Positions 1-64,000 of a DNA stretch of 64,000 nucleotides are shown here, piece by piece. Every line of letters begins with the position of its first letter. Within the stretch, counting starts at the first letter, position 1. The translations under genes and the position numbers were made by a program. Origin of the DNA: Candidatus Poribacteria bacterium (GTDB lineage: Bacteria; Poribacteria; WGA-4E; WGA-3G); contig OZ251518.1 in NCBI GenBank assembly GCA_965242965.1, forward strand, positions 512,001 through 576,000. The letters run 5' to 3'. The notes beneath the pieces were generated by a model that saw only the letters and a list, made by a program, of their open reading frames with translations, was not told where the DNA came from and did no database searches.

Positions 1-1
1 T

Positions 2-460
2 TTCCTTGTCGTCCTCGGGGTGCTCTGGAAGTTTGTGTTCGGCAAAGTCGGCGGGCTTCTGGACGAACGCCGCAACGAAATTGCGCAGCAATCTGCACAA
101 TTGCAGGCGGACCGGGAGGAGTTGGACCGGCTCACTGCGGAGACGCGCCAACGCTTAAGTGATATTGAAACCGAGGCGCAAGCGAAGATTCAAGCCGCCG
201 TGGAGCAGGGGAATGCGGAACGCCAGCAGATTCTGGTGCAAGCACGCCAAGAGGCCGCGGACGAAGTGGAACGAGCCCGCGCGGAAATCCAACGGGAAAA
301 GGACGAGGCTATCTCAGAACTGCGAGGTGTTGTCGCAGAACTCGCCATTGATGCCGCCGGTAAAATTATCAGTGCGGAACTCAATGCCGATAGACACCAG
401 CAGATTATTGATGCCTCGATGCGTCGGTTGCCCGAGCGAGATACGAACAGGCGGGTGTGA
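2..460 (+). CDS. atpF: F0F1 ATP synthase subunit b (5' end outside the window)
   Basis: The frame is open from base 2. End of a hydrophobic helix, then a long Ala/Glu/Gln coiled coil; directly upstream of atpH/atpA. Confidence 0.93.
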   Translation, partial: FLVVLGVLWKFVFGKVGGLLDERRNEIAQQSAQLQADREELDRLTAETRQRLSDIETEAQAKIQAAVEQGNAERQQILVQARQEAADEVERARAEIQREKDEAISELRGVVAELAIDAAGKIISAELNADRHQQIIDASMRRLPERDTNRRV

Positions 461-511
461 TGAAAAAGTGAGGCGCGGTTTTATACCGCGCCTCTGAATG
501 AGAGGCATAAG

Positions 512-1051
512 ATGAGAGATATTCGGGTTGCGAAACCTTACGCGCGCGCACTCTATGATGCCGCCGTTGAACAGAACGCCTTGCCCGCCGTTGTCGCGGA
601 TGTGCGCGCTCTGAAACAGACGACAGAGCAGTCTCAAGAATTCGCGCAGTTCCTCAGCAGCCCCATCCTGTCACCGCAAATCAAAAGCGAAACGTTTCAA
701 AACCTTTTTGACGATAGCGTGCATCCGCTGACGCTGAATTTCCTGCGTCTGCTGGCGTTGAAACAGCGGGAACGTCACCTGCTTGCGATAGGCGAGGTGC
801 TACTGGAAATTGTCGATGAAGCCGCCGGCCGGCTCGTCGCGAAAGTGACAACGGCTGTCTCGATGACAGAGGCGCAGCAGGAGCTGCTCGCGCAACAATT
901 GAGCGTGTACTCGGGGAAAGAGGTGCGGCTTGAAACGACGATTGACCCGGGGATTCAAGGCGGCTTCATTGTGCAGCTCAACGACACCGTTTTTGATGCA
1001 AGCGTTGCAACACAACTCCGCCGTTTGAAGCGGCAGCTTGCAAAGGGGTAA
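512..1051 (+). CDS. atpH: F0F1 ATP synthase subunit delta
   Basis: [10 protein letters not shown]-terminus, [14 protein letters not shown]-terminus, operon position. Confidence 0.96.
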
Positions 1052-1071
1052 CAACTGGGAGAATTGCAAAT

Positions 1072-2595
1072 ATGGCACGAGAAGTCAGACCGGACGAAAT
1101 ATCAAATATCCTCAAACAGCAGCTCGTCCAGTTTGAACAAGACGTAGATGTCTACGATGCTGGCACGGTGTTGGAAGTCGGCGATGGTATCGCCCGCGTG
1201 CATGGCCTCGCGAACGCTATGGCGAGCGAGATGATCGAATTTCCAAACGACATTTACGGCATTGCTTTTAACTTGGAGGAAGATAACGTCGGGTGCGTCT
1301 TGTTTGGCGAAGACCAGCTCATTCACGAAGGTGATGTCGCCAAGCGCACCGGACGGCTACCGGAAGTCCCTGTCGGCGAGGCACTCCTCGGACGGATTGT
1401 CGATGCCCTCGGGCAGCCGATTGATGGCCTCGGCGAGATTCAGACAGACGAGACGCTGCCGGTCGAACGGAAAGGCTATGGCATCGTTCAACGGCAACCT
1501 GTCAGCGAACCGCTCTACACGGGACTCAAAGCAATTGATAGTTTGACACCTATCGGGAGAGGACAGCGGGAGCTCATCATTGGCGACAGGCGGACAGGCA
1601 AAACTGCCATCGCGTTAGACACGATTCTGAGCCAGAAGGATACCGATGTTTACTGCATTTATGTCGCTATTGGCCAGAAAGGTTCAACGTTGGCGCAGGT
1701 TGCCAGCACGCTTCGGGAGCATAACGCGCTGGAATATACCACCATCGTTTCTGCGCAGGCGAGCGCGCCTTCACCGTTGCAGTATCTCGCGCCGTATTCC
1801 GGCACGGCGATGGGCGAATACTTCATGGATAACGGGAAGCACGCCTTAATCATCTACGATGATTTGACGAAGCACGCTTGGGCATATCGGCAGATGTCAT
1901 TGCTCTCACGCCGTCCGCCGGGGCGCGAGGCGTATCCGGGTGATGTTTTCTATCTGCATTCACGGCTCTTGGAGCGCGCCGCGAAGTTGAGCGATGCATT
2001 GGGAGGCGGCTCCCTCACCGCGCTGCCGATTATTGAAATCTTTGAAGGCGATTTGACGACTTACATCCCGACGAACGTCATTTCTATCACCGATGGACAG
2101 ATTTACCTCACCACGGATCTCTTTAACCAAGGTGTGAGGCCGGCGATTGATGTCGGCACGTCTGTTTCCCGTGTCGGTGGGGATGCGCAAGTGAAAGCGA
2201 TGAAATCGGATGAGGTGGCTGGCACGTTGAAACTCGATCTTGCGAGTTTCCGCGAAGTCGCCGCGTTCGCGCAGTTTGGCTCAGATTTAGATGCCTCTAC
2301 GCAGTCCCTGCTTCGGCGCGGTTCGCGGCTCGTTGAGTTGCTCAAACAGCCGCAATATGCACCGATGCCGGTCCAACGCGAAGTCGCCTCAATTTTCTGT
2401 GGCACGAACGGCTATCTTGACGATGTACCGGAAGAGGAAGTTGAGGGGTTTGAGACAGATTTCCTTCAGTATCTGGACAGGAATCACGGTGAGATGCTCA
2501 CGGAGATTTCCGATACCGGCTCACTCAGCGATGAGGTGCTTGAAGGGTTGCACGCCGCTGTCAAAACGTTCAAGCAGAACCGCGCGACGGCATAG
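1072..2595 (+). CDS. atpA: F0F1 ATP synthase subunit alpha
   Basis: GDGIARVHG, Walker [30 protein letters not shown]. Confidence 0.99.
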
Positions 2596-2712
2596 TAGCC
2601 TGAGCACCGGCGGTAGTGCTTCAGAACCGCGGCTACCAAACGCAGTGAGGCGTGCAATGTTAATAGAAGGAGTGTGGGGTGAGGCTTTGTGCTTCTGCCC
2701 ACATCGGTGATT

Positions 2713-3579
2713 ATGGCAACTCTACGTGAAATTCGGCGGCGCATCGCGAGTATTACGAACATCTCACAAGTCACGGATGCGATGCGCGTTGTTGCGGCGG
2801 CGCGCCTCCGCCGCGCACAAGAGAACATCACAGCGACGCGTCCCTACGCCGAGAAATTAGATACCATTTTGGGACATCTTATCTCGCAAATCGAGAACCC
2901 GACGCATCCTTTGCTGGAACGGCGCGAAGTGAAACACGTCTGTCTCATTTCGGTTTCGGGTGATAGAGGCTTGTGCGGCAGTTTCAACAGCAACGTCATC
3001 CGCACGACAACGCAGCGCGCGCAGCATTATCAGGCGAACGGCGCGGACGTGACGCTCATCTGCATCGGCAGACGGACGCACGAGCATTTTTCTCGGCGCG
3101 GCTACGATATTACGGACGCGTATGTCAACATCTTTCGGCAGTTGGAATTTCAGACTGCAGTTGATGTCGTCCACGAGTTTGAACAACTCTACGTTGACAA
3201 GCAGATCGACCGGGTTGAGGTGATTTACAACAACTTCAAGTCGGCGATTCTCCAGACGGTGTTGGTGGAGCAACTGCTCCCATTAGTGCCTGAGGAGCCT
3301 GAAGGAGACGAACTCTTTTTGGACTATGTCTATGAACCGGGACAGGAGGCACTTTTTGAGATGCTGCTCAGCCAAGATCTGAACATGCAGATGTGGAAGG
3401 TGCTTTTGGATTCCAATGCTGCGGAGCAGGCAGCGCGGATGGCGGCTATGGAGAATGCGACGCAGAAGGCAAAGGAGTTGATTGACGAACTCATCCTGCA
3501 GCGCAACCGGGCGCGTCAAACGCAAATCACAACCGAAATCTCCGAGATTGTCAGTGGTGCGGCCGCGTTGGAGGGATAA
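2713..3579 (+). CDS. atpG: F0F1 ATP synthase subunit gamma
   Basis: MATLREIRRRI, GDRGLCGSFN, RQTQITTEISEIVSGA; start set at ATG 2713. Confidence 0.98.
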   Translation: MATLREIRRRIASITNISQVTDAMRVVAAARLRRAQENITATRPYAEKLDTILGHLISQIENPTHPLLERREVKHVCLISVSGDRGLCGSFNSNVIRTTTQRAQHYQANGADVTLICIGRRTHEHFSRRGYDITDAYVNIFRQLEFQTAVDVVHEFEQLYVDKQIDRVEVIYNNFKSAILQTVLVEQLLPLVPEEPEGDELFLDYVYEPGQEALFEMLLSQDLNMQMWKVLLDSNAAEQAARMAAMENATQKAKELIDELILQRNRARQTQITTEISEIVSGAAALEG

Positions 3580-3695
3580 TAAGTTTCTGTCTTCAGCAAC
3601 GCTGCAGTGGAAACATCATTTCAGTAACGGTGTTAGGACGAGAGATATGCTCGTCCCAACAAGGTGTATCAAACGCTGTGCGCTAATACGAAAAA

Positions 3696-5643
<1,948 letters not shown>

Positions 5644-5651
5644 AAATCACT

Positions 5652-6059
5652 ATGTTAAACCGAAGTTTTCACCTTGAAATTCGCACGCCAGAGAAGTTGA
5701 TTTACGAAGGGGAGGTTACGAGTGTCCGCGCGCCGGGTGTTGAGGGTAACTTCGAGATCCTCGCTGGGCACATCCCTTTCCTGACAGCTCTGGAAATCGG
5801 CGAGATTCGTATCCGTGAGGGAGATACCCCGCAGTTGCTCGCGACGAGCGGTGGCGTGTTTGAGGTGCTCCGTACCGGTGTTACGGCGTTGGTTGAGACA
5901 GCTGAGTGGGCATCAGAAATTGATGTCTCACGTGCAGAAACTGCGCTGTCGCGCGCGCAGGCGTATCTGGCCGCAAATGCCCCGGATCTAAATGTTCCGC
6001 GTGCATCGGCGGCGCGTGCCCGCGCGGAGAACCGGATTCGGGTTGCGAGCAACCTGTAG
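5652..6059 (+). CDS. atpC: F0F1 ATP synthase subunit epsilon
   Basis: LEIRTPE..., PGVEGNFEILAGHIP, SGG.FEV, C-terminal helical hairpin. Confidence 0.97.
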   Translation: MLNRSFHLEIRTPEKLIYEGEVTSVRAPGVEGNFEILAGHIPFLTALEIGEIRIREGDTPQLLATSGGVFEVLRTGVTALVETAEWASEIDVSRAETALSRAQAYLAANAPDLNVPRASAARARAENRIRVASNL

Positions 6060-6127
6060 TATCGTCTGAATTTACCGGTAGGCACACTGACAAAGCGCGC
6101 CTCCGGATATGTTAGGGGGGCATATCG

Positions 6128-6700
6128 ATGGCATCTGTTGCAGCGCAGACCTTGGTAACGCCAGAGGAATATCTTGTTTTTGAACGCAAGGCCGAATTCA
6201 AAAGCGAGTTCTTCAATGGAGAGATTATTGAAATGCCAGGAGCAAGTAACGCGCATAACCTGATTACTGTGAATACTATCAACGGGATTTACAACCAAGT
6301 GGTAGAACAGGGATGCCGAGTTTACGGCAGCGATATGCGCGTCGGAACAAGTCCCGTGACATCTTACCTCTACCCGGATGTCTCCGTTGTTTGCGATGAA
6401 CCACGTTTTGAGGATGATGTCTTTGATACCCTCATCAATCCTCTTGTTCTAGTAGAGGTGCTTTCGCCCTCAACCGAAGCGCGGGACCGAGGTGAAAAAT
6501 TCGCCTACTACCGGCAGTTGGAATCTGTGCAAGAATACATCCTCATTTCACAGGACCGGGTTCGGGTTGAGCACTATCTTCGCCAGGGGGAAAAGTGGGT
6601 TTTTGAGGAATTGCGGGAATTCACGGATGTGCTTCGTGTCGTTTCGATTGCCTGTGAGTTGCCGTTGCAGCATATCTATCGCTTGGTTGAGTTTGCGTGA
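6128..6700 (+). CDS. Uma2/DUF820 family endonuclease-like protein
   Basis: EEYL..E, YPDVSVVC, VEVLSPSTEARDRGEKF, EYILISQD. Confidence 0.92.
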   Translation: MASVAAQTLVTPEEYLVFERKAEFKSEFFNGEIIEMPGASNAHNLITVNTINGIYNQVVEQGCRVYGSDMRVGTSPVTSYLYPDVSVVCDEPRFEDDVFDTLINPLVLVEVLSPSTEARDRGEKFAYYRQLESVQEYILISQDRVRVEHYLRQGEKWVFEELREFTDVLRVVSIACELPLQHIYRLVEFA

Positions 6701-6815
6701 GGATGCGTCTCGGTAATTTTGAAAGCGTTCCCGCCTTTTGTGAAGCGCGCCCACGGAACGTTGCGCGGGGGCCTGTCCCCTCGCAACGTTATTACATACG
6801 CGAGAGTTTTGATTC

Positions 6816-7024
6816 GCCGCTGTTGTGTTTTTTCACAACGGCGGCTTTTTTGTTGCGCGGTTTTTTTTTGCACTATCTCGCCTTTTTCGGAGAATTTTAA
6901 TAGAATTGTGTTTTTTTTCGGCAAAAAAGGAAAAAAAGTGGCAAAGGGCCTTAATTTTTTGGCAGCCGAGGGTATAATTAGAGTTAAGCGAACGTGGTAG
7001 GTATGATGCCTCGAAAATCCAAAG
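6816..7024 (+). repeat. Duplicated terminator + promoter-like block, copy 1
   Basis: Hairpin GCCGCTGTTGTG..CACAACGGCGGC-TTTTT, then an A-rich tract, TATAAT and GGTATGATGCCTCGAAAATCCAAA. Near-identical to 8778-8966. Confidence 0.85.
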
Positions 7025-7081
7025 GGTTTGGATATCCGAAACGGGGCATCGCCTTCCACTCTTCCTTGAAGGAGAAGAAAA

Positions 7082-7588
7082 ATGTTTAGGAAATTGTTCA
7101 GTTCCCCATACATGGGGACTAAGAGTGGCGCATGGACAGTGCGTCTATCGGTAATCGGTTTGCTGGCACTGATGTGTCTTTTCACCGTGCCATCCGATGT
7201 GTATGCGATATCGGATTCCCGCTGGATAGGCGGTGTCTACGGTTCTGTAGAGTTGTGGGGCATCGGCTACAGCCGGCCGTATACGCGGAGTTCGCACTAC
7301 CTCACCGTATCGAACGAGAGTCGGTTCCTCGCCCGGTATGACTACGAGTTCAAGCACGCCATCCTGGAAACAGGCGACGAGAACACGAAAGTCAAACGGG
7401 ATCTGCGGCTCCGTGCCGGGGGCGTGTATATGGAGCCGAGTTACGGACGGCGCCTCAATCTCAACAGAATCCCGGAGTTAGAGCCAGGCGATCGGTTTAC
7501 GCTCTCGGCCTATACCCGCGTTGCGATTCGGGCACGCGGTGCCCGCGGTGGCTGGAAAGTGGAAATCAAGCGGCGTTTCCAGAAATAA
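7082..7588 (+). CDS. Hypothetical secreted basic protein
   Basis: AAGGAG RBS; hydrophobic signal-like segment ending VYA; no family recognised. Confidence 0.75.
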   Translation: MFRKLFSSPYMGTKSGAWTVRLSVIGLLALMCLFTVPSDVYAISDSRWIGGVYGSVELWGIGYSRPYTRSSHYLTVSNESRFLARYDYEFKHAILETGDENTKVKRDLRLRAGGVYMEPSYGRRLNLNRIPELEPGDRFTLSAYTRVAIRARGARGGWKVEIKRRFQK

Positions 7589-7658
7589 CTCTACCGCAGT
7601 GTGCCGTGCGCCGGATAGGCGTGCGGCACGCTATTTCTTAAAAGCGAGGAGAATCACC

Positions 7659-8729
7659 ATGCGTATTCAGAGCCTTTCCCTCAACATTGCGGCTGCCAAT
7701 ATACTCTTTGTGTTGATAGCGGCAGTTGCCTCGGCCGAAATTGTCTTCATCTCGGATCGCGATGGCAGCATTGACATCTACGAAAGCGACATCTACGTCA
7801 TGGACGATGAGGGCAGACGCGTCCGGCGGATCACGAACGATTTGCTCTATAAGAGTCGCCCGCGCTGGTCTCCCGATGGCGCACAAATTACTTTTTCTGC
7901 AGACCTAAATTCAGCGGTCCCGGAACAGGGGCAAGATATAGACGGATTCCTTATGAATGCAGATGGGACAAGATTGCAAAACTTGACACAACATCCCGCA
8001 CTAGATGGGGGTGGTGCTTGGTCTCCTGATGGACGCAGCCTGGCTTTTGTCAGCGATCGAAGCGGCGATTTTGAAATTCACGTGATGGATATCGCCACCG
8101 GTGCCGTGACACAACTGACAGACAGCACCGCGGTGGGCGGCTATGCCACGGGGCCCGCCTGGTCGCCCGATGGACAGCAGATTGCTTACCAAATGTCGCT
8201 GCCAGGACAAGGCCGGCACATCTATCTCATGGATGCTACCGGGAAACGTAACCGGCCCCTTGTCAAGCAATTAGTCCCAGCCGTGCTCGGGAAAACTTTC
8301 ATGAGTCATCACCCACGGTGGTCACCGGCAGGTGAATACTTGCTGTATAATGAGCGAGAGTTTGATGTCGGCCCCGACATGTTTAAGCGGGTCGCGAATC
8401 GTGTGATTATCCGTCGGCGGGATGGTTCGCAGCCGCGGGTGTTGGCGATACCGGCGACATGGCGTGTGGCTGACGTATGCTGGGCGGCAGATGGCACGGC
8501 GGTGCTTTTTTCTGGGATAGAAAATGGGTTGGTAGATTACGAGAGTGGGAACTACGAGATTTATCGCTATGAGTTAGCTAGTCGGCAGATAACAAATCTC
8601 ACCCATCATCCCAGTAACGACTGGGCACCGGACTGGTCTCCCCACCTTTTGTCTGTTTCCTCAGCCGGGAAATTAACCACGCAGTGGGCACGGATAAAGG
8701 CGAAAAGTGTGCCGAGTGAGTCCTTTTAG
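7659..8729 (+). CDS. TolB-like beta-propeller (PD40 repeats), secreted, copy 1
   Basis: Signal peptide ending ASA; repeated WSPDG motifs; C-terminal SVSSAGKLTTQWARIK. Confidence 0.9.
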   Translation: MRIQSLSLNIAAANILFVLIAAVASAEIVFISDRDGSIDIYESDIYVMDDEGRRVRRITNDLLYKSRPRWSPDGAQITFSADLNSAVPEQGQDIDGFLMNADGTRLQNLTQHPALDGGGAWSPDGRSLAFVSDRSGDFEIHVMDIATGAVTQLTDSTAVGGYATGPAWSPDGQQIAYQMSLPGQGRHIYLMDATGKRNRPLVKQLVPAVLGKTFMSHHPRWSPAGEYLLYNEREFDVGPDMFKRVANRVIIRRRDGSQPRVLAIPATWRVADVCWAADGTAVLFSGIENGLVDYESGNYEIYRYELASRQITNLTHHPSNDWAPDWSPHLLSVSSAGKLTTQWARIKAKSVPSESF

Positions 8730-8777
8730 CGCGGCAGGTTTCACTAGGGCAGTCACCATCGGCTTAACTCTCCCGCA

Positions 8778-8966
8778 GCCGCTGTTGTGTTTTTTCACAA
8801 CGGCGGCTTTTTCCACTGTCTCGCCTTTTTCGGCGAATTTTGACAGAATTGTGCTTTTTTCGGCAAAAAAGTAAAAAAAGTGGCAATGGGCCTTAATTTT
8901 TTTCGCATCCGAGGGTATAATTAAAATTAAGCGAACGTGGGAGGTATGATGCCTCGAAAATCCAAA
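8778..8966 (+). repeat. Duplicated terminator + promoter-like block, copy 2
   Basis: Direct repeat of 6816-7024. Confidence 0.85.
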
Positions 8967-9044
8967 AGTAGAGATAAGAGGGCCCTGGACAACCGGGGCC
9001 CACTGCCGCTGCTACTGGACACAATCCTAAAAAGGAGTGAAAAA

Positions 9045-9683
9045 ATGCGGAACATCATTTTGCCGGCTATCATTCTCGTCCTGCTGATAGCCGGGTTTCA
9101 GTTCTACTTTGAGGTGGCGAAAAGGGATTTTGAGAGGAGCCTGCCTCAAGCACCAGAGCCGGTTGAACAGCAGAATGCGGATGCGCCTTCTGAATCTCTG
9201 GACGTGGAAGAGGCTACAGAGACAGGACTGGAGGAAGGGACGGCTGCAGTTGCTGCGCCCTCCGTGCAGACGCATGTCCCTGAGGATGATGCTGCTGTTG
9301 ACGTTGATTGGCGAGAGGATAATACACAGGACTCCCTCCTCCATGAAGTGGATCCGTGGCATCAAATCCACTCACAAGAATCGGAAGAGGGAGCAGAAGG
9401 CACACCGCCAAAAGTTCGGTGGTTTGAGATTGCCGATCCGTATGAGCGAGCAGCGGCGAATCGCGCGCAACTCATCCAGCAGTTTGGCGATATCCCCGAA
9501 GTGCATACGCATGTAGATATAGATCTGAAATTGCAATTGGGGATGTTCGTCACCCTTGACGAAGAGATAGCCCTCTATGAGGCAACTTACTCTCTGTGGC
9601 CTCATGAAGAGACGCTCAAATCTCTTAAGAGGGCAAGGGCTGATAAGGCAGCCGCATCGCGAGCGCGGACATTTTCGCACTGA
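9045..9683 (+). CDS. Hypothetical membrane-anchored protein with 'FGDIP' domain
   Basis: AAGGAG RBS, N-terminal TM helix, acidic linker, C-terminal LIQQFGDIPEVHT domain also seen in 14642-15493. Confidence 0.8.
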   Translation: MRNIILPAIILVLLIAGFQFYFEVAKRDFERSLPQAPEPVEQQNADAPSESLDVEEATETGLEEGTAAVAAPSVQTHVPEDDAAVDVDWREDNTQDSLLHEVDPWHQIHSQESEEGAEGTPPKVRWFEIADPYERAAANRAQLIQQFGDIPEVHTHVDIDLKLQLGMFVTLDEEIALYEATYSLWPHEETLKSLKRARADKAAASRARTFSH

Positions 9684-9794
9684 TGAAGAGAGATGCTCGG
9701 CTTTGTCCGCGCACGCCTTAACGGCACCTCAATCTCAACACCATCCCTGAGCTAGACTGGAAAGTGGAAATCAAGCGTAAGTTTCGTAAGTAAC
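9684..9794 (+). pseudogene. Deleted remnant of a paralog of the 7082-7588 gene (3' end)
   Basis: ACGGCACCTCAATCTCAACACCATCCCTGAGCTAGA and CTGGAAAGTGGAAATCAAGCG match about 7447-7482 and 7552-7572. Confidence 0.75.
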
Positions 9795-9795
9795 T

Positions 9796-10448
9796 GAGGG
9801 TGTTTCATAAATCGCTCGACATCGCGGTGACATGCCCCGCGCTACGGTGAAAAATGGGGAATTGCCGATGGGCGGGCCCTCCCGATCTCAATACCAGCCG
9901 GGTAGGAGAGACCTCCCGGTCTCGATGTCTTCGGGTAGGAGAGACCTCCTGGTCCCGATGTTCCCGTAGCACGGGGGCCTGTCCCCCGCGATGGCTCAAG
10001 CACGTTTTTTTATCGTAGCGCGGGGGCCTGTCCCCCGCGATCGCTATCGTCAAGGTATGTTTTTAGGTCCTTTAGGACATGTCTATAGAAAAACGTGCTA
10101 GCCCGTTTTCAAGGTCTTTTAGGAACTTAATAAAAACACGCGCCGCAGGGAAAAGCATATTAAGGACCTAAAGGACCTTAGCATTCTTCGCGTCTACGCG
10201 GGCTATAGACATTCAGGTCCTACAGACCTGAAGAGAGCAAGAGACGTTTTTTGCGTAGCGCGAACGCTGGCGAGGGACAGGCCCTCGCCCTACGATGAAG
10301 GGGGGCTTTCTGCCGCCGCTGCCCCAGTAGGCGCGACGACAGGAAGAAGGCAGAAATCGAGACCAGGAGGTCTCTCCTACAGGGAAAACGGAATCATTCA
10401 AGGTGCCACGAAATCATTTTTGACAACAACGAGTTATGAAACATCCTC
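9796..10448. mobile_element. MITE-like element: 15-bp TIRs, 8-bp TSD, REP-like palindrome mosaic inside
   Basis: GAGGGTGTTTCATAA ... TTATGAAACATCCTC flanked by the direct repeat AAGTAACT (9788-9795 and 10449-10456). Confidence 0.88.
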
Positions 10449-10516
10449 AAGTAACTCACTCAGTCTGCCCGCGCCAATTTGGCGCGAGGCACACTTTTCT
10501 TAGAAGGAGCGTTGTC

Positions 10517-11620
10517 ATGCGAATGCACAAACGTTTGGCAAAGACAGCGGCTGTCGTTATCCTCTGGGTAGGTATTGCGGCAGTTGCCTCAGCAGACATT
10601 GTCTTCCAATCCGACCGGGATGGGCAGTTTAACATTTACGTGATGAAGGATGATGGCAGCCATGTCCGCCGGTTAACGGACGCTCCGTTTTATGATTATG
10701 CGCCTACCTGGTCTCCCGATGGTAGGCACATCGCTTTCGTGCGAGATATGCATTGGGGCGGTGCAGGAAAGGGGCAACAGGATGACATCTTCCTGATGAA
10801 TGCTGATGGCACGCAGCTGCGGAATCTCACGCAACATCCCAAGTATGATGGAGGTGTGACTTGGGCACCGGATGGAAAGCACCTTGCGTTTGCGAGTGGG
10901 CGGAGTGGAGAGACAGAGATACATATCATGGAACTCGCCACGGGGGCCGTGGAACAACTCACGGACAACTCGAAGGAGGGCGGCTTTTCCGCTGCGCCGA
11001 GTTGGTCGCCAGATGGGCACCACATCGCCTATGAACAGGTGATACCGGGAGGTGGGCGGCACATCTATCTCATGGATGCTGATGGCAAGAATGCTAGACC
11101 TTTGCTCAAGGGTCCTCAACCCCATCTCATCGGAGAACACTTGAGGCAGCGCGGTTTTCCTCGCTGGTCCCCAGATGGACAACATATTCTGTATGTTGAA
11201 TATGAACTGCGTTTTGTGCCGGGCAAAATTATCCGCATGGCGAACCGTCTGATTGTAGTTGGCAAAAACGGCAGACGGCCGAAGAACCTAGGGATTCCAA
11301 AAAACTGGGACATAGGAGATGCCTGTTGGACAGCGGATGGCAAGGCGATTCTTTTTCCCGCGGTGAAAAACGGATTAACGCAACCTGTCCGCGGCAAGTT
11401 TGACATTTACCGGTATCAGCTGACGAGTGGGCAGTTGACGAATCTCACCCAGCATCCCGGGGACGACTATTTTCAGGACTGGATCTCGCCCCACCGTTTG
11501 TCCGTTTCTGCTACTGGGAAATTAACCCTGCGATGGGCACAGATTAAGGTGAGGTATGCAGAGAGAGGTCCTTTTTCGCGCGTGCAGGCTACCCAAAGCG
11601 TCCAGTCTCCGCATCCCTAA
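10517..11620 (+). CDS. TolB-like beta-propeller (PD40 repeats), secreted, copy 2
   Basis: AAGGAG RBS, signal peptide ending ASA, WSPDG/WAPDG repeats, tail SVSATGKLTLRWAQIK. Confidence 0.9.
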   Translation: MRMHKRLAKTAAVVILWVGIAAVASADIVFQSDRDGQFNIYVMKDDGSHVRRLTDAPFYDYAPTWSPDGRHIAFVRDMHWGGAGKGQQDDIFLMNADGTQLRNLTQHPKYDGGVTWAPDGKHLAFASGRSGETEIHIMELATGAVEQLTDNSKEGGFSAAPSWSPDGHHIAYEQVIPGGGRHIYLMDADGKNARPLLKGPQPHLIGEHLRQRGFPRWSPDGQHILYVEYELRFVPGKIIRMANRLIVVGKNGRRPKNLGIPKNWDIGDACWTADGKAILFPAVKNGLTQPVRGKFDIYRYQLTSGQLTNLTQHPGDDYFQDWISPHRLSVSATGKLTLRWAQIKVRYAERGPFSRVQATQSVQSPHP

Positions 11621-11626
11621 GTTTAT

Positions 11627-11662
11627 GCCGCTGGCGTGGTTTTCCACGCCAGCGGCTTTTTT
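11627..11662 (+). terminator. Rho-independent terminator
   Basis: GCCGCTGGCGTGG-TTTT-CCACGCCAGCGGC followed by TTTTTT. Confidence 0.8.
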
Positions 11663-11889
11663 GTTACGGTTCACTTCTTTGCAAAAAAGTTGACGTTTCC
11701 GAAAAATGAGCACATATTAAGGGTAGCACCAGTAAAATTCGTGCGCGAACACCGCGATTTTGCAGATTTTTTGAGAAAAATGTGAAAAAAACGCAAAAAA
11801 AGTGCATTTTACCCTAAATTTTCGTCCTTTAATCCCTATACTATATATAAAGGACGAACTACCGTTATTTTCCGTGAGGAGGTTTCATC

Positions 11890-12711
11890 ATGAAAACGTC
11901 ACCTCGCCGCTATACCGCTCCGGATGCGTTAACGTGCTGTCTGCGGTGTGCCGAGACGCATGGCCCGTTATCACGGGAGGCGGAAGTGGCATTAGCGAAG
12001 CAAATGGAAGCCGGTGATGCCGGTGCACGCGATGGGCTGATCGAGGCGAACCTGCGCCTAGTCATTTCCATCGCGCGGAAATATCAGCACAACGGGATAC
12101 CCCTTGAAGACCTGGTTCAAGAGGGAAATATCGGGTTAATGAAGGCGGTGGATAAATTCGATTACCGGAAGGGGTGTAAACTCAGCACCTATGCGACACG
12201 CAGCATTGAAAAGGCAATTCAGGTGGCGGTTCGCCGCGATTCTGGGTTGACGCACCTACCTGGGCATCTCCGGCAGGGTGGTAAAGTCGCCGCCGCTTAC
12301 ACGAGGCTGTGTCAAGAATTGCAACGCGAACCGACGCACGCCGAAGTTGCGGCAGAAGTTGAGTTAACCGTTGCGCAAGTCGAAGAGATTCTGCTGTTCC
12401 GGGAAGGAACGATTTCGTTGGAGGCACCGGTTGGCGATGGAGACGACGACACCTCCGTTGGCGACTTCGTTGCAGATACGTCCGTGGACATAGAAGCAGA
12501 TCTGGTTCGTGCGGAAGTGCGGCAGCAGATTCGGGAGGCACTGTCCACGCTTACCGAGCGGCAGAAGACAATAGTGGTGTCAAAAGCGATTGAAGCGGTG
12601 AAAGGAAAAGAGATAGCCGAGCAATTGGATATCTCTTCCCCGCGTGTCACCCAAATCTACCATGAGGTGTTGGGGATATTAAAGGCGCGTTTGTCTCCGT
12701 TTCAGGCATGA
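11890..12711 (+). CDS. Sigma-70 family RNA polymerase sigma factor (alternative; no region 1.1)
   Basis: LIEANLRLVISIARKY, DLVQEGNIGLMKAVDKFDYRKG (region 2), REPT..EVA, SLEAPV (region 3), C-terminal HTH. Confidence 0.92.
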   Translation: MKTSPRRYTAPDALTCCLRCAETHGPLSREAEVALAKQMEAGDAGARDGLIEANLRLVISIARKYQHNGIPLEDLVQEGNIGLMKAVDKFDYRKGCKLSTYATRSIEKAIQVAVRRDSGLTHLPGHLRQGGKVAAAYTRLCQELQREPTHAEVAAEVELTVAQVEEILLFREGTISLEAPVGDGDDDTSVGDFVADTSVDIEADLVRAEVRQQIREALSTLTERQKTIVVSKAIEAVKGKEIAEQLDISSPRVTQIYHEVLGILKARLSPFQA

Positions 12712-12815
12712 GGCGAGTAGGCATTCCGGGCAGATTGAGTGCTTGTAAGCGCGGCGGCCCGCGCTGCATCCCTCACCGCGGCAGGCGAGGGACAGGTTCT
12801 CGCCTTACATTACCT

Positions 12816-13172
12816 GAGGGTGTTTCATATTTCGATGCCTTCCCCTTAGGAGAGACCTCCTGGTCTCAATGTTCCCGTAGCGCGGGGGCCTGTCCCCCGC
12901 GAGTGCCATCGTCCCGATGTGTGTTTCCCCTCTGTAGTTTGTGATTGCCTGATCACAAACGGGTCAGGATCTGGCGATCCTGACTTACAGGGCCTGGCAC
13001 GCGGACGCTGGCGAGGGAAACCCGCTCGGATGCGCGTGTGGCATCCGAGGGCCCTCGCCCTACGGTGAAGTGCCGTTTTTTCCGTAGCGCGGGGGCCTGT
13101 CCCCCGCGAGCGTTAGATTGCGCGGACGATATTGAGACCGGGAGGGTTCTCACAGATTTATGAAACACCCTC
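12816..13172. mobile_element. TIR-bounded REP mosaic element
   Basis: GAGGGTGTTTCATAT ... TTATGAAACACCCTC; internal GCGCGGGGGCCTGTCCCCCGCG and GTAGGAGAGACCTCC modules; no exact TSD. Confidence 0.8.
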
Positions 13173-13196
13173 CGTTAAGGCAGGAGGGAAGTTGTA

Positions 13197-14231
13197 ATGT
13201 TAACTTACAGAGGCAAGACAGCATCGGTGAGAGCCGCGGCGTTCCTAGCACTCGTTTTCATGCTGCTCGCTGCAGCGAATGCCTTCGCCGCGATTGTTTT
13301 CCGTTCGACCTGCGATGGCAACGGCGACATCTACGTCATGAACGATGATGGCAGCACCGTCACACGACTCACCAACACACCACTGCCGGAGTATCGCCCG
13401 CGCTGGTCTCCGGATGGCAGCGGTATCCTTTTTGTGCGAAAGTTTCGCGAACAACATGCCAATATCTTCCTCATGGATGCTGATGGCGGCAATGAACGGC
13501 ACCTCACGCATCATCCATCGGATGGACAACCCACCTGGGCACCCGATGGACGACACATTGCCTTCAAGAGTCGCCGCAGTGGCAATGCAGAAATTTACAT
13601 TATGGAGGTTGCAAGTGGGCAGTTGCGGCAACTCACGAAAACGGCGCGGGAGGAAGGGTTCTCCTCCGCGCCAAACTGGTCTCCGGATGGGCACCATATC
13701 GCTTATGAACATGTCGGCGCAAACGGCCGCCATATCTACATCGTTGATCGGGAGGGCAAACGGCCGCGGCCCTTTCTTAAAGGCCCCCAGCCGCATCTTG
13801 TGGGTGAACATCTGATTTCGCGTTACGCGCCGCGCTGGTCGCCGGATGGACAACACTTGGTGTATGAAGAAATTGAGTATCAGTTCGATCCGGCAAAACC
13901 GCTGCGTGTTTCCAACAAACTGATTGTGGTGGACAAGCACGGCAGACACCCGAACGTCCTGAAGATTCCAGAGACATGGTATGTCAATTATGCGTGTTGG
14001 GCGGCGGATGGCACGCAGATTCTTTTCGTCGCGGCGGAAGAGAGGTTGTTGGACCAGTTGCCGATTCGGGATTATGATATTTATCGGTATCATCGTTCGA
14101 GTGGCAAGATTGCGCAACTCACCGATACGCCGTATAAAGAGGTTTCACCGGACTGGACACCGCTGCGGCTGTCTGTTTCTGCCAATGGTAAAATCTCAAC
14201 CCAGTGGGGACAAGTGAAGCGCGCGGATTAA
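13197..14231 (+). CDS. TolB-like beta-propeller (PD40 repeats), secreted, copy 3
   Basis: Signal peptide ending AFA, WSPDG repeats, tail SVSANGKISTQWGQVK; shares KGPQPHL.GEHL with copy 2. Confidence 0.9.
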   Translation: MLTYRGKTASVRAAAFLALVFMLLAAANAFAAIVFRSTCDGNGDIYVMNDDGSTVTRLTNTPLPEYRPRWSPDGSGILFVRKFREQHANIFLMDADGGNERHLTHHPSDGQPTWAPDGRHIAFKSRRSGNAEIYIMEVASGQLRQLTKTAREEGFSSAPNWSPDGHHIAYEHVGANGRHIYIVDREGKRPRPFLKGPQPHLVGEHLISRYAPRWSPDGQHLVYEEIEYQFDPAKPLRVSNKLIVVDKHGRHPNVLKIPETWYVNYACWAADGTQILFVAAEERLLDQLPIRDYDIYRYHRSSGKIAQLTDTPYKEVSPDWTPLRLSVSANGKISTQWGQVKRAD

Positions 14232-14289
14232 CCGAGCAATGAAGACATGTGCGCGGGGCACTCCGCGCACATACCTGATACTGTCACCA

Positions 14290-14565
14290 CGGTAGGTGAG
14301 GGCCAGGTTCTCGCCTGCCGCAGAAGGGGGCCGTTTTTCGACGCAGAAACCCGCCCGATACCGTAGCGCGGGGGCCTGTCCCCCGCGAACGGCCGGTAGA
14401 CCACAGCATGGCGAGGGACAGGCCCCCGCCCTACGATGAAGGGAGACCGTTTTTCGACTCAGAAACCCTCACGATACCGTAGCGCGGGGGCCTGTCCCCC
14501 GCGAACGGCCGGTAGCCCACGGCATGGCGAGGGACAGGCCCTCGCCCTACGATGAAGGGGAGCCG
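14290..14565. repeat. REP-like palindrome mosaic (tandem BIME-like units, no TIR seen)
   Basis: Two tandem units of GTAGCGCGGGGGCCTGTCCCCCGCG ... GGCGAGGGACAGGCCC.CGCCCTAC. Confidence 0.8.
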
Positions 14566-14641
14566 TTTGGATATCCGAAATGGGGAATTCTCTGCCAGTG
14601 ATGAATTTATCACGAACGACTTTGAGTAAAAGGAGATAACC

Positions 14642-15493
14642 ATGAAGACCAGCCTGTCCTTATCCGGCGTTTTTTGCCTCGTTTGCTTTCTCAGTCTGTC
14701 ATTATTTGGCGGCTGTGCGGGCACGGAGGACAGCGAAACTGAAACGCCAACCGCAGACACAACGCCGAGTGTCATGCCCTTTGTGCCAGTAGATATGCAG
14801 GCAGTGGAAGAACTCCGCTTACGCGCTGAATTCATTCGCGAGCAACTCTGGCAGGGGAAAATGGGGGTGCCGCTGGACTGGGACAAGACAGCAGACCCGC
14901 TGTTACGTGCCGAATACGCGCGCTTCCTGCTCCGCAAGGAGAGAATTGCGATACCTTTCAACTGGGCTCAGACAGCCGACTTGTTCGTGCGCGCCGAATA
15001 TGAACGCGCGCTGCTCCTGAAGGAGTTCGGCGATATCCCGGCGGTTCACACGATTGCGGATTACGGCAAATTCGCGCGTCTGGCTGGCGCGTCTACGGTG
15101 ACGCGTGAGGAATTCATCGCCTTTTTTGCGGCGCAATACAAACTCTTCCCGAATGAAGCAAATCGGCGTGCCTTAGAAACAGCGAGAAAACCAGAACGCG
15201 TCGCGGGGCCAGAGCTGGAGAAGATGAGAATAGTAGCACCCGAGTTATGGGCCCAACACAAGCACGAGCAGCTTATCCGGCAGCATGGGGATAGCCCACA
15301 AGTTGACATCGTTGCCGATTTTATCCGAAAGGTGGAACTGCAACTCCCCAGAACTGATGAGGAATGCCATGCTTTTCTAAAGGCATTACGGCATCTCGAT
15401 CCGTTTGAGACTCAGCATCTGAAACGGTTTGGATATCCTTATGATGAAGGCTATGCTGCGCTTGAAGCCCGAGCCCAACTCCATCTCATGTGA
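14642..15493 (+). CDS. Hypothetical lipoprotein with two 'FGDIP'-type repeats; the frame continues past TGA to 15604
   Basis: AAGGAG RBS; lipobox-like FGGC; LLKEFGDIPAVHT and LIRQHGDSPQVDI repeats. Confidence 0.78.
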   Translation: MKTSLSLSGVFCLVCFLSLSLFGGCAGTEDSETETPTADTTPSVMPFVPVDMQAVEELRLRAEFIREQLWQGKMGVPLDWDKTADPLLRAEYARFLLRKERIAIPFNWAQTADLFVRAEYERALLLKEFGDIPAVHTIADYGKFARLAGASTVTREEFIAFFAAQYKLFPNEANRRALETARKPERVAGPELEKMRIVAPELWAQHKHEQLIRQHGDSPQVDIVADFIRKVELQLPRTDEECHAFLKALRHLDPFETQHLKRFGYPYDEGYAALEARAQLHLM

Positions 15494-15734
15494 CATGAAC
15501 TAGCGTGGCGCGCCCTAGAAAAATACCGAGAAGCGAAAGCGAAGGGGATTCCATTTCGTCTCATTGACTGGGAGGACGGTGGCCCTGTTCATATCATTGA
15601 TTGATAGGGATGAAGGGGCGTAAGCATTAGCGCGGAGGAAATCTATCCCGTGGGCCGAAGTCAAATCGGAACGTTAACTGAAATTGACTGCGGACGAAAA
15701 GACGTGTGCGCGGGGCGGCCCGCGCACATGCTTT

Positions 15735-16559
15735 TTATACTGTCAATGTCACCCTGTCCTGCTTGACAATTTCCTTGGTATGTCCATACGGCGCGGAGGC
15801 AACCAATTCCAACGTTTCTGGTGAAAGCCTGTCCAGAATGGGTTGCGGCAGGTTATGTCTGCCAGTGTATTGCGGATAATAACGCAGCACGAGGAACCGC
15901 CTGTCTCTGTCCTTCGGTTTCCATCGCAGCACGCCGTGCGTGAGGAGCTCTGAAATAATCACAATATCCCCTGCCTTCGGCGTGATGTTGGTGAAAACCG
16001 GGTTATCGACAGGATCGATGCCGTCCTCTTCATCAAGCGTCAGCAAAGTTTCGGGCCGGGTGAACTCGCTCTTATGCGAACCGGGAATCACGATGAGTCC
16101 GCCATCGCCCGGATGCACGTCGGTAAAATAGGTAAAACAGACGAAGTCATCGCAATAGATGCTCCCGTTGTCTACCTCGTAGCGGGTGCTATACCATCCG
16201 TAGTCATCGCGTGCGCAGTGTAAGCCGCCCGGATTGACTTTCGCGCGTTCGCCCGGTTCCCACAAGTCGTGCTTATCGTGTTTCAGTGAGCCGCGCGCAA
16301 ACCGCGGCCGGTCCGCCGTGAATTCCTTGATAATCGGCCACGTCGCGGCGTGCATCGTCAAGCACTCTAGCGATTTGTCAAAGGCGAACCCGTGCTGATG
16401 GAGTCCCTTCACTTCAAACCCTGAGGGCAATTCATCGGGTGGTGTGTTGATATATCTGTCCACCGCCTCGGTTGCCTCGGTTAATGCGTCGCCGGTGATG
16501 ACGTTTTCTAAGTGGAGATAGCCTGTCACGTCAAAGAGATAGCGTTGTTTCGGAGTCAT
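15735..16559 (-). CDS. Phytanoyl-CoA dioxygenase (PhyH) family Fe/2OG enzyme
   Basis: YLFDVTGYL, GGLIVIPGSHKS, AGD.VI.SE.LTHG, R.F. Confidence 0.88.
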   Translation of the reverse strand: MTPKQRYLFDVTGYLHLENVITGDALTEATEAVDRYINTPPDELPSGFEVKGLHQHGFAFDKSLECLTMHAATWPIIKEFTADRPRFARGSLKHDKHDLWEPGERAKVNPGGLHCARDDYGWYSTRYEVDNGSIYCDDFVCFTYFTDVHPGDGGLIVIPGSHKSEFTRPETLLTLDEEDGIDPVDNPVFTNITPKAGDIVIISELLTHGVLRWKPKDRDRRFLVLRYYPQYTGRHNLPQPILDRLSPETLELVASAPYGHTKEIVKQDRVTLTV

Positions 16560-16577
16560 GGTTTTGATTCTCCTTCT

Positions 16578-17456
16578 CTACAGTGCCATATCAAACTTCG
16601 TTCCGGTCACGTTGCCTTTCACATAAGCGTCCCTGAAGAGTGTCTGCCGTTTTGGCGGCATCGATTCTAACAGAGCCTTCGGCGGTTTTGAAAGGCTCCA
16701 CCGTTTATCAACAGAGTTATACGCGTTGAAAACCGCAACTCTGTCGGTGTTCGGGTTGTGCCACGGCTGTCCGCTGTGCGTAATCGCTTCCGTAAAGATG
16801 ATAACAGAACCGGGGGGACAAGCGTAGGTATCCCAGAACTCCCAGTCTTGCGTATGCGCGCACGCCGGTGCGGTATAGGCAGCTTTGTGACTTCCTGTGA
16901 TGAACATTGTTCCGCCATCGCCTTTTTCCACCGGGTTGAGTTCCCACACCACGCGCGTCAATCCGCTATAGGCTTGCCCGGGGAGGCAGTGGTATTCGTG
17001 GCAGTCGCCCGGCATCCGCAACATTCCATTGCCGTTATGTGGATGGAATTTGAAAGGCGTTTCGTCTTTCGTAGAACGTAATGCCAAGAAACTCATCTCC
17101 ATGCGGAACCCGTAGCATGTCTCCGAGGCTAAATAAGCAGATGCGAGGAATTCGTTGCCGAATGCCACGATGACAGGATGATCGGTGAGTTTCTCAAGTG
17201 GGCCGCCATAGGTGGAACGATGGTGTTGCGGAATTGTCTCTGGGGCTTGCTGCAGCCGATAGCAGAAATCCCGCATCTCTTCAACCTCGGCATCTGTTAG
17301 CACGCCCGGTATTAAGAGCCACCCGTTCTTATCAAATAGGTATTTTTGCTCTTGCGTGAGTGGGCTAACCGTTGCGCCATCGGCGTTGGTTTGCGTTAGG
17401 GCTGCAGCGGACGTTGCCAATGGGCTCCCGAGGTCTTTGTTAAATTTGAGTGTCAT
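16578..17456 (-). CDS. Phytanoyl-CoA dioxygenase (PhyH) family protein
   Basis: YLFDKNGWL, GGTMFITGSHK, PGSVIIFTEAITHS, DRVA. Confidence 0.86.
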   Translation of the reverse strand: MTLKFNKDLGSPLATSAAALTQTNADGATVSPLTQEQKYLFDKNGWLLIPGVLTDAEVEEMRDFCYRLQQAPETIPQHHRSTYGGPLEKLTDHPVIVAFGNEFLASAYLASETCYGFRMEMSFLALRSTKDETPFKFHPHNGNGMLRMPGDCHEYHCLPGQAYSGLTRVVWELNPVEKGDGGTMFITGSHKAAYTAPACAHTQDWEFWDTYACPPGSVIIFTEAITHSGQPWHNPNTDRVAVFNAYNSVDKRWSLSKPPKALLESMPPKRQTLFRDAYVKGNVTGTKFDMAL

Positions 17457-17471
17457 GCATTATGCCTCCGG

Positions 17472-18455
17472 TTATCGGATTTTCCCACCTGTGAAGTAGT
17501 CTGGATTCGCGCCCAGTTTCTCCAAAAGTGGCGCGGTTACCTTGTCCAGGCTCTCAATCACCTCATCGGCAGGCGAGTATTCAACGGCGTGCAGATTCTG
17601 TTCCAGTTCACTGACATTCCGAGTGCCGACGAGCATGCACGTAATTCCCGGTCTCGCCATCGCCCATGCAATGGCAAGTCGACTCATCGGCACCTTTTCG
17701 GATTCTGCGATGCTTCGGATGCGTTCCAGCGTCTCAAACATTTCTTGTTCTGCGCCTTCCTCACCGTGTGAGGCATTCTGCCGTTCTGCGCCAAAATGGC
17801 GAAACCGCGAATGCACTGGGGGAATTTCTTCTGCACTTTTGTATTTGCCGGTCAAAATTCCTTGCAACAGCGGCATGTATCCTAAAATCCCGACGTTGTT
17901 ACGTTGGCAGAGAGGCAGGAGTTCGGGTTCTATCGCACGCGACAAAAGGTTATAGCAGAGTTGATTCACGGCGATGGATGCGCCCGTATCAATTGCATCA
18001 GTCAACTGTCCGCAGCCGAAGTTGCTCACGCCGATGGCACGGATGAGTCCGTCTTCCCGCAGACGCGTTAACACCTCCATGCTCTCTTCAATGGAGAACT
18101 CTTCGTGCGGCCAGTGAATCATATAGATGTCAACGTAGTCTGTCTGCAGTCGGCGGAGGCTAGCTTCGCAGTGCTCGCGGATAGTGCCCGGGTTAGGCGT
18201 GCTCACCTTCGTGCCGATGACTGCCTCGTGTCGTCTGCCTTTAAGTGCGATGGCGAGAGCTTCTTCACTTCTGCCATCGTTATAGCCTTCCGCCGTATCA
18301 AAGAAGTTGATACCCGCGTCCAATGCGGCGTGAGCTACTTCGGTGACATCGGATTGTGCCTGCGGCCCCCAGTAATCGCCGCCGCCGTATGCCCAGCATC
18401 CGATGCCCATCGGTGAGATTTCGATTCCAGATTCTCCACAAGTGCGTCTTTCCAT
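17472..18455 (-). CDS. Aldo/keto reductase
   Basis: FFDTAEGY, SLRRLQTDYVDIYMIHWP, IGVSNF. Confidence 0.95.
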   Translation of the reverse strand: MERRTCGESGIEISPMGIGCWAYGGGDYWGPQAQSDVTEVAHAALDAGINFFDTAEGYNDGRSEEALAIALKGRRHEAVIGTKVSTPNPGTIREHCEASLRRLQTDYVDIYMIHWPHEEFSIEESMEVLTRLREDGLIRAIGVSNFGCGQLTDAIDTGASIAVNQLCYNLLSRAIEPELLPLCQRNNVGILGYMPLLQGILTGKYKSAEEIPPVHSRFRHFGAERQNASHGEEGAEQEMFETLERIRSIAESEKVPMSRLAIAWAMARPGITCMLVGTRNVSELEQNLHAVEYSPADEVIESLDKVTAPLLEKLGANPDYFTGGKIR

Positions 18456-18470
18456 TTTTTATTCCCTCCA

Positions 18471-19301
18471 TCACATAGCCGCGCAGAGTTCTGTAATTAA
18501 CGCCGCGTTTTCGCCCACCTGATCGCCGAACTGTTGATACATGCCGAGTAGCAACGGATCGATCGGTTTGATATGCTCCAGCGCGAATTTGACTTCGGCG
18601 CGAATCTGCTCAGGGCTACCGACTGTCCTACCCGCAGCAAGCACCTTGAAAACGATGCACGGCTTATCTGTTCGCTGTATCGCCTTGCACATTGCATCCC
18701 GGTCTTCACGTGCATAGATTTCGCCGAGGGGTGCGTAACCGAACTTCTCAGTAAATTTCTCGTGTCCGCCGTGGAGGTTATAGAGCCCTGTCATGTAGTA
18801 GTCAAGATCCCACGCTTCGTCTTCGGCGATGTGCAAGAGTCTCGGGTCATGCACCGATAAACCGACAAGCACCCCGGTGTCGCGAATCCGTTTGAGGATA
18901 TCCTGCAACAGATCGAGTCTGTTTTCGCGGAGGCATCGCTGTCCCACGCCGCCGCCGTGTGGTGCCATGCCGAGTGGGTTGTGCGTCGCCGCCTCAAAAA
19001 CCAGGTCTGGTTCACGATACCAATCCGAGCTCCAACTGAGGCAGAACCAGTTCATCGTGCCGCCTTCCTCACGATAGCGCGTCAGATCTGCCAGTGAACG
19101 TTCTGTCAGGCTATTCTGCCAGCCGTTAATGCCGACTTCTTCGGCGCGCTTGAGTGTTGCCACGACGCGTGCCGGCGTATGATACTCCTTCTGATGCTGC
19201 GACAGCAGTTGGTTAAAATGCGAATAGCCGTAAATCGGGTTGTCGCCGATGAGCAGTTTGCTGATTTGGTGATTGCAGAACGAGATTTTCGGTAATGTCA
19301 T
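18471..19301 (-). CDS. Hypothetical protein, aldo/keto-reductase-like fold
   Basis: ISKLLIGDNP.YGYSH and KPCIVFKVLAAGR; GGAGG RBS before ATG 19301. Confidence 0.7.
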   Translation of the reverse strand: MTLPKISFCNHQISKLLIGDNPIYGYSHFNQLLSQHQKEYHTPARVVATLKRAEEVGINGWQNSLTERSLADLTRYREEGGTMNWFCLSWSSDWYREPDLVFEAATHNPLGMAPHGGGVGQRCLRENRLDLLQDILKRIRDTGVLVGLSVHDPRLLHIAEDEAWDLDYYMTGLYNLHGGHEKFTEKFGYAPLGEIYAREDRDAMCKAIQRTDKPCIVFKVLAAGRTVGSPEQIRAEVKFALEHIKPIDPLLLGMYQQFGDQVGENAALITELCAAM

Positions 19302-19347
19302 TGCTGAACCTCCGCTTGTAGGATAGTCCTCCCTGTCCCGATAATGT

Positions 19348-20424
19348 TTACTCAAACAAAAATCCCTTTACAACCGATGCATCGATCTCGCGAACGAGGT
19401 GCGAAAGCAGTTCCAACGTCGCGGTATAGTCGTCAATGTTGATGATAGAGACATGGCTATGCACATAACGCGCCGGTACGCCGAGCACGATTGATGGCAC
19501 ACCGGTGCCGACTTGATGAATTGAACCGCCATCGGTGCCGCCGGATTGACGCACGGCGACTTGATACGGAATCTGATGCCGTTTCGCCGTTTCAATGACA
19601 AACTCTCCCAGTTTTGGGTTGACAATCATGGAAGGGTCGTAGAGGCGGATTTGCACGCCGCCGCCGAGTTTTCCCTGCACTGCATCTCTGTCTAGGCCCG
19701 GGGTATCGTCTGCAGGCGGTCCTTCAAGTACAATTGCGATGTCAGGTTGCACGCTTGTCGCCACCGTTTTTGCGCCTCGCAATCCGACTTCTTCTTGGAC
19801 GCTTCCCGCGCCGATGACGGTGTTCGGATGTTCCTCTGGCAGTCCTAAAAGCGTCTCAATTACCAGCGCGACACCGACGCGGTTATCAAACGCTTTAGCG
19901 GAGAACAGTTTGCTGTTTTTCATCGGTTGAAAGGGCCCATAAGGTGCGATAGGGCATCCGGGCAGCACGCCGAATTCTTCTGTCGCTTGTTCTGCGTTCT
20001 CCGCGCCGATGTCAATGAAGAGGTTTTTCATGTCCATCACTTTATCGCGCTCGCCTGCCCCGAGCAGATGCGGTGGCACTGAGCCGATGATTCCCGGCAC
20101 CTTGCTGTCCTTCGTAGAGATTGTCACGCGCTGTGCTAAGAGGGTATGTGCCCACCAGCCACCGAGCGGCAAAAACTTGACATATCCGGCATCGGTTACG
20201 CGTTGCACGATGAACCCGACTTCGTCCAGATGCGAATCAAGCAGGATGCGAGGGTGTTCTGCGTTTCCGACGTGCGTGCAGAAGATACTGCCGAGCCGGT
20301 CCGTCCCGATAGTGCCGATGCCAGTTAACGCTGTGCGGAAAATCTCCCGCACCTCCGCCTCGTGGCCGGGGACTCCATGTGCTTGCGTGAGTGATGTGAG
20401 GAGTTCTATCGATTTTTGCGTCAT
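19348..20424 (-). CDS. M42 family metallo-aminopeptidase
   Basis: SHLDEVG, KAFDNR, QEEVGLRGA, GGTDGG, RYVHS. Confidence 0.95.
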   Translation of the reverse strand: MTQKSIELLTSLTQAHGVPGHEAEVREIFRTALTGIGTIGTDRLGSIFCTHVGNAEHPRILLDSHLDEVGFIVQRVTDAGYVKFLPLGGWWAHTLLAQRVTISTKDSKVPGIIGSVPPHLLGAGERDKVMDMKNLFIDIGAENAEQATEEFGVLPGCPIAPYGPFQPMKNSKLFSAKAFDNRVGVALVIETLLGLPEEHPNTVIGAGSVQEEVGLRGAKTVATSVQPDIAIVLEGPPADDTPGLDRDAVQGKLGGGVQIRLYDPSMIVNPKLGEFVIETAKRHQIPYQVAVRQSGGTDGGSIHQVGTGVPSIVLGVPARYVHSHVSIINIDDYTATLELLSHLVREIDASVVKGFLFE

Positions 20425-20467
20425 CTGTTTTGCGTTCCTTGCGGCAATTGTGGTATCATTTGGGTGT

Positions 20468-20496
20468 ATTCTAGCATGGATGCGATTTTGTGTCAA
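20468..20496 (-). promoter_or_regulatory. Sigma-70 promoter for the M42/AKR/PhyH run
   Basis: Minus strand TTGACA-17 bp-TAGAAT. Confidence 0.7.
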
Positions 20497-20518
20497 TTTT
20501 TTTGCGGGGAAAAAAGAA

Positions 20519-20547
20519 TTGACAAATGACGTAAAATAAGGTATAAT
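20519..20547 (+). promoter_or_regulatory. Perfect consensus sigma-70 promoter
   Basis: TTGACA (20519-24), 17 bp, TATAAT (20542-47); a TIR element starts 5 nt later. Confidence 0.8.
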
Positions 20548-20552
20548 AAATT

Positions 20553-20809
20553 GAGGGTGTTTCATAATTCGCTCAATGTCGCGGGGGAAACCCGCTCGCA
20601 TGCGCGTGTGGCATCCGAGCCCTCCGTGCCACGATAAAAAAACGCTTCCCCTTCACGTAGGGCGAGGGCCTGTCCCTCGCCATGTGTCTTGCTGTTAGAC
20701 TGCCTCACCCCTGTAGGTCAGGATCGCCTGATCCTGACCTGTTCGGGAGCGGGCGCTCCCGAACTACAGAGGTGGGCCCGATGCCTTTCGGTGTTTATGA
20801 AACACCCTC
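20553..20809. mobile_element. TIR-bounded REP mosaic element
   Basis: GAGGGTGTTTCATAA ... TTATGAAACACCCTC, a perfect 15-bp inverted repeat. Confidence 0.85.
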
Positions 20810-20903
20810 ATTGCAGTCACCGCGTTGGGGGCATTGCAGTTCGTCGCGCCGAGGGCGGCACGTATTTACCGAAAAGTGATAAAGGAGTTAAAAGATAAAT
20901 CTG

Positions 20904-21269
20904 ATGAGAATTCTTAAACAGAAAACTCTCAGGCTAATGGGGTTGTTACTGTGTATAATCCCGGTGACAGCGTGTTATACGGTGCTCCGCCTCCTTGGAT
21001 GTGCCGAGACGATAGCAACTCTCGCAACTGTGCTTTTTTCCGGGGTTGCTTATTTTTGGTTGCTGACCCGGATTGAAGTGTTTTTACGCAACATTTTGCC
21101 CTTCTTCCGTCCCAAACGGCGGACCGAATTTGAGGCAGTTAACCGCCGATTAGAACATTCGGATAACGATGTCGCCAAAGGTCCCAATTTATATGCCGAT
21201 GGCAACAAACCAGATGTTGACATTCCAATTATCCATGCTGCGCGGAGCCGCGTGGGAGGTTGGGTTTAG
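20904..21269 (+). CDS. Hypothetical small membrane protein
   Basis: Two hydrophobic segments; AAGGAG upstream; precedes the type III mod gene. Confidence 0.6.
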   Translation: MRILKQKTLRLMGLLLCIIPVTACYTVLRLLGCAETIATLATVLFSGVAYFWLLTRIEVFLRNILPFFRPKRRTEFEAVNRRLEHSDNDVAKGPNLYADGNKPDVDIPIIHAARSRVGGWV

Positions 21270-21319
21270 GCCTAGCGGTTGAATTCAGCGATACGAACCG
21301 ATGCCGAAGGAAAATACTA

Positions 21320-23130
21320 GTGAAAACCGACAAAACCCCGAAAACGACACCCGCTCCAAACGAGGAGCGGCTCCGACAACTCAAGCAACTCTTCCCTGAA
21401 TGCCTCACCGAAGGCGAAGTGGACATGGAGAAACTTGCGAATATACTGCAGGTTTGTGAAGGGGGGGGGTAAACCAAAAGGATAGGTATCACTTCAATTG
21501 GGCAGGCAAGCGCGATGCCATCCGCCTACTCAATGTCCCCACCGAGGCTACTCTTATCCCATGCCGAGAGGAGTCGCTCCATTTTGACAGCACCTCAAAC
21601 CTCTTCATTGAGGGTGATAACCTAGAGGTGCTGAAACTCCTCTACAAACCCTATTTCGGACGCGTGAAGGCGATTTACATCGATCCGCCTTACAACACCG
21701 GCAACGACTTCGTCTATCCCGATAACTACGCGAAGCCGTTGGATACCTATCTCCAATTGTCGGGTCAAATCGATGCCGCTGGCAATCTGCAGACGAGCAA
21801 TCCGGAGAGTGGTGGCCGTTACCACTCGGCATGGTTATCGATGATGTATCCACGCCTTTTCCTTGCGCGGCAGTTGCTCACGGATGATGGCCTCATCTTC
21901 GTTAGTATCGATGACCGCGAGGTGCATGATCTTCGCTTCATGTTAAATGAGATTTTTGGCGAGGAAAATTTTATGCAACAACTCGTATGGCAACGACATG
22001 CTGGCGGCCGTAGTGATGTCAAGCATTTTGCAACAGACCACGAGTATATCCTCACGTATGCTAAAAATCTCCAGTCCATCGGTAAGTTGAGGCGGCCGTT
22101 AACCGAGGAGGAGAAAGCGGACTACACGGAAAAAGACGAGTATTATGGGACTCTCGGGCCCTATAAAACTCGCGGATTTCAAGCACAGCGTCAACATGGT
22201 GGGCATCTCTACGAGATCGAATGTCCCGACGGATCAGTGGTTTTGAAGCATTGGCGATGGCAGCAATCGCGTTTTCTGCAAGCGAAACAGGAAAACAAAA
22301 TCGCTTTCAAGCAGAACCAAAACGGGACATGGCGGGTTGAATATAAACTCTACCAGAATGAGGCTGCAAGGGTTCTGCGGAGTTTGTTGACAGATGTGGA
22401 ACGAAATAGCCATGCCCGCGCGCAGCTTCGGCGAATTTTCAAAGCAGATGATATTTTTGATTATCCAAAGCCGGTGGGTTTAATCAAACACCTCCTGCAG
22501 TTCAGCACTGACGCAGATTCCATCGTTTTGGATTTCTTCGCGGGCTCCTGCCCAACGGCGCAGGCGGTTCTAGAACTCAATCAGGAAGATGGCGGCAACC
22601 GACAGTTTATCGTCGTGCAACTCCCTGAACTGACACCGGAAAAATCGGAGGCGCGCAAGGCAGGATTTGAGACGATTGCCGAGATTGGCAAAGAACGGAT
22701 CCGCCGCGTGTGTTTGCAGGAAAACACGGGTTTTCGCGTCTTCAAACTTGCCGAGTCCAACTATCGGACAGAAGACGATGTCCGCACCGAGGATGTGCAA
22801 ACTTACATCGCGCAGTTGGAAAGCACTATCGATGCGCTTCGGGACGGATGGCGCGAAGAGGATGTCCTTTATGAAGTTGCGCTTAAAGAGGGATATCCAC
22901 TGGACAGCGAGATTGAACGCGTTACGGGCCTGGAGACGAATACGGTTTTTCAGATTGCCGCGCCCGATGGTTCGCAGATGTTCCACGTCTGTTTGGATGC
23001 GGAACTTGCGCCGAGAGATATAGAGCGTCTAGGGTTGTCAAAGGATTCCGTGTTTATCTGCCGGGATGTTGCGTTAACGGATACGCTTGCAGCGAACTTG
23101 GCATTGCAGTGTCGCCTTAAGACTCTCTGA
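21320..23130 (+). pseudogene. mod: Type III R-M methyltransferase Mod, frameshifted at a G9 tract (21461-21469)
   Basis: 5' part ..RLRQLKQLFPECLTEGEVD..KL stops at 21470. The other frame continues RYHFNWAGK..NLFIEGDNLEVLKLL..IYIDPPY..DFFAGS. Confidence 0.88.
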
Positions 23131-23199
23131 TACCAAACCGTGATGGGCAAACTCAGGTGCTCTTGCCCACGGGTGTCGCCAAAATGGGCCGTTTTAATC

Positions 23200-23726
23200 C
23201 CGACATGGCGAGGGACAGGCCCTCGCCCTACGGTGAAGGGAACTGTTTTTTACCGTAGCGCGGGGGCCTGTCCCCCGCGATCTCTATCGTCAAGAGTCGC
23301 GTTTTAGGTCCTTTAGGTCCTACATGTCTATAGCAACACGTGTCGGCCCGTTGTCAAGGTCCTTTAGGTCCTTAATAAGAAACGCGCGGCCCCGGCAAAA
23401 TCTATTAAGGTCCTACAGACCTTAGGGTTCTTCGCGGGCGCGCATGCTATAGACATTAAGGTCCTACGGACCTAAGAGACGTTTTTTTCGTAGTGCGGGG
23501 GCCTGTCCCCCGCGACGTTGTGCGATTTATGAAACACCCTCAATTAGATAAGGCGTGCCTGATCTTGACCCGTTCGGGATCGGGCGATCCCGAACTACAG
23601 AGTTATGAAACACCCTCGTTTTAATGCTGATTCAGACATCCGACATGGCGAGGGACAGGCACTCGCACTACGATACAACGAGGAAAGGCGAGGGACAGGC
23701 CCTCGCCCTACGATACAACGAGGAAA
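23200..23726. repeat. REP mosaic between mod and res, with two right-hand TIR copies
   Basis: TTATGAAACACCCTC at 23527-23541 and 23603-23617; GGTCCTTTAGG.CC module; 40-bp tandem duplication ending in the res RBS. Confidence 0.8.
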
Positions 23727-23727
23727 A

Positions 23728-26379
23728 ATGCAATTTGAATTTGATGCCAATCAGGCATATCAACGCGATGCTATCGATGCCGTGGTCAAACTGTTTGAAG
23801 GACAAAGCCGCGTGCAGGCGAATCTTGAATTCAGTGGGGATACCAACTTCGCCGCTGTTCCGAATCGGCTGGACCTGGGCGATGACCAGGTTCATCGTAA
23901 CCTCGCGCAGGTTATAGTGGATAATCGCGCCCGGGATGCAGATAATCAAGACCGGGAGGGCTCTCCTATTGGGTTTCCGAACTTTTCTGTGGAGATGGAA
24001 ACCGGCACTGGGAAAACCTACATTTATCTGCGCACTGCGCTGGAGCTCTATCAGCAGTATGGGATGCGGAAGTTCATCGTCGTTGTGCCTTCGGTAGCGA
24101 TTCGGGAAGGCGTGCTGAAAACCCTCCAGATGACAGAAGCGCATTTCAAAAACCTGTATCAGAATTTGCCTTATCGCTACTGCGTTTACGACTCCGCGAA
24201 TCTCTCCCAAGTCCGGCAATTTGCGTTGTCGGGAAGCGTGGAGATTATGGTGATGACGCTTGCTTCGTTCAACAAGGCATCCAACGTCATTCGTCAAAGC
24301 ACGGACAGGTTGCAAGGGGAAACGCCGATTCATCTCATCCAAGCGGCGCGCCCGATACTCATCCTTGACGAACCGCAACGGATGGAAAGCGACTTGAGTG
24401 TTGAGTCCCTCTCGTCCTTATCTCCGCTGTTCGCCTTGCGGTATAGTGCTACGCATCGGAACGCTTACAACCTCGTCTATCAATTAACGCCTTACGATGC
24501 GTATCGCGAAGGGTTGGTGAAGCAGATAGAGGTGGCGGGTTTTGAGGAGCGCGCGGGCATGAGTCGCGCCTTTGTTGAGGTGAAAAGCCTTCGTAGCCAA
24601 AGGCACCGCGTGACAGCGAAACTCGCCGTGCATAAACTGCAGAAGAGCGGCGCGGTAAAACTTACCACGCTGACTGTCAGGGCCGGTGACGATCTGGCGA
24701 TGAAAACCAATCTGCCGATGTATGAAGGGTATCGCGTCAAGGAAATCGACTTGCGGTGGGAACATGTCAGTTTTGAAAACGGCGTGGAGATGAAGGTAGG
24801 CGAGTCGCGCGGTGCAGACAAAACGGCGATGTTTGAAGCGCAAATCCGCTATACGATAGAGGAACATTTTCGGAAACAGGCGCGCCTCAAGCCGCACGGT
24901 ATCAAGGTGTTGTCTCTCTTTTTCATCGATAAGGTCAGCAATTACGCCGACGATGATGGCGTTATTCGCAAGTTGTTTGACAAATGTTTCAACGAGTTGA
25001 AGCAGGAAGCGCGATATACGGAGTGGCGAGACAAACGCGCGGCGGATGTGCAAGCCGCCTATTTTGCTCAAAGCAAGAAGGGTGGCAAGGCTGTCTACGA
25101 AGACAGCAAAACAGGGGAGGCGCAGCGCGATGCGGAGGCGTATCAACTCATCATGAGGGACAAGGAGCGGCTGTTGTCCTTTGCCGAACCGACGTGCTTC
25201 ATTTTTTCGCATTCTGCGCTTCGCGAGGGGTGGGATAGTCCGAACGTTTTCCAGATCTGCACGCTTAACCAGACTGCCTCGGAGATGAAGAAACGGCAGG
25301 AGATCGGGCGCGGCGTGCGCCTCGCTGTTAATCAGGATGGGAAACGCGTGCATGATGGACAGCTCAACCTGCTCACCGTGATTGCCAACGATAGTTACGC
25401 CAATTACGTCAGGGAATTGCAAACCGAAGTGACGGAGGAATTCGGGGGTGCGGCGAGCACGCCGAGACCACGGAATGCGCGGGAACGTGGTGTTGCGCGG
25501 CCGAACAAAGAGATGATGCTCACGCCGGAGTTCAAGGAACTCTGGGAACGGATAAAGCACAAAACGCGATATAAGGTGGCGGTTGACACCGAGACGCTCA
25601 TCTCCGAGGTAGTGGCGGCATTGGATAATGCCGAGATCGAACTCCCCCAACTTAGCATCGGCAGGGGGCGCGTGGTGGCAGATGAAGAGGATAACTTCTC
25701 CGTTCAGCACATGGGGGAGGGAAGTTTTACGTATCAGATGTCTGGGAGTGCAAACGTCGTCGGTTACATGGAGCATCGGTTGGCACATACGACACCGGCG
25801 ATGAGATTGACGCGGCGCACCTTGCTGCAGATTCTGAAACGCACCCGAAATCAGCAGACAGCGATAGACAACCCTTCTGAATTTGCCAAAGTTGCGGTTG
25901 GGTTTATCAGGGAGAAGATGACGCAGCAGCTTATTGACGGAATAAAATATGAGCCGATCGGCGAGGCTTATGAAATGCGGCTGCTGGATTGCGAACTGGA
26001 GAGTTGGAAGGACTGCATGGTGCCTGCTTCGCGTTCTGTCTATGATGCGGTGATATACGACTCGGAGGTTGAACGCGCATTCGTTGAGGCGTTAGAGCAG
26101 CGCGCGGATATCCGGTGCTATCTGAAGTTGCCCGCCTTTTTCGCCGTGCCGACACCGATTGGCGACTATAACCCGGATTGGGCAATTGTGAAGGAGGTGC
26201 GCGATGCGTTCGGTGTTCCTACCGGCGAGAAACTTTATTTGGTGCGCGAGACGAAGGGGACGGCTGATGCATCGCAACTTCGTCCGAGTGAAGCGCAGAA
26301 GATTCGGTGTGGTGAACGTCATTTCTGGGACGCGCTTGATGTGGATTATTGCGTCGTCACTTCTGCAGATGAGGTTTAA
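23728..26379 (+). CDS. res: Type III R-M restriction subunit Res
   Basis: METGTGKT, ILDEPQ, RYSATH, LREGWD.PNVF, QEIGRG.RL, C-terminal YNPDW..ETK nuclease motif. Confidence 0.95.
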   Translation: MQFEFDANQAYQRDAIDAVVKLFEGQSRVQANLEFSGDTNFAAVPNRLDLGDDQVHRNLAQVIVDNRARDADNQDREGSPIGFPNFSVEMETGTGKTYIYLRTALELYQQYGMRKFIVVVPSVAIREGVLKTLQMTEAHFKNLYQNLPYRYCVYDSANLSQVRQFALSGSVEIMVMTLASFNKASNVIRQSTDRLQGETPIHLIQAARPILILDEPQRMESDLSVESLSSLSPLFALRYSATHRNAYNLVYQLTPYDAYREGLVKQIEVAGFEERAGMSRAFVEVKSLRSQRHRVTAKLAVHKLQKSGAVKLTTLTVRAGDDLAMKTNLPMYEGYRVKEIDLRWEHVSFENGVEMKVGESRGADKTAMFEAQIRYTIEEHFRKQARLKPHGIKVLSLFFIDKVSNYADDDGVIRKLFDKCFNELKQEARYTEWRDKRAADVQAAYFAQSKKGGKAVYEDSKTGEAQRDAEAYQLIMRDKERLLSFAEPTCFIFSHSALREGWDSPNVFQICTLNQTASEMKKRQEIGRGVRLAVNQDGKRVHDGQLNLLTVIANDSYANYVRELQTEVTEEFGGAASTPRPRNARERGVARPNKEMMLTPEFKELWERIKHKTRYKVAVDTETLISEVVAALDNAEIELPQLSIGRGRVVADEEDNFSVQHMGEGSFTYQMSGSANVVGYMEHRLAHTTPAMRLTRRTLLQILKRTRNQQTAIDNPSEFAKVAVGFIREKMTQQLIDGIKYEPIGEAYEMRLLDCELESWKDCMVPASRSVYDAVIYDSEVERAFVEALEQRADIRCYLKLPAFFAVPTPIGDYNPDWAIVKEVRDAFGVPTGEKLYLVRETKGTADASQLRPSEAQKIRCGERHFWDALDVDYCVVTSADEV

Positions 26380-26419
26380 GCGATGCTGTCCCTAGGTTCT
26401 TCAATGGAGAGCATGTCTG

Positions 26420-27167
26420 CGGAACGGGAAACGGCTTTGGTTGGCGTGCGTTTTTCGCGCAGATCGGGCGATCGCGGGGGAAAAACGTGCCGCTGACCGT
26501 AGGGCGAGGGCCTGTCCCTCGCCGTGCCTCGATCGGGAGGGAAATGGCCTGGGTCTGCGTGCAGTTTTTGCGCAGGTCGGGCGATCGCGGGGGACAGGCC
26601 CCCGCGCTACGGGCCCGGAAGGGTTCTCCTCAAGGTCCGTAGGACCTTAATGTCTATAGCACGCGCCGATGCAATATCCCTCAAGGTCCTTTAGGACCTT
26701 AATGTTTTCTGCCGCAGATTAAGGACCTAAAGGACTTTAGGGCTTTTTTTTGGTCGGGTTTCTATAGCTATGCAGGACCTAAAGGACCTGAAGAGACGTT
26801 TTTTTACGGGTGCGCTCGCGGGGGACAGGCCCCCGCGCTACGGTAGATGAGGAGGCCTCGCTATTGACCCGTTCGGGATCAGGCACTCCCGAACTACAGT
26901 CTCCGGGCCATATAATCTTGCTAATTCGTGATAATCGTGTAAATCCTGCTCATCTCTGAGGCACGCGGGCGAACGCGAGGGCCTGTCTCCCGCGCCGGGG
27001 GGTTGGGTTCTGTGTGGCAAAAAAAATTCTGCTAGCAAAGAAAACAGCAATGTGATATACTGGTTCATGTCAGGAAACTTCATGGGGTATCTCCTAAAAT
27101 GTTTTTAGTTCTTCATGCTAGGATCCCCCATCTCCTGACATTTTACAACCATTTATGAAACACCCTC
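26420..27167. repeat. REP mosaic ending in a right-hand TIR
   Basis: Several GGGACAGGCCC palindromes, a reversed GGTCC..GGACC module, TTATGAAACACCCTC at 27153-27167. Confidence 0.75.
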
Positions 27168-27199
27168 GTATAATTCGTATTTCCAAAATGGAGGAAGAA

Positions 27200-28126
27200 A
27201 TGGCAAGAAAAAAAATTAGTGTCATCGGCGCGGGGAATGTTGGCGCAACAGCAGCGTTCCTCATCGCGCAAAAACAACTCGCCGATGTCGTGATGATCGA
27301 CATCATTGACGGAGTCCCGCAAGGTAAGGCTCTTGATATGGCGCAGATGTCCCCCGTGGAGATGTTTGATGCCGCCATTGATGGAAGCCTTGATTACGCT
27401 GCTACTGCTGGCTCCGATTTAGTCATTATCACATCCGGTTCCCCGCGCAAACCGGGAATGACGCGCGAGGATCTGTTGCAAACCAACGCCAACATCGTCG
27501 GCAGCGTCACGGAAAGCGTCGTCAAGCATTCACCCGATTGCATCCTTATGATGCTTACCAACCCATTAGACATCATGACGTATCACGCATGGAAGGTCTC
27601 GGGGTTTCCCTCACACCGAGTTGTCGGGCAGGCAGGCGTGCTGGATTCGGCACGGTTCCGTTATTTCATATCGCTGGAGTTGGGGGTATCCGTGGAAGAC
27701 ATTCACGCGCTCGTCCTCGGCGGACACGGAGACACGATGGTGCCGCTGCCGCGCTATACCACCGTTAACGGCATCCCTATTCCGCAACTCATCCCGCAAG
27801 AACGGATTGAGGCGATGGCACAGCGCACCCGCGATGGCGGTGCCGAAGTCGTGAACCTCCTCAAGACGAGCGGGTATTACGCCGCCGGTGCGTCGTTAGC
27901 ACAAATGGCGGAGGCGATTGTTCTGGACAAAAAACGGCTGCTCCCGTGTTCTGCGCATCTTACCGGACAGTATGGCATCGATGACCTGTATATCGGGGTG
28001 CCGATTAAACTCGGTGCAAACGGGGTTGAGCAGATTGTCGAAATCGAATTAACGAGTGATGAACTCGCGTCCTTACAGCACTCCGCGCAAACCTATCGGG
28101 AAGGGATTGCGCTGCTCGGCTACTAA
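27200..28126 (+). CDS. mdh: Malate dehydrogenase (LDH-like)
   Basis: IGAGNVG, GKALD, PRKPGMTREDL, LDSARF, LGGHGD. Confidence 0.96.
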   Translation: MARKKISVIGAGNVGATAAFLIAQKQLADVVMIDIIDGVPQGKALDMAQMSPVEMFDAAIDGSLDYAATAGSDLVIITSGSPRKPGMTREDLLQTNANIVGSVTESVVKHSPDCILMMLTNPLDIMTYHAWKVSGFPSHRVVGQAGVLDSARFRYFISLELGVSVEDIHALVLGGHGDTMVPLPRYTTVNGIPIPQLIPQERIEAMAQRTRDGGAEVVNLLKTSGYYAAGASLAQMAEAIVLDKKRLLPCSAHLTGQYGIDDLYIGVPIKLGANGVEQIVEIELTSDELASLQHSAQTYREGIALLGY

Positions 28127-28162
28127 CGCGCCTCCAAATTTCATTTGGAAGGAGAATAACTT

Positions 28163-29377
28163 TTGCGAAATTTGCTTAACGGCAAGGTTCTTCTTGCCTT
28201 ATTAATTCTTGCGATGTGCTTGAGTTTTACCTCAACGAGTCATGGTCTGTCCTTCGTTTCCGTAGAACCAGATCAGACTGAATCACCGCGAATCGGAGGC
28301 GAACTGAGTTTCAGCATCCAGATAGTCGGTGGACTAGGTGTCGCAGGCTATCAGTTGACTGTAGAGTTCGATCCGACAGCGTTGCGTTATGTTGGAGGTA
28401 GTTACGCGGATTATCTTCCCGCTGGGGCACTTGCAGTACCAGTGAGTGCGACTGATAACAGCGTTTCGTTTACCGCAACTTCCGTGGTAGGAGAAGCTGT
28501 AGCCAGCGTCGGCACACTTGCGGTAGTCACTTTTGAGGTAATTGATCCAAAACCGTCTGCGATTCGGTTGATGGATGTTGTCCTCTCCGATATTAACGGC
28601 ATGCCGTTGGAAGTCATAACTTCCAATGGCACAATTGTTGAACCCAGGGCGTTATCCTGGGATGTCAATCAGGATGGAATAGTCAACATCCTAGATTTAA
28701 CGCTAGTAGCAGGCAATCTCGGGGCAGTTGTTCCAACGAACCCACGCGCGGATGCCAATGGTGATGGAACCGTTAATGTGTTAGATCTGGTGCTCGTTGC
28801 CTCAAACTTGGGCGCAGTAGTGGAGGAACGAACTGCGCCAGCAGCTTTGGTTTCGGCGCATCCTGCAAACGGTGCCAGAATCGCTGCAAACGCGTCTGTC
28901 ACTGTCGTCTTTGACAATGCGCCTGCTAATCTTTCTGTGAGTGTGGGGAGTGTTACTGTAGCCGGTAAAACTGCCACAATCGCAGGCCCTTTCGCGCCGG
29001 GGCTGCTTGCTTTCACCCTCACGTGGGATGATGGGACACAAACCCTGAACTACATTGTGACGGTGCCGGATAACACCCCGCCGACAGTTACGGGAGGCAC
29101 AGTAAGTGATGGCGACAAGGATGTCGATTCTGAAGCCATTAACTTTGACGCGAAGATTGAGATTACCTTCAGCGAGGATGTGACAGGAAGTATCGCGCTG
29201 CAGACCGAGGGTGGCGACGATGTCGGTTGGCTTGGCAAAATCGAAGGCACCACAGGCACCTTGGAACTCGTCAAAGGCAATGAAATTGAAAACGATACTA
29301 TCTACGTCATCGTAGGAAAAGTTTCAGATAGTGCCGGTAATTCTCTTGATGTCAATATCGCCTTCGTCACTCAATAA
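28163..29377 (+). CDS. Secreted cohesin + dockerin-like + Ig-like domain protein
   Basis: Signal peptide; GYQLTVEFDPTAL (cohesin-like); two EF-hand-like DVNQDGIVNILDL / DANGDGTVNVLDL motifs; DNTPPTV..IEITFSE Ig-like domain. Confidence 0.82.
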   Translation: MRNLLNGKVLLALLILAMCLSFTSTSHGLSFVSVEPDQTESPRIGGELSFSIQIVGGLGVAGYQLTVEFDPTALRYVGGSYADYLPAGALAVPVSATDNSVSFTATSVVGEAVASVGTLAVVTFEVIDPKPSAIRLMDVVLSDINGMPLEVITSNGTIVEPRALSWDVNQDGIVNILDLTLVAGNLGAVVPTNPRADANGDGTVNVLDLVLVASNLGAVVEERTAPAALVSAHPANGARIAANASVTVVFDNAPANLSVSVGSVTVAGKTATIAGPFAPGLLAFTLTWDDGTQTLNYIVTVPDNTPPTVTGGTVSDGDKDVDSEAINFDAKIEITFSEDVTGSIALQTEGGDDVGWLGKIEGTTGTLELVKGNEIENDTIYVIVGKVSDSAGNSLDVNIAFVTQ

Positions 29378-29451
29378 ATTTCGGTTCTGCAGAGGATAGC
29401 GTGTGTGAGGTATATCACCTCGCACACGCTTCAAACCCAACGAGCATGGCC

Positions 29452-30057
29452 CTATGCCTTTTGCTCCACCATGTTGACGAGGATACCGAGGATTCTATCG
29501 CACCGTTCGATCGGGTAGGTTGCCATATCAATATGCAGGCACTTTCCCTCCAATTTCAGGAATAGCCATTCTGTGCCAGTTGTGGAAACTCCGTAAACGC
29601 GAGGGATATCATTGCCTTTTTCAGCGTTAAAGCGTTGGGCGGCGAGCATTTCCGCAACACATTGCCCAAGCCCCAGTTTCAAGTCAAGATTTTTCGCCTC
29701 AACGAGGACGATGACAGGGGCCGCCAAATCAAGCTGGTCTGGCGATAGACTCACTAAAAAATCGCAAACGCCTGTCAAGCCGCATCCCGGGTCAACGCTA
29801 AAATCAATGCCGGAAAAGAAACTAATCCGGTAATTGAAATGCTCAAGGAGTTCAACAAGCACATCGGCGACAATCAGTTCCGACCGGGCTTTCTCCGTGC
29901 CGATAGCGGTGGCTAACGATACCTTTTTCGCCAAGCCTGTGGTGAGATACGCGCTGGGTTCCACAGGCTCTATTTCAGAAAAGAGGCCAGTAGACAGAAC
30001 CTTTTTGAGTTGGAACGTTTTCTGCGCTTCTGCTAGGGTGAAATTGCTATAAGCCAT
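29452..30057 (-). CDS. Hypothetical PD-(D/E)xK-like (HsdR N-terminal-like) protein, paralog A
   Basis: MAYSNFTL, EKARSE, CDF..VEAK, GQC.AEM.AAQ.FN, VYG..TTG..W.F. Confidence 0.8.
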   Translation of the reverse strand: MAYSNFTLAEAQKTFQLKKVLSTGLFSEIEPVEPSAYLTTGLAKKVSLATAIGTEKARSELIVADVLVELLEHFNYRISFFSGIDFSVDPGCGLTGVCDFLVSLSPDQLDLAAPVIVLVEAKNLDLKLGLGQCVAEMLAAQRFNAEKGNDIPRVYGVSTTGTEWLFLKLEGKCLHIDMATYPIERCDRILGILVNMVEQKA

Positions 30058-30086
30058 TGATCAAACCTCTTGTGTAGGGAATCGTC

Positions 30087-30692
30087 TCATGCCTTTTGCT
30101 CCACCATGCTGACGAGGATGCCGAGGATTCTGTCACACTGCGCAATTGTGTAGTCTGTTCGATCAAGGTGCAAACGCTGTCTGTCCAATTTGAGGAATTG
30201 CCAGACAGTCCCTGAAGTGGTCGTCCCATAAACACAAGGGATGTCATTACCCCTTTCCGCGTTAAAGCGTTGTGCTGCCACCATCTCGGCGACACACTGC
30301 CCGAAACCGCCTGTCAAATCGTCTTTTTTCGCTTCAACCAAGGCGATGATAGGTGCCTCTAAAAATGCTTGTGTTGGCGACAGACTCACCAGAAAATCGC
30401 ATACACCGCGCAAATCGTTATCGGCATCAACATCGAATTCAATGCCGGAGAAAAGGCTGATGCGCCGGTTAAAGTGCTCGCGGAGTTCAATGAGAATGTT
30501 GGCAACAATCATTTCTGATTTTGCCTTCTCCGTGTTGATGGCGGCGGCTAATTCCACATTTCTCTCCAGCGTCGTGGTGAGATGTGCACTGGGATGCACC
30601 CCCGCTGTGGTAGAAAAGAGCCCGGTGGATTCAACGATTTCAAGTTGAAAATTTTTCTGGACTGCTTCCAAGGTGAAGTTGCTATACGCCAT
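30087..30692 (-). CDS. Hypothetical PD-(D/E)xK-like protein, paralog B
   Basis: Same motifs, 201 aa. Confidence 0.8.
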   Translation of the reverse strand: MAYSNFTLEAVQKNFQLEIVESTGLFSTTAGVHPSAHLTTTLERNVELAAAINTEKAKSEMIVANILIELREHFNRRISLFSGIEFDVDADNDLRGVCDFLVSLSPTQAFLEAPIIALVEAKKDDLTGGFGQCVAEMVAAQRFNAERGNDIPCVYGTTTSGTVWQFLKLDRQRLHLDRTDYTIAQCDRILGILVSMVEQKA

Positions 30693-30782
30693 AACCGCAC
30701 CTCTTTTGTAGTGAGCCGCAATTCTATTTGCGCCTTATTGCCTCATGGCACACGAGCCCAAACTACTCAGGGTAATTTAGTC

Positions 30783-31388
30783 TCATGCCTTTTGCTCCAC
30801 CATGTTGACGAGGATACCAAGGATCCTATCGCACCGTTCGATCGTGTAGATTGCCATATCAAGGTGGAGCTGCTTGTCCTCTAGTTTGAGGAATTGCCAA
30901 TTGGTGCCTGTCGTCGTTGCACCATAAACAGCCCGGATATCATTCCCTTGTTCGGCATTAAAGCGTTGTGCGGCGAGCATCTCAGCGACACACTGCCCGA
31001 GCCCCAGTTTCAAGTCAAGATTTTTTGCCTCAACGAGGACGATGACAGGGGCCTCCAAATTGAGTTGGTCTGGCGACAGACTCACTAAAAAGTCGCACAC
31101 CCCAACTAAGCCATCCTTGGCATCGACGTTGAATTCAATGCCAGAAAACAGGCTAACACGCTCCTCAAAGTGTTCTCGAAGTTCAAACAGGATATCGGCG
31201 ACAATCAGTTCCGACCGGGCTTTCTCCGTGCCGATAGCGGCGGCTAACGCCGCCTTTTTCGCCAAGCCTGTGGTGAGATACGCGCTGGGTTCCACAGGCT
31301 CTATTTGAGAAAAGAGGCCAGTAGACAGAACCTTTTCAAGTTGGAACGTTTTCTGCGCTTCGATTAGCGTAAAGTTGCTATAAGCCAT
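30783..31388 (-). CDS. Hypothetical PD-(D/E)xK-like protein, paralog C
   Basis: Same motifs; true start MAYSNF at 31388 after a GAGG RBS. Confidence 0.8.
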   Translation of the reverse strand: MAYSNFTLIEAQKTFQLEKVLSTGLFSQIEPVEPSAYLTTGLAKKAALAAAIGTEKARSELIVADILFELREHFEERVSLFSGIEFNVDAKDGLVGVCDFLVSLSPDQLNLEAPVIVLVEAKNLDLKLGLGQCVAEMLAAQRFNAEQGNDIRAVYGATTTGTNWQFLKLEDKQLHLDMAIYTIERCDRILGILVNMVEQKA

Positions 31389-31485
31389 TGATATAGCCTC
31401 CTCTGCAATGTTCTCAAGGCAAAATCTAACGCGAGTGCTGTCGGGCGAGGATTTGTGCGAATCCTCGCCCAGTTGAAATGGCACG

Positions 31486-33402
31486 CTACTTTTTGTCCTT
31501 CTTATCGTCGTCAACGACTTCGTATTCAGCGTCAACGACATCTTCGGCATCGGCACCGGCATCGGCTTCAGCATCGGCACCGGGTGGAGTTTCACCTGTC
31601 GCCTGCTGGTAAATCTGCGAGGAAGCCTCATGCCAGACCTGGGTGAGTGCCTCAGATGCGGCTTTGAGCTCCTCGTTGTTGTTCGCCGCCAATGCACTCT
31701 TGACGCGCTCAACAGCAGCGGAGACCTTTTCCTTCGTCGCATCGTCCACCTTATCGCCGAATTCCTGCAGGTTCTTCTCTGTCTCGTAGACGAGCGAGTC
31801 GGCGCGGTTACGGGTTTCAACTTCCTCCCGCTTCTGCTTATCCTCTTCGGCGTGTGCCTCGGCATCTTTCACCATCTGTTCGATCTCAGCATCGGTGAGG
31901 CCGGAGGAGGCAGTGATCGTAATCTTCTGCTCCTTGCCAGTTGCGGTGTCCTTGGCAGATACGTTGAGGATACCGTTGGCATCAATGTCAAACGTCACCT
32001 CAATCTGGGGCATGCCTCTCGGTGCAGGCGGCAGTTCTCCCAGACGGAACCGGCCGATAGTCTTGTTGTAAACCGCCTGCTCCCGTTCGCCTTGGAGGAC
32101 ATGCACGTCAACCGCTGTCTGGTTATTCTCGGCTGTCGTGAACGTCTGCGATTTCTTGGTAGGAATCGTGGTATTCTTCTCGATGAGCCGCGTGAACATG
32201 CCGCCGAGCGTCTCAATACCGAGCGACAGCGGAGTGACATCCAGCAACAAGATGTCTTTGACTTCGGAGTCGCCGGCAAGCACACCGCCCTGAATCGCGG
32301 CACCGATTGCGACTACCTCGTCCGGATTGACACCTTTGTGCGGTTCTTTCTCGAAGAGTTGCTTGACAGCCTCCTGCACCTTCGGCATCCGCGTCTGCCC
32401 ACCGACGAGGATGACTTCGTCAATATCCGATGGACTCATCTCGGCATCGTCAAGTGCCTGTCTGCACGGTGTGAGGGAACGCTCAACGAGTGCGTCTGTA
32501 ATCTGCTCTAATTTCGCGCGGGTGAGCGTCAAGTTGAGGTGCTTCGGGCCGCTTGCATCGACGGTGATAAACGGCAGGTTGATGTCTGTCTGCGGCGTGC
32601 TTGAGAGTTCACACTTCGCGGTCTCGGCGGCATCTTTCAGGCGTTGCAGTGCCATTCCATCGTTCCGAAGATCGATGCCATCACTGCTGAGGAATTCCTG
32701 CGCCATCCAGTCAATAACCGCCTGGTCAAAGTCATCGCCGCCGAGGTGCGTATCGCCGTTGGTGCTTTTCACCTCGAAGACACCGTCGCCGATTTCTAGG
32801 ATAGAGATGTCAAACGTGCCGCCACCCAGGTCATAGACAGCGATTTTCCGGTCGCCTTCGTTTTGCAGTCCATAGGCGAGAGATGCGGCGGTAGGTTCGT
32901 TGATAATCCGTTGGACTTCCAGCCCGGCGATTTTTCCTGCATCCGCCGTCGCTTGGCGTTGCGAGTCGTTGAAATATGCGGGGACGGTGATAACCGCCTG
33001 CGTGACTTCCTCGCCGAGGTATGCCTCCGCTGTTTCCTTCATCTTCCGCAGCACCAGCGCAGAGAGTTCGGGTGGCGAGTAATTTTTACCGTCAATGTTG
33101 ACGACGACATCTCCATCTGTGTCGCTTTTTAATTCATAAGGCACGCGGTTAGTGTCGTCACCAATCTCGCTGTATTTCCGCCCCATGAACCGTTTAATGG
33201 AAAAAATCGTGTTTTCAGGGTTCGTGATGGCTTGCCGTTTGGCGATTTGCCCAACGGGCCGCTCACCCTCTTTGGTAAACGCGACAACCGAGGGCGTGGT
33301 GCGATTGCCCTCCGTGTTTTCAATGACTTTGGCATCGCCGCTCTCTAACACAGCGACGCACGAATTCGTTGTGCCTAAGTCAATTCCGATGATTTTGCTC
33401 AT
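31486..33402 (-). CDS. dnaK: Chaperone DnaK (Hsp70)
   Basis: [27 protein letters not shown]-terminal DAEYEVV. Confidence 0.99.
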
Positions 33403-33467
33403 GTTAAAATGTCCTTCCTCATAAACCAATTGTTATGGATACAGGGCTCTGCCCTATCCTAATGCTT

Positions 33468-33482
33468 GCAATATCTATGCCA
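33468..33482 (-). promoter_or_regulatory. Putative sigma-54 (-24/-12) promoter of dnaK
   Basis: Minus strand TGGCATAGATATTGC (GG-N10-GC). Confidence 0.65.
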
Positions 33483-33567
33483 ATAGAAAGTGGGCGTAAG
33501 CATGCCAAATTGGCACACGTAAAGAGCCGTTTGCCAATTTGACACGCTGTTCCAACCGCGCCTACCG

Positions 33568-34290
33568 TTAAGCGAACGGGAACGTGCCTTGATACCCGCG
33601 CGGGCGCGAGACGTGCCAAACGCCTTCATACATCGGGGTTACCTGATAGTGACAGACGACGTTGCTCCGTTCCATATCGTCGCGCTCCTTGGCACCTTGA
33701 TGCGGGATGTGGTTGATAAACACGACACAATCTCCCGCTTTCGGATGCAAGATGACATGCTCTTGCGCCTCGCACCACACCTCAAATTTAGGACGATCGA
33801 TGGGGTAAAGATGCGGGGGTTCAGACAGATGTCCGCCTTTGATAAACTTGAGGTGCCCTTCCCCCGGCGCGTTGTCCTGAAAATAGAAGGTGGTGTTGAT
33901 ACCGACGGGAGCCACTGCAAAAGCATGTTCATCGGCATACCGCTTTTCATGCCAGTAGCCGTAGAAATCCATGTGCCACTCCTGCAGGTAGGGACCGGGG
34001 TTGATATGCGCGCGGAGGCTCCGCAGTTGACACTGTTTGCCCATCAAACCTTCAAGGTAGGGCCGGACGCTCGGATGTCCAACGAGCGGCGCATACGTGT
34101 CCGGCTCCCGGTCCAGAAGCGTATCAAACCACATGTTCCCGACAGCGTTTAAACCTTCTTCCCAACCCTTCTCGCGGGCGTAGTTCACCCGATGTCGGAT
34201 ATGTGCTGTCTCCTCCGGTGACAGCGCGCCTTCTATCAGCAGGAAACCGTCCTGTTGCAATTGCACCAGTTGGTTTTTGATGTCTGCCAT
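33568..34290 (-). CDS. PhyH family dioxygenase
   Basis: QDGFLLI, WHMD, L.FIKGGH, AGD.VVF...IPH, R.NV. Confidence 0.86.
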   Translation of the reverse strand: MADIKNQLVQLQQDGFLLIEGALSPEETAHIRHRVNYAREKGWEEGLNAVGNMWFDTLLDREPDTYAPLVGHPSVRPYLEGLMGKQCQLRSLRAHINPGPYLQEWHMDFYGYWHEKRYADEHAFAVAPVGINTTFYFQDNAPGEGHLKFIKGGHLSEPPHLYPIDRPKFEVWCEAQEHVILHPKAGDCVVFINHIPHQGAKERDDMERSNVVCHYQVTPMYEGVWHVSRPRGYQGTFPFA

Positions 34291-34317
34291 CGTTTTATCT
34301 CCTTTGTCAAGTTTATT

Positions 34318-34743
34318 GAGGGTGTTTCATAAATCGTCCAACGTCGCGGGGGCCTGTCCCCCGCGCTACGATGAAAAAAACGCTTCCACTTCACGTAGCG
34401 AGGGCCCTCGCATGCCACACGCGCATGCGAGCGGGTTCCCCTCGCCATCGTTTTGCTGGCAGCCCGCCTCACCCCTGTAGGTCAGGATCGCCCGATCCAG
34501 ACCCGTTTGTGATCAGGCGATCACAAACTACAGATGGGGAAACACACATCGTGACGATGGAGTTCGCGCAATCCAACGATCGCGGGGGACAGGCCCCCGC
34601 GCTACGGGCGGAGAAAAACCCTACGGGAGAATCGAGATCAGGAGGTCTCTCCTACCCGAAGAAATCGAGACCCGAGGTCTCTTCTACCAGCAATAGCGCG
34701 GGGGCCTGCCATCGCGACGTTGAGCGATTTATGAAACATCCTC
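34318..34743. mobile_element. TIR-bounded REP mosaic element
   Basis: GAGGGTGTTTCATAA ... TTATGAAACATCCTC; flanks are similar but not identical (AAGTTTATT / CAGTTTAAT). Confidence 0.83.
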
Positions 34744-34747
34744 CAGT

Positions 34748-35476
34748 TTAATCGAGCGGCTCTAGCGGTTGGGCGTTCCCGAAAACCGGGGTCGGTCCGG
34801 CCACTGGTGCTGCCCATCTTGCCGCGTTCGCGATAACGCGCCGAACGTTTTCGTCATAGTAAATCGGATAGGTTTCGTGGCCGGGACGGAAGTAGAACAC
34901 TTTCCCTCTGCCGCGGTAGTAACAACAGCCGCTCCGGAAAACCTCGCCGCCGGGAAACCAGCTGATGAAAATCAGCGTATCCGGTTCCGGAATATCAAAG
35001 GGTTCGCCATACATTTCGGCGTGTTCAAGCTCAAAGTATTCGCCGAGCCCTTCCACGATAGGATGCCCGTGTTCGATAACCCAGAGGCGTTCCTTTTCTG
35101 CTGCCTCGCGCCATTTGAGGCTACACGACGTGCCCATCAAACGGGTGAACGGCTTTGAGTAGTGCGCGGAATGTAGGACGATGAGTCCCATCCCGTCTAG
35201 CACGCGTGCGCGCACTTTGTCAGCAACAGCATCTTCAACGGCACCGTGCGCCATGTGGCCCCACCAGACAAGCACATCGGTGTTCGCCAGCACAGCGTCG
35301 GTTAAGCCGTGTTCGGGTTCGTCTAACGTGGCGGTTTTCACATTAAACCCGCCTACGGCGTTGAGGCCATCGGCGATGACGGTGTGCATGCCGTCTGGAT
35401 AAATCGCGCGGATAGTCTCGTTCGTTTTCTCGTGTCGAAATTCATTCCAAACTGTAACCTGAATCGGTTGCGTCAT
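34748..35476 (-). CDS. thuA: ThuA-like (trehalose utilization) protein
   Basis: [43 protein letters not shown]. Confidence 0.9.
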
Positions 35477-35488
35477 AGGTTTCTCCTC

Positions 35489-36709
35489 TTAAAATTCCAA
35501 TTCTGTCTCTACGGTTGTCTCATAGTCAACGCCATCTACCTCGAATCCGAATAGGTTGCGGAAACGTCGCCGGAAGCCGGCATAGTCGGAGAGTTCGTGG
35601 AAGTTGTCGGTATTAATCTGGGCCCACCGCTCAGTCACCGCGGCTGTCACATCTTCCTGCAACTCCCGGTCGTCCAGTCGGATATAGCGTTCGCTGTCCA
35701 GTTGCGGCTGGAGGCCGGGACCGAGGTGCTGAGAAAAAAGCCGTTGCATCTGCTCGATCGGTGCCTCGTTGATACCTTGCGCGTTCATAATATCGTAGAG
35801 GATGCTGATGTAAAGCGGCACGACCGGAATCGCGGCGGATGCCTGCGTTACCACCGCTTTGTTCACAGAGATATAGGCGTGGCCGCCGAGTTCTTTCGCG
35901 AGACGTTCGTCCAGCGCGTCTACTCGTGCCTTCAGATCATCCTTCGCCTTGCCGATGGTGCCGTCCCGATAAATCGGCCACGTTAGAGGGCTGCCGATGT
36001 AGGTATAGGCGACAACCGTAACTTCTGGTGCGAGCAAACCTTCCTCTGTCAGTGCGGCTACCCACATCTCCAAGTCTTCGCCGCCCATCACGGCGATGGT
36101 GTCAGCGATTTCTGCCGCACTCGCAGGCTCTATTGTAACAGGGACGACTGCCTCGCGATTCAGATCGATGGTTTTGCCGGTATACGGCGCGCCGATCGGT
36201 TTCAGCACCGATTGATGCGAATCCCCAGTGCGCGGGTGGATGCGACGCGGCGCGGCAATGCTGTAGACAAGTATATCTAGCGGCCCGAGGTGCTCGCGGA
36301 TGCTGCCGATTGCCTCCTGCTTCATCTGATCGGAAAAGGCATCACCGTTGAGGCTCTCGGCGAAAAACCCGTCTTGGTTCGCCTGCCGATGGAAGGCGAC
36401 GGTGTTATAGTAGCCGGCACTCGCCGTGCGGCGGCTATCCGCGGGCCGCTCGTAAAGCAACCCTAGCGTTTTAGCACCGTAACCCCATGTCAATGCAATG
36501 CGCGAGGCGAGTCCATAGCCTGTTGACGCACCGATGACGAGCGCGTTTAATCCCTTATCCCCGGCGGCGCGCTTTGAAAGCACGCCGTTGTCGGCAAAAC
36601 CGCGTTGCACCACCTCGATCTGGTGTTGCACGTTCGCGTGGCATCCAGCGGGATGCGCGTTCGTGCAGATGAACCCACGGATGCGAGGTTTAACAATTTG
36701 AACTGCCAT
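35489..36709 (-). CDS. fabV: Enoyl-ACP reductase FabV / trans-2-enoyl-CoA reductase
   Basis: RGFICTNAHP.GC, GASTGYGLASR, VMGGED, Y..GTIG.AK, FGF. Confidence 0.95.
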   Translation of the reverse strand: MAVQIVKPRIRGFICTNAHPAGCHANVQHQIEVVQRGFADNGVLSKRAAGDKGLNALVIGASTGYGLASRIALTWGYGAKTLGLLYERPADSRRTASAGYYNTVAFHRQANQDGFFAESLNGDAFSDQMKQEAIGSIREHLGPLDILVYSIAAPRRIHPRTGDSHQSVLKPIGAPYTGKTIDLNREAVVPVTIEPASAAEIADTIAVMGGEDLEMWVAALTEEGLLAPEVTVVAYTYIGSPLTWPIYRDGTIGKAKDDLKARVDALDERLAKELGGHAYISVNKAVVTQASAAIPVVPLYISILYDIMNAQGINEAPIEQMQRLFSQHLGPGLQPQLDSERYIRLDDRELQEDVTAAVTERWAQINTDNFHELSDYAGFRRRFRNLFGFEVDGVDYETTVETELEF

Positions 36710-36727
36710 AGTTCCCTTGGTCCTCAG

Positions 36728-37189
36728 TTACGCCTCAATTTCCACAACCATCTCAACTTCAACGGGGATGCCGCCGGGCAGTTGCACCATGCCGACAGCA
36801 GAACGGGTATGCTTGCCTTTGTCGCCGAACACCTCAACGAAGAGATCGGAGGCACCGTTGACTACTGCAGGCTGGTCTGTGAAATCCGGTGCCGAGTTGA
36901 CGAACCCGACAACTTTCACCACCCGTTTGATCCTATCCAGATCTCCGAGCGCGTGCTTGAGGGTGCTCAGCAAACCGAGGGCGACTTGGCGCGCGGAGGC
37001 GTATCCCTCTTCGATTGTCGCATCCGTGCCGAGTTGACTTTTATAGATTGTGCCTTCGCCTGTCCCGGGTCCGTGCCCGGAGGTGAACACCAGATTGCCT
37101 GTCTGAACCGTGGTGACATAATTGGCGACAGGGACTGCAGGAGGTGGTAATTCCACACCTAATTCTTCAAGCCGTTTTTCTATTTCCAT
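36728..37189 (-). CDS. RidA/YjgF family protein
   Basis: PVANYV, VFTSG, NGASDL..EVFG..G.H.RSAVG..LP. Confidence 0.93.
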   Translation of the reverse strand: MEIEKRLEELGVELPPPAVPVANYVTTVQTGNLVFTSGHGPGTGEGTIYKSQLGTDATIEEGYASARQVALGLLSTLKHALGDLDRIKRVVKVVGFVNSAPDFTDQPAVVNGASDLFVEVFGDKGKHTRSAVGMVQLPGGIPVEVEMVVEIEA

Positions 37190-37349
37190 GAATTGATAAT
37201 GTCTCCTCTCAATTGCCGCGAGTGCGGCGTTTTGCATTCGTTTCTACTATTAAACAGCATTTCGCAAATTTTTTCAAGAAAATTTTATTTTTTCCAGAAC
37301 AAACAGATTTTTATTTGCATTCGGTTGCAAGATGTGGTATAATTAATAC

Positions 37350-37410
37350 GTGCGCAGATTCTATATTGGATCGGAGCCGTTGACTCTCCGGTCCAATCTG
37401 CGCACTTTTT
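37350..37410 (+). ncRNA. Candidate small RNA or attenuator hairpin
   Basis: TTGCAT-17-TATAAT (37315-37343), then a long bulged stem GTGCGCAGA..TCTGCGCAC and TTTTT. Confidence 0.4.
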
Positions 37411-37427
37411 CATTATTTCCCCTTGTG

Positions 37428-37845
37428 AAAAAACGCCTCCCCTTCACCGTAGGGCGAGGGCCTGTCCCTCGCCATGCAGCGATCGCGGGGGAAGTCCTCT
37501 CCAATGCGGGGGTTGATGTCTTCTGCCTGTCCCTCGCCATGCAGCGATCGCGGGGGACAGGCCCCCGCGCTACGGTAAAAAACGGTCTCCTTCTCCGTAG
37601 GGCGAGGACCCTCGGATGCCATACGCGCATCCGAGCGGGTTTCCCTCGCCATGCAGCGATCGCGGGGGACAGGCCCCCGCGCTACGGTAAAAAACGGTCC
37701 CTCGCCATGCGTTTTGCTACAGACCTCGTCTCCCCTGTAGTTCAGGATCGCCTGATCCTGACCCGTTCGGGAGCGGGCGCTCCCGAACTACAGAGGTAGG
37801 CCCGATGCCTGCCGGTAGGAGAGACCTCCTGGTCTCGATGCAATA
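37428..37845. repeat. REP-like palindrome mosaic
   Basis: Repeated CCCTCGCCATGCAGCGATCGCGGGGGACAGGCCCCCGCGCTAC units. Confidence 0.8.
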
Positions 37846-38019
37846 CCGTGATTAGTTGAGGGTGTTTGATAACTCCGTTTCGGTAGTTATCCCGCACCCC
37901 TGTAGGTCAGGATCGCCAGATCCTGACCCGTTCGGGAGCGGGTGCTCCCGAACTACAGAGGTGGACCCAATGCGCCCACCTCGCTTTTCTAGTTGAGTTT
38001 TTCAGTGAGGATAGTAGGC

Positions 38020-38316
38020 ATGAACTATAGAGACATTATCACCATTGAACCGGACAAGCGGAGCGGGCAGCCGTGCATTCGCGGCATGCGCATCACCGTT
38101 TACGATGTCCTTGAATATCTCGCTGCGGGGATGACGATAGCGGAAGTCCTTGACGATTTTCCGTATTTAACCGAGACAGACATTCGGGCGTGTCTCGCTT
38201 ACGCAGCGGACAGAGAGAAAGCACAGATGGTAGTTTACGCGAATGAAACTCCTCTTCGATCAAAACCTACGAAAAATGGGGCATCGCCGGTAGGACAGAC
38301 CTCCTTGTCTCAATAG
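38020..38316 (+). CDS. DUF433 family antitoxin
   Basis: ITIEPDKRSGQPCIRGMRITVYDVLEYLAAG..EVLDDFPYLTETDIRACLAYA. Confidence 0.92.
   Translation: MNYRDIITIEPDKRSGQPCIRGMRITVYDVLEYLAAGMTIAEVLDDFPYLTETDIRACLAYAADREKAQMVVYANETPLRSKPTKNGASPVGQTSLSQ
38243..38293 (+). pseudogene. 5' stub of a DUF5615 (PIN-like) toxin
   Basis: ATG AAA CTC CTC TTC GAT CAA AAC CTA = MKLLFDQNL, then repeat sequence and a stop. Confidence 0.65.
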
Positions 38317-38829
38317 GCTCCTCGGTAGGAGAGACCTCCCGGTCTCGATGTTCCCGTAGCGCGGGGGCCTTCGGATGCCATCCGCGCATCCGAGAGGGTT
38401 TCACCCGCAATCTCCATCGTCAAGTTATGTTTTTAGGTCCTTTAGGACCTACATGTCTATAGCAGCATGTGTCGTTCCGTTTTCAAGGGCCTTTAGGTCC
38501 TTAATAAAAACACGCGCGGCCCTGGCAAAAACTATTAAGGACCTAAAGGACCTTAGGGTTCTTCACTGGCGAGCGTGCTATAGACATTAAGGTCCTACGG
38601 ACCTAAGAGACGTTTTTTCATCGTAGTGCGGGGGCCCTCGGATGCCATATGCGCATGCGAGCGGGTTTCCCCCGTGAGCGTTGGATTACGCGGACGATGG
38701 CGAGGGACAGGCCCTCGCCCTACGATGAAGGGGGCTTTCTGCCGCCGCGGCCCCGGTAGGCGCGCCGCCCTATTGCATCGAGACCGGAAGGGCTCTCCTA
38801 CGGGGATTTATGAAACCCCCAGAATTAAT

Positions 38830-38858
38830 TTGACATTCTTAACAAAAAATGATATAAT
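38830..38858 (+). promoter_or_regulatory. Perfect consensus sigma-70 promoter with extended -10
   Basis: TTGACA-17-TATAAT with TGn, upstream of tcmP. Confidence 0.8.
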
Positions 38859-38903
38859 TTAACACAGTTAACGACGAACCGAACGTAAAAAGGAGGGTGA
38901 TTA

Positions 38904-39854
38904 ATGAATACCCGAGGACAGATGTTCGGCGGTCCCTGGACAGAGCATAAATTGGAATGCGTAAGGAAATACCTGCACGCCTACACAACGATTATGGCTA
39001 AGCAGCCCTTTCGTTTCGCTTACATCGATGCCTTCGCCGGAACCGGGTACCGTGAATTGAAACAAGATGAGGATATGGGGTCTGCCATGTTCCCCGAATT
39101 CGATTCTCCGGAGGTCGTTGATTTCCAACAGGGCTCAGCGCGGAATGCTTTGGAAGTAACACCGCCCTTCACGAAGTACATTTTCATAGAGAAAAACGCA
39201 AATCAACATGCCGAATTAGTGGAACTCAAAAGTGAGTTTTTGCTCAAGGAGGAGTTTTCAGAAGATAGCATTGAGTGTGTGCTCGGGGACGCAAACCGGT
39301 TTCTAAAAGATTTATGCCGGCCTGAGCGGGTCTGGCGCAAGCACCGTGCGTTGGTGTTTCTCGATCCCTTCGGAATGCAAGTGGAATGGGAAACGATTAG
39401 GGCAATTGCAAACACAAAAGCGATTGATTTATGGATACTATTTCCGGTCGGATCCGTAAATCGTCTGCTGAAAAATGATGGAGAAATCCACGCGCCTAAT
39501 CGCGAACGACTTGACATGTTTTTTGGCGAGGCTGATTGGTTTGAGGTGTTCTACCAACTCGCTGAGCAAATTTCGTTCTTCAGTCGAGAAGAACAAATCG
39601 CATTCTTCAATCGGGAAGAACATTGGCAAAAAACAGGTCATGTCTTCAAGGAAATTGAGCGATACTTCATGAGACGGCTAAGAAGCGTATTTGCAGGAGT
39701 AGCACCGCAACCGCTTTGGCTGCGTAACTCAAAAAATGTTCCGTTGTATCTGCTCTGCTTCGCCGCAGGAAACCCAAAGGGGGCACCAACGGCAGTCAAG
39801 ATTGCCCGGCATATCCTAAAGGGAATGCGGACCGGATCACAACTAACGTTTTAA
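38904..39854 (+). CDS. tcmP: Three-Cys-motif partner protein TcmP (SAM-MTase-like)
   Basis: GPWTEHKL..YL.AY, YIDAFAGTG, GSA..AL, FLDPFG; adjacent to DUF5131. Confidence 0.88.
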   Translation: MNTRGQMFGGPWTEHKLECVRKYLHAYTTIMAKQPFRFAYIDAFAGTGYRELKQDEDMGSAMFPEFDSPEVVDFQQGSARNALEVTPPFTKYIFIEKNANQHAELVELKSEFLLKEEFSEDSIECVLGDANRFLKDLCRPERVWRKHRALVFLDPFGMQVEWETIRAIANTKAIDLWILFPVGSVNRLLKNDGEIHAPNRERLDMFFGEADWFEVFYQLAEQISFFSREEQIAFFNREEHWQKTGHVFKEIERYFMRRLRSVFAGVAPQPLWLRNSKNVPLYLLCFAAGNPKGAPTAVKIARHILKGMRTGSQLTF

Positions 39855-39870
39855 ATATAAGGGAAACCCA

Positions 39871-40611
39871 ATGGCAGCCCAAACCTCAAAAATCGAATGG
39901 ACCGAATCCACCTGGAACCCCGTGCGCGGATGCACGCGAGTCTCAGAAGGATGCAGGTTCTGTTACGCCGAACGAATAGCAGCACGCTTTTCTGACGAAG
40001 GCATGGCTTATGAGGGCCTGGCGAAGAATACCCAAACCGGTCCGCGCTGGACGCAGGAAGTCAAGGTTGTCCGAGAAGTCTTTGAGGCACCCCTGAAATG
40101 GAGAAAACCGCGCCGAATCTTTGTCAATTCCATGAGCGACCTTTTCCATGAAAAGGTTGAGTTATCGGATATTCGGGAACTCTTCGCTATCATGGAAAAA
40201 GCGGATTGGCATCAATTCCAGATCTTGACGAAGCGTGCCGAACGACTCTTGGCATGCAACGCTGACTTGCCGTGGCCTTCCAATGTCTGGATGGGAGTGA
40301 GCGTTGAAGATGAGCGCGTGATGCATCGAATAGACGCGTTACGTCAAACCGATGCGCAAATCAAATTTCTCTCACTGGAACCGCTCATCGGCCCGCTGCC
40401 GAGTTTGGATTTAAGCGGGATAGACTGGGTCATCGTCGGTGGTGAATCCGGTCCGGGTGCACGTCCGATGGATAAAGAGTGGGTGCTTGCCATCCGAGAC
40501 AGGTGTGCTGAGGCAGAGGTGCCGTTTTTCTTTAAGCAGTGGGGTGGCGTGCGTAAATCGAAAACCGGGCGCGAGTTGGATGGGCGGTTTTATGATGAGA
40601 TGCCGGTATGA
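39871..40611 (+). CDS. DUF5131 / phage Gp37-Gp68 family protein (radical-SAM-like)
   Basis: IEWTESTWNP..GCTRVSEGCRFCYA, FVNSMSDLFH, LTKR, SLEPL, WVIVGGESG, FFFKQWGG. Confidence 0.93.
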   Translation: MAAQTSKIEWTESTWNPVRGCTRVSEGCRFCYAERIAARFSDEGMAYEGLAKNTQTGPRWTQEVKVVREVFEAPLKWRKPRRIFVNSMSDLFHEKVELSDIRELFAIMEKADWHQFQILTKRAERLLACNADLPWPSNVWMGVSVEDERVMHRIDALRQTDAQIKFLSLEPLIGPLPSLDLSGIDWVIVGGESGPGARPMDKEWVLAIRDRCAEAEVPFFFKQWGGVRKSKTGRELDGRFYDEMPV

Positions 40612-40615
40612 CTTT

Positions 40616-41168
40616 GTAGGAGAGCCCTCCTGGTCTCGATGCAATAGAACGGCGCACCCACCCGGGCAGCGGCGACAGAAAGCCCCCCTCCATCGTAGGG
40701 CGAGGGCCTGTCCCTCGCCATGCCTGGGGCACACGTGCGCGCATCCCCTCTGTAGGGCAGGATCGCCTGATCCTGCCTATTCAAGAGGGTGCTCCGGAAC
40801 GCAGGTCTCCTCAAGGTCCGTAGGACCTTAATGTCTATAGGACGCGCGGATGCAGTAGCCCTCAAGGTCCTTTAGGACCTTAATGTTCCCTGCTGCAGAT
40901 TAAGGACCTAAAGGACCTTAGTGTCTTTTTTTCGTCGGGAGGTTCTATAGACATGCAGGACCTAAAGGACCTGAAGAACGGGTCAGGAGCAGGTGCTCCT
41001 GCCCTATAGGGGGGAGGAGGCCTGGCAGCCAAATGCATGGCGAGGGACAGGCCCTCGCCCTACGTAAAGGGGATGCGTTTTTTTCATCGTAGCGCGGGGG
41101 CCTCGGATGCCATACGCGCATCCGAGCGGGTTTCCCCCGCGCCGTTGAGCGATTTATGAAACACCCTC
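40616..41168. repeat. REP mosaic ending in a right-hand TIR
   Basis: Same palindrome modules; TTATGAAACACCCTC at 41154-41168. Confidence 0.8.
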
Positions 41169-41461
41169 AGTTAAATATACGATTTTTACGATTTCTGGCG
41201 GATTTCGGGCAGAATTCGTAAAAAAAGGCGGGGATTCTGATTATCAGAATCCCCACCCGACGGGACAGGATCAGCTGTGGGATACCCCATACGCCGTAAA
41301 TGCGCCGTTGTTCGCAGTCCTGCCATGTTCTCCCACGGAATGGAATGTCGTAGAAAGGGACGTGGGGAGTTACAACGCCCGCCCCAGACTGTGATTCGCC
41401 TAAATCAACTATATCAATGCGTTAGAACAGACCGACTTTGCTGTCTGCCTACGATGTCAAT

Positions 41462-41971
41462 TCAAGAAATCCTAATAAACTCGACTCGTTCCCTAATATA
41501 ACCAGTAGGGGATTTTTGAGTTTCGTTCCTGTCAACCTGCCATTTTTGACCATCCACCCCTGGTAATAAATTAGGAACTGTTTCGCTCCCAAGTTTAACC
41601 ATTTGCTCATACGCAACAATGTGCATAGGTACCATGGAAATCGGATAGTCTACATACATGTAAGGTTTGTCAGGAAGTGTCCGCAATATCTGCTCATCTT
41701 CTGGAGAAAATTTTTCACCGAAAGACATTTTACTGTGCTCAATAGGATATTCAGCGGTGAGATGTGTGTGCCAAATATCGCCGGGAAGTTCGCGCCAGTT
41801 CTGATTGCGGTGATATCTCCTCTTATCCATTGCTAAATATCTCCTGTATAGGAAAATCCCACCACCAATAGTGCTGACCAATCCTGCAACAAGACTTTCG
41901 ACAAAAGATCTCGTGAAAACCTGACCACATACACTGGCAAAATCCATTAAAGCATTCGTGAGAAATTGCAT
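41462..41971 (-). CDS. Hypothetical protein with one TM helix (AT-richer DNA)
   Basis: AAGGAG RBS; its own promoter TTGACT-17-TATACT (42091-42063); no family recognised. Confidence 0.65.
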   Translation of the reverse strand: MQFLTNALMDFASVCGQVFTRSFVESLVAGLVSTIGGGIFLYRRYLAMDKRRYHRNQNWRELPGDIWHTHLTAEYPIEHSKMSFGEKFSPEDEQILRTLPDKPYMYVDYPISMVPMHIVAYEQMVKLGSETVPNLLPGVDGQKWQVDRNETQKSPTGYIRERVEFIRIS

Positions 41972-42288
41972 CGTTTTCTTCTCCTTTTTAACCCAGTTAG
42001 GGAATTCGTTTGTGGGCATCCGTGCCCATTTACGCCGACGTACGTTTTGCCGACTACTGTTAAGTATACATATTCTTGGGGGCAAAGTCAAGTGAAAAAT
42101 CACTTTTTTTACGATTTTTGCCCCCTAATCCGCCAGAATTCGTAAAAAAAGGCGGGAGCTGCTGCGTCTCTACTGTTACAAGGCATAGCTGCCCCCGAAC
42201 GTTTCCGCTTTCTTCGGGCGGAGCATCCGCACCACTGTCCGCCCCACAACCGTAACTGCAGGCGCGGACATTGATAAACATCTGGCGT

Positions 42289-42834
42289 TTAGCGCGGTGG
42301 AGATAAATGCAAACAATCCACACCGGGAAGGTTATTCTGCCAATAGACATCTATCACACTTCTTGTGAGGATGTTTTCACCTATATAATCATAAACAACA
42401 CCGGACTTGATGGCTGTTATATGATCAACCCCACCACTACTAGTCGTAATTGCCAAGTACTGAAAATCTTTGTTCCAGATGGCAATATCCTTTGCAGAGA
42501 CAGGATTCCCTATTGGTGGGATTTTAAAACGCTCCCATTCGGTATTTGTCTGCTGCTTAAGAATTCGCACTATCGAATCAGGATTTGGGGTTAGAGGATC
42601 AGTTAACCATTCCTCTAGTATAATCCCAGGGTTGTTGACCACTTCATCACGGCGTTTATCTTGTATTAACGCCTGTGCCAGCGTGTGGTAGTTGACACCA
42701 TCGAGATGTTCCAGTAAATTGGTTAGACATTGAAGAGCGCAATCTTGATATGTTTCAGCCCAGCGTCCCTTAAAATGTTTATGAACGTAAGTCCCTGGTG
42801 TTCGTCTGTTATTCATAATAACCTTTCTATTCAT
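42289..42834 (-). CDS. Hypothetical protein, possible papain-like/C39-type Cys-His-Asp peptidase
   Basis: QDCAL...HITAIKSGVVYD; GGAG RBS before ATG 42834. Confidence 0.6.
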   Translation of the reverse strand: MNRKVIMNNRRTPGTYVHKHFKGRWAETYQDCALQCLTNLLEHLDGVNYHTLAQALIQDKRRDEVVNNPGIILEEWLTDPLTPNPDSIVRILKQQTNTEWERFKIPPIGNPVSAKDIAIWNKDFQYLAITTSSGGVDHITAIKSGVVYDYIGENILTRSVIDVYWQNNLPGVDCLHLSPPR

Positions 42835-42936
42835 TTGTAAACTCCACCGCTGTCGTTTCAAGCGATGGGGATTTGGGTTAAGACTTGTCCGAAGTTCCGC
42901 TGGCGTGCCGGCGTGACTTCAGAATCTGTGCTACGG

Positions 42937-45924
42937 CTACGGGAGATAAATCCCCCGCTGCCGTAACCGCGCTTGCTGCGCCTCCAACGCCTGCTTGTCG
43001 GCTACCGGACAGCCGCCCAGATCGAACTTCGCGCGTTCTGCTTCAAGATCACAGGTAGACTTCTTTGTGCCAGCAATCGTCGGCTCGGCGCACAGCATCT
43101 CCCGTAGGCGATGCATCGCCTCGTGCGTCTCCCTGTCCGTGATGCCTAGCACCTCCGCTAGCAGCCGTGCATCCAGCACATGCCGCCATTCGTCCCAGAC
43201 ACACTCGTTATAGGGCAGCATCCGCGCCGCCTTAAGATCGGCGAAAATACAATCTGCCGCCACAAGTTGTTCGTCAGTAAGCTCGCGCACATCGAGGGAA
43301 GGCACGGATTTTATGTTGGACAGCGTATAGCGTCCACGCCCCGCCTGCTGCTTACTAGCGTTCATCCAATGGCACAGCAACCCTAATGTGGAATTCGTCC
43401 ACAACGTCCATGCAGTAGCTTGTCGGGATTGGGCAAGTTTCAGGTTCGTCAGCGAACACACCCCGATGGTAGGCTCCACTGTCCACGAAGCAATCACAGA
43501 ATTGCTGGAGAAGCGTAAATCGAGATGGTAATGGGTCTTGCTGGCCCGTGCAAGAATTTGCTGCGCCTTCTGCTCTTTACCAACTACAATCCGCGCCTGG
43601 GCGTTTGCATTAGTTTGCATTGCACGCTGACTCTCTGCTACCACTCCCCAAAGCGCAGGATAAGTCTCACCTGATGTCGGCGCACCCTCACGCACCTGAA
43701 ATGCTCCCATCCCGGCCACCTCATCTTTTATCGCACGATGATTATAGCCGAGTTGCCCAATGTCGCCCAGCGTAGTTATTGGTAGCGACTTGGGGATGGA
43801 CAGACGTGGCAAGTGCAACTCCCCTCGGCTCAGCTGGTATGCCATCTGAATTAATGAAAATGCACGAATGTTTGAGGGGGACCACTCATTCTCGTCAATA
43901 GGCGCGTCCAGCATATACCCTGCTACATGTTCGCCTATCCGCAGTTCCGCACCACCACCGGGCGCATCTTCCAGCCGATGGCCGAGGCTTTGCTGACGAA
44001 TGCAACCAGCCAATGTCTGTGCGCCCAGAAGACTTTCAGGACGTTCGGTTAGGCAGACAAACGTTGCGCGACCCGTATTCGCCCCGACTCCTTTCGTCGC
44101 TACCACCATGCACTCTCGCATACCTGTATCGTGTGAGAATGCGCTGTCGTAGCCGTCATTTTGGGCAATCGTCACCACGATCACATCGTGGTATTCTTCC
44201 GCCAGCATCCGACGCATTTTCTTCGTCGCAGCACCTATTAACACCGTCGAGGTTAAGATAAAGCCCATCGTCCCACCGACTTTCAACTTCCGATCGGACA
44301 TATCCACAAAATATGAGCCTAACCCATTCTTACCATTGGCGACACGCGTCAGCTTGTTATTCAGTTCTGCCTGCATCCGCTTCTTCTCTTCTTCGGAGCG
44401 GTTTTTGCCCTTAAACACTTCCTTCGCCTTCCTGCTATTGCCATCGCAGGGACGAGTAAACGGCGGATTCATGATAACGATGTCCATCTCACCATCAGGG
44501 AACTCCCGCTTGTAGTCGACGGTTGCGATGTCGTCGTCACCGATAATCTGCGCCGCCAGCGTCCCCAGCGTCCGCAGATCCAGTTGTTTGGTATCCAGTA
44601 GTTCCAGCGAACCGATTTTGTAGGACTCGTCGTCTTGAATCCCGTAGGGCGCGGTGATGACCCGAGTCTTACCCAACGTCGTCGTTGGATGCGTCGCCGC
44701 CATCGCTGTGAACGTTAAGTGCGTGGCATGCGGGAAGATATCCGAAGCCGCCAGATTGTTCTCCACCATCTCGCGATGGATTTCACGGCTACTCCGACCC
44801 GTCTTACGTTCATATAATTGTTGAACCCGCTTGTAAACGCCGTTAATCAGCGCGCCTGTCCCGCAGGCGTAGTCAGCAACTTTCGGCAGATTGTCGAGAT
44901 CGATGTCGGGACAAACCAGTGCCGACAGCAGTGCCGCGCTTTCAGGCAGTGTATAGTGCGCCTTTACGTAATCGCGGTCTACGACGAGTTTCTGGAACAG
45001 CTCGCCTCCGATTTCCTGAACCTGTGCCAGATGCGATTGGCAGATCTCGTTCGCCGTTTGCAACAGCCCTTTTAACACCCGCCGCGCCATCGCCACGTCA
45101 TACTCACGCATCACTTTGACGAGCGCAACAACATCGTTGAAAATCGGGACGTAGTTCACTTTCAAAATACGAACCCAGTCAGCGATAATGCCTTTATAGT
45201 TAATCTGCGCGTCGTCATCATAATGCTCCAGCCCACGCACTTCCTCGAACCCCTCCTTCCCTGCGACAGCATTCTGGAAGATGAACGCATCGATGACGAA
45301 CATGCACGCCATTTTACAGGCTTCCTCGGTAGCCTCTTGCCCCAGAATCTCCGCCAGCATGTCACCGATAACAGGACGTTCCTGAATCGAGCGTTCGATG
45401 TCCTTCGACCACTCTTCCATGCCCGCGCTGTAGACTTCGGCGACTTCGGCGATCTTTTTCGTCGGCGATGCACCGATGTGTAACGCCGTTGCGATGTCCT
45501 GCAGCGAACCTGTGGCATATCCCGACTTCGGGAAGTTACCCTCGCCGTCCGCCGTTATCACGCAGTAGTCAATCGCGTCTGTGTGGACTAGCGCATGCTC
45601 CAGCTCGTCGTCGTCAACGTCCTGCACCGCCTTCGGGTATCGCAGTGCAAGTCCTGCCGTTAACGTCGGCGATACACGTTGATACAGTGGTTTCAACCGC
45701 TGCCCGAAGTAATGCCAGCGGAGTTCGTTCACTGCCTCGGCGATCTCTGCTTTGTAACTCTTCGCCTCAATGGCGACTGTCTCGCGTCCATCTCGCATTG
45801 CGATAATGTCGGGCGTGCGCTGGTTACCTATGAACGCCGCTTGCTGTTCTCGGAATGTCCATCCGTGTGTCATCTTACTGAGCAATTCACGCACCTTCGT
45901 CGTGACCGTATTTTCCTTAATCAT
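42937..45924 (-). CDS. Fused restriction endonuclease / N6-adenine methyltransferase (type IIG/IIL-like)
   Basis: N-terminal PD..(IEAK) nuclease motif, DYACGTG motif I, MNPPF motif IV, C-terminal TRD-like region. Confidence 0.85.
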   Translation of the reverse strand: MIKENTVTTKVRELLSKMTHGWTFREQQAAFIGNQRTPDIIAMRDGRETVAIEAKSYKAEIAEAVNELRWHYFGQRLKPLYQRVSPTLTAGLALRYPKAVQDVDDDELEHALVHTDAIDYCVITADGEGNFPKSGYATGSLQDIATALHIGASPTKKIAEVAEVYSAGMEEWSKDIERSIQERPVIGDMLAEILGQEATEEACKMACMFVIDAFIFQNAVAGKEGFEEVRGLEHYDDDAQINYKGIIADWVRILKVNYVPIFNDVVALVKVMREYDVAMARRVLKGLLQTANEICQSHLAQVQEIGGELFQKLVVDRDYVKAHYTLPESAALLSALVCPDIDLDNLPKVADYACGTGALINGVYKRVQQLYERKTGRSSREIHREMVENNLAASDIFPHATHLTFTAMAATHPTTTLGKTRVITAPYGIQDDESYKIGSLELLDTKQLDLRTLGTLAAQIIGDDDIATVDYKREFPDGEMDIVIMNPPFTRPCDGNSRKAKEVFKGKNRSEEEKKRMQAELNNKLTRVANGKNGLGSYFVDMSDRKLKVGGTMGFILTSTVLIGAATKKMRRMLAEEYHDVIVVTIAQNDGYDSAFSHDTGMRECMVVATKGVGANTGRATFVCLTERPESLLGAQTLAGCIRQQSLGHRLEDAPGGGAELRIGEHVAGYMLDAPIDENEWSPSNIRAFSLIQMAYQLSRGELHLPRLSIPKSLPITTLGDIGQLGYNHRAIKDEVAGMGAFQVREGAPTSGETYPALWGVVAESQRAMQTNANAQARIVVGKEQKAQQILARASKTHYHLDLRFSSNSVIASWTVEPTIGVCSLTNLKLAQSRQATAWTLWTNSTLGLLCHWMNASKQQAGRGRYTLSNIKSVPSLDVRELTDEQLVAADCIFADLKAARMLPYNECVWDEWRHVLDARLLAEVLGITDRETHEAMHRLREMLCAEPTIAGTKKSTCDLEAERAKFDLGGCPVADKQALEAQQARLRQRGIYLP

Positions 45925-45946
45925 TTCAAAATTTCCTTATTAGAAT

Positions 45947-46594
45947 GAGGGTGTTTCATAACTCGTTAATGTCCGATAGACCGCAGCACGGCGAGGGACA
46001 GGCCCTCGCCCTACGTGAAGGGTGGGGCGTTTTTCGTCCAAGAAACCCTCCCGTTACCGTAGCGCGGGGGCCTGTCCCCCGCGAACGTTCGATAGACCGC
46101 AGCATGGCGAGGGACAGGCCCTCGCCCTACGGTGGGGTGGCGTTTTTTATCGTAGCGCGGGGGCCTGTCCCCCGCGATCGTTCGGTAGACCGCAGCATGG
46201 CGAGGGACAGGCCCCCGCCCTACGGTGGAAGGAGGGTGTTTTAGGTGACGTATGCCGCAGCTTCATACAGAGATTTTCACTTCCTCATATGCGTAAGCAG
46301 CGCGCTCCCGCGCGTCTTGCGCTTCAAACTCCAATGCCTCGCGAAGCGTGATTTGGAGCGTCTCCAGCAATGCCTCTCGTGTCCGTTCTTGGCACGTCAC
46401 GCCCGATACTTCGCGGATCCACCCGATCCACCACTCACCGCGATGTTGAATCTGAGCCGTATAGGTTTGTGACATTTCAAATCTCCTTTCCATCGCTACA
46501 ATTTTCGGTTAACGGTATAATCCCTGCCGGTCTAGCAGCATCGAGACCAGGAGGTCTCTCCTACCGGGGAGGCATCGATTTATGAAACACCCTC
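45947..46594. mobile_element. TIR-bounded REP mosaic enclosing a HicB-like gene
   Basis: GAGGGTGTTTCATAA ... TTATGAAACACCCTC perfect TIRs; no exact TSD. Confidence 0.75.
46263..46475 (-). CDS. HicB-family antitoxin (short form)
   Basis: YTAQI...GEWWIGWIREVSGVTCQERTREALLETL...LREALE; AAGGAG RBS. Confidence 0.85.
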   Translation of the reverse strand: MSQTYTAQIQHRGEWWIGWIREVSGVTCQERTREALLETLQITLREALEFEAQDARERAAYAYEEVKISV

Positions 46595-46599
46595 AGTTA

Positions 46600-46628
46600 A
46601 TTATAACAATTTTCGAGGCGTTTGTCAA
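46600..46628 (-). promoter_or_regulatory. Perfect consensus sigma-70 promoter firing into the TIR / hicB / R-M genes
   Basis: Minus strand TTGACA-17-TATAAT with TGn; the TIR begins 5 nt downstream. Confidence 0.8.
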
Positions 46629-47114
46629 GAAAAAATGCAATCCTTGACATTTTTCGGTTATCGGTATAATCCCCGCAACACCTCAAAAAAAACGCGGAAA
46701 CGTCTTACGCACGCACCCCGGATTACAAATCTGAATTCCAGGGACTTTCAAGCCAATCAGCGAACATGCCATCTCCACGCGGTGAGCTTCGTAAGTCAAC
46801 CTCAGGTCCGCCTGCCCGAGAGAATAGCCTCCCGCTGTAGTTTGCGAGTGCTTGCCGGTCTGGCAGCATCAAGACCAGGAGGTCTCTCCTACCGGGAAGC
46901 CATCGAGACCAGGAGGTCTCTCCTACCGGGGAGGCATCGATTTATGAAACACCCTATAATTCATCCCAAAATTGAATCACGCTGCAATTTTTTTCGCGCC
47001 AAAAATACGAAAATATGATAAAATAGTGATGATTGACGCAGAAACTACACCCGGTAGGTGTGTTTTGAAAGCGCGCCTATCCGGACAACAATCATGAGGA
47101 GAAGGAGGGTTTTG

Positions 47115-49319
47115 ATGATCATCGCAATTGACGAACGTTACAAAGAAAAAAGAGATCTGACCGCGAGAAAACTCCGCGCTGTCGTTGAAGAGAACACACC
47201 GCCGGCGTTCAGAGAACCGCTGTTCCCACAGGATGAGCCGGAGGCGTTCACGTTTTGGCTTGACAAAGAGCTCATAGAACGCCTGAAACTCTGGGAGTGG
47301 TTTCGGAACTACGCGAAGGAGGCGCGAGTGTCAACGGCTGGCATCCGCGGTCAGCAGAATATCTTATACCCGTGGGACACGCGCTTTCCGATTAACCAAG
47401 TCGGCATCGTCTTGGCAACGCTTGGCAAGAGTCTCGTCGCTAAGGAAGCGGCGGATGGGAACCCTATTGAGAAATTGGCTGCCTGCGAGTCGCGCTATCA
47501 CTCGGAGAAATATGTTGAACTCATCGCGCGCATTCAGGCCTCGCAGGGGATTCGCACCTACGTCCCAAAAGCAGCTTTGGGTGCTTCGCCCCAATACGAA
47601 ATGCCCATTTGGATGGCATCGTTTCTCATCTTCATGCTGGATTTAGATGGCGGCGAACATGTCACCTCCAGCCACTCTGTCAGCACGAAAAACGCCACGA
47701 AGGACCTCAACAATCAGGGAGGGCAGTATCTCCCGGAAGAGTCGATGCGGTTCGTCAACAAAATCGAGGAAATCCTCAAGACTGCCGAGGCGCGCGGCTA
47801 TGCCATCACGTTCAGCGCGGTGGACGATGAACACATCAATTTTGAGCGAGTGGCGGAACTTGACAACGGTGTGAAGCCTTATCTTGACTACCTCAAAATA
47901 GGTGTCGCGACGGAGGCGAATCTGAGCCTCATCCGTGAAGAGAAGCCGCCTATTGTCGTGGATTGTGTCGGCGGATGTATGTATCGTCCGATGCACGACA
48001 TCTTCAAGCGGCTGCGCATCGCCGATTCTGTCAAGTGGCTCCACGTTGAACCAGATCCGCTCTATCACAACATCGGCAAATTGGATCGGAACCCGAAAAC
48101 CGGCGCGGCGGAATTTTATGACTTAGGAGGTGACTTCAGCATCCTTGATGTCGTCAAATCTGTAAACTACGACGACAAACTGAAGGCTCAACCGATTGGC
48201 ACGGTAATTGAGGCGACGGATCCGGACGGCGACAGAATCATCGTCTGTCAGATAGAGGAAGCCGCGCGGGCGGAAACACTAACGCAGTTAGGCGTGGAAT
48301 TTCTAACCTTGGACGAAAATCGCCTATTAACGATTTACGCGCCGAACCAAGCGTTCCTGATGCTGATGGATTTCCATACGAAGCAACTTCGAGCGGCGGG
48401 ACTTTGGAAGAATCGTCCTCGATTCATGATTAAGACGACACCCTCCTCGCTCGCGTGGGACCAGTGGGCAAGTGCCAACGGCGTTGCGGTGCTGAACACC
48501 CCGGTCGGTTTCAAAGAAATCGCCGGGATGATGAAGAAGGTTGAGACGCAACTCGTCAATGCCCCAGATGCGCCTGTGATTGTGACAGATGTCTACGGAC
48601 GAACGGTTTCCCTCGGTGTGCAACCACGGCTACTCTTCGCCGGTGAAGAGAGTGGGGGGATGCTTACCGGGTCCGAAGAACTCATGCGGAGTCAAGGCGG
48701 CCGCACCGCATTGGCAGTGCGTGAAAAGTCGGCAGGGGAGGCGATGGTGCTGATTACGGCTCTCGCCGCGCATTGCAAACAGGAAGGACTCGCGCTCTCG
48801 GACTATCTCGCCGCCGTTTTTACGGAGAACCGCATCACGGCGACGCACGATGTGCGCGAGGAGATAACCTACTACAACGAGTCTGAACCAGACCCCGAGA
48901 AACTCCGCGCGACGAAACTAGAAGGCGAAGCAAGGCGTGATAAGAACGATCTCTTCTTCCTCGGCATCGCTATTGCACTGCACGATGAGAAAATTGAGAT
49001 AGAAGACGCGCGCGAGCTCCTCGCCGATGCGCTACCCGGACTCGATTTCACGACGTTGGAGGATGTCCGTTTCGTCGGCGATGGGACATATCTGCTGTTT
49101 CGCGATAAGTTCGTTGAGGTGCGCAAATCTGGGACGGATGCGAAGACGAAGGCTTACGCATCTGGCGCGGACAGAGCGGAATGCCGACGTTTTGCGAAGG
49201 CGTTCAGCGAAACAAGCGGCGAACTTACCGAACTTTATGAGGCACAAATCGGTCTAACTTATTTAACGGAAGTTAAAGCGAAATCGCGTCGGATTTACGA
49301 TGCGTTTCAGTCTGCCTAA
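47115..49319 (+). CDS. Alpha-D-phosphohexomutase (PGM/PMM) family, divergent
   Basis: STAGIRG, TSSH phospho-Ser loop, DPDGDR metal loop, GFK, GEESGG, VRKSGTD.K. Confidence 0.85.
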   Translation: MIIAIDERYKEKRDLTARKLRAVVEENTPPAFREPLFPQDEPEAFTFWLDKELIERLKLWEWFRNYAKEARVSTAGIRGQQNILYPWDTRFPINQVGIVLATLGKSLVAKEAADGNPIEKLAACESRYHSEKYVELIARIQASQGIRTYVPKAALGASPQYEMPIWMASFLIFMLDLDGGEHVTSSHSVSTKNATKDLNNQGGQYLPEESMRFVNKIEEILKTAEARGYAITFSAVDDEHINFERVAELDNGVKPYLDYLKIGVATEANLSLIREEKPPIVVDCVGGCMYRPMHDIFKRLRIADSVKWLHVEPDPLYHNIGKLDRNPKTGAAEFYDLGGDFSILDVVKSVNYDDKLKAQPIGTVIEATDPDGDRIIVCQIEEAARAETLTQLGVEFLTLDENRLLTIYAPNQAFLMLMDFHTKQLRAAGLWKNRPRFMIKTTPSSLAWDQWASANGVAVLNTPVGFKEIAGMMKKVETQLVNAPDAPVIVTDVYGRTVSLGVQPRLLFAGEESGGMLTGSEELMRSQGGRTALAVREKSAGEAMVLITALAAHCKQEGLALSDYLAAVFTENRITATHDVREEITYYNESEPDPEKLRATKLEGEARRDKNDLFFLGIAIALHDEKIEIEDARELLADALPGLDFTTLEDVRFVGDGTYLLFRDKFVEVRKSGTDAKTKAYASGADRAECRRFAKAFSETSGELTELYEAQIGLTYLTEVKAKSRRIYDAFQSA

Positions 49320-49470
49320 GAGAGGCCTTAGGACGGACGCAGCACGAACCTCGTATGCGCGGTTTCAAACCGCGCACGCTGGGAAAGCGCGCAGCCAACG
49401 CGCGTATACCGGCGAAAACTTGTAATCGCGGCTCTCTATAGCCGCCCACGAAAAAATAGGAGAGATTAAC

Positions 49471-50544
49471 ATGCCAAAAATAATTATCATTCTTCTCACC
49501 CTCGCTATCGGCGTTGTGTTCTTATTCGTGCAAGCACCCGCCGATGCCAAATGGCACCAGCAGCATGAAGTCCTTGACGAAAACGGCATGGGGACTATGC
49601 TACAAGATGTGCATTTCACCGATTCCCAAAACGGGCTAGTCGTCGGACAGGGAGGATTAATCCTCGTGACAGCCGATGGCGGCGCAAGTTGGACTAAAAT
49701 GGATGTGGATATGAGTCCACCTGGCGGCGGACGGCGCGGTGGTGGTGGCCCGCCGGGCGGTTTCGGTCGCGGTGGTGCCCCCGCGCTCTACAACATCTAT
49801 TTTGTTGATGCAAACGTCGGCTACATTACCGGCGGCAGAGGCACTATCCTGAAGACTGAAGATGGCGGCAAAACATGGGCGCGGAAGATGGCTCGGAACG
49901 CCGAGAGTGGCCAAGGTCAGAATCAGCGGCAGCGTCCAATGCGCGCCAATTTGATGGGGATTCAGATGCTCAACGCCGAGGTTGGCTTCATCGCCGGCTC
50001 CGAGAATACTATCCTCAAGACGATGGATGGCGGGGAGACGTGGGTGGGGAGTTCCCAGCGCGCCCGCGTCGGCGAAACTCGCAATAACCTTGAGAACATC
50101 TGGTTCGTCTCCCCGACGCACGGTTGGATTGTCGGTTCATTCGGGACGCTTCTCCACACTGCCGATGGCGGCGAGACGTGGGAAAAGCGGAACGCGGGTT
50201 TTGATAATAACCTGTTCGGCATCCATTTCATTGACGCTAACACAGGGTGGATTTGTGGACAAGAGGGGCTAGTCCTGAACACCACCGACGGCGGTGCCAC
50301 GTGGTCACAACAGTTAACCAAATCCGAGGAGGACCTGCACGACATCGTCTTTGTTGATGCGATGGTAGGCTGGGCTGTTGGTGCTTACAACGCCGTTTTA
50401 CACACCACCGATGGCGGCAAAACGTGGAATGCCACTAGTGTCGGCAACGGCATCGGGACGTTCAAAGCGGTCTCCGCTACGGATAAGAACCACTGTTGGG
50501 CGGTAGATGATTGGGGAGCTATTGTCGGCTATTCGCCGGAGTAG
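49471..50544 (+). CDS. Secreted YCF48-like / BNR-repeat beta-propeller
   Basis: Signal peptide; six repeats of the pattern F.D...G..(V)G..G.IL.T.DGG.TW. Confidence 0.88.
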   Translation: MPKIIIILLTLAIGVVFLFVQAPADAKWHQQHEVLDENGMGTMLQDVHFTDSQNGLVVGQGGLILVTADGGASWTKMDVDMSPPGGGRRGGGGPPGGFGRGGAPALYNIYFVDANVGYITGGRGTILKTEDGGKTWARKMARNAESGQGQNQRQRPMRANLMGIQMLNAEVGFIAGSENTILKTMDGGETWVGSSQRARVGETRNNLENIWFVSPTHGWIVGSFGTLLHTADGGETWEKRNAGFDNNLFGIHFIDANTGWICGQEGLVLNTTDGGATWSQQLTKSEEDLHDIVFVDAMVGWAVGAYNAVLHTTDGGKTWNATSVGNGIGTFKAVSATDKNHCWAVDDWGAIVGYSPE

Positions 50545-50606
50545 TTAGAAGACGAACGCTTGTAGGCGCGGTTTGAGACTGCGCCTACCGGTTTATAGGA
50601 GAACGC

Positions 50607-51815
50607 ATGTCACAACCAAAAAACCATAAAATCACCATGCTCGGCACGGGGCTCATCGGGATGTTCTATACGATGACGCTCCACAACCAGCGCGGCGCAG
50701 ACCGGGTGCACGTTGTCTATTCCCGCCGCGAAGAGCGCGCGAACGCCTTCGCTGAAGAGTGGAACATCCCGCACGCGACGACAGACCTGGGTGAAGCGAT
50801 TAACCATCCCGAAACGGATGTCGTCGTGATCGGACTGCCGAACAATTTGCATCTGGAAGCGGTGCAGCGCGCCGCCGAAGCCGGGAAGGCGATTCTCTGC
50901 ACGAAACCCCTCGGCCGCACCGCCGAAGAAGCGAAAAAGATGTTGGATATCGTTGAAAACGCCGGCGTTTTCGGGGGGTATCTTGAAGACCTGGTTTATC
51001 CGCCGAAAACTCTCAAGGCGTTAGAATCGGTGCAAAACGGCGCGCTCGGCAAGATTCTGTGGGTGCGTTCCCGCGAGACACACCCCGGCCCACACAGCGA
51101 CTGGTTCTGGGATCTGGAGCAGGCAGGCGGCGGTGCTATCGTTGACATGGGATGCCATTGCATCGAGATCGTCCGCAACTTCGTAGGCAAGGACAACCGC
51201 CCGGTTGAAGTGATGTGCTGGGCAGATACTCTCGTGCATCCTATCGATGCAGAAGACCACGGTATCGGGCTCATTCGGTTTGAGAGCGGCGCGATGGGAC
51301 AGTTTGAAGTCGGTTGGGCGTTCCGCGGCGGCATGGATCTACGCGATGAAGTCTCTGGCAGCGAAGGCACAATTTGGCTTAACCACTGGCTCCGCACCGG
51401 GTTTGAGATGTTCACCGCGGTTGGGCAAGGCGGCTACGTCGCCGAAAAAGCGGAGAGTGATACCGGGTGGCTCTTCCCGGTCGGCGATGAAGTCGCGGAA
51501 CTCGGCTATCGCGATATGTTTCTGGATATGTTCAACGCCATGGACGAAGGCAGGCAACCCCTTGAAACTTTCTATGACGGTTACGTCGTGAACGCCATCA
51601 TTGATGCTTGCTATGCCTCGGCGAAATCCAAGCAGTGGGAGCCGGTTAAACTTGAGGAATGGCGCGGCAAATCTGTTGCTGATACCGAAGCGGCGGATGC
51701 CGATGCCGATTCTCGGTACGCGCTCCTCAAAAACGAGCGGATGCCTGATGGCAGAATGAAGCGCATCTTCCGAGATCTGGAGACAGGAGAGATTATTGAG
51801 CGCGTTGAGGATTAA
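50607..51815 (+). CDS. Gfo/Idh/MocA family oxidoreductase
   Basis: [27 protein letters not shown]. Confidence 0.93.
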
Positions 51816-51819
51816 TCTG

Positions 51820-52347
51820 GCGGTGAAAAATGGGGACTTGCCGGGTATGAGAGACCTCCCCGGTCTCGATTCCTTCTAGGTAGGAGAGACCTCGGGCACC
51901 GGTGCGACATGGCACGAAGGCTGGCCCGAGTCTCGATGCCTTCTAGGTAGGAGAGACCTCCCGGTCTCGATGCAATAGGGCGGCGCGCCTACCGGGGCTG
52001 CTGCGGCAGAAGGCCCCCTTCATCGTATGGCATCCGAGAAGGCCCGCGCTACGATAAAAAAACGGTTCTTAGGTCCGTAGGACCTTAATGTCTATAGCAC
52101 TCGGCGATGCGAAGAGTTCTAAGGTCCTTTAGGTCCTTAATGTGTTTTGCCATGCGGTGCGTTTTGTTATTAAGGACCTAAAGGACCTTGACAACAGGAC
52201 GACACGTGTATCTATAGACATGTAGGTCCTAAAGGACCTAAAACGCATCGTGACGATGGACAACGCGGGGGCCTGTCCCCCGCGCTACGGGAACATCGAG
52301 ACCCGGAGGTCTCTCCTACCGAACACATCGAAATATGAAACACCCTC
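51820..52347. repeat. REP mosaic ending in a right-hand TIR
   Basis: GTAGGAGAGACCTCC modules, a reversed GGTCC module, ATATGAAACACCCTC at 52333-52347. Confidence 0.8.
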
Positions 52348-52359
52348 AGGTAAACAATC

Positions 52360-53205
52360 ATGGACACAACTTGGCTTGAATACTGCGCCACAGACGAACA
52401 ACTTAAAGCGTTCAACGACGAAGGCTATCTCATCGTGGAGGATGCCTTGGCACCGGAAATGGTGGACGCGCTGGAGAAAGTCGCGGATCGGATTGATGCC
52501 GAAGAGCGTGCGGCGCAAGCCCTCGCACCGCACGCATTGTTGTCCAAGTTCCGCACCGTCATTGAAGACGACATCTTCCTTGAACTGCTAGATAACAAGA
52601 AGGTGTTCCCGCTGTTGTGGGACATCTTGGGATGGAACATCCAGCTCTACATTTCGCATCTCATCATGTATCCGCCGGAGCCTGCCGATACACCGCGCAT
52701 CTGCAAAGCCGCACACTGGCATCAGGATGGCGGCAGACCGGTTCCAGAGATGGAGCGTCCCCACCCGCGCCTCTCGCTGAAGGTGAGTTATTGGCTGAGC
52801 GATGTCACGCATCGTGACAACGGTGCGATGCGCCTCATTCCGGGAAGCCATAAACTTGACAAGCTGCCGCCGCAAAGCGATGCAGAGGGAGACCCGGGAG
52901 GTGCCATGGATTTGCTAGTAAAACGCGGCACGGCGGTGCTGTTTGACCGGCGGATGTGGCACTCGCGCGGCAGGAATTACTCCGGTGCCACTCGGAAAGT
53001 CTTGTTCATGGGCTATAGTTATCGGTGGCTGCGCGGCTTGGATTACAACCTCATGCCGCCCGATGTCCTCGCCAAGTGCGATGCGATTCGGCGGCAGTTG
53101 CTCGGCGATGGCGTGGATATTAAAGGTTGGTGGCAACCGACGGATGCAGACGTGCCGCTGAAGACCTGGATTGCGGAGCACCGCGGCGCAGAATATGTGC
53201 GGTAG
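52360..53205 (+). CDS. PhyH family dioxygenase
   Basis: FNDEGYL, WHQD, LIPGSH, LFDRRMWH, RK. Confidence 0.9.
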   Translation: MDTTWLEYCATDEQLKAFNDEGYLIVEDALAPEMVDALEKVADRIDAEERAAQALAPHALLSKFRTVIEDDIFLELLDNKKVFPLLWDILGWNIQLYISHLIMYPPEPADTPRICKAAHWHQDGGRPVPEMERPHPRLSLKVSYWLSDVTHRDNGAMRLIPGSHKLDKLPPQSDAEGDPGGAMDLLVKRGTAVLFDRRMWHSRGRNYSGATRKVLFMGYSYRWLRGLDYNLMPPDVLAKCDAIRRQLLGDGVDIKGWWQPTDADVPLKTWIAEHRGAEYVR

Positions 53206-53329
53206 ACGTAGCGAAATTGTAAGGGCGGATGTCTCTATCCGCCCATTCTTTTTCAATGCGGCTCGCGCGCATTTAGGGCTAACGGTAATTTGTCGGGCGG
53301 AAACCATAGGAAGCCGCCGTTGCAAATAA

Positions 53330-55348
53330 TTACCGATCTGTTCTCACTATCTTCTCCCAATTCCATAGGAGAATCGTGCCATCCCCGCCGCCACTCGCCA
53401 GCGTGTGCCCATCCGGCGAAAATTCCAAATTTTTCACCCCATAGCAATGCGCTTTAATGGTAGACTGAACGGTTCGAGTGCCGCTATCTATTATAGACAA
53501 GATGCCAATGCCATCACCGCTGACGAGGACTGTATTGTCGGGCGAGAACGCCATGGCTTCAATGCTGTAGTCTGGAAGGCCCGATACGTGCCCGACTAGG
53601 TTATGTGTCTGCACATCCCAGAGATAAACCCGTCCCTCCTCATCTCCACTAGCGAGCAGTTTGCTATTCGGGGAAAACGCGAGGGCAATCTTTTTATTCC
53701 AATGTTCCCTACGCGTCTCACCGTGGTCCGCGAAAGTGGCGAGTTTGTCCCGTTTGTGGATATCCCACAAATGGAGAGTCTCGTCCCTGTCCGCACTAGC
53801 GAGCAACTTCCCATCGGGTGAGAGCACCAATGCGCTGATAGTTTTGTCATGTCCTTTGAGCACGCCCAACTGGCTGCCGGTGTCCGCGTCCCACAGCCGA
53901 ATCGTCAGGTCTGCGCTGCCAGTTGCCAGTACTGTGCTATCGGCGGAGAAGGCGAGAGCGGTAACCTCCTGCGTATGGCGTTTGAGCACGATGCGCTCGG
54001 TTCCCGTTCGCAGATTCCAGAGCCAGACGATATGCTCGTTTCCTGACATACCGTTCCCAGCACTCGCCAGGGTCTTGCCATCGGGTGAAAAGGCATAGAC
54101 GTTTGCAATACCTGTCTGAAGAGTGAAGTTGGTAAGCGGAGAGGCTGTGTCGGCATCCCATATCTGCACAGTGTTTCCGCGGTATCCCCATCCGCTAGCA
54201 GCCACGGTTGTGCTATCGGCGGAGAAGTCAAACTCAAGTCCCCACGGTTCGTGCCCACGGAGGGAGAGCATGGAGAGTTCGTGATTTCCTCGGGTCGGAT
54301 CCCACGTGCACACTATACCATTTCCATCTCCGCTTGCTAACAGGGCACCGTCTGGTGAAAATGCCAACGTGAGTATGGACACGGGATTTTCCGAAGGGGT
54401 TATGAATTTGGAGAGAAACCGCCCATCTTCAACATTCCACAACCGAATGATACCGCCCTGGTCGCCGATGGCCACGGTGGACCCGTCCGGTGAGAACACA
54501 AGTGCTTCAATCCAAGCTGCCTCGCGTTTAACCGTCGGAAGTTGCCCGCGCGTGCGCGGCTCGGCAAGTTCAAGTTGGACGAGCGTCGCGTGGCGTTCGC
54601 CTGTTTCAGCGTTCCACAAACGCGCAACGCCTTCCCTATCCGCACTCGCTAGTTGAGTCCCATCCGGTGAGAAAGCCAACGTTTCGACGGGATCCTGATG
54701 TCCATCAAGCACCAACAGTTGTTCCCCACTGGCGACATCCCACAATCGGATGGCGGTATCTTGCCCGCCACTAGCAATGCGGCGGCTGTCAGGTGAAAAA
54801 ATAACCGCTTCGACCGGGGCTGTTTCGTGTCCGTAAAGCGTCTTAATCGGTGTGGCATGCACCATGCTCGGCGATTGGTGTTCCGCAATTTCCCACAAAT
54901 GAATCATGCCGTAGTAATCTCCTGCCGCGAGTTTCGTCCTGTCTGGCGAAAATGCAAGCGACCAGGGATGCCCGTGAATGTCTTCTATTGGGATGAGCGC
55001 GAGTTGTTGGCCTGTCTCGGTATCCCATATTCGGATTGTTCTGTCGTTTCCCGTGCTAGCGAGCATCCGGCCGTCTTGCGAGAACGCTAAGTGGCGAGAT
55101 TCTTCGGTATGGCCGGTGAACAACCTGATTTCGTCGCCGGTGCGCGCGTCGTAAAGCCAAACGCCTATCGTGGTTGACGCGGCGAGGCGGTTTCCGTCCG
55201 GCGAAAACTGTAGCCGGTTGATATCTCCCTTTCCGATGCGGTGTTTCGCGCCTTCGGGCAATCCCCAAGTGGTATAATCTTCTTGGGCGAACGCGTTGGG
55301 CAATAGCCACAGCGCGATGAGTATGAGCGTGCAGTTGAGGTATTTCAT
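53330..55348 (-). CDS. Secreted WD40-repeat protein
   Basis: Signal peptide ending AFA; many GH...V..LAFSPDG..LASG..D.TIRLWD repeats. Confidence 0.93.
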   Translation of the reverse strand: MKYLNCTLILIALWLLPNAFAQEDYTTWGLPEGAKHRIGKGDINRLQFSPDGNRLAASTTIGVWLYDARTGDEIRLFTGHTEESRHLAFSQDGRMLASTGNDRTIRIWDTETGQQLALIPIEDIHGHPWSLAFSPDRTKLAAGDYYGMIHLWEIAEHQSPSMVHATPIKTLYGHETAPVEAVIFSPDSRRIASGGQDTAIRLWDVASGEQLLVLDGHQDPVETLAFSPDGTQLASADREGVARLWNAETGERHATLVQLELAEPRTRGQLPTVKREAAWIEALVFSPDGSTVAIGDQGGIIRLWNVEDGRFLSKFITPSENPVSILTLAFSPDGALLASGDGNGIVCTWDPTRGNHELSMLSLRGHEPWGLEFDFSADSTTVAASGWGYRGNTVQIWDADTASPLTNFTLQTGIANVYAFSPDGKTLASAGNGMSGNEHIVWLWNLRTGTERIVLKRHTQEVTALAFSADSTVLATGSADLTIRLWDADTGSQLGVLKGHDKTISALVLSPDGKLLASADRDETLHLWDIHKRDKLATFADHGETRREHWNKKIALAFSPNSKLLASGDEEGRVYLWDVQTHNLVGHVSGLPDYSIEAMAFSPDNTVLVSGDGIGILSIIDSGTRTVQSTIKAHCYGVKNLEFSPDGHTLASGGGDGTILLWNWEKIVRTDR

Positions 55349-55962
55349 CGTTTTGTCTCCTTCACGGCTTCCGTTGCAGCTTTAAACACCGCATCAATCG
55401 CGCCGAAAAGTGCCGGCAGATCCTGCAACAGGAAGGACATTGTGGATTCAGTAAATGTATCGCCGATAAGTCGCCCAAATTGCCACCGCTCGCCATCGGT
55501 GACGATGCCGTAAACCGGGAAACCTGCATCAGCATTGATTTTTTGTGCGGCTACCAATTCAGCGAGGCATTGTCCCCAGCCCATCTCAAAATCGTTCTTT
55601 TTCGCCTCAACCATCATGATTAGCGGACTTCCGACAACGCGAGGCCCCAATTCCGATCTCGTTGAGACGAAGTAATCAGGCTTGACGCTCAAAGTGTCAT
55701 TGTAAGCGATGGATTTTTCCATCCAAAGCACGTAGTTTTCGGCGTATGCCTTGTAGACTTCCCGTAAAATCGGGTAAATCAGTGCCTGACACTTTGCTGC
55801 CTCGGAGGCAAGAAAATCAATGTACTGCCGTGTAAATGCGAGTTCTTGCAGGAACTGCTCCGATGGGATTAAGGGTTCACCGCCGACGAAGTCTTGTCGC
55901 CTGTGTTTAATCCCGAATTCTGCTTGGACTTCCGGAATCTCCTTGAAATCGCTGAATGCCAT
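55345..55962 (-). CDS. Hypothetical PD-(D/E)xK-like protein, distant paralog of the 29452-31388 trio
   Basis: PDY..VEAKK, GWGQCLAELVAAQKIN, VYGIVTDGERWQF. Confidence 0.78.
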   Translation of the reverse strand: MAFSDFKEIPEVQAEFGIKHRRQDFVGGEPLIPSEQFLQELAFTRQYIDFLASEAAKCQALIYPILREVYKAYAENYVLWMEKSIAYNDTLSVKPDYFVSTRSELGPRVVGSPLIMMVEAKKNDFEMGWGQCLAELVAAQKINADAGFPVYGIVTDGERWQFGRLIGDTFTESTMSFLLQDLPALFGAIDAVFKAATEAVKETKR

Positions 55963-55996
55963 GGGTTTATCCCTGAGTCTATTGACTCAGTTAATC

Positions 55997-56372
55997 GAGG
56001 GGGGTTTCATATCTCGCTCAACGTAGCGGTGACAGGCCCCCGCTACGATGAAAAAACGCCGCCTCTTTACGTAGGGCGAGGGCCCTCGCATGCGCGTATG
56101 GAAACCTCCGAGGGCCCCCGCGCTACGGTAAAAAAAACAGTCCGCTTCACCGTAGGGCGAGGGCCTGTCCCTCGCCATGCATTTGGCTGACAGACTTCCT
56201 CACCCCTGTAGGTCAGGATCGCCTGATCCTGACCTGTTCGGGATCAGGCGATCCCGAACTACAGAGGTGGGCCCGATGCCTTACGGTAGGAGGGACATCC
56301 TTGTCCCGATACGGTGTGCATCGAGACCAGGAGGTCTCGCCTACCGAACGCATCGAAATATGAAATACCCTC
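55997..56372. mobile_element. MITE-like element with TIRs and a perfect 8-bp TSD
   Basis: GAGGGGGGTTTCATAT ... ATATGAAATACCCTC flanked by AGTTAATC (55989-55996 and 56373-56380). Confidence 0.88.
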
Positions 56373-56383
56373 AGTTAATCTCC

Positions 56384-57451
56384 TCACTCCGACGCGTCCT
56401 CTCCATTTGTCACCCACGCCAGATCGAACTTAGCGAATGACAATGTCTCGTAGGGCCGCACCTCGCCGCGTTCGTAAAGACAACAGATTTGCATATCGGA
56501 TGTAATACAGAGGTCTGAGTAAGCAGCGGGCCCCGCGTGCAAGACTTTCCCTTCACTCCAACTCCGACACTCATCGTAACTGATACGAATCGTCATCCGT
56601 TCGCGAGTCTCACTCGCCGGGTTTGAGAAGATGACGCGGTTCTTGCCATGCGTTTGAGCATTTGTATAGCGAATCATGCTGGCTTGACAGATAGGTTCAA
56701 CGAGGTTTTCGGCATACCCGAATTCCGTGAACGTATCGCCGTTGTCAGTGCTCCAAGCGTAGGCGCGCCGCTTCGGCGGAACGTAATTGCGGCAGTTGAA
56801 ATAGAGGTGCCCTTCCACCGTCTCAACGATAACTGATTCGTTCGTGCCAGGTTGCGCGATACCGCCGATGCGCCACGTCTCACCACCGTCATCGCTGACG
56901 ATGAGATGTGAAAAGCCAGATTCAGCGTAGTTCCGTGAATTTCCGACAACGTGATCGCACGGAATGACTAATCTGCCGTTTGTCAACTGAATGCCGTGAC
57001 ATGGTCCCGTCGCATACCATGTCCATCCATCTGCTTTGGTTGCGTCCGTGATTTCCTTCGGTTCTGTCCACGTTTCACCATCGTCCGTGCTAGAGGTTAC
57101 CCAGACGGTGCGCGGTGCATCGCCAGCAATAATCTTCCCTTCTGCGCCATCTGCCAGATTTTTGCAGAAGAGCAACCGGATGATGCCGGTGTCTCTATCC
57201 ACGACAGGTGCCGGGTTTCCGTCGGTATCGCCTCCCGTTGAGACAGCGACTTGCATGGGTTGCCAAGTTTCGCCGTTATCAAAACTGCGTTTCAGCACAA
57301 TATCAATGTCGCCAGAATCGCCGCCGCCCGTGCGTCGCCCTTCGCAGAACGCGAGCAGCGTCCCTTGATTAGAGACAGCAAGTGCGGGTATGCGGAAGGT
57401 GTGATACCCTTCTGTCCCCGCTGTGAAGAGGGGGCTCTCTTGTTTGAACAT
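56384..57451 (-). CDS. Sialidase (GH33-like)
   Basis: FRIP motif; Asp-boxes SFDNGETW, STDDGETW, SDDGGETW, STDNGDTF; AYS, LYE. Confidence 0.93.
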   Translation of the reverse strand: MFKQESPLFTAGTEGYHTFRIPALAVSNQGTLLAFCEGRRTGGGDSGDIDIVLKRSFDNGETWQPMQVAVSTGGDTDGNPAPVVDRDTGIIRLLFCKNLADGAEGKIIAGDAPRTVWVTSSTDDGETWTEPKEITDATKADGWTWYATGPCHGIQLTNGRLVIPCDHVVGNSRNYAESGFSHLIVSDDGGETWRIGGIAQPGTNESVIVETVEGHLYFNCRNYVPPKRRAYAWSTDNGDTFTEFGYAENLVEPICQASMIRYTNAQTHGKNRVIFSNPASETRERMTIRISYDECRSWSEGKVLHAGPAAYSDLCITSDMQICCLYERGEVRPYETLSFAKFDLAWVTNGEDASE

Positions 57452-57482
57452 TGTTTTTCCTTAGATTAAAACCGCCTGAGTC

Positions 57483-57620
57483 CGTAGCGCGAGGGCCTGT
57501 CCCTCGCGATCTCTCGATCTCCGTAACGTTTTCCCGATTCCCGTAGCGCGAGGGCCTGTCCCTCGCGAATTTTCCGCGCGTCCCGGGCACGGCGGGGGAC
57601 AGGCCCCCGCCCTACGATGT
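57483..57620. repeat. REP-like palindrome cluster
   Basis: Two copies of GTAGCGCGAGGGCCTGTCCCTCGCG plus an inverted copy ending CCCTAC. Confidence 0.8.
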
Positions 57621-57630
57621 AGAAGGCTGT

Positions 57631-58350
57631 TCATTTTTCCGACTTGATTCGCGCCCAAACCGCCGCTAATTTTCCGAGAGGCTGGACGGGAGCCGGATCA
57701 TCCATGATAAACTCATCGACTTCCTTCTGATGGTCTGACAGCCGAAGCCCATCAACGACGCAGTTGGTTGGGAACTTGGGATCGGGCGGCGAAGCGTTGT
57801 TGATCTCGAAAGTTTCCGCGAATACCGCCGGTCCTTTTTTGAAATCGTGCTCTCCCTCTAACTTGCCATCTAGGTAGAGTTTCAGTCCTGCCGGTCCCCA
57901 CGTGCCCGCCACGTGGTGATGCTCCCCTTTTTTCCAATTGAGGGGCGAACTGTCGGCGTTGAACCACGAGCCGGCACTTTTGATGCGCATGCGCGCAATC
58001 CCGCCGTTGTCAAATTGCACGAAGACGGCATCGGTGCCGCGTTTGTAAGTCATAAACAGGAAGAGTTCACCGGTGATCTCCTTGACATCCAACCCCATCG
58101 TCACCCAGAGTTCGACGGTGCCTTCATCGAGGTTAACGAACCGGTCTTCCACCGGAAAGTGGATGACATCGCCTACCTCTTCGCTGACAAATCCGTTGCC
58201 GAATTTACCGGGGGCGAAGCTGCCGCCATCGACGGTGCCGCCCTCTTTTTCCACTTCTGCTTTGCTCTCTAGGGCAGAAAAGAAGGTCTCCTCTGCAGCG
58301 GCGATTGAGACACAAAGCAGCGCAATTGCTAAGATACATAACGTTTTCAC
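57631..58350 (-). CDS. Secreted LamG/concanavalin-A-like domain protein
   Basis: Signal peptide; GTVELWV, HHVAGTW...LYLDG, D.LRLS; tail VQPLGKLAAVWARIK. Confidence 0.85.
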   Translation of the reverse strand: MKTLCILAIALLCVSIAAAEETFFSALESKAEVEKEGGTVDGGSFAPGKFGNGFVSEEVGDVIHFPVEDRFVNLDEGTVELWVTMGLDVKEITGELFLFMTYKRGTDAVFVQFDNGGIARMRIKSAGSWFNADSSPLNWKKGEHHHVAGTWGPAGLKLYLDGKLEGEHDFKKGPAVFAETFEINNASPPDPKFPTNCVVDGLRLSDHQKEVDEFIMDDPAPVQPLGKLAAVWARIKSEK

Positions 58351-58424
58351 GAGTTACCTCCAATTTTTGGTCGAGGGACAAATCCCTCAAAATATCTATA
58401 ATCTTGCCAGTCTTGTCAGTCTTG

Positions 58425-59285
58425 CTAGTCTTGTCTATCCTGATTTAGACAAATTGCGTAAACATACGGCGAAGTCAACTGCTGATTCGGAATACGCATC
58501 CCCACCAGCAGATTTCCGATGACAATGTCCGTAAGATTGACGCACTTACAAAGGACTTCATGTCCCCACTTGCCGATGACAGCGCGCCACGGTGAATAAT
58601 CGACAACGCTCAACTTAAGCGGTCCGCCGGTGTAGCCAAATTCTGTGACGTAAAACCCAGCGTCTCGTAACGCCGCGGCGAGTTCAGGTGGCGTAATCAC
58701 CTGATGCGTCGCGAGGAGTTTCGGGCTTGCGACGCGCGCGATAGGCGTATACATCCCTCGCAAATTCGGCGTGACGGTGAGCATTGTTCCCATCGGTTTC
58801 AGAAGCGTGCGCATCTCCGCTAAAATCGCTTGCGGTTCGGTGAAATGTTCGATCAGGCCCATAGAATAGACGAAGTCAAATTCCTCTCTGTGCGTTTTGA
58901 TAAAGGCGAACATATCTTCGCAGACGATTGTGCCTTCCGCACCGGCGAGTGCCAGGTTGCGTTGCGCGAGTTGACATCCTAATTCAGAGAAATCGACACC
59001 GTAGCAGTCACCTCCGTAGTTCTGCGCGAGGTAGGGGAGCCATAACGAGTCGGCGCAGCCGAGTTCAACGAGTTTCGGTTGCGCAAAAGTTGCGGCGTTA
59101 CAAACCCCATCTACGGTATTAACGGATGCCAGTTTTCTGAAATCCATCAATGCGCGCTGAAAAAGTTTAGCGAGTTGCCGGTTTGCCACATAAGCCCACC
59201 GCAAATGCCGCACCTTATGCTGCTGTCCATCCCAGAGGGTTGTCCAATAGGATTCGTCTGTTAACGAGTTTTCTTGCATGTCCAT
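58425..59285 (-). CDS. Class I SAM-dependent methyltransferase
   Basis: LVELGCA, GVDFS, FDFVYSMGLIEH, LLKP.G...TPN. Confidence 0.88.
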   Translation of the reverse strand: MDMQENSLTDESYWTTLWDGQQHKVRHLRWAYVANRQLAKLFQRALMDFRKLASVNTVDGVCNAATFAQPKLVELGCADSLWLPYLAQNYGGDCYGVDFSELGCQLAQRNLALAGAEGTIVCEDMFAFIKTHREEFDFVYSMGLIEHFTEPQAILAEMRTLLKPMGTMLTVTPNLRGMYTPIARVASPKLLATHQVITPPELAAALRDAGFYVTEFGYTGGPLKLSVVDYSPWRAVIGKWGHEVLCKCVNLTDIVIGNLLVGMRIPNQQLTSPYVYAICLNQDRQD

Positions 59286-59310
59286 TCGGATGCCCTCATT
59301 CACGTTATTG

Positions 59311-59490
59311 CAGTAGGCGAGTCCTCCCGGTCTCGATTTCTTCGGATTCGTGACAAGGATGTCCCTCCTACCGGCATTTGGTATCGGGACAGGAATGTCC
59401 CGCCTACCGGCTCGTTTACGTTGTTGCAGTAGGCGAGACCTCCCGGTCTTGATGTGTTTCGTATCGGGACTAAGGATGTCCCTCCTACTC
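59311..59490. repeat. REP-like palindrome cluster
   Basis: GTAGGCGAG.CCTCCCGGTCT and GACA.GGA.TGTCCC.CCTAC units. Confidence 0.75.
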
Positions 59491-60957
59491 AGACACTCCT
59501 TCCTCGGCGAGTATTGCGTCGTGTTCGATGATAGGACACAAATCGCAGAGCTGATCGGCGCAGTAATTTTTATAGAGTCGGATTGCGCCTTGCTGCGTTT
59601 TAGCGGTTTTAATTGCATCCTTCATCGGCTGTGCTTCGGTGAAGATTTGCGTCTCAATTTTACGAAGAATCGTGTTTTCTTGCAACTTCGCGTAACTGCC
59701 GTAAAGGTGCAAGATCGCCTCTTGCAGTCCCTGGCTCCCGGCTTCAACCGCCCAAACATACGCGACCGGCAGGATTTTGTTGATGATAATGTCCAGCGCG
59801 CGGCTTTTCCCGATGAGTGCCGCTTTACGGACAGCGCGCCCGAAGTTGGAGTGGGTTTCCCAGTATCCATCGGGTTCAAGTGTGAGGAGTGCCAACAGTT
59901 CTCGCTGGATATTGCGTAGCAGCCGGGGCGTATCTGCGGTGACAGAACGTTCGCAGGTAGGTAGAAAGTGCATCATCAAACTACCTTGGCAGTGATGGAT
60001 GAGTCTGCTGATTGCGGCGATACGCCGGGTGGGATAGTTAAACGGACGAATTTTGCCGAATCGCCATTGGGCTGCAGACATCTGTTCGCTGCGAGGGTTA
60101 TAGTCCGAAGCACTCCAGAGTGCCTCTAACGCCGCGATAAACGGATGTTCCACCGTCTGTGCCGGCATCGGTTGCTCAAGTTGTGAAGGGAGTAATCCTG
60201 CGACACCGAATAAAATGGCTTGGATCTCCCATTCGGATTTGGTGTCAAAATCGGCGAAAGGCACGCGCTGTGCTAACTCGCGCAACGGCGTGCTGTTTTC
60301 GCGGTAACCCAACGCCTCCATTATTCCTTCGTAGAGGAGCTGCTCGAAATCGAGGCGCGTTCGCAACAGGCGCATTGCCTCTGCTTTCTCCAAAAAACGT
60401 TCCCTGCCTAGCGAATCAAAAACGCCGCGGATTCCCTCAACGTTGAGTTCATGTCCTGTGATTCGGCAGTAATCGGCGGCATCCGCCTCCGTTTTCTGCG
60501 CCTGATCGAACAGATCTCCGGTAGGCGCATCAATGAACTTAAGGAGCTCCAGTGTAGGCACCCGTTTCCCATTCTGGAGCCGTGTCCGCAAATTGAAATC
60601 GTCGTTGAAGAAGACAGCGTGGAGGACAACGCGGTTATATCTGGGGTTGAGATGGTGTTTATGCGCATACCACTCCGAAGAGCTGACGTGAATCTCCACA
60701 TCACCGACATGCAGTTTTCCGGCAATCTCCACTTCGGCGTGCAGAAAATCCGGTCCTTCGCCGTGATTCCACGTTCCGGGTTTCAGCACCCGAATGGCGC
60801 GTCTGTCAATCGCCTCAAGGTTGGCATTGAAGAAGCGTTGCGTATGCCATAATTTCTGGACGAACGCCTCTTCGATTTTGCTCAGATCGGGTTCGTAAAC
60901 CTGGTCTGGTTCTCTGAACTGCGCTGTGAGATGTCCAATGTTATTGAGATGATTCAT
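59485..60957 (-). CDS. DUF2851 family protein
   Basis: PGTWN..GPDF, GDVEIH...W..H.H..N..Y..V.LH, LGY..N, RPFNYP.RR. Confidence 0.88.
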   Translation of the reverse strand: MNHLNNIGHLTAQFREPDQVYEPDLSKIEEAFVQKLWHTQRFFNANLEAIDRRAIRVLKPGTWNHGEGPDFLHAEVEIAGKLHVGDVEIHVSSSEWYAHKHHLNPRYNRVVLHAVFFNDDFNLRTRLQNGKRVPTLELLKFIDAPTGDLFDQAQKTEADAADYCRITGHELNVEGIRGVFDSLGRERFLEKAEAMRLLRTRLDFEQLLYEGIMEALGYRENSTPLRELAQRVPFADFDTKSEWEIQAILFGVAGLLPSQLEQPMPAQTVEHPFIAALEALWSASDYNPRSEQMSAAQWRFGKIRPFNYPTRRIAAISRLIHHCQGSLMMHFLPTCERSVTADTPRLLRNIQRELLALLTLEPDGYWETHSNFGRAVRKAALIGKSRALDIIINKILPVAYVWAVEAGSQGLQEAILHLYGSYAKLQENTILRKIETQIFTEAQPMKDAIKTAKTQQGAIRLYKNYCADQLCDLCPIIEHDAILAEEGVSE

Positions 60958-61588
60958 GTTTGCCCTTCTGAATTTCGCTGAGCAGTGCCGCCGTTGCAAC
61001 CTGCGGTTCCGGATGCGCGCACACCGCGGAGATGACAGCGATGCCGTGTGCCCCCGCACGAATTACCTCCGCCGCCGTGTCTATCGTAATCCCGCCGATT
61101 GCGATGACAGGACACGCCGCAATCTCGCACATTCGGTGAAGCCTCGCGAGGCCTTTCGCAGATTCCGCATCCGGCTTTGAGGTAGTCCCATAAATTGGAC
61201 CGAATCCGATATAGTCTGCACCTTCCGAAATCGCGGCGAGGATTTTCTCTTCTGTCCGCGCCGAAGCACCGATGATAGTCTCCGCAGGGAGGATGCGTCT
61301 ACCGATGGTGACAGGCATGTCGTCTTGTCCAAAGTGCGCGCCTTTCGCGCCGACTGCCAACGCGATATCGGCACGATCGTTGATAATTAATGGCACGCCG
61401 TTTTGCGCGCAGACGACTTGCATTTCTTGGGCTGTCCGCACTAATTCGCGCGTTGTGCCTATTTTCTGCCGAAATTGCACCGTATCCGCGCCGCCGGCAA
61501 TTGCAAGTTCTGCCAGCTGCGCGTGTGTGAATCGGGACTGAAGCGTTGTATCTGTGATGACGTGAAGCACGCCGATTGTTTTTTTCAT
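60941..61588 (-). CDS. thiE: Thiamine-phosphate synthase
   Basis: VQFRQK, IINDR.D, HFGQDD, GPIYGTTSK, AIGGI. Confidence 0.95.
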   Translation of the reverse strand: MKKTIGVLHVITDTTLQSRFTHAQLAELAIAGGADTVQFRQKIGTTRELVRTAQEMQVVCAQNGVPLIINDRADIALAVGAKGAHFGQDDMPVTIGRRILPAETIIGASARTEEKILAAISEGADYIGFGPIYGTTSKPDAESAKGLARLHRMCEIAACPVIAIGGITIDTAAEVIRAGAHGIAVISAVCAHPEPQVATAALLSEIQKGKHESSQ

Positions 61589-61680
61589 CGTCTTGGTTAC
61601 CAAATGAAGTCGGGTAGGCTCCCCTAGCATCTTGACTTTTCACGATTAAGCAAATCCGAACTACAGAGGTGCATTTCGCG

Positions 61681-62469
61681 TTATGTGTCGGCAGATAGCC
61701 TCAACACTGAGCGAATTGCATCGCGGACTTCTTCACAACTGCGCGTCGCGTGTTCAACATCTGCCTCTGTCGCAAAATACGCCGGGTACCGGCCATCCAC
61801 GGCGTATTTTCCAAATGCCTCAAAATCGCGTTGCCCCCTGCGCCATTCAGGGTGCGCTGGCACTATCAGCGTCAGGAGTTGGTTCAAGTCATGCGTTCTT
61901 GGTGCGCGGATGTTTGCTTCCTGCAACCATGCCTTGAGATATTTTTCGATGCACTGCTGCGCGTGGAAACAGGTAATATCAAGAAAACCGGGTGTGGACA
62001 AATGTTGCAGATGCAACTTAACCGAGGCATAATCTCCCTCAGCCTTATGCACCAATTCCAGTGTCAACGGGTTCATGGAGCCATTTTCTTCCCATACCGG
62101 TACTAAGGCTTCTGCTGTAAGGCGCAGCTGGGCTTCGTGTGGCGGCAATGCCCCTTGCGTTTCATAAAGCACGTCGCCTTTCTCAAGCGCATCGCGCAGG
62201 AACCAGTCGTTATGCGAAACGCGATATACCAGTTCCGCCGCAGACTGGACGTGCAAATCCAGTTGAAACCGTTCAGGAATGCGTCTTTTTATTTCCAACC
62301 CCTGCTGCCACGCCCCTGATTGCAGCATCGCCATGACGACGAGGATATCGACATCGGAGTCTTCTGTCGGTGTGCCATAGGCATAAGAACCGAAGAGTAT
62401 GACTTGTAGTGGTGCGAATTCTCGGACGATGTCATTACAGGTGGCTTGAATCTGTTGTGTGGAAATCAT
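61681..62469 (-). CDS. MNT (minimal nucleotidyltransferase)-HEPN fusion, copy 1
   Basis: LFGSYAYG...DSDVD; CFHAQQCIEKYLKA, THDL, RY. Confidence 0.88.
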   Translation of the reverse strand: MISTQQIQATCNDIVREFAPLQVILFGSYAYGTPTEDSDVDILVVMAMLQSGAWQQGLEIKRRIPERFQLDLHVQSAAELVYRVSHNDWFLRDALEKGDVLYETQGALPPHEAQLRLTAEALVPVWEENGSMNPLTLELVHKAEGDYASVKLHLQHLSTPGFLDITCFHAQQCIEKYLKAWLQEANIRAPRTHDLNQLLTLIVPAHPEWRRGQRDFEAFGKYAVDGRYPAYFATEADVEHATRSCEEVRDAIRSVLRLSADT

Positions 62470-62540
62470 GGTTACATGCCTCCTTGGAAATAAAGTATAG
62501 CATGGAAACGGCATTGCTGTCAACGCAGAAACGCGAAAAT

Positions 62541-63317
62541 CTATTCTATAGAGATGCCTAACGCGGCGCGGACTTCGGCGCGAACCTCATTGCAAATGCG
62601 TACTGCCTGCGCCACATCTTCCTCGGTTGCAGCACCGGAATACCGCCCATTCACGGCGTATGTGTCAAAAGGCGCGAATGGGATGTGCCACTTACGCCAT
62701 TCAGGGTGCGCTGGGACTATCAGCGTCAGGAGTTGGTTCAAGTCGTGCGTTCTCGGTGGGCGGATGTTTGCTTCCTGCAGCCATGCTTTGAGATATTTTT
62801 CAATGCACTGCTGCGCGTGGAAACAGATAATATCCGGAATAGTTCGGGTGCCTATCTGCGGGAGCATTGATTGCACCGTAATGTAATCTCCTTCAGCCTT
62901 TTCCACCAATTCCATCGTCAATGGATTCATGGAACCGTCCTCCCATACTGGCACTAACGCTTTTTCGGCAAGGTGCAGCGTGCCGTTATTCGGCGGTGCG
63001 TCTTGTATTTCGTAAAGCACGTCGCCTTTCTCAAGCGCATCGCGCAGAAACCAGTCATTATGCGAAACGCGATAGGCGATTTCTTGGGGAGACCGGACGT
63101 GCAAATCCAACCGAAACCGCGTGGGAATGCGTCTTTTCATTTCCAGCTCTTGTCGCCGTGTCTCCGATTGCAGCGTCGCCATGACGACGAGTAGATCGAC
63201 ATCGGAGTCTTCTGTCGGTGTGCCGTATGCGTAAGAACCGAAGAGGATGACTCGCAGAGGTGCGAATTCTCGAACGATGTCATCACAAGTGGCTTGAATT
63301 TGTTGTGTGGAAATCAT
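62541..63317 (-). CDS. MNT-HEPN fusion, copy 2
   Basis: Same motifs; tandem duplicate that includes the upstream TTGACA-18-TATACT. Confidence 0.88.
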   Translation of the reverse strand: MISTQQIQATCDDIVREFAPLRVILFGSYAYGTPTEDSDVDLLVVMATLQSETRRQELEMKRRIPTRFRLDLHVRSPQEIAYRVSHNDWFLRDALEKGDVLYEIQDAPPNNGTLHLAEKALVPVWEDGSMNPLTMELVEKAEGDYITVQSMLPQIGTRTIPDIICFHAQQCIEKYLKAWLQEANIRPPRTHDLNQLLTLIVPAHPEWRKWHIPFAPFDTYAVNGRYSGAATEEDVAQAVRICNEVRAEVRAALGISIE

Positions 63318-63453
63318 GGTGACGTGCCTCCTTGCAGATAAAGTATAACACGGAAACAGCGCGGCTGTCAACGCGGGAATGCAATCCTTGCAAACCAAGT
63401 CGAAATGTGGTAAACTGCCATTTAATCATTATATCACATGCAGGAGAATTTTT

Positions 63454-64000
63454 GTGACTAATTTGTTACTTCAATCCGGTGAGAAGGTGCTTTTCATCGG
63501 GGACAGCATTACGGATTGCGGACGGCGAGATGCCCACGCGCCTCTCGGGCACGGCTACGTCCGCAAGATAACGGAACTCATCACGGCGAAATACCCCGAA
63601 CGCGACATCGCTTATGTCAACAAGGGGATTGGTGGGGATATCGTTGAAGGGTTGGAAAAGCGTTGGGATACGGATGTTATCGCCGAGGCACCGGCATGGC
63701 TTTCGGTGAAAATCGGGATTAACAACGCCAGTCGCCAGCACGCGGAAGGCGTTGCAACCGAAGATTATCTGCCTCATTGGGAGGCGTGCTATCGGCGTAT
63801 CCTGCAGCGTGTTCGCGACGAACTGCAGGCGCAACTCTTTCTGTTTGAGATTTTCTATATCGCGGAAGACGTTGATGTGCCGCGTCCGTTAGCTGTTGAT
63901 GCCTATAACGCTAGCATCCATCGGCTCGCTGCGGAATTTGACGCGCGGCTTATCCAGACGAGTGTTGCTTTTAAGCAGGCAGTCGCCGCTCGCCCCGGGG
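63454..64000 (+). CDS. SGNH/GDSL hydrolase (3' end outside the window)
   Basis: AGGAG RBS, GTG start; translated by hand as VLFIGDSITDCGR..NKGIGG..IGINN. Confidence 0.85.
   Translation, partial: MTNLLLQSGEKVLFIGDSITDCGRRDAHAPLGHGYVRKITELITAKYPERDIAYVNKGIGGDIVEGLEKRWDTDVIAEAPAWLSVKIGINNASRQHAEGVATEDYLPHWEACYRRILQRVRDELQAQLFLFEIFYIAEDVDVPRPLAVDAYNASIHRLAAEFDARLIQTSVAFKQAVAARPG

Follow-up and report, generated by a model that had tools for sequence, protein, structure and literature searches.

The TIR-bounded elements of this Candidatus Poribacteria DNA, a 64-kb stretch (the window) that we analyzed together with the 5.7-Mb genome it belongs to, are, as judged from their sequences, a true MITE family and an orphan one, the parent transposase gene surviving only in relatives. 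Taken as a whole, they are probably IS-derived MITEs with REP interiors that were diversified mostly by recombination after insertion. The TIR motif GAGGGTGTTTCATAA is present 18 times in the window at two or fewer mismatches, against 0.07 copies expected, and the same threshold yields 989 ends in the entire genome, 396 of which are exact. Conservation in the sequence logo of the TIR spans about 21 bp, and the logo of the target sites is a palindromic A.TTAA.T. For the analysis of target duplications, adjacent inverted ends (+/-) less than 3 kb apart were paired; this gave 304 pairs, 290 of which delimit a shell of at most 1 kb. Exact 8-bp TSDs flank 63 of the 304 pairs (0.6 expected from shuffled pairing), exact 9-bp TSDs flank 26, and 142 pairs possess a TSD with at most one mismatch at 8 or 9 bp, compared to about 5 expected. 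The enrichment over shuffled pairing is approximately 30- to 100-fold, which bears out genome-wide the supposition of a previous sequence-only reading that TSDs occur above chance. No TSD was found for 162 of the adjacent pairs, and about 550 ends are unpaired. A flank-exchange test for recombination between MITEs, in which non-partner 8-mers matched by chance at 48% of the verified and 38% of the unverified ends, has no power on these low-complexity targets.

A full-length IS with the ends of the MITEs occurs in intact form in four further Poribacteria genomes, where each copy is about 1104 bp long, deviates from the MITE TIR by 0-2 mismatches and is flanked by a perfect 8-bp TSD (AATTATAT, AGTGAATT, ACCTAAAT, and ATATAACT). 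Its product is a 332-aa DDE transposase that scores above the cut-offs of PF13612 (DDE_Tnp_1_3; 40.6 bits, cut-off 27) and PF01609 (31 bits, cut-off 23). The best NCBIfam match of this protein is IS982; it does not reach the cut-off of the IS982 equivalog NF033520 (59.7 versus 130 bits), no ISKra4 or Mutator NCBIfam match was obtained at E ≤ 0.001, and nearly all of its 918 homologues are unnamed. We classify it, from these profile matches, as an IS982-like enzyme of an unnamed, Poribacteria-centred clade. In the genome studied here, the transposase gene is represented by a decayed 130-bp remnant and frame fragments only, and the 94.66%-complete, two-contig assembly contains no profile matches to PF13612, PF00872, PF00665, or PF01610 and none to PF01609 above the cut-off. 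As candidates for an autonomous IS we inspected the 16 TIR pairs that span 0.9-3 kb; these enclose ordinary genes (for an ankyrin/dockerin protein, a helicase, CTP synthase, and others) and no transposase genes; multi-copy sequences of 600 bp or more recovered by self-megablast proved to be paralogous genes for surface proteins and restriction methylases and not ISs. The full IS with the same TIR sought on the basis of the earlier reading was hence recovered from four other Poribacteria genomes, while this genome holds its remnant. A full IS in relatives that couples this TIR with an 8-bp TSD and a DDE transposase gene argues for the proposed DDE mobilization of the shells, and the shell interiors do not derive from the body of this IS, in agreement with the view that they are not its deletion derivatives.

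TIR ends with at most one mismatch number 807 in this genome, 8 in the related genome G001, 1 in its congener G002, and 0-7 in 28 other relatives. The ends lie close to genes, at a median distance of 61 bp from gene starts and 20 bp from gene ends, and one of them follows a consensus promoter by 5 bp, as would be expected if the 15-bp motif recurred near genes as a protein-binding or regulatory site and the repeats flanking it were due to chance. Such a site would not, however, account for the enrichment of TSDs, for a full IS carrying the same ends, or for 807 copies here versus a single one in the congener; moreover, the ends show no promoter or gene-start bias, 386 of them facing gene starts and 382 facing gene ends. 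Since the TSD statistics and the cognate IS already refute this explanation, we regard it as exceedingly improbable.

Within the window, we found all seven bracketed elements and all six unpaired right ends that the sequence-only reading had described, and both of its exact 8-bp TSDs were confirmed (AAGTAACT for the first and AGTTAATC for the last element; Table 1). The degenerate TIR ends at 38808-38822 and 55997-56012, the latter being the left TIR of its element, were seen at 3-4 mismatches.

Table 1. Features of the window, with positions counted from its first nucleotide.
Feature	Position	Length	Strand	Remarks
Paralogous empty site	7583..7590		+	one AAATAACT between tandem paralogous genes
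MITE copy 1	9796..10448	653 bp		exact 8-bp TSD AAGTAACT at 9788-9795 and 10449-10456
MITE copy 2	12816..13172	357 bp		matching TSD absent
Putative promoter TTGACA-17-TATAAT	20519..20547		+	read from sequence; conserved in G002
Canonical-type MITE	20553..20809	257 bp		interior of loop-hairpin R2, R2, and R3/R4 doublet; TSD absent
R2/R1 REP doublet	23196..23280			example outside any shell
Solo right end	23527..23541		-	exact TIR
Solo right end	23603..23617		-	flank GTTTTAAT at 23618-23625
Solo right end	27153..27167		-	exact TIR; upstream of malate/lactate dehydrogenase gene
MITE copy	34318..34743	426 bp		bordered by AGTTTATT and (C)AGTTTAAT
Long MITE copy	37858..38822	965 bp		right TIR degenerate, 3 mismatches
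Solo right end	41154..41168		-	exact TIR; A-type subterminal sequence
MITE copy	45947..46594	648 bp		alternating R2/R1 array; no TSD
Solo right end	46942..46956		-	subterminal 55 bp equal to those of the right end of the 45947-46594 MITE
Solo right end	52333..52347		-	1 mismatch; R5-type subterminal sequence
MITE copy	55997..56372	376 bp		exact 8-bp TSD AGTTAATC at 55989-55996 and 56373-56380

The proposed empty site near 7583 was likewise recovered: a single, uninterrupted AAATAACT aligns there to both flanks of MITE copy 1, which indicates that positions 7583-7590 are the empty-site paralogue of this insertion. Among Logan contigs of four runs, those of X8 and X11 span the left junction as well as the right TIR of MITE copy 1, those of X1 and X3 end before its repeat, and the joints listed for these runs include no empty-site joint for this element. 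In the sister genome G002, the locus orthologous to MITE copy 1 is rearranged among paralogous PD40-repeat genes and yields no clear empty site. Orthologous empty sites, as predicted by the earlier reading, are present in G002 for two other elements of this genome (1555160 and 1544031). The 20553-20809 MITE begins 5 bp downstream of the consensus promoter, its junction lying directly after TATAATAAATT; in a comparison of these two genomes, G002 carries a segment of about 790 bp, including an ORF, at the corresponding position, and the absence of this segment here suggests a deletion or replacement associated with the MITE. The spacer that holds the 23527-23541 end is REP- and repeat-filled and measures 577 bp, compared to 57 bp in G002. 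GTTTTAAT, the flank of the neighboring solo end, recurs at 23191-23198, where it adjoins an R2 REP in place of a left TIR. The flanks of the 34318-34743 MITE (AGTTTATT and (C)AGTTTAAT) are possibly a decayed TSD with a 1-nt offset, and those of the long copy at 37858-38822 (GATTAGTT versus AATTAATT) differ by two mismatches. The identity of the subterminal 55 bp indicates that the solo end at 46942-46956 is a partial duplication of the 45947-46594 MITE.

The interiors of these elements are built from REP units in various combinations: R5, R1, and R2 together with a TAGGTCC modular repeat (about 10056-10235) in MITE copy 1; R5, R1, an R3-like doublet, a loop-hairpin R2, and R1 in MITE copy 2; and R2, an R3/R4 doublet, and R5 in the element at 55997-56372. 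The loop hairpin of MITE copy 2, 31 bp in length, is nested at 13019-13049 within the R2 unit at 13010-13063. Such REPs also occur outside the elements, and 27 of the 48 strict REP hairpins of the window are located outside TIR-bounded shells. Genome-wide, we counted 6017 GTAG hairpins, 854 (14%) of which lie inside 290 shells and 86% outside, while a reversed-pattern control gave 0 matches. Their density is 7.3 per kb in shells versus 4.3 per kb in other intergenic DNA (about 1.7-fold) and 0.33 per kb in coding DNA. R1 alone is present in 2452 copies in this genome, 428 in G001, 360 in G002, and 0-1 in other genera. Two REP types alternate in orientation with short spacers to form BIME-like clusters, with spacers of 20-25 bp in R2/R1 arrays and 3-4 bp in R3/R4 doublets, and a 31-bp hairpin is nested within the loops of 635 REPs. 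The GTAG palindromes listed in the sequence-only reading are thus present and highly repeated; they are genuine REPs and are not specific to the shells.

Their assignment to the RAYT-type REPs is supported as well. This genome contains one RAYT gene (NF047646; 120.6 bits, cut-off 80), whose translation has visible HLH and YxxNP motifs and which is bordered on both sides by R4-type REP arrays. The anticipated RAYT flanked by the palindromes was therefore found for R3/R4, the only REP types with a cognate RAYT in this genome; for R1, R2, or R5 this genome contains none, and G002 possesses a RAYT with R5 on its flanks. RAYT may also introduce REPs into shells.

Grouping of the 304 elements by architecture gave 217 clusters, with 203 singletons among them, and the interiors are diverse and not copies of each other, as the earlier reading had maintained. 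In the canonical form, a TIR is followed by an R1/R2 doublet, an R3/R4 doublet, a B-end, and the second TIR. Differences between interiors consist of the gain or loss of REP units, the 31-bp hairpin in REP loops, and other repeats; homology breakpoints cluster at REP boundaries. By their ends, the elements can be grouped into A, B, and three R5-types. Since these classes are distinct, part of the interior diversity reflects separate subfamilies and not change after insertion. Such classes, the occurrence of A+non-A pairings, and 14 architectures found in two or more copies at different sites are all compatible with many independent MITE births, in which pairs of IS ends captured different REP-rich pieces of intergenic DNA and the interiors remained fixed after insertion. 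A search for a REP-free core MITE fits this as well; none was found, and even the smallest copy, of 129 bp, is made of REP fragments. We nevertheless consider this explanation rather unlikely, because 43 of the 63 perfect-TSD elements have singleton architectures, discrete REP-unit indels set the variants apart from the canonical form, and a single insertion shared between two species, the sole case examined, differs in its interior: it is 479 bp long in this genome but 863 bp long in G001, and its modules are not the same. The latter case matches the forecast of the sequence-only reading that interiors would be altered at orthologous insertions.

That reading had also proposed two nested mobilization chemistries, with the cargo of a DDE-mobilized shell rebuilt by REP-type (HUH) recombination. 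In a strictly coupled version, RAYT would insert or excise REP or REPIN units in the DDE shell, e.g., beside GTAG, and the shell would serve as a preferred landing pad. The higher REP density of the shells agrees with this, as does the observation that the fraction located in shells is largest (24-27%) for R3/R4, the sole types for which this genome has a RAYT; furthermore, the junctions of loop-hairpin and R5 insertions are sharp, overlapping by 0-5 bp, and enzymes of the IS200/IS605 type insert beside a fixed tetranucleotide. On the other hand, the most abundant cargo (R1, R2, and R5) lacks a cognate RAYT in this genome, 86% of the REPs are found outside shells, and most interior gains possess junction overlaps of 9-12 bp that lie inside REPs, as is typical of homologous exchange. 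Such overlaps point to homologous or unequal recombination and not to HUH cut-and-paste, and we judge a coupling of the two chemistries to be quite improbable. The co-residence of a DDE shell and REPs is upheld, whereas a dedicated coupling is at odds with the many REPs outside shells, and most of the overlaps speak against a rebuilding of the cargo by HUH-type recombination. Since homologous recombination fits most of the remodeling at least as well as RAYT does, the nested chemistries are supported only in part.

In the history that we favor, the shells are non-autonomous derivatives of the 1.1-kb Poribacteria IS with its predicted IS982-like, PF13612-type transposase. The enzyme would recognize ends of about 18 bp, GAGGGTG(T/G)TTCATAAATC, and cut the palindromic A.TTAA.T with an 8-bp, more rarely a 9-bp, stagger to generate the target duplication. 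The family grew to about 1000 ends in this lineage, and the transposase gene was lost afterwards. Interiors never came from the IS body but consisted of GTAG-headed REP hairpins and doublets from the start, these REPs being part of a distinct population, 6000 copies or more, which fills intergenic DNA at large and is associated with HUH/Y1 RAYT transposases. Most interior diversity would have arisen after insertion by unequal or homologous recombination and slippage between REPs, with units gained, lost, or swapped, and additionally by the insertion of small hairpins into REP loops and the capture of other repeats; some remodeled variants may have been re-amplified by the DDE enzyme. Single cases suggest that recombination between MITE copies or REPs can remove TSDs, make solo ends, and delete neighboring DNA. 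More speculatively, and in our view doubtful, the shell might act as a RAYT-independent REP vehicle, in which R1, R2, and R5 were packaged between DDE ends, constantly rearranged into novel cargo by recombination between REPs, and re-amplified by a transposase acting in trans, e.g., from transient IS copies or co-resident Poribacteria strains, and so drove the seven-fold REP expansion in this lineage. If this were true, the two mobile systems, though unrelated, would jointly make up a single, evolving composite replicator.

DDE MITEs and REPs are each already known; their nesting and density in this sponge-symbiont genome are unusual. They provide a statistically strong case in which a DDE MITE and HUH-type REPs, selfish DNAs of unrelated kinds, are physically nested in one element; the parent IS is identified, and direct comparison shows cargo that changes within an unchanged shell. 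With about 1000 MITE ends, 6000 or more REPs, and no DDE transposase detected, this genome offers a natural system for studying the persistence of non-autonomous elements and the spread of REPs without their own RAYT. Through deletions, lost TSDs, and insertions beside promoters, such repeats remodel genomes in uncultured symbionts of sponges, and in practical terms they account for the fragmentation of short-read Poribacteria MAGs.

Bacterial MITEs derived from ISs include RUP, NEMIS/Correia, and Nezha (PMC3733652). As far as they are portrayed in the cited text, the elements studied here resemble them in being short, non-coding, intergenic, and multi-copy, with TIRs of 15-30 bp and TSDs (PMC3733652), and presumably also in their mobilization in trans by the DDE transposase of an IS that shares their TIRs. 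They differ in that the parent IS contributes no more than about 18 bp and the whole interior is REP/REPIN DNA of another system, in that about 1000 ends reside in a genome no longer encoding the transposase, and in unusually heterogeneous interiors, with 217 architectures among 304 elements. The parent IS is similar to IS982/PF13612 ISs in its length of about 1.1 kb and its single DDE ORF with a PF13612 score above the cut-off. Members of the IS982 family possess short TIRs and TSDs in the range of 3-9 bp (ISfinder), within which the Poribacteria IS falls; it departs from this family in the 59.7 bits of its transposase, compared to an equivalog cut-off of 130. IS copies can lack TSDs through recombination or rearrangement (PMC11708052), and the intact ends with non-matching flanks observed here are like those that this source describes; here, however, the copies are MITEs, and recombination can also pass through the REP cargo.

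With REP/REPIN-RAYT systems and BIMEs (Nunvar, 2010, PMC2817692; Bertels and Rainey, 2011, PMC3116915; Di Nocera, 2013, PMC3733652), to the extent that the cited passages depict them, the present REPs share G+C-rich hairpins headed by GTAG, an arrangement in inverted doublets and in arrays of alternating units, a RAYT present in one copy and flanked by its own REPs, and genus-specific, vertically inherited REP families. Relative to the systems in these passages, they stand apart by their extreme density (at least 6000 hairpins in 5.7 Mb), by five or more REP types alongside one RAYT, by a 31-bp hairpin in 635 REP loops, and by forming the structural interior of a DDE MITE. The nearest printed precedent that we found is that of Anabaena variabilis, in which long palindromes contain inserted GTAG-15 dimers (PMC3733652, section 7). 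There, too, a conserved inverted-repeat shell regularly surrounds the REP dimers; the mention is a passing one and includes no TSD, parent IS, or interior diversity (PMC3733652), whereas the Poribacteria shell is a DDE MITE with a cognate IS.

The 15-bp terminal inverted repeat (TIR) that bounds the MITE-like shells of this region is well defined. GAGGGTGTTTCATAA and its complement match 18 times in the window at up to two mismatches, compared to 0.07 matches expected from shuffled sequences, and motif matches were found at every TIR position listed by the sequence-only reading. Its two exact 8-bp target-site duplications (TSDs) are likewise present (AAGTAACT around element 1 at 9796-10448; AGTTAATC around the copy at 55997-56372). 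The empty site suspected near 7583 was borne out: the junction between tandem paralogous genes at 7583-7590 represents a paralogous empty site, since it carries a single unbroken AAATAACT and can be aligned to both flanks of element 1. According to crude gene calls, the window elements occupy the gaps that separate ordinary genes, whose products are PD40 propeller proteins, a type III restriction subunit, malate dehydrogenase, an Eco57I-type methylase, a phosphoglucomutase-like protein, a BNR protein, ThuA and PhyH. The seven shells hold 21 of the 48 REPs of the window.

Throughout the source genome (G000; 5.70 Mb in two contigs, 54% G+C), 989 copies of the motif are present (396 exact, 411 one-mismatch and 182 two-mismatch), and it is absent at this stringency (≤2 mismatches) from the second contig (38 kb). 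A logo over all ends revealed about 21 conserved bp on the inner side (GAGGGTGTTTCATAAaTCGcT) and, in the outer flank, a target-site preference for the palindromic 8-mer A.TTAA.T. Adjacent plus and minus ends less than 3 kb apart form 304 pairs, mostly of 200-700 bp, and exact TSDs of 8 bp (63 pairs), 9 bp (26), 10-12 bp (7) and 7 bp (3) were found among them. TSDs are commoner than chance genome-wide: 142 of the 304 pairs possess one with at most one mismatch at 8 or 9 bp, where shuffled pairing would yield about 5; no TSD is present in the remaining 162. Among the 791 ends outside the 8-bp TSD pairs, 129 have their own flank exactly repeated within 1.5 kb inward (10.8 expected). Many of these belong to the 9-bp class, and for a few a REP stands in place of the TIR at the partner end.

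The search for a full insertion sequence (IS) sharing this TIR was successful in other Poribacteria genomes, not in G000. At up to one mismatch, a pattern search that included 30 relatives counted 807 ends in G000, compared to 0-8 in each of the others. In one relative (G006), the matches are piled up at contig ends, as expected of a collapsed multi-copy IS; in another (G016), the motif flanks a 1101-bp element with the ends GAGGGTGGTGCATAAAT and GAGGGTGGTTCATAAAT, a perfect 8-bp TSD (AATTATAT) and one ORF of 332 aa. The deduced protein scores 40.6 bits against PF13612 (cut-off 27) and 31 bits against PF01609 (cut-off 23); its best NCBIfam model, IS982, is sub-threshold (59.7 vs a cut-off of 130). 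Scanning species-representative genomes, we recovered 17 loci, Poribacteria-titled throughout. The full-length copies, four in number, measure about 1104 bp and are each flanked by a perfect 8-bp TSD (AATTATAT, AGTGAATT, ACCTAAAT, ATATAACT), and the right end of one is identical to the G000 TIR. The transposase family comprises 918 homologues (E≤1e-5), nearly all unnamed and about 332 aa long, many of them on ~1.1-kb contigs. A cognate IS with a DDE transposase (PF13612), matching ends and 8-bp TSDs thus supports the proposal of a DDE-mobilised shell.

In G000, the transposase protein has a single match (E 9.8e-5), a fragment of 63 aa that is interrupted by stops and adjoins an exact TIR. The IS DNA matches only the TIR ends and this locus, which corresponds to IS positions 1-130 (71% identity). 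The interiors are not deletion derivatives of the IS, an outcome that would have refuted the sequence-only reading. No transposase was found inside any of the 16 long TIR pairs of G000, and the profile search of this genome gave no PF13612, PF00872, PF00665 or PF01610 match and nothing above cut-off for PF01609. Long intragenomic repeats were ruled out as ISs, the G000 repeats being paralogous genes. The transposase is present in six of the 30 relatives, none of them congeneric. Since relatives possess the IS and G000 has nothing of it beyond the remnant, the shells are an orphan MITE family, DDE-type with a cognate IS.

The palindromes inside the shells are REPs and belong to a distinct, far more numerous population, which has one REP-associated tyrosine transposase (RAYT). 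A strict hairpin finder (GTAG head, stem of at least 7; long-loop variants are missed) reported 6017 hairpins on the main contig of G000, among them about 1837 of type R1 (GTAGCGCGGGGGCC), about 1771 of R2 (GTAGGGCGAGGGCC), 502 R1/R2 hybrids, 581 of R3, 608 of R4 and 156 of R5. Only 854 (14%) lie in shells, namely within the 290 of ≤1 kb that make up 2.07% of the genome; by crude ORF calls, shells carry 7.3 REPs per kb, the rest of the intergenic DNA 4.3/kb and coding DNA 0.33/kb. Two Y1-transposase matches are present in G000. The first is a broken IS605-type tnpA next to tnpB; the second, a 154-aa RAYT (NF047646, 120.6 bits; cut-off 80), has R4-type REP arrays on either side and is the palindrome-flanked RAYT gene that had been sought. 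Of 31 genomes, 20 have a RAYT homologue, and that of the congeneric G002 is only 56% identical and has R5-type REPs as flanks. With one R4-flanked RAYT in G000 and the R5-flanked one in G002, G000 is therefore without a cognate RAYT for R1, R2 and R5. R1 counts are 2452 in G000, 428 in the congeneric G001 (an underestimate because this assembly is a fragmented MAG), 360 in G002 and 0-1 in 28 other relatives. A large methylase-type ORF outside the window is open through both of its REP-encoded peptide repeats; these REPs were thus inserted in coding sequence with the frame intact.

The interiors differ by REP-unit indels. Clustered at 85% reciprocal coverage, the 304 elements fall into 217 architectures: one with 53 copies (227-304 bp), 13 with 2-11 copies and 203 singletons, the latter accounting for 43 of the 63 perfect-TSD elements. 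In the canonical element, two REP doublets are flanked by asymmetric ends (TIR, 12 bp, inverted R1, 25 bp, R2, 31 bp, R3, 3 bp, inverted R4, ~66 bp, TIR); no REP-free core MITE was found among the G000 elements. Subterminal sequences define the end classes A (332), B (144) and three R5-types (127, 80 and 55). Almost always an A end is paired with a non-A end, and several subfamilies therefore have one end in common. Four kinds of indel distinguish the copies. The first is a 31-bp hairpin within the R1 or R2 loop (stem CTCGGATGC/GCATCCGAG), present in 635 copies genome-wide and practically never outside REP loops. In 465 copies the stem is perfectly paired, in one of three co-varying versions; this hairpin could represent a REP subfamily or else a tiny element targeting REP loops. 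The second consists of gains of REPs or REP doublets whose junctions lie within REPs and overlap by 9-12 bp, as unequal or homologous exchange would give. The third is a modular TAGGTCC repeat that has an R1 copy on each side, and the fourth comprises units of R5 type whose junctions are sharp. The points where homology to the canonical A side ends fall preferentially on REP boundaries, at about positions 30-40, 100-110 and 190-220.

Comparison with G002, where the TIR occurs once genome-wide and which is syntenic with the window over 1-26420, provided empty as well as filled sites. At G000 positions 1555160 and 1544031, both occupied by perfect-TSD elements, the orthologous G002 sites are MITE-free, and that of 1555160 is clean. 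In G000, the 577 bp of the interval 23111-23688 consist of REPs and other repeats together with two solo ends; the G002 counterpart is 57 bp long and has two REPs. The element at 20553 is without a TSD; its left junction immediately follows a conserved TTGACA-17-TATAAT promoter, and about 790 bp including an ORF at the equivalent G002 position are missing from G000. A deletion or replacement, which may have gone in either direction, accompanies this element. One insertion is common to G000 and G001: both of its flanks are orthologous (92% and 83% identical), and its target, A(G/C)TTAATT, is shared. It measures 479 bp in G000 vs 863 bp in G001, and its REP modules and subterminal sequence differ between the two. 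This single case directly documents a change of interior within a persisting insertion, the kind of alteration that the sequence-only reading had proposed to look for at orthologous loci.

Coordinates of ends, repeats and neighboring loci (window positions unless the contig, G000:C1, or a locus is named)
Feature	Position	Description
Degenerate TIR ends	38808-38822; 55997-56012	Detected at 3-4 mismatches
31-bp loop hairpin	13019-13049; ~20585-20620	First copy inside R2 (13010-13063)
TAGGTCC/GGACCTA modular palindromic repeat	~10056-10235; ~23290-23480	Between R1 copies, in- and outside shells
Repeat with near-consensus promoter (TTGACATTTTTCGG…TATAAT/TATTAT)	46630-46672; L046 ~1240-1330, ~2280-2330	Recurs beside MITE ends and on both flanks of the G002 RAYT locus
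Segment missing from syntenic G002 locus	14232-15692	1.46 kb (72 bp in G002); overlapping ORFs of 283 aa (+) and 176 aa (-); no Pfam match, no TIR
Insertion shared with G001, G000 copy	G000:C1:3012237-3012755	Copy of right-flank sequence in place of the outer 11 bp of the left TIR; flanked by a direct repeat of 20 bp (A[G/C]TTAATTCTCG[G/A]TTGATTC), not by an 8-bp TSD
Large methylase-type ORF	G000:C1 ~773700-776800	Two in-frame REP-encoded peptide repeats (SSTVARGPVPRDRS, twice)
IS605-type element (L005)	G000:C1:3123891-3127127	Intact 408-aa TnpB-like ORF; Y1 tnpA cut by two TGA codons; only other transposase-like gene seen in G000
Secreted lamin-tail-domain-like proteins	G000:C1 ~362700-364800; ~1120100-1122200; ~20 others	Large paralogous families; C-terminal halves ~1.8-2.4 kb, 85-90% identical

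Collectively, the data show staggered 8/9-bp DDE insertion at A.TTAA.T, a MITE burst specific to the G000 lineage, and the subsequent loss of the transposase gene from G000. Remodelling probably proceeded mostly via recombination or slippage between REPs. Some variants appear to have been re-mobilised, because 14 architectures are multi-copy; solo ends and TSD-less pairs would stem from MITE-MITE or REP-REP recombination and deletion. Of the two nested chemistries originally proposed, the DDE shell with its cognate IS and a genuine REP/RAYT system both stand, but the cargo seems to have been rebuilt mostly by these recombinational routes.

Both MITEs and REP/RAYT systems are long-established textbook knowledge. 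This analysis contributes the parent IS, the orphan status of the family, the 8/9-bp TSD statistics, the tally of REPs in and out of shells, the loop-hairpin count and the orthologous comparisons. We found nothing relevant on Poribacteria REPs, and nothing on Poribacteria MITEs with their transposase, in full-text searches; the papers retrieved on MITEs, REPs, RAYTs and TSDs hold no description of REP-filled MITEs in their titles or abstracts, and a term search of one review (PMC3184786) gave no relevant passage on chimeric, mosaic, nested, hybrid or composite elements. The nearest printed precedent that we found for REP-filled shells is a single sentence on Anabaena variabilis, in which GTAG-15 dimers are enclosed in long palindromes (PMC3733652, section 7).
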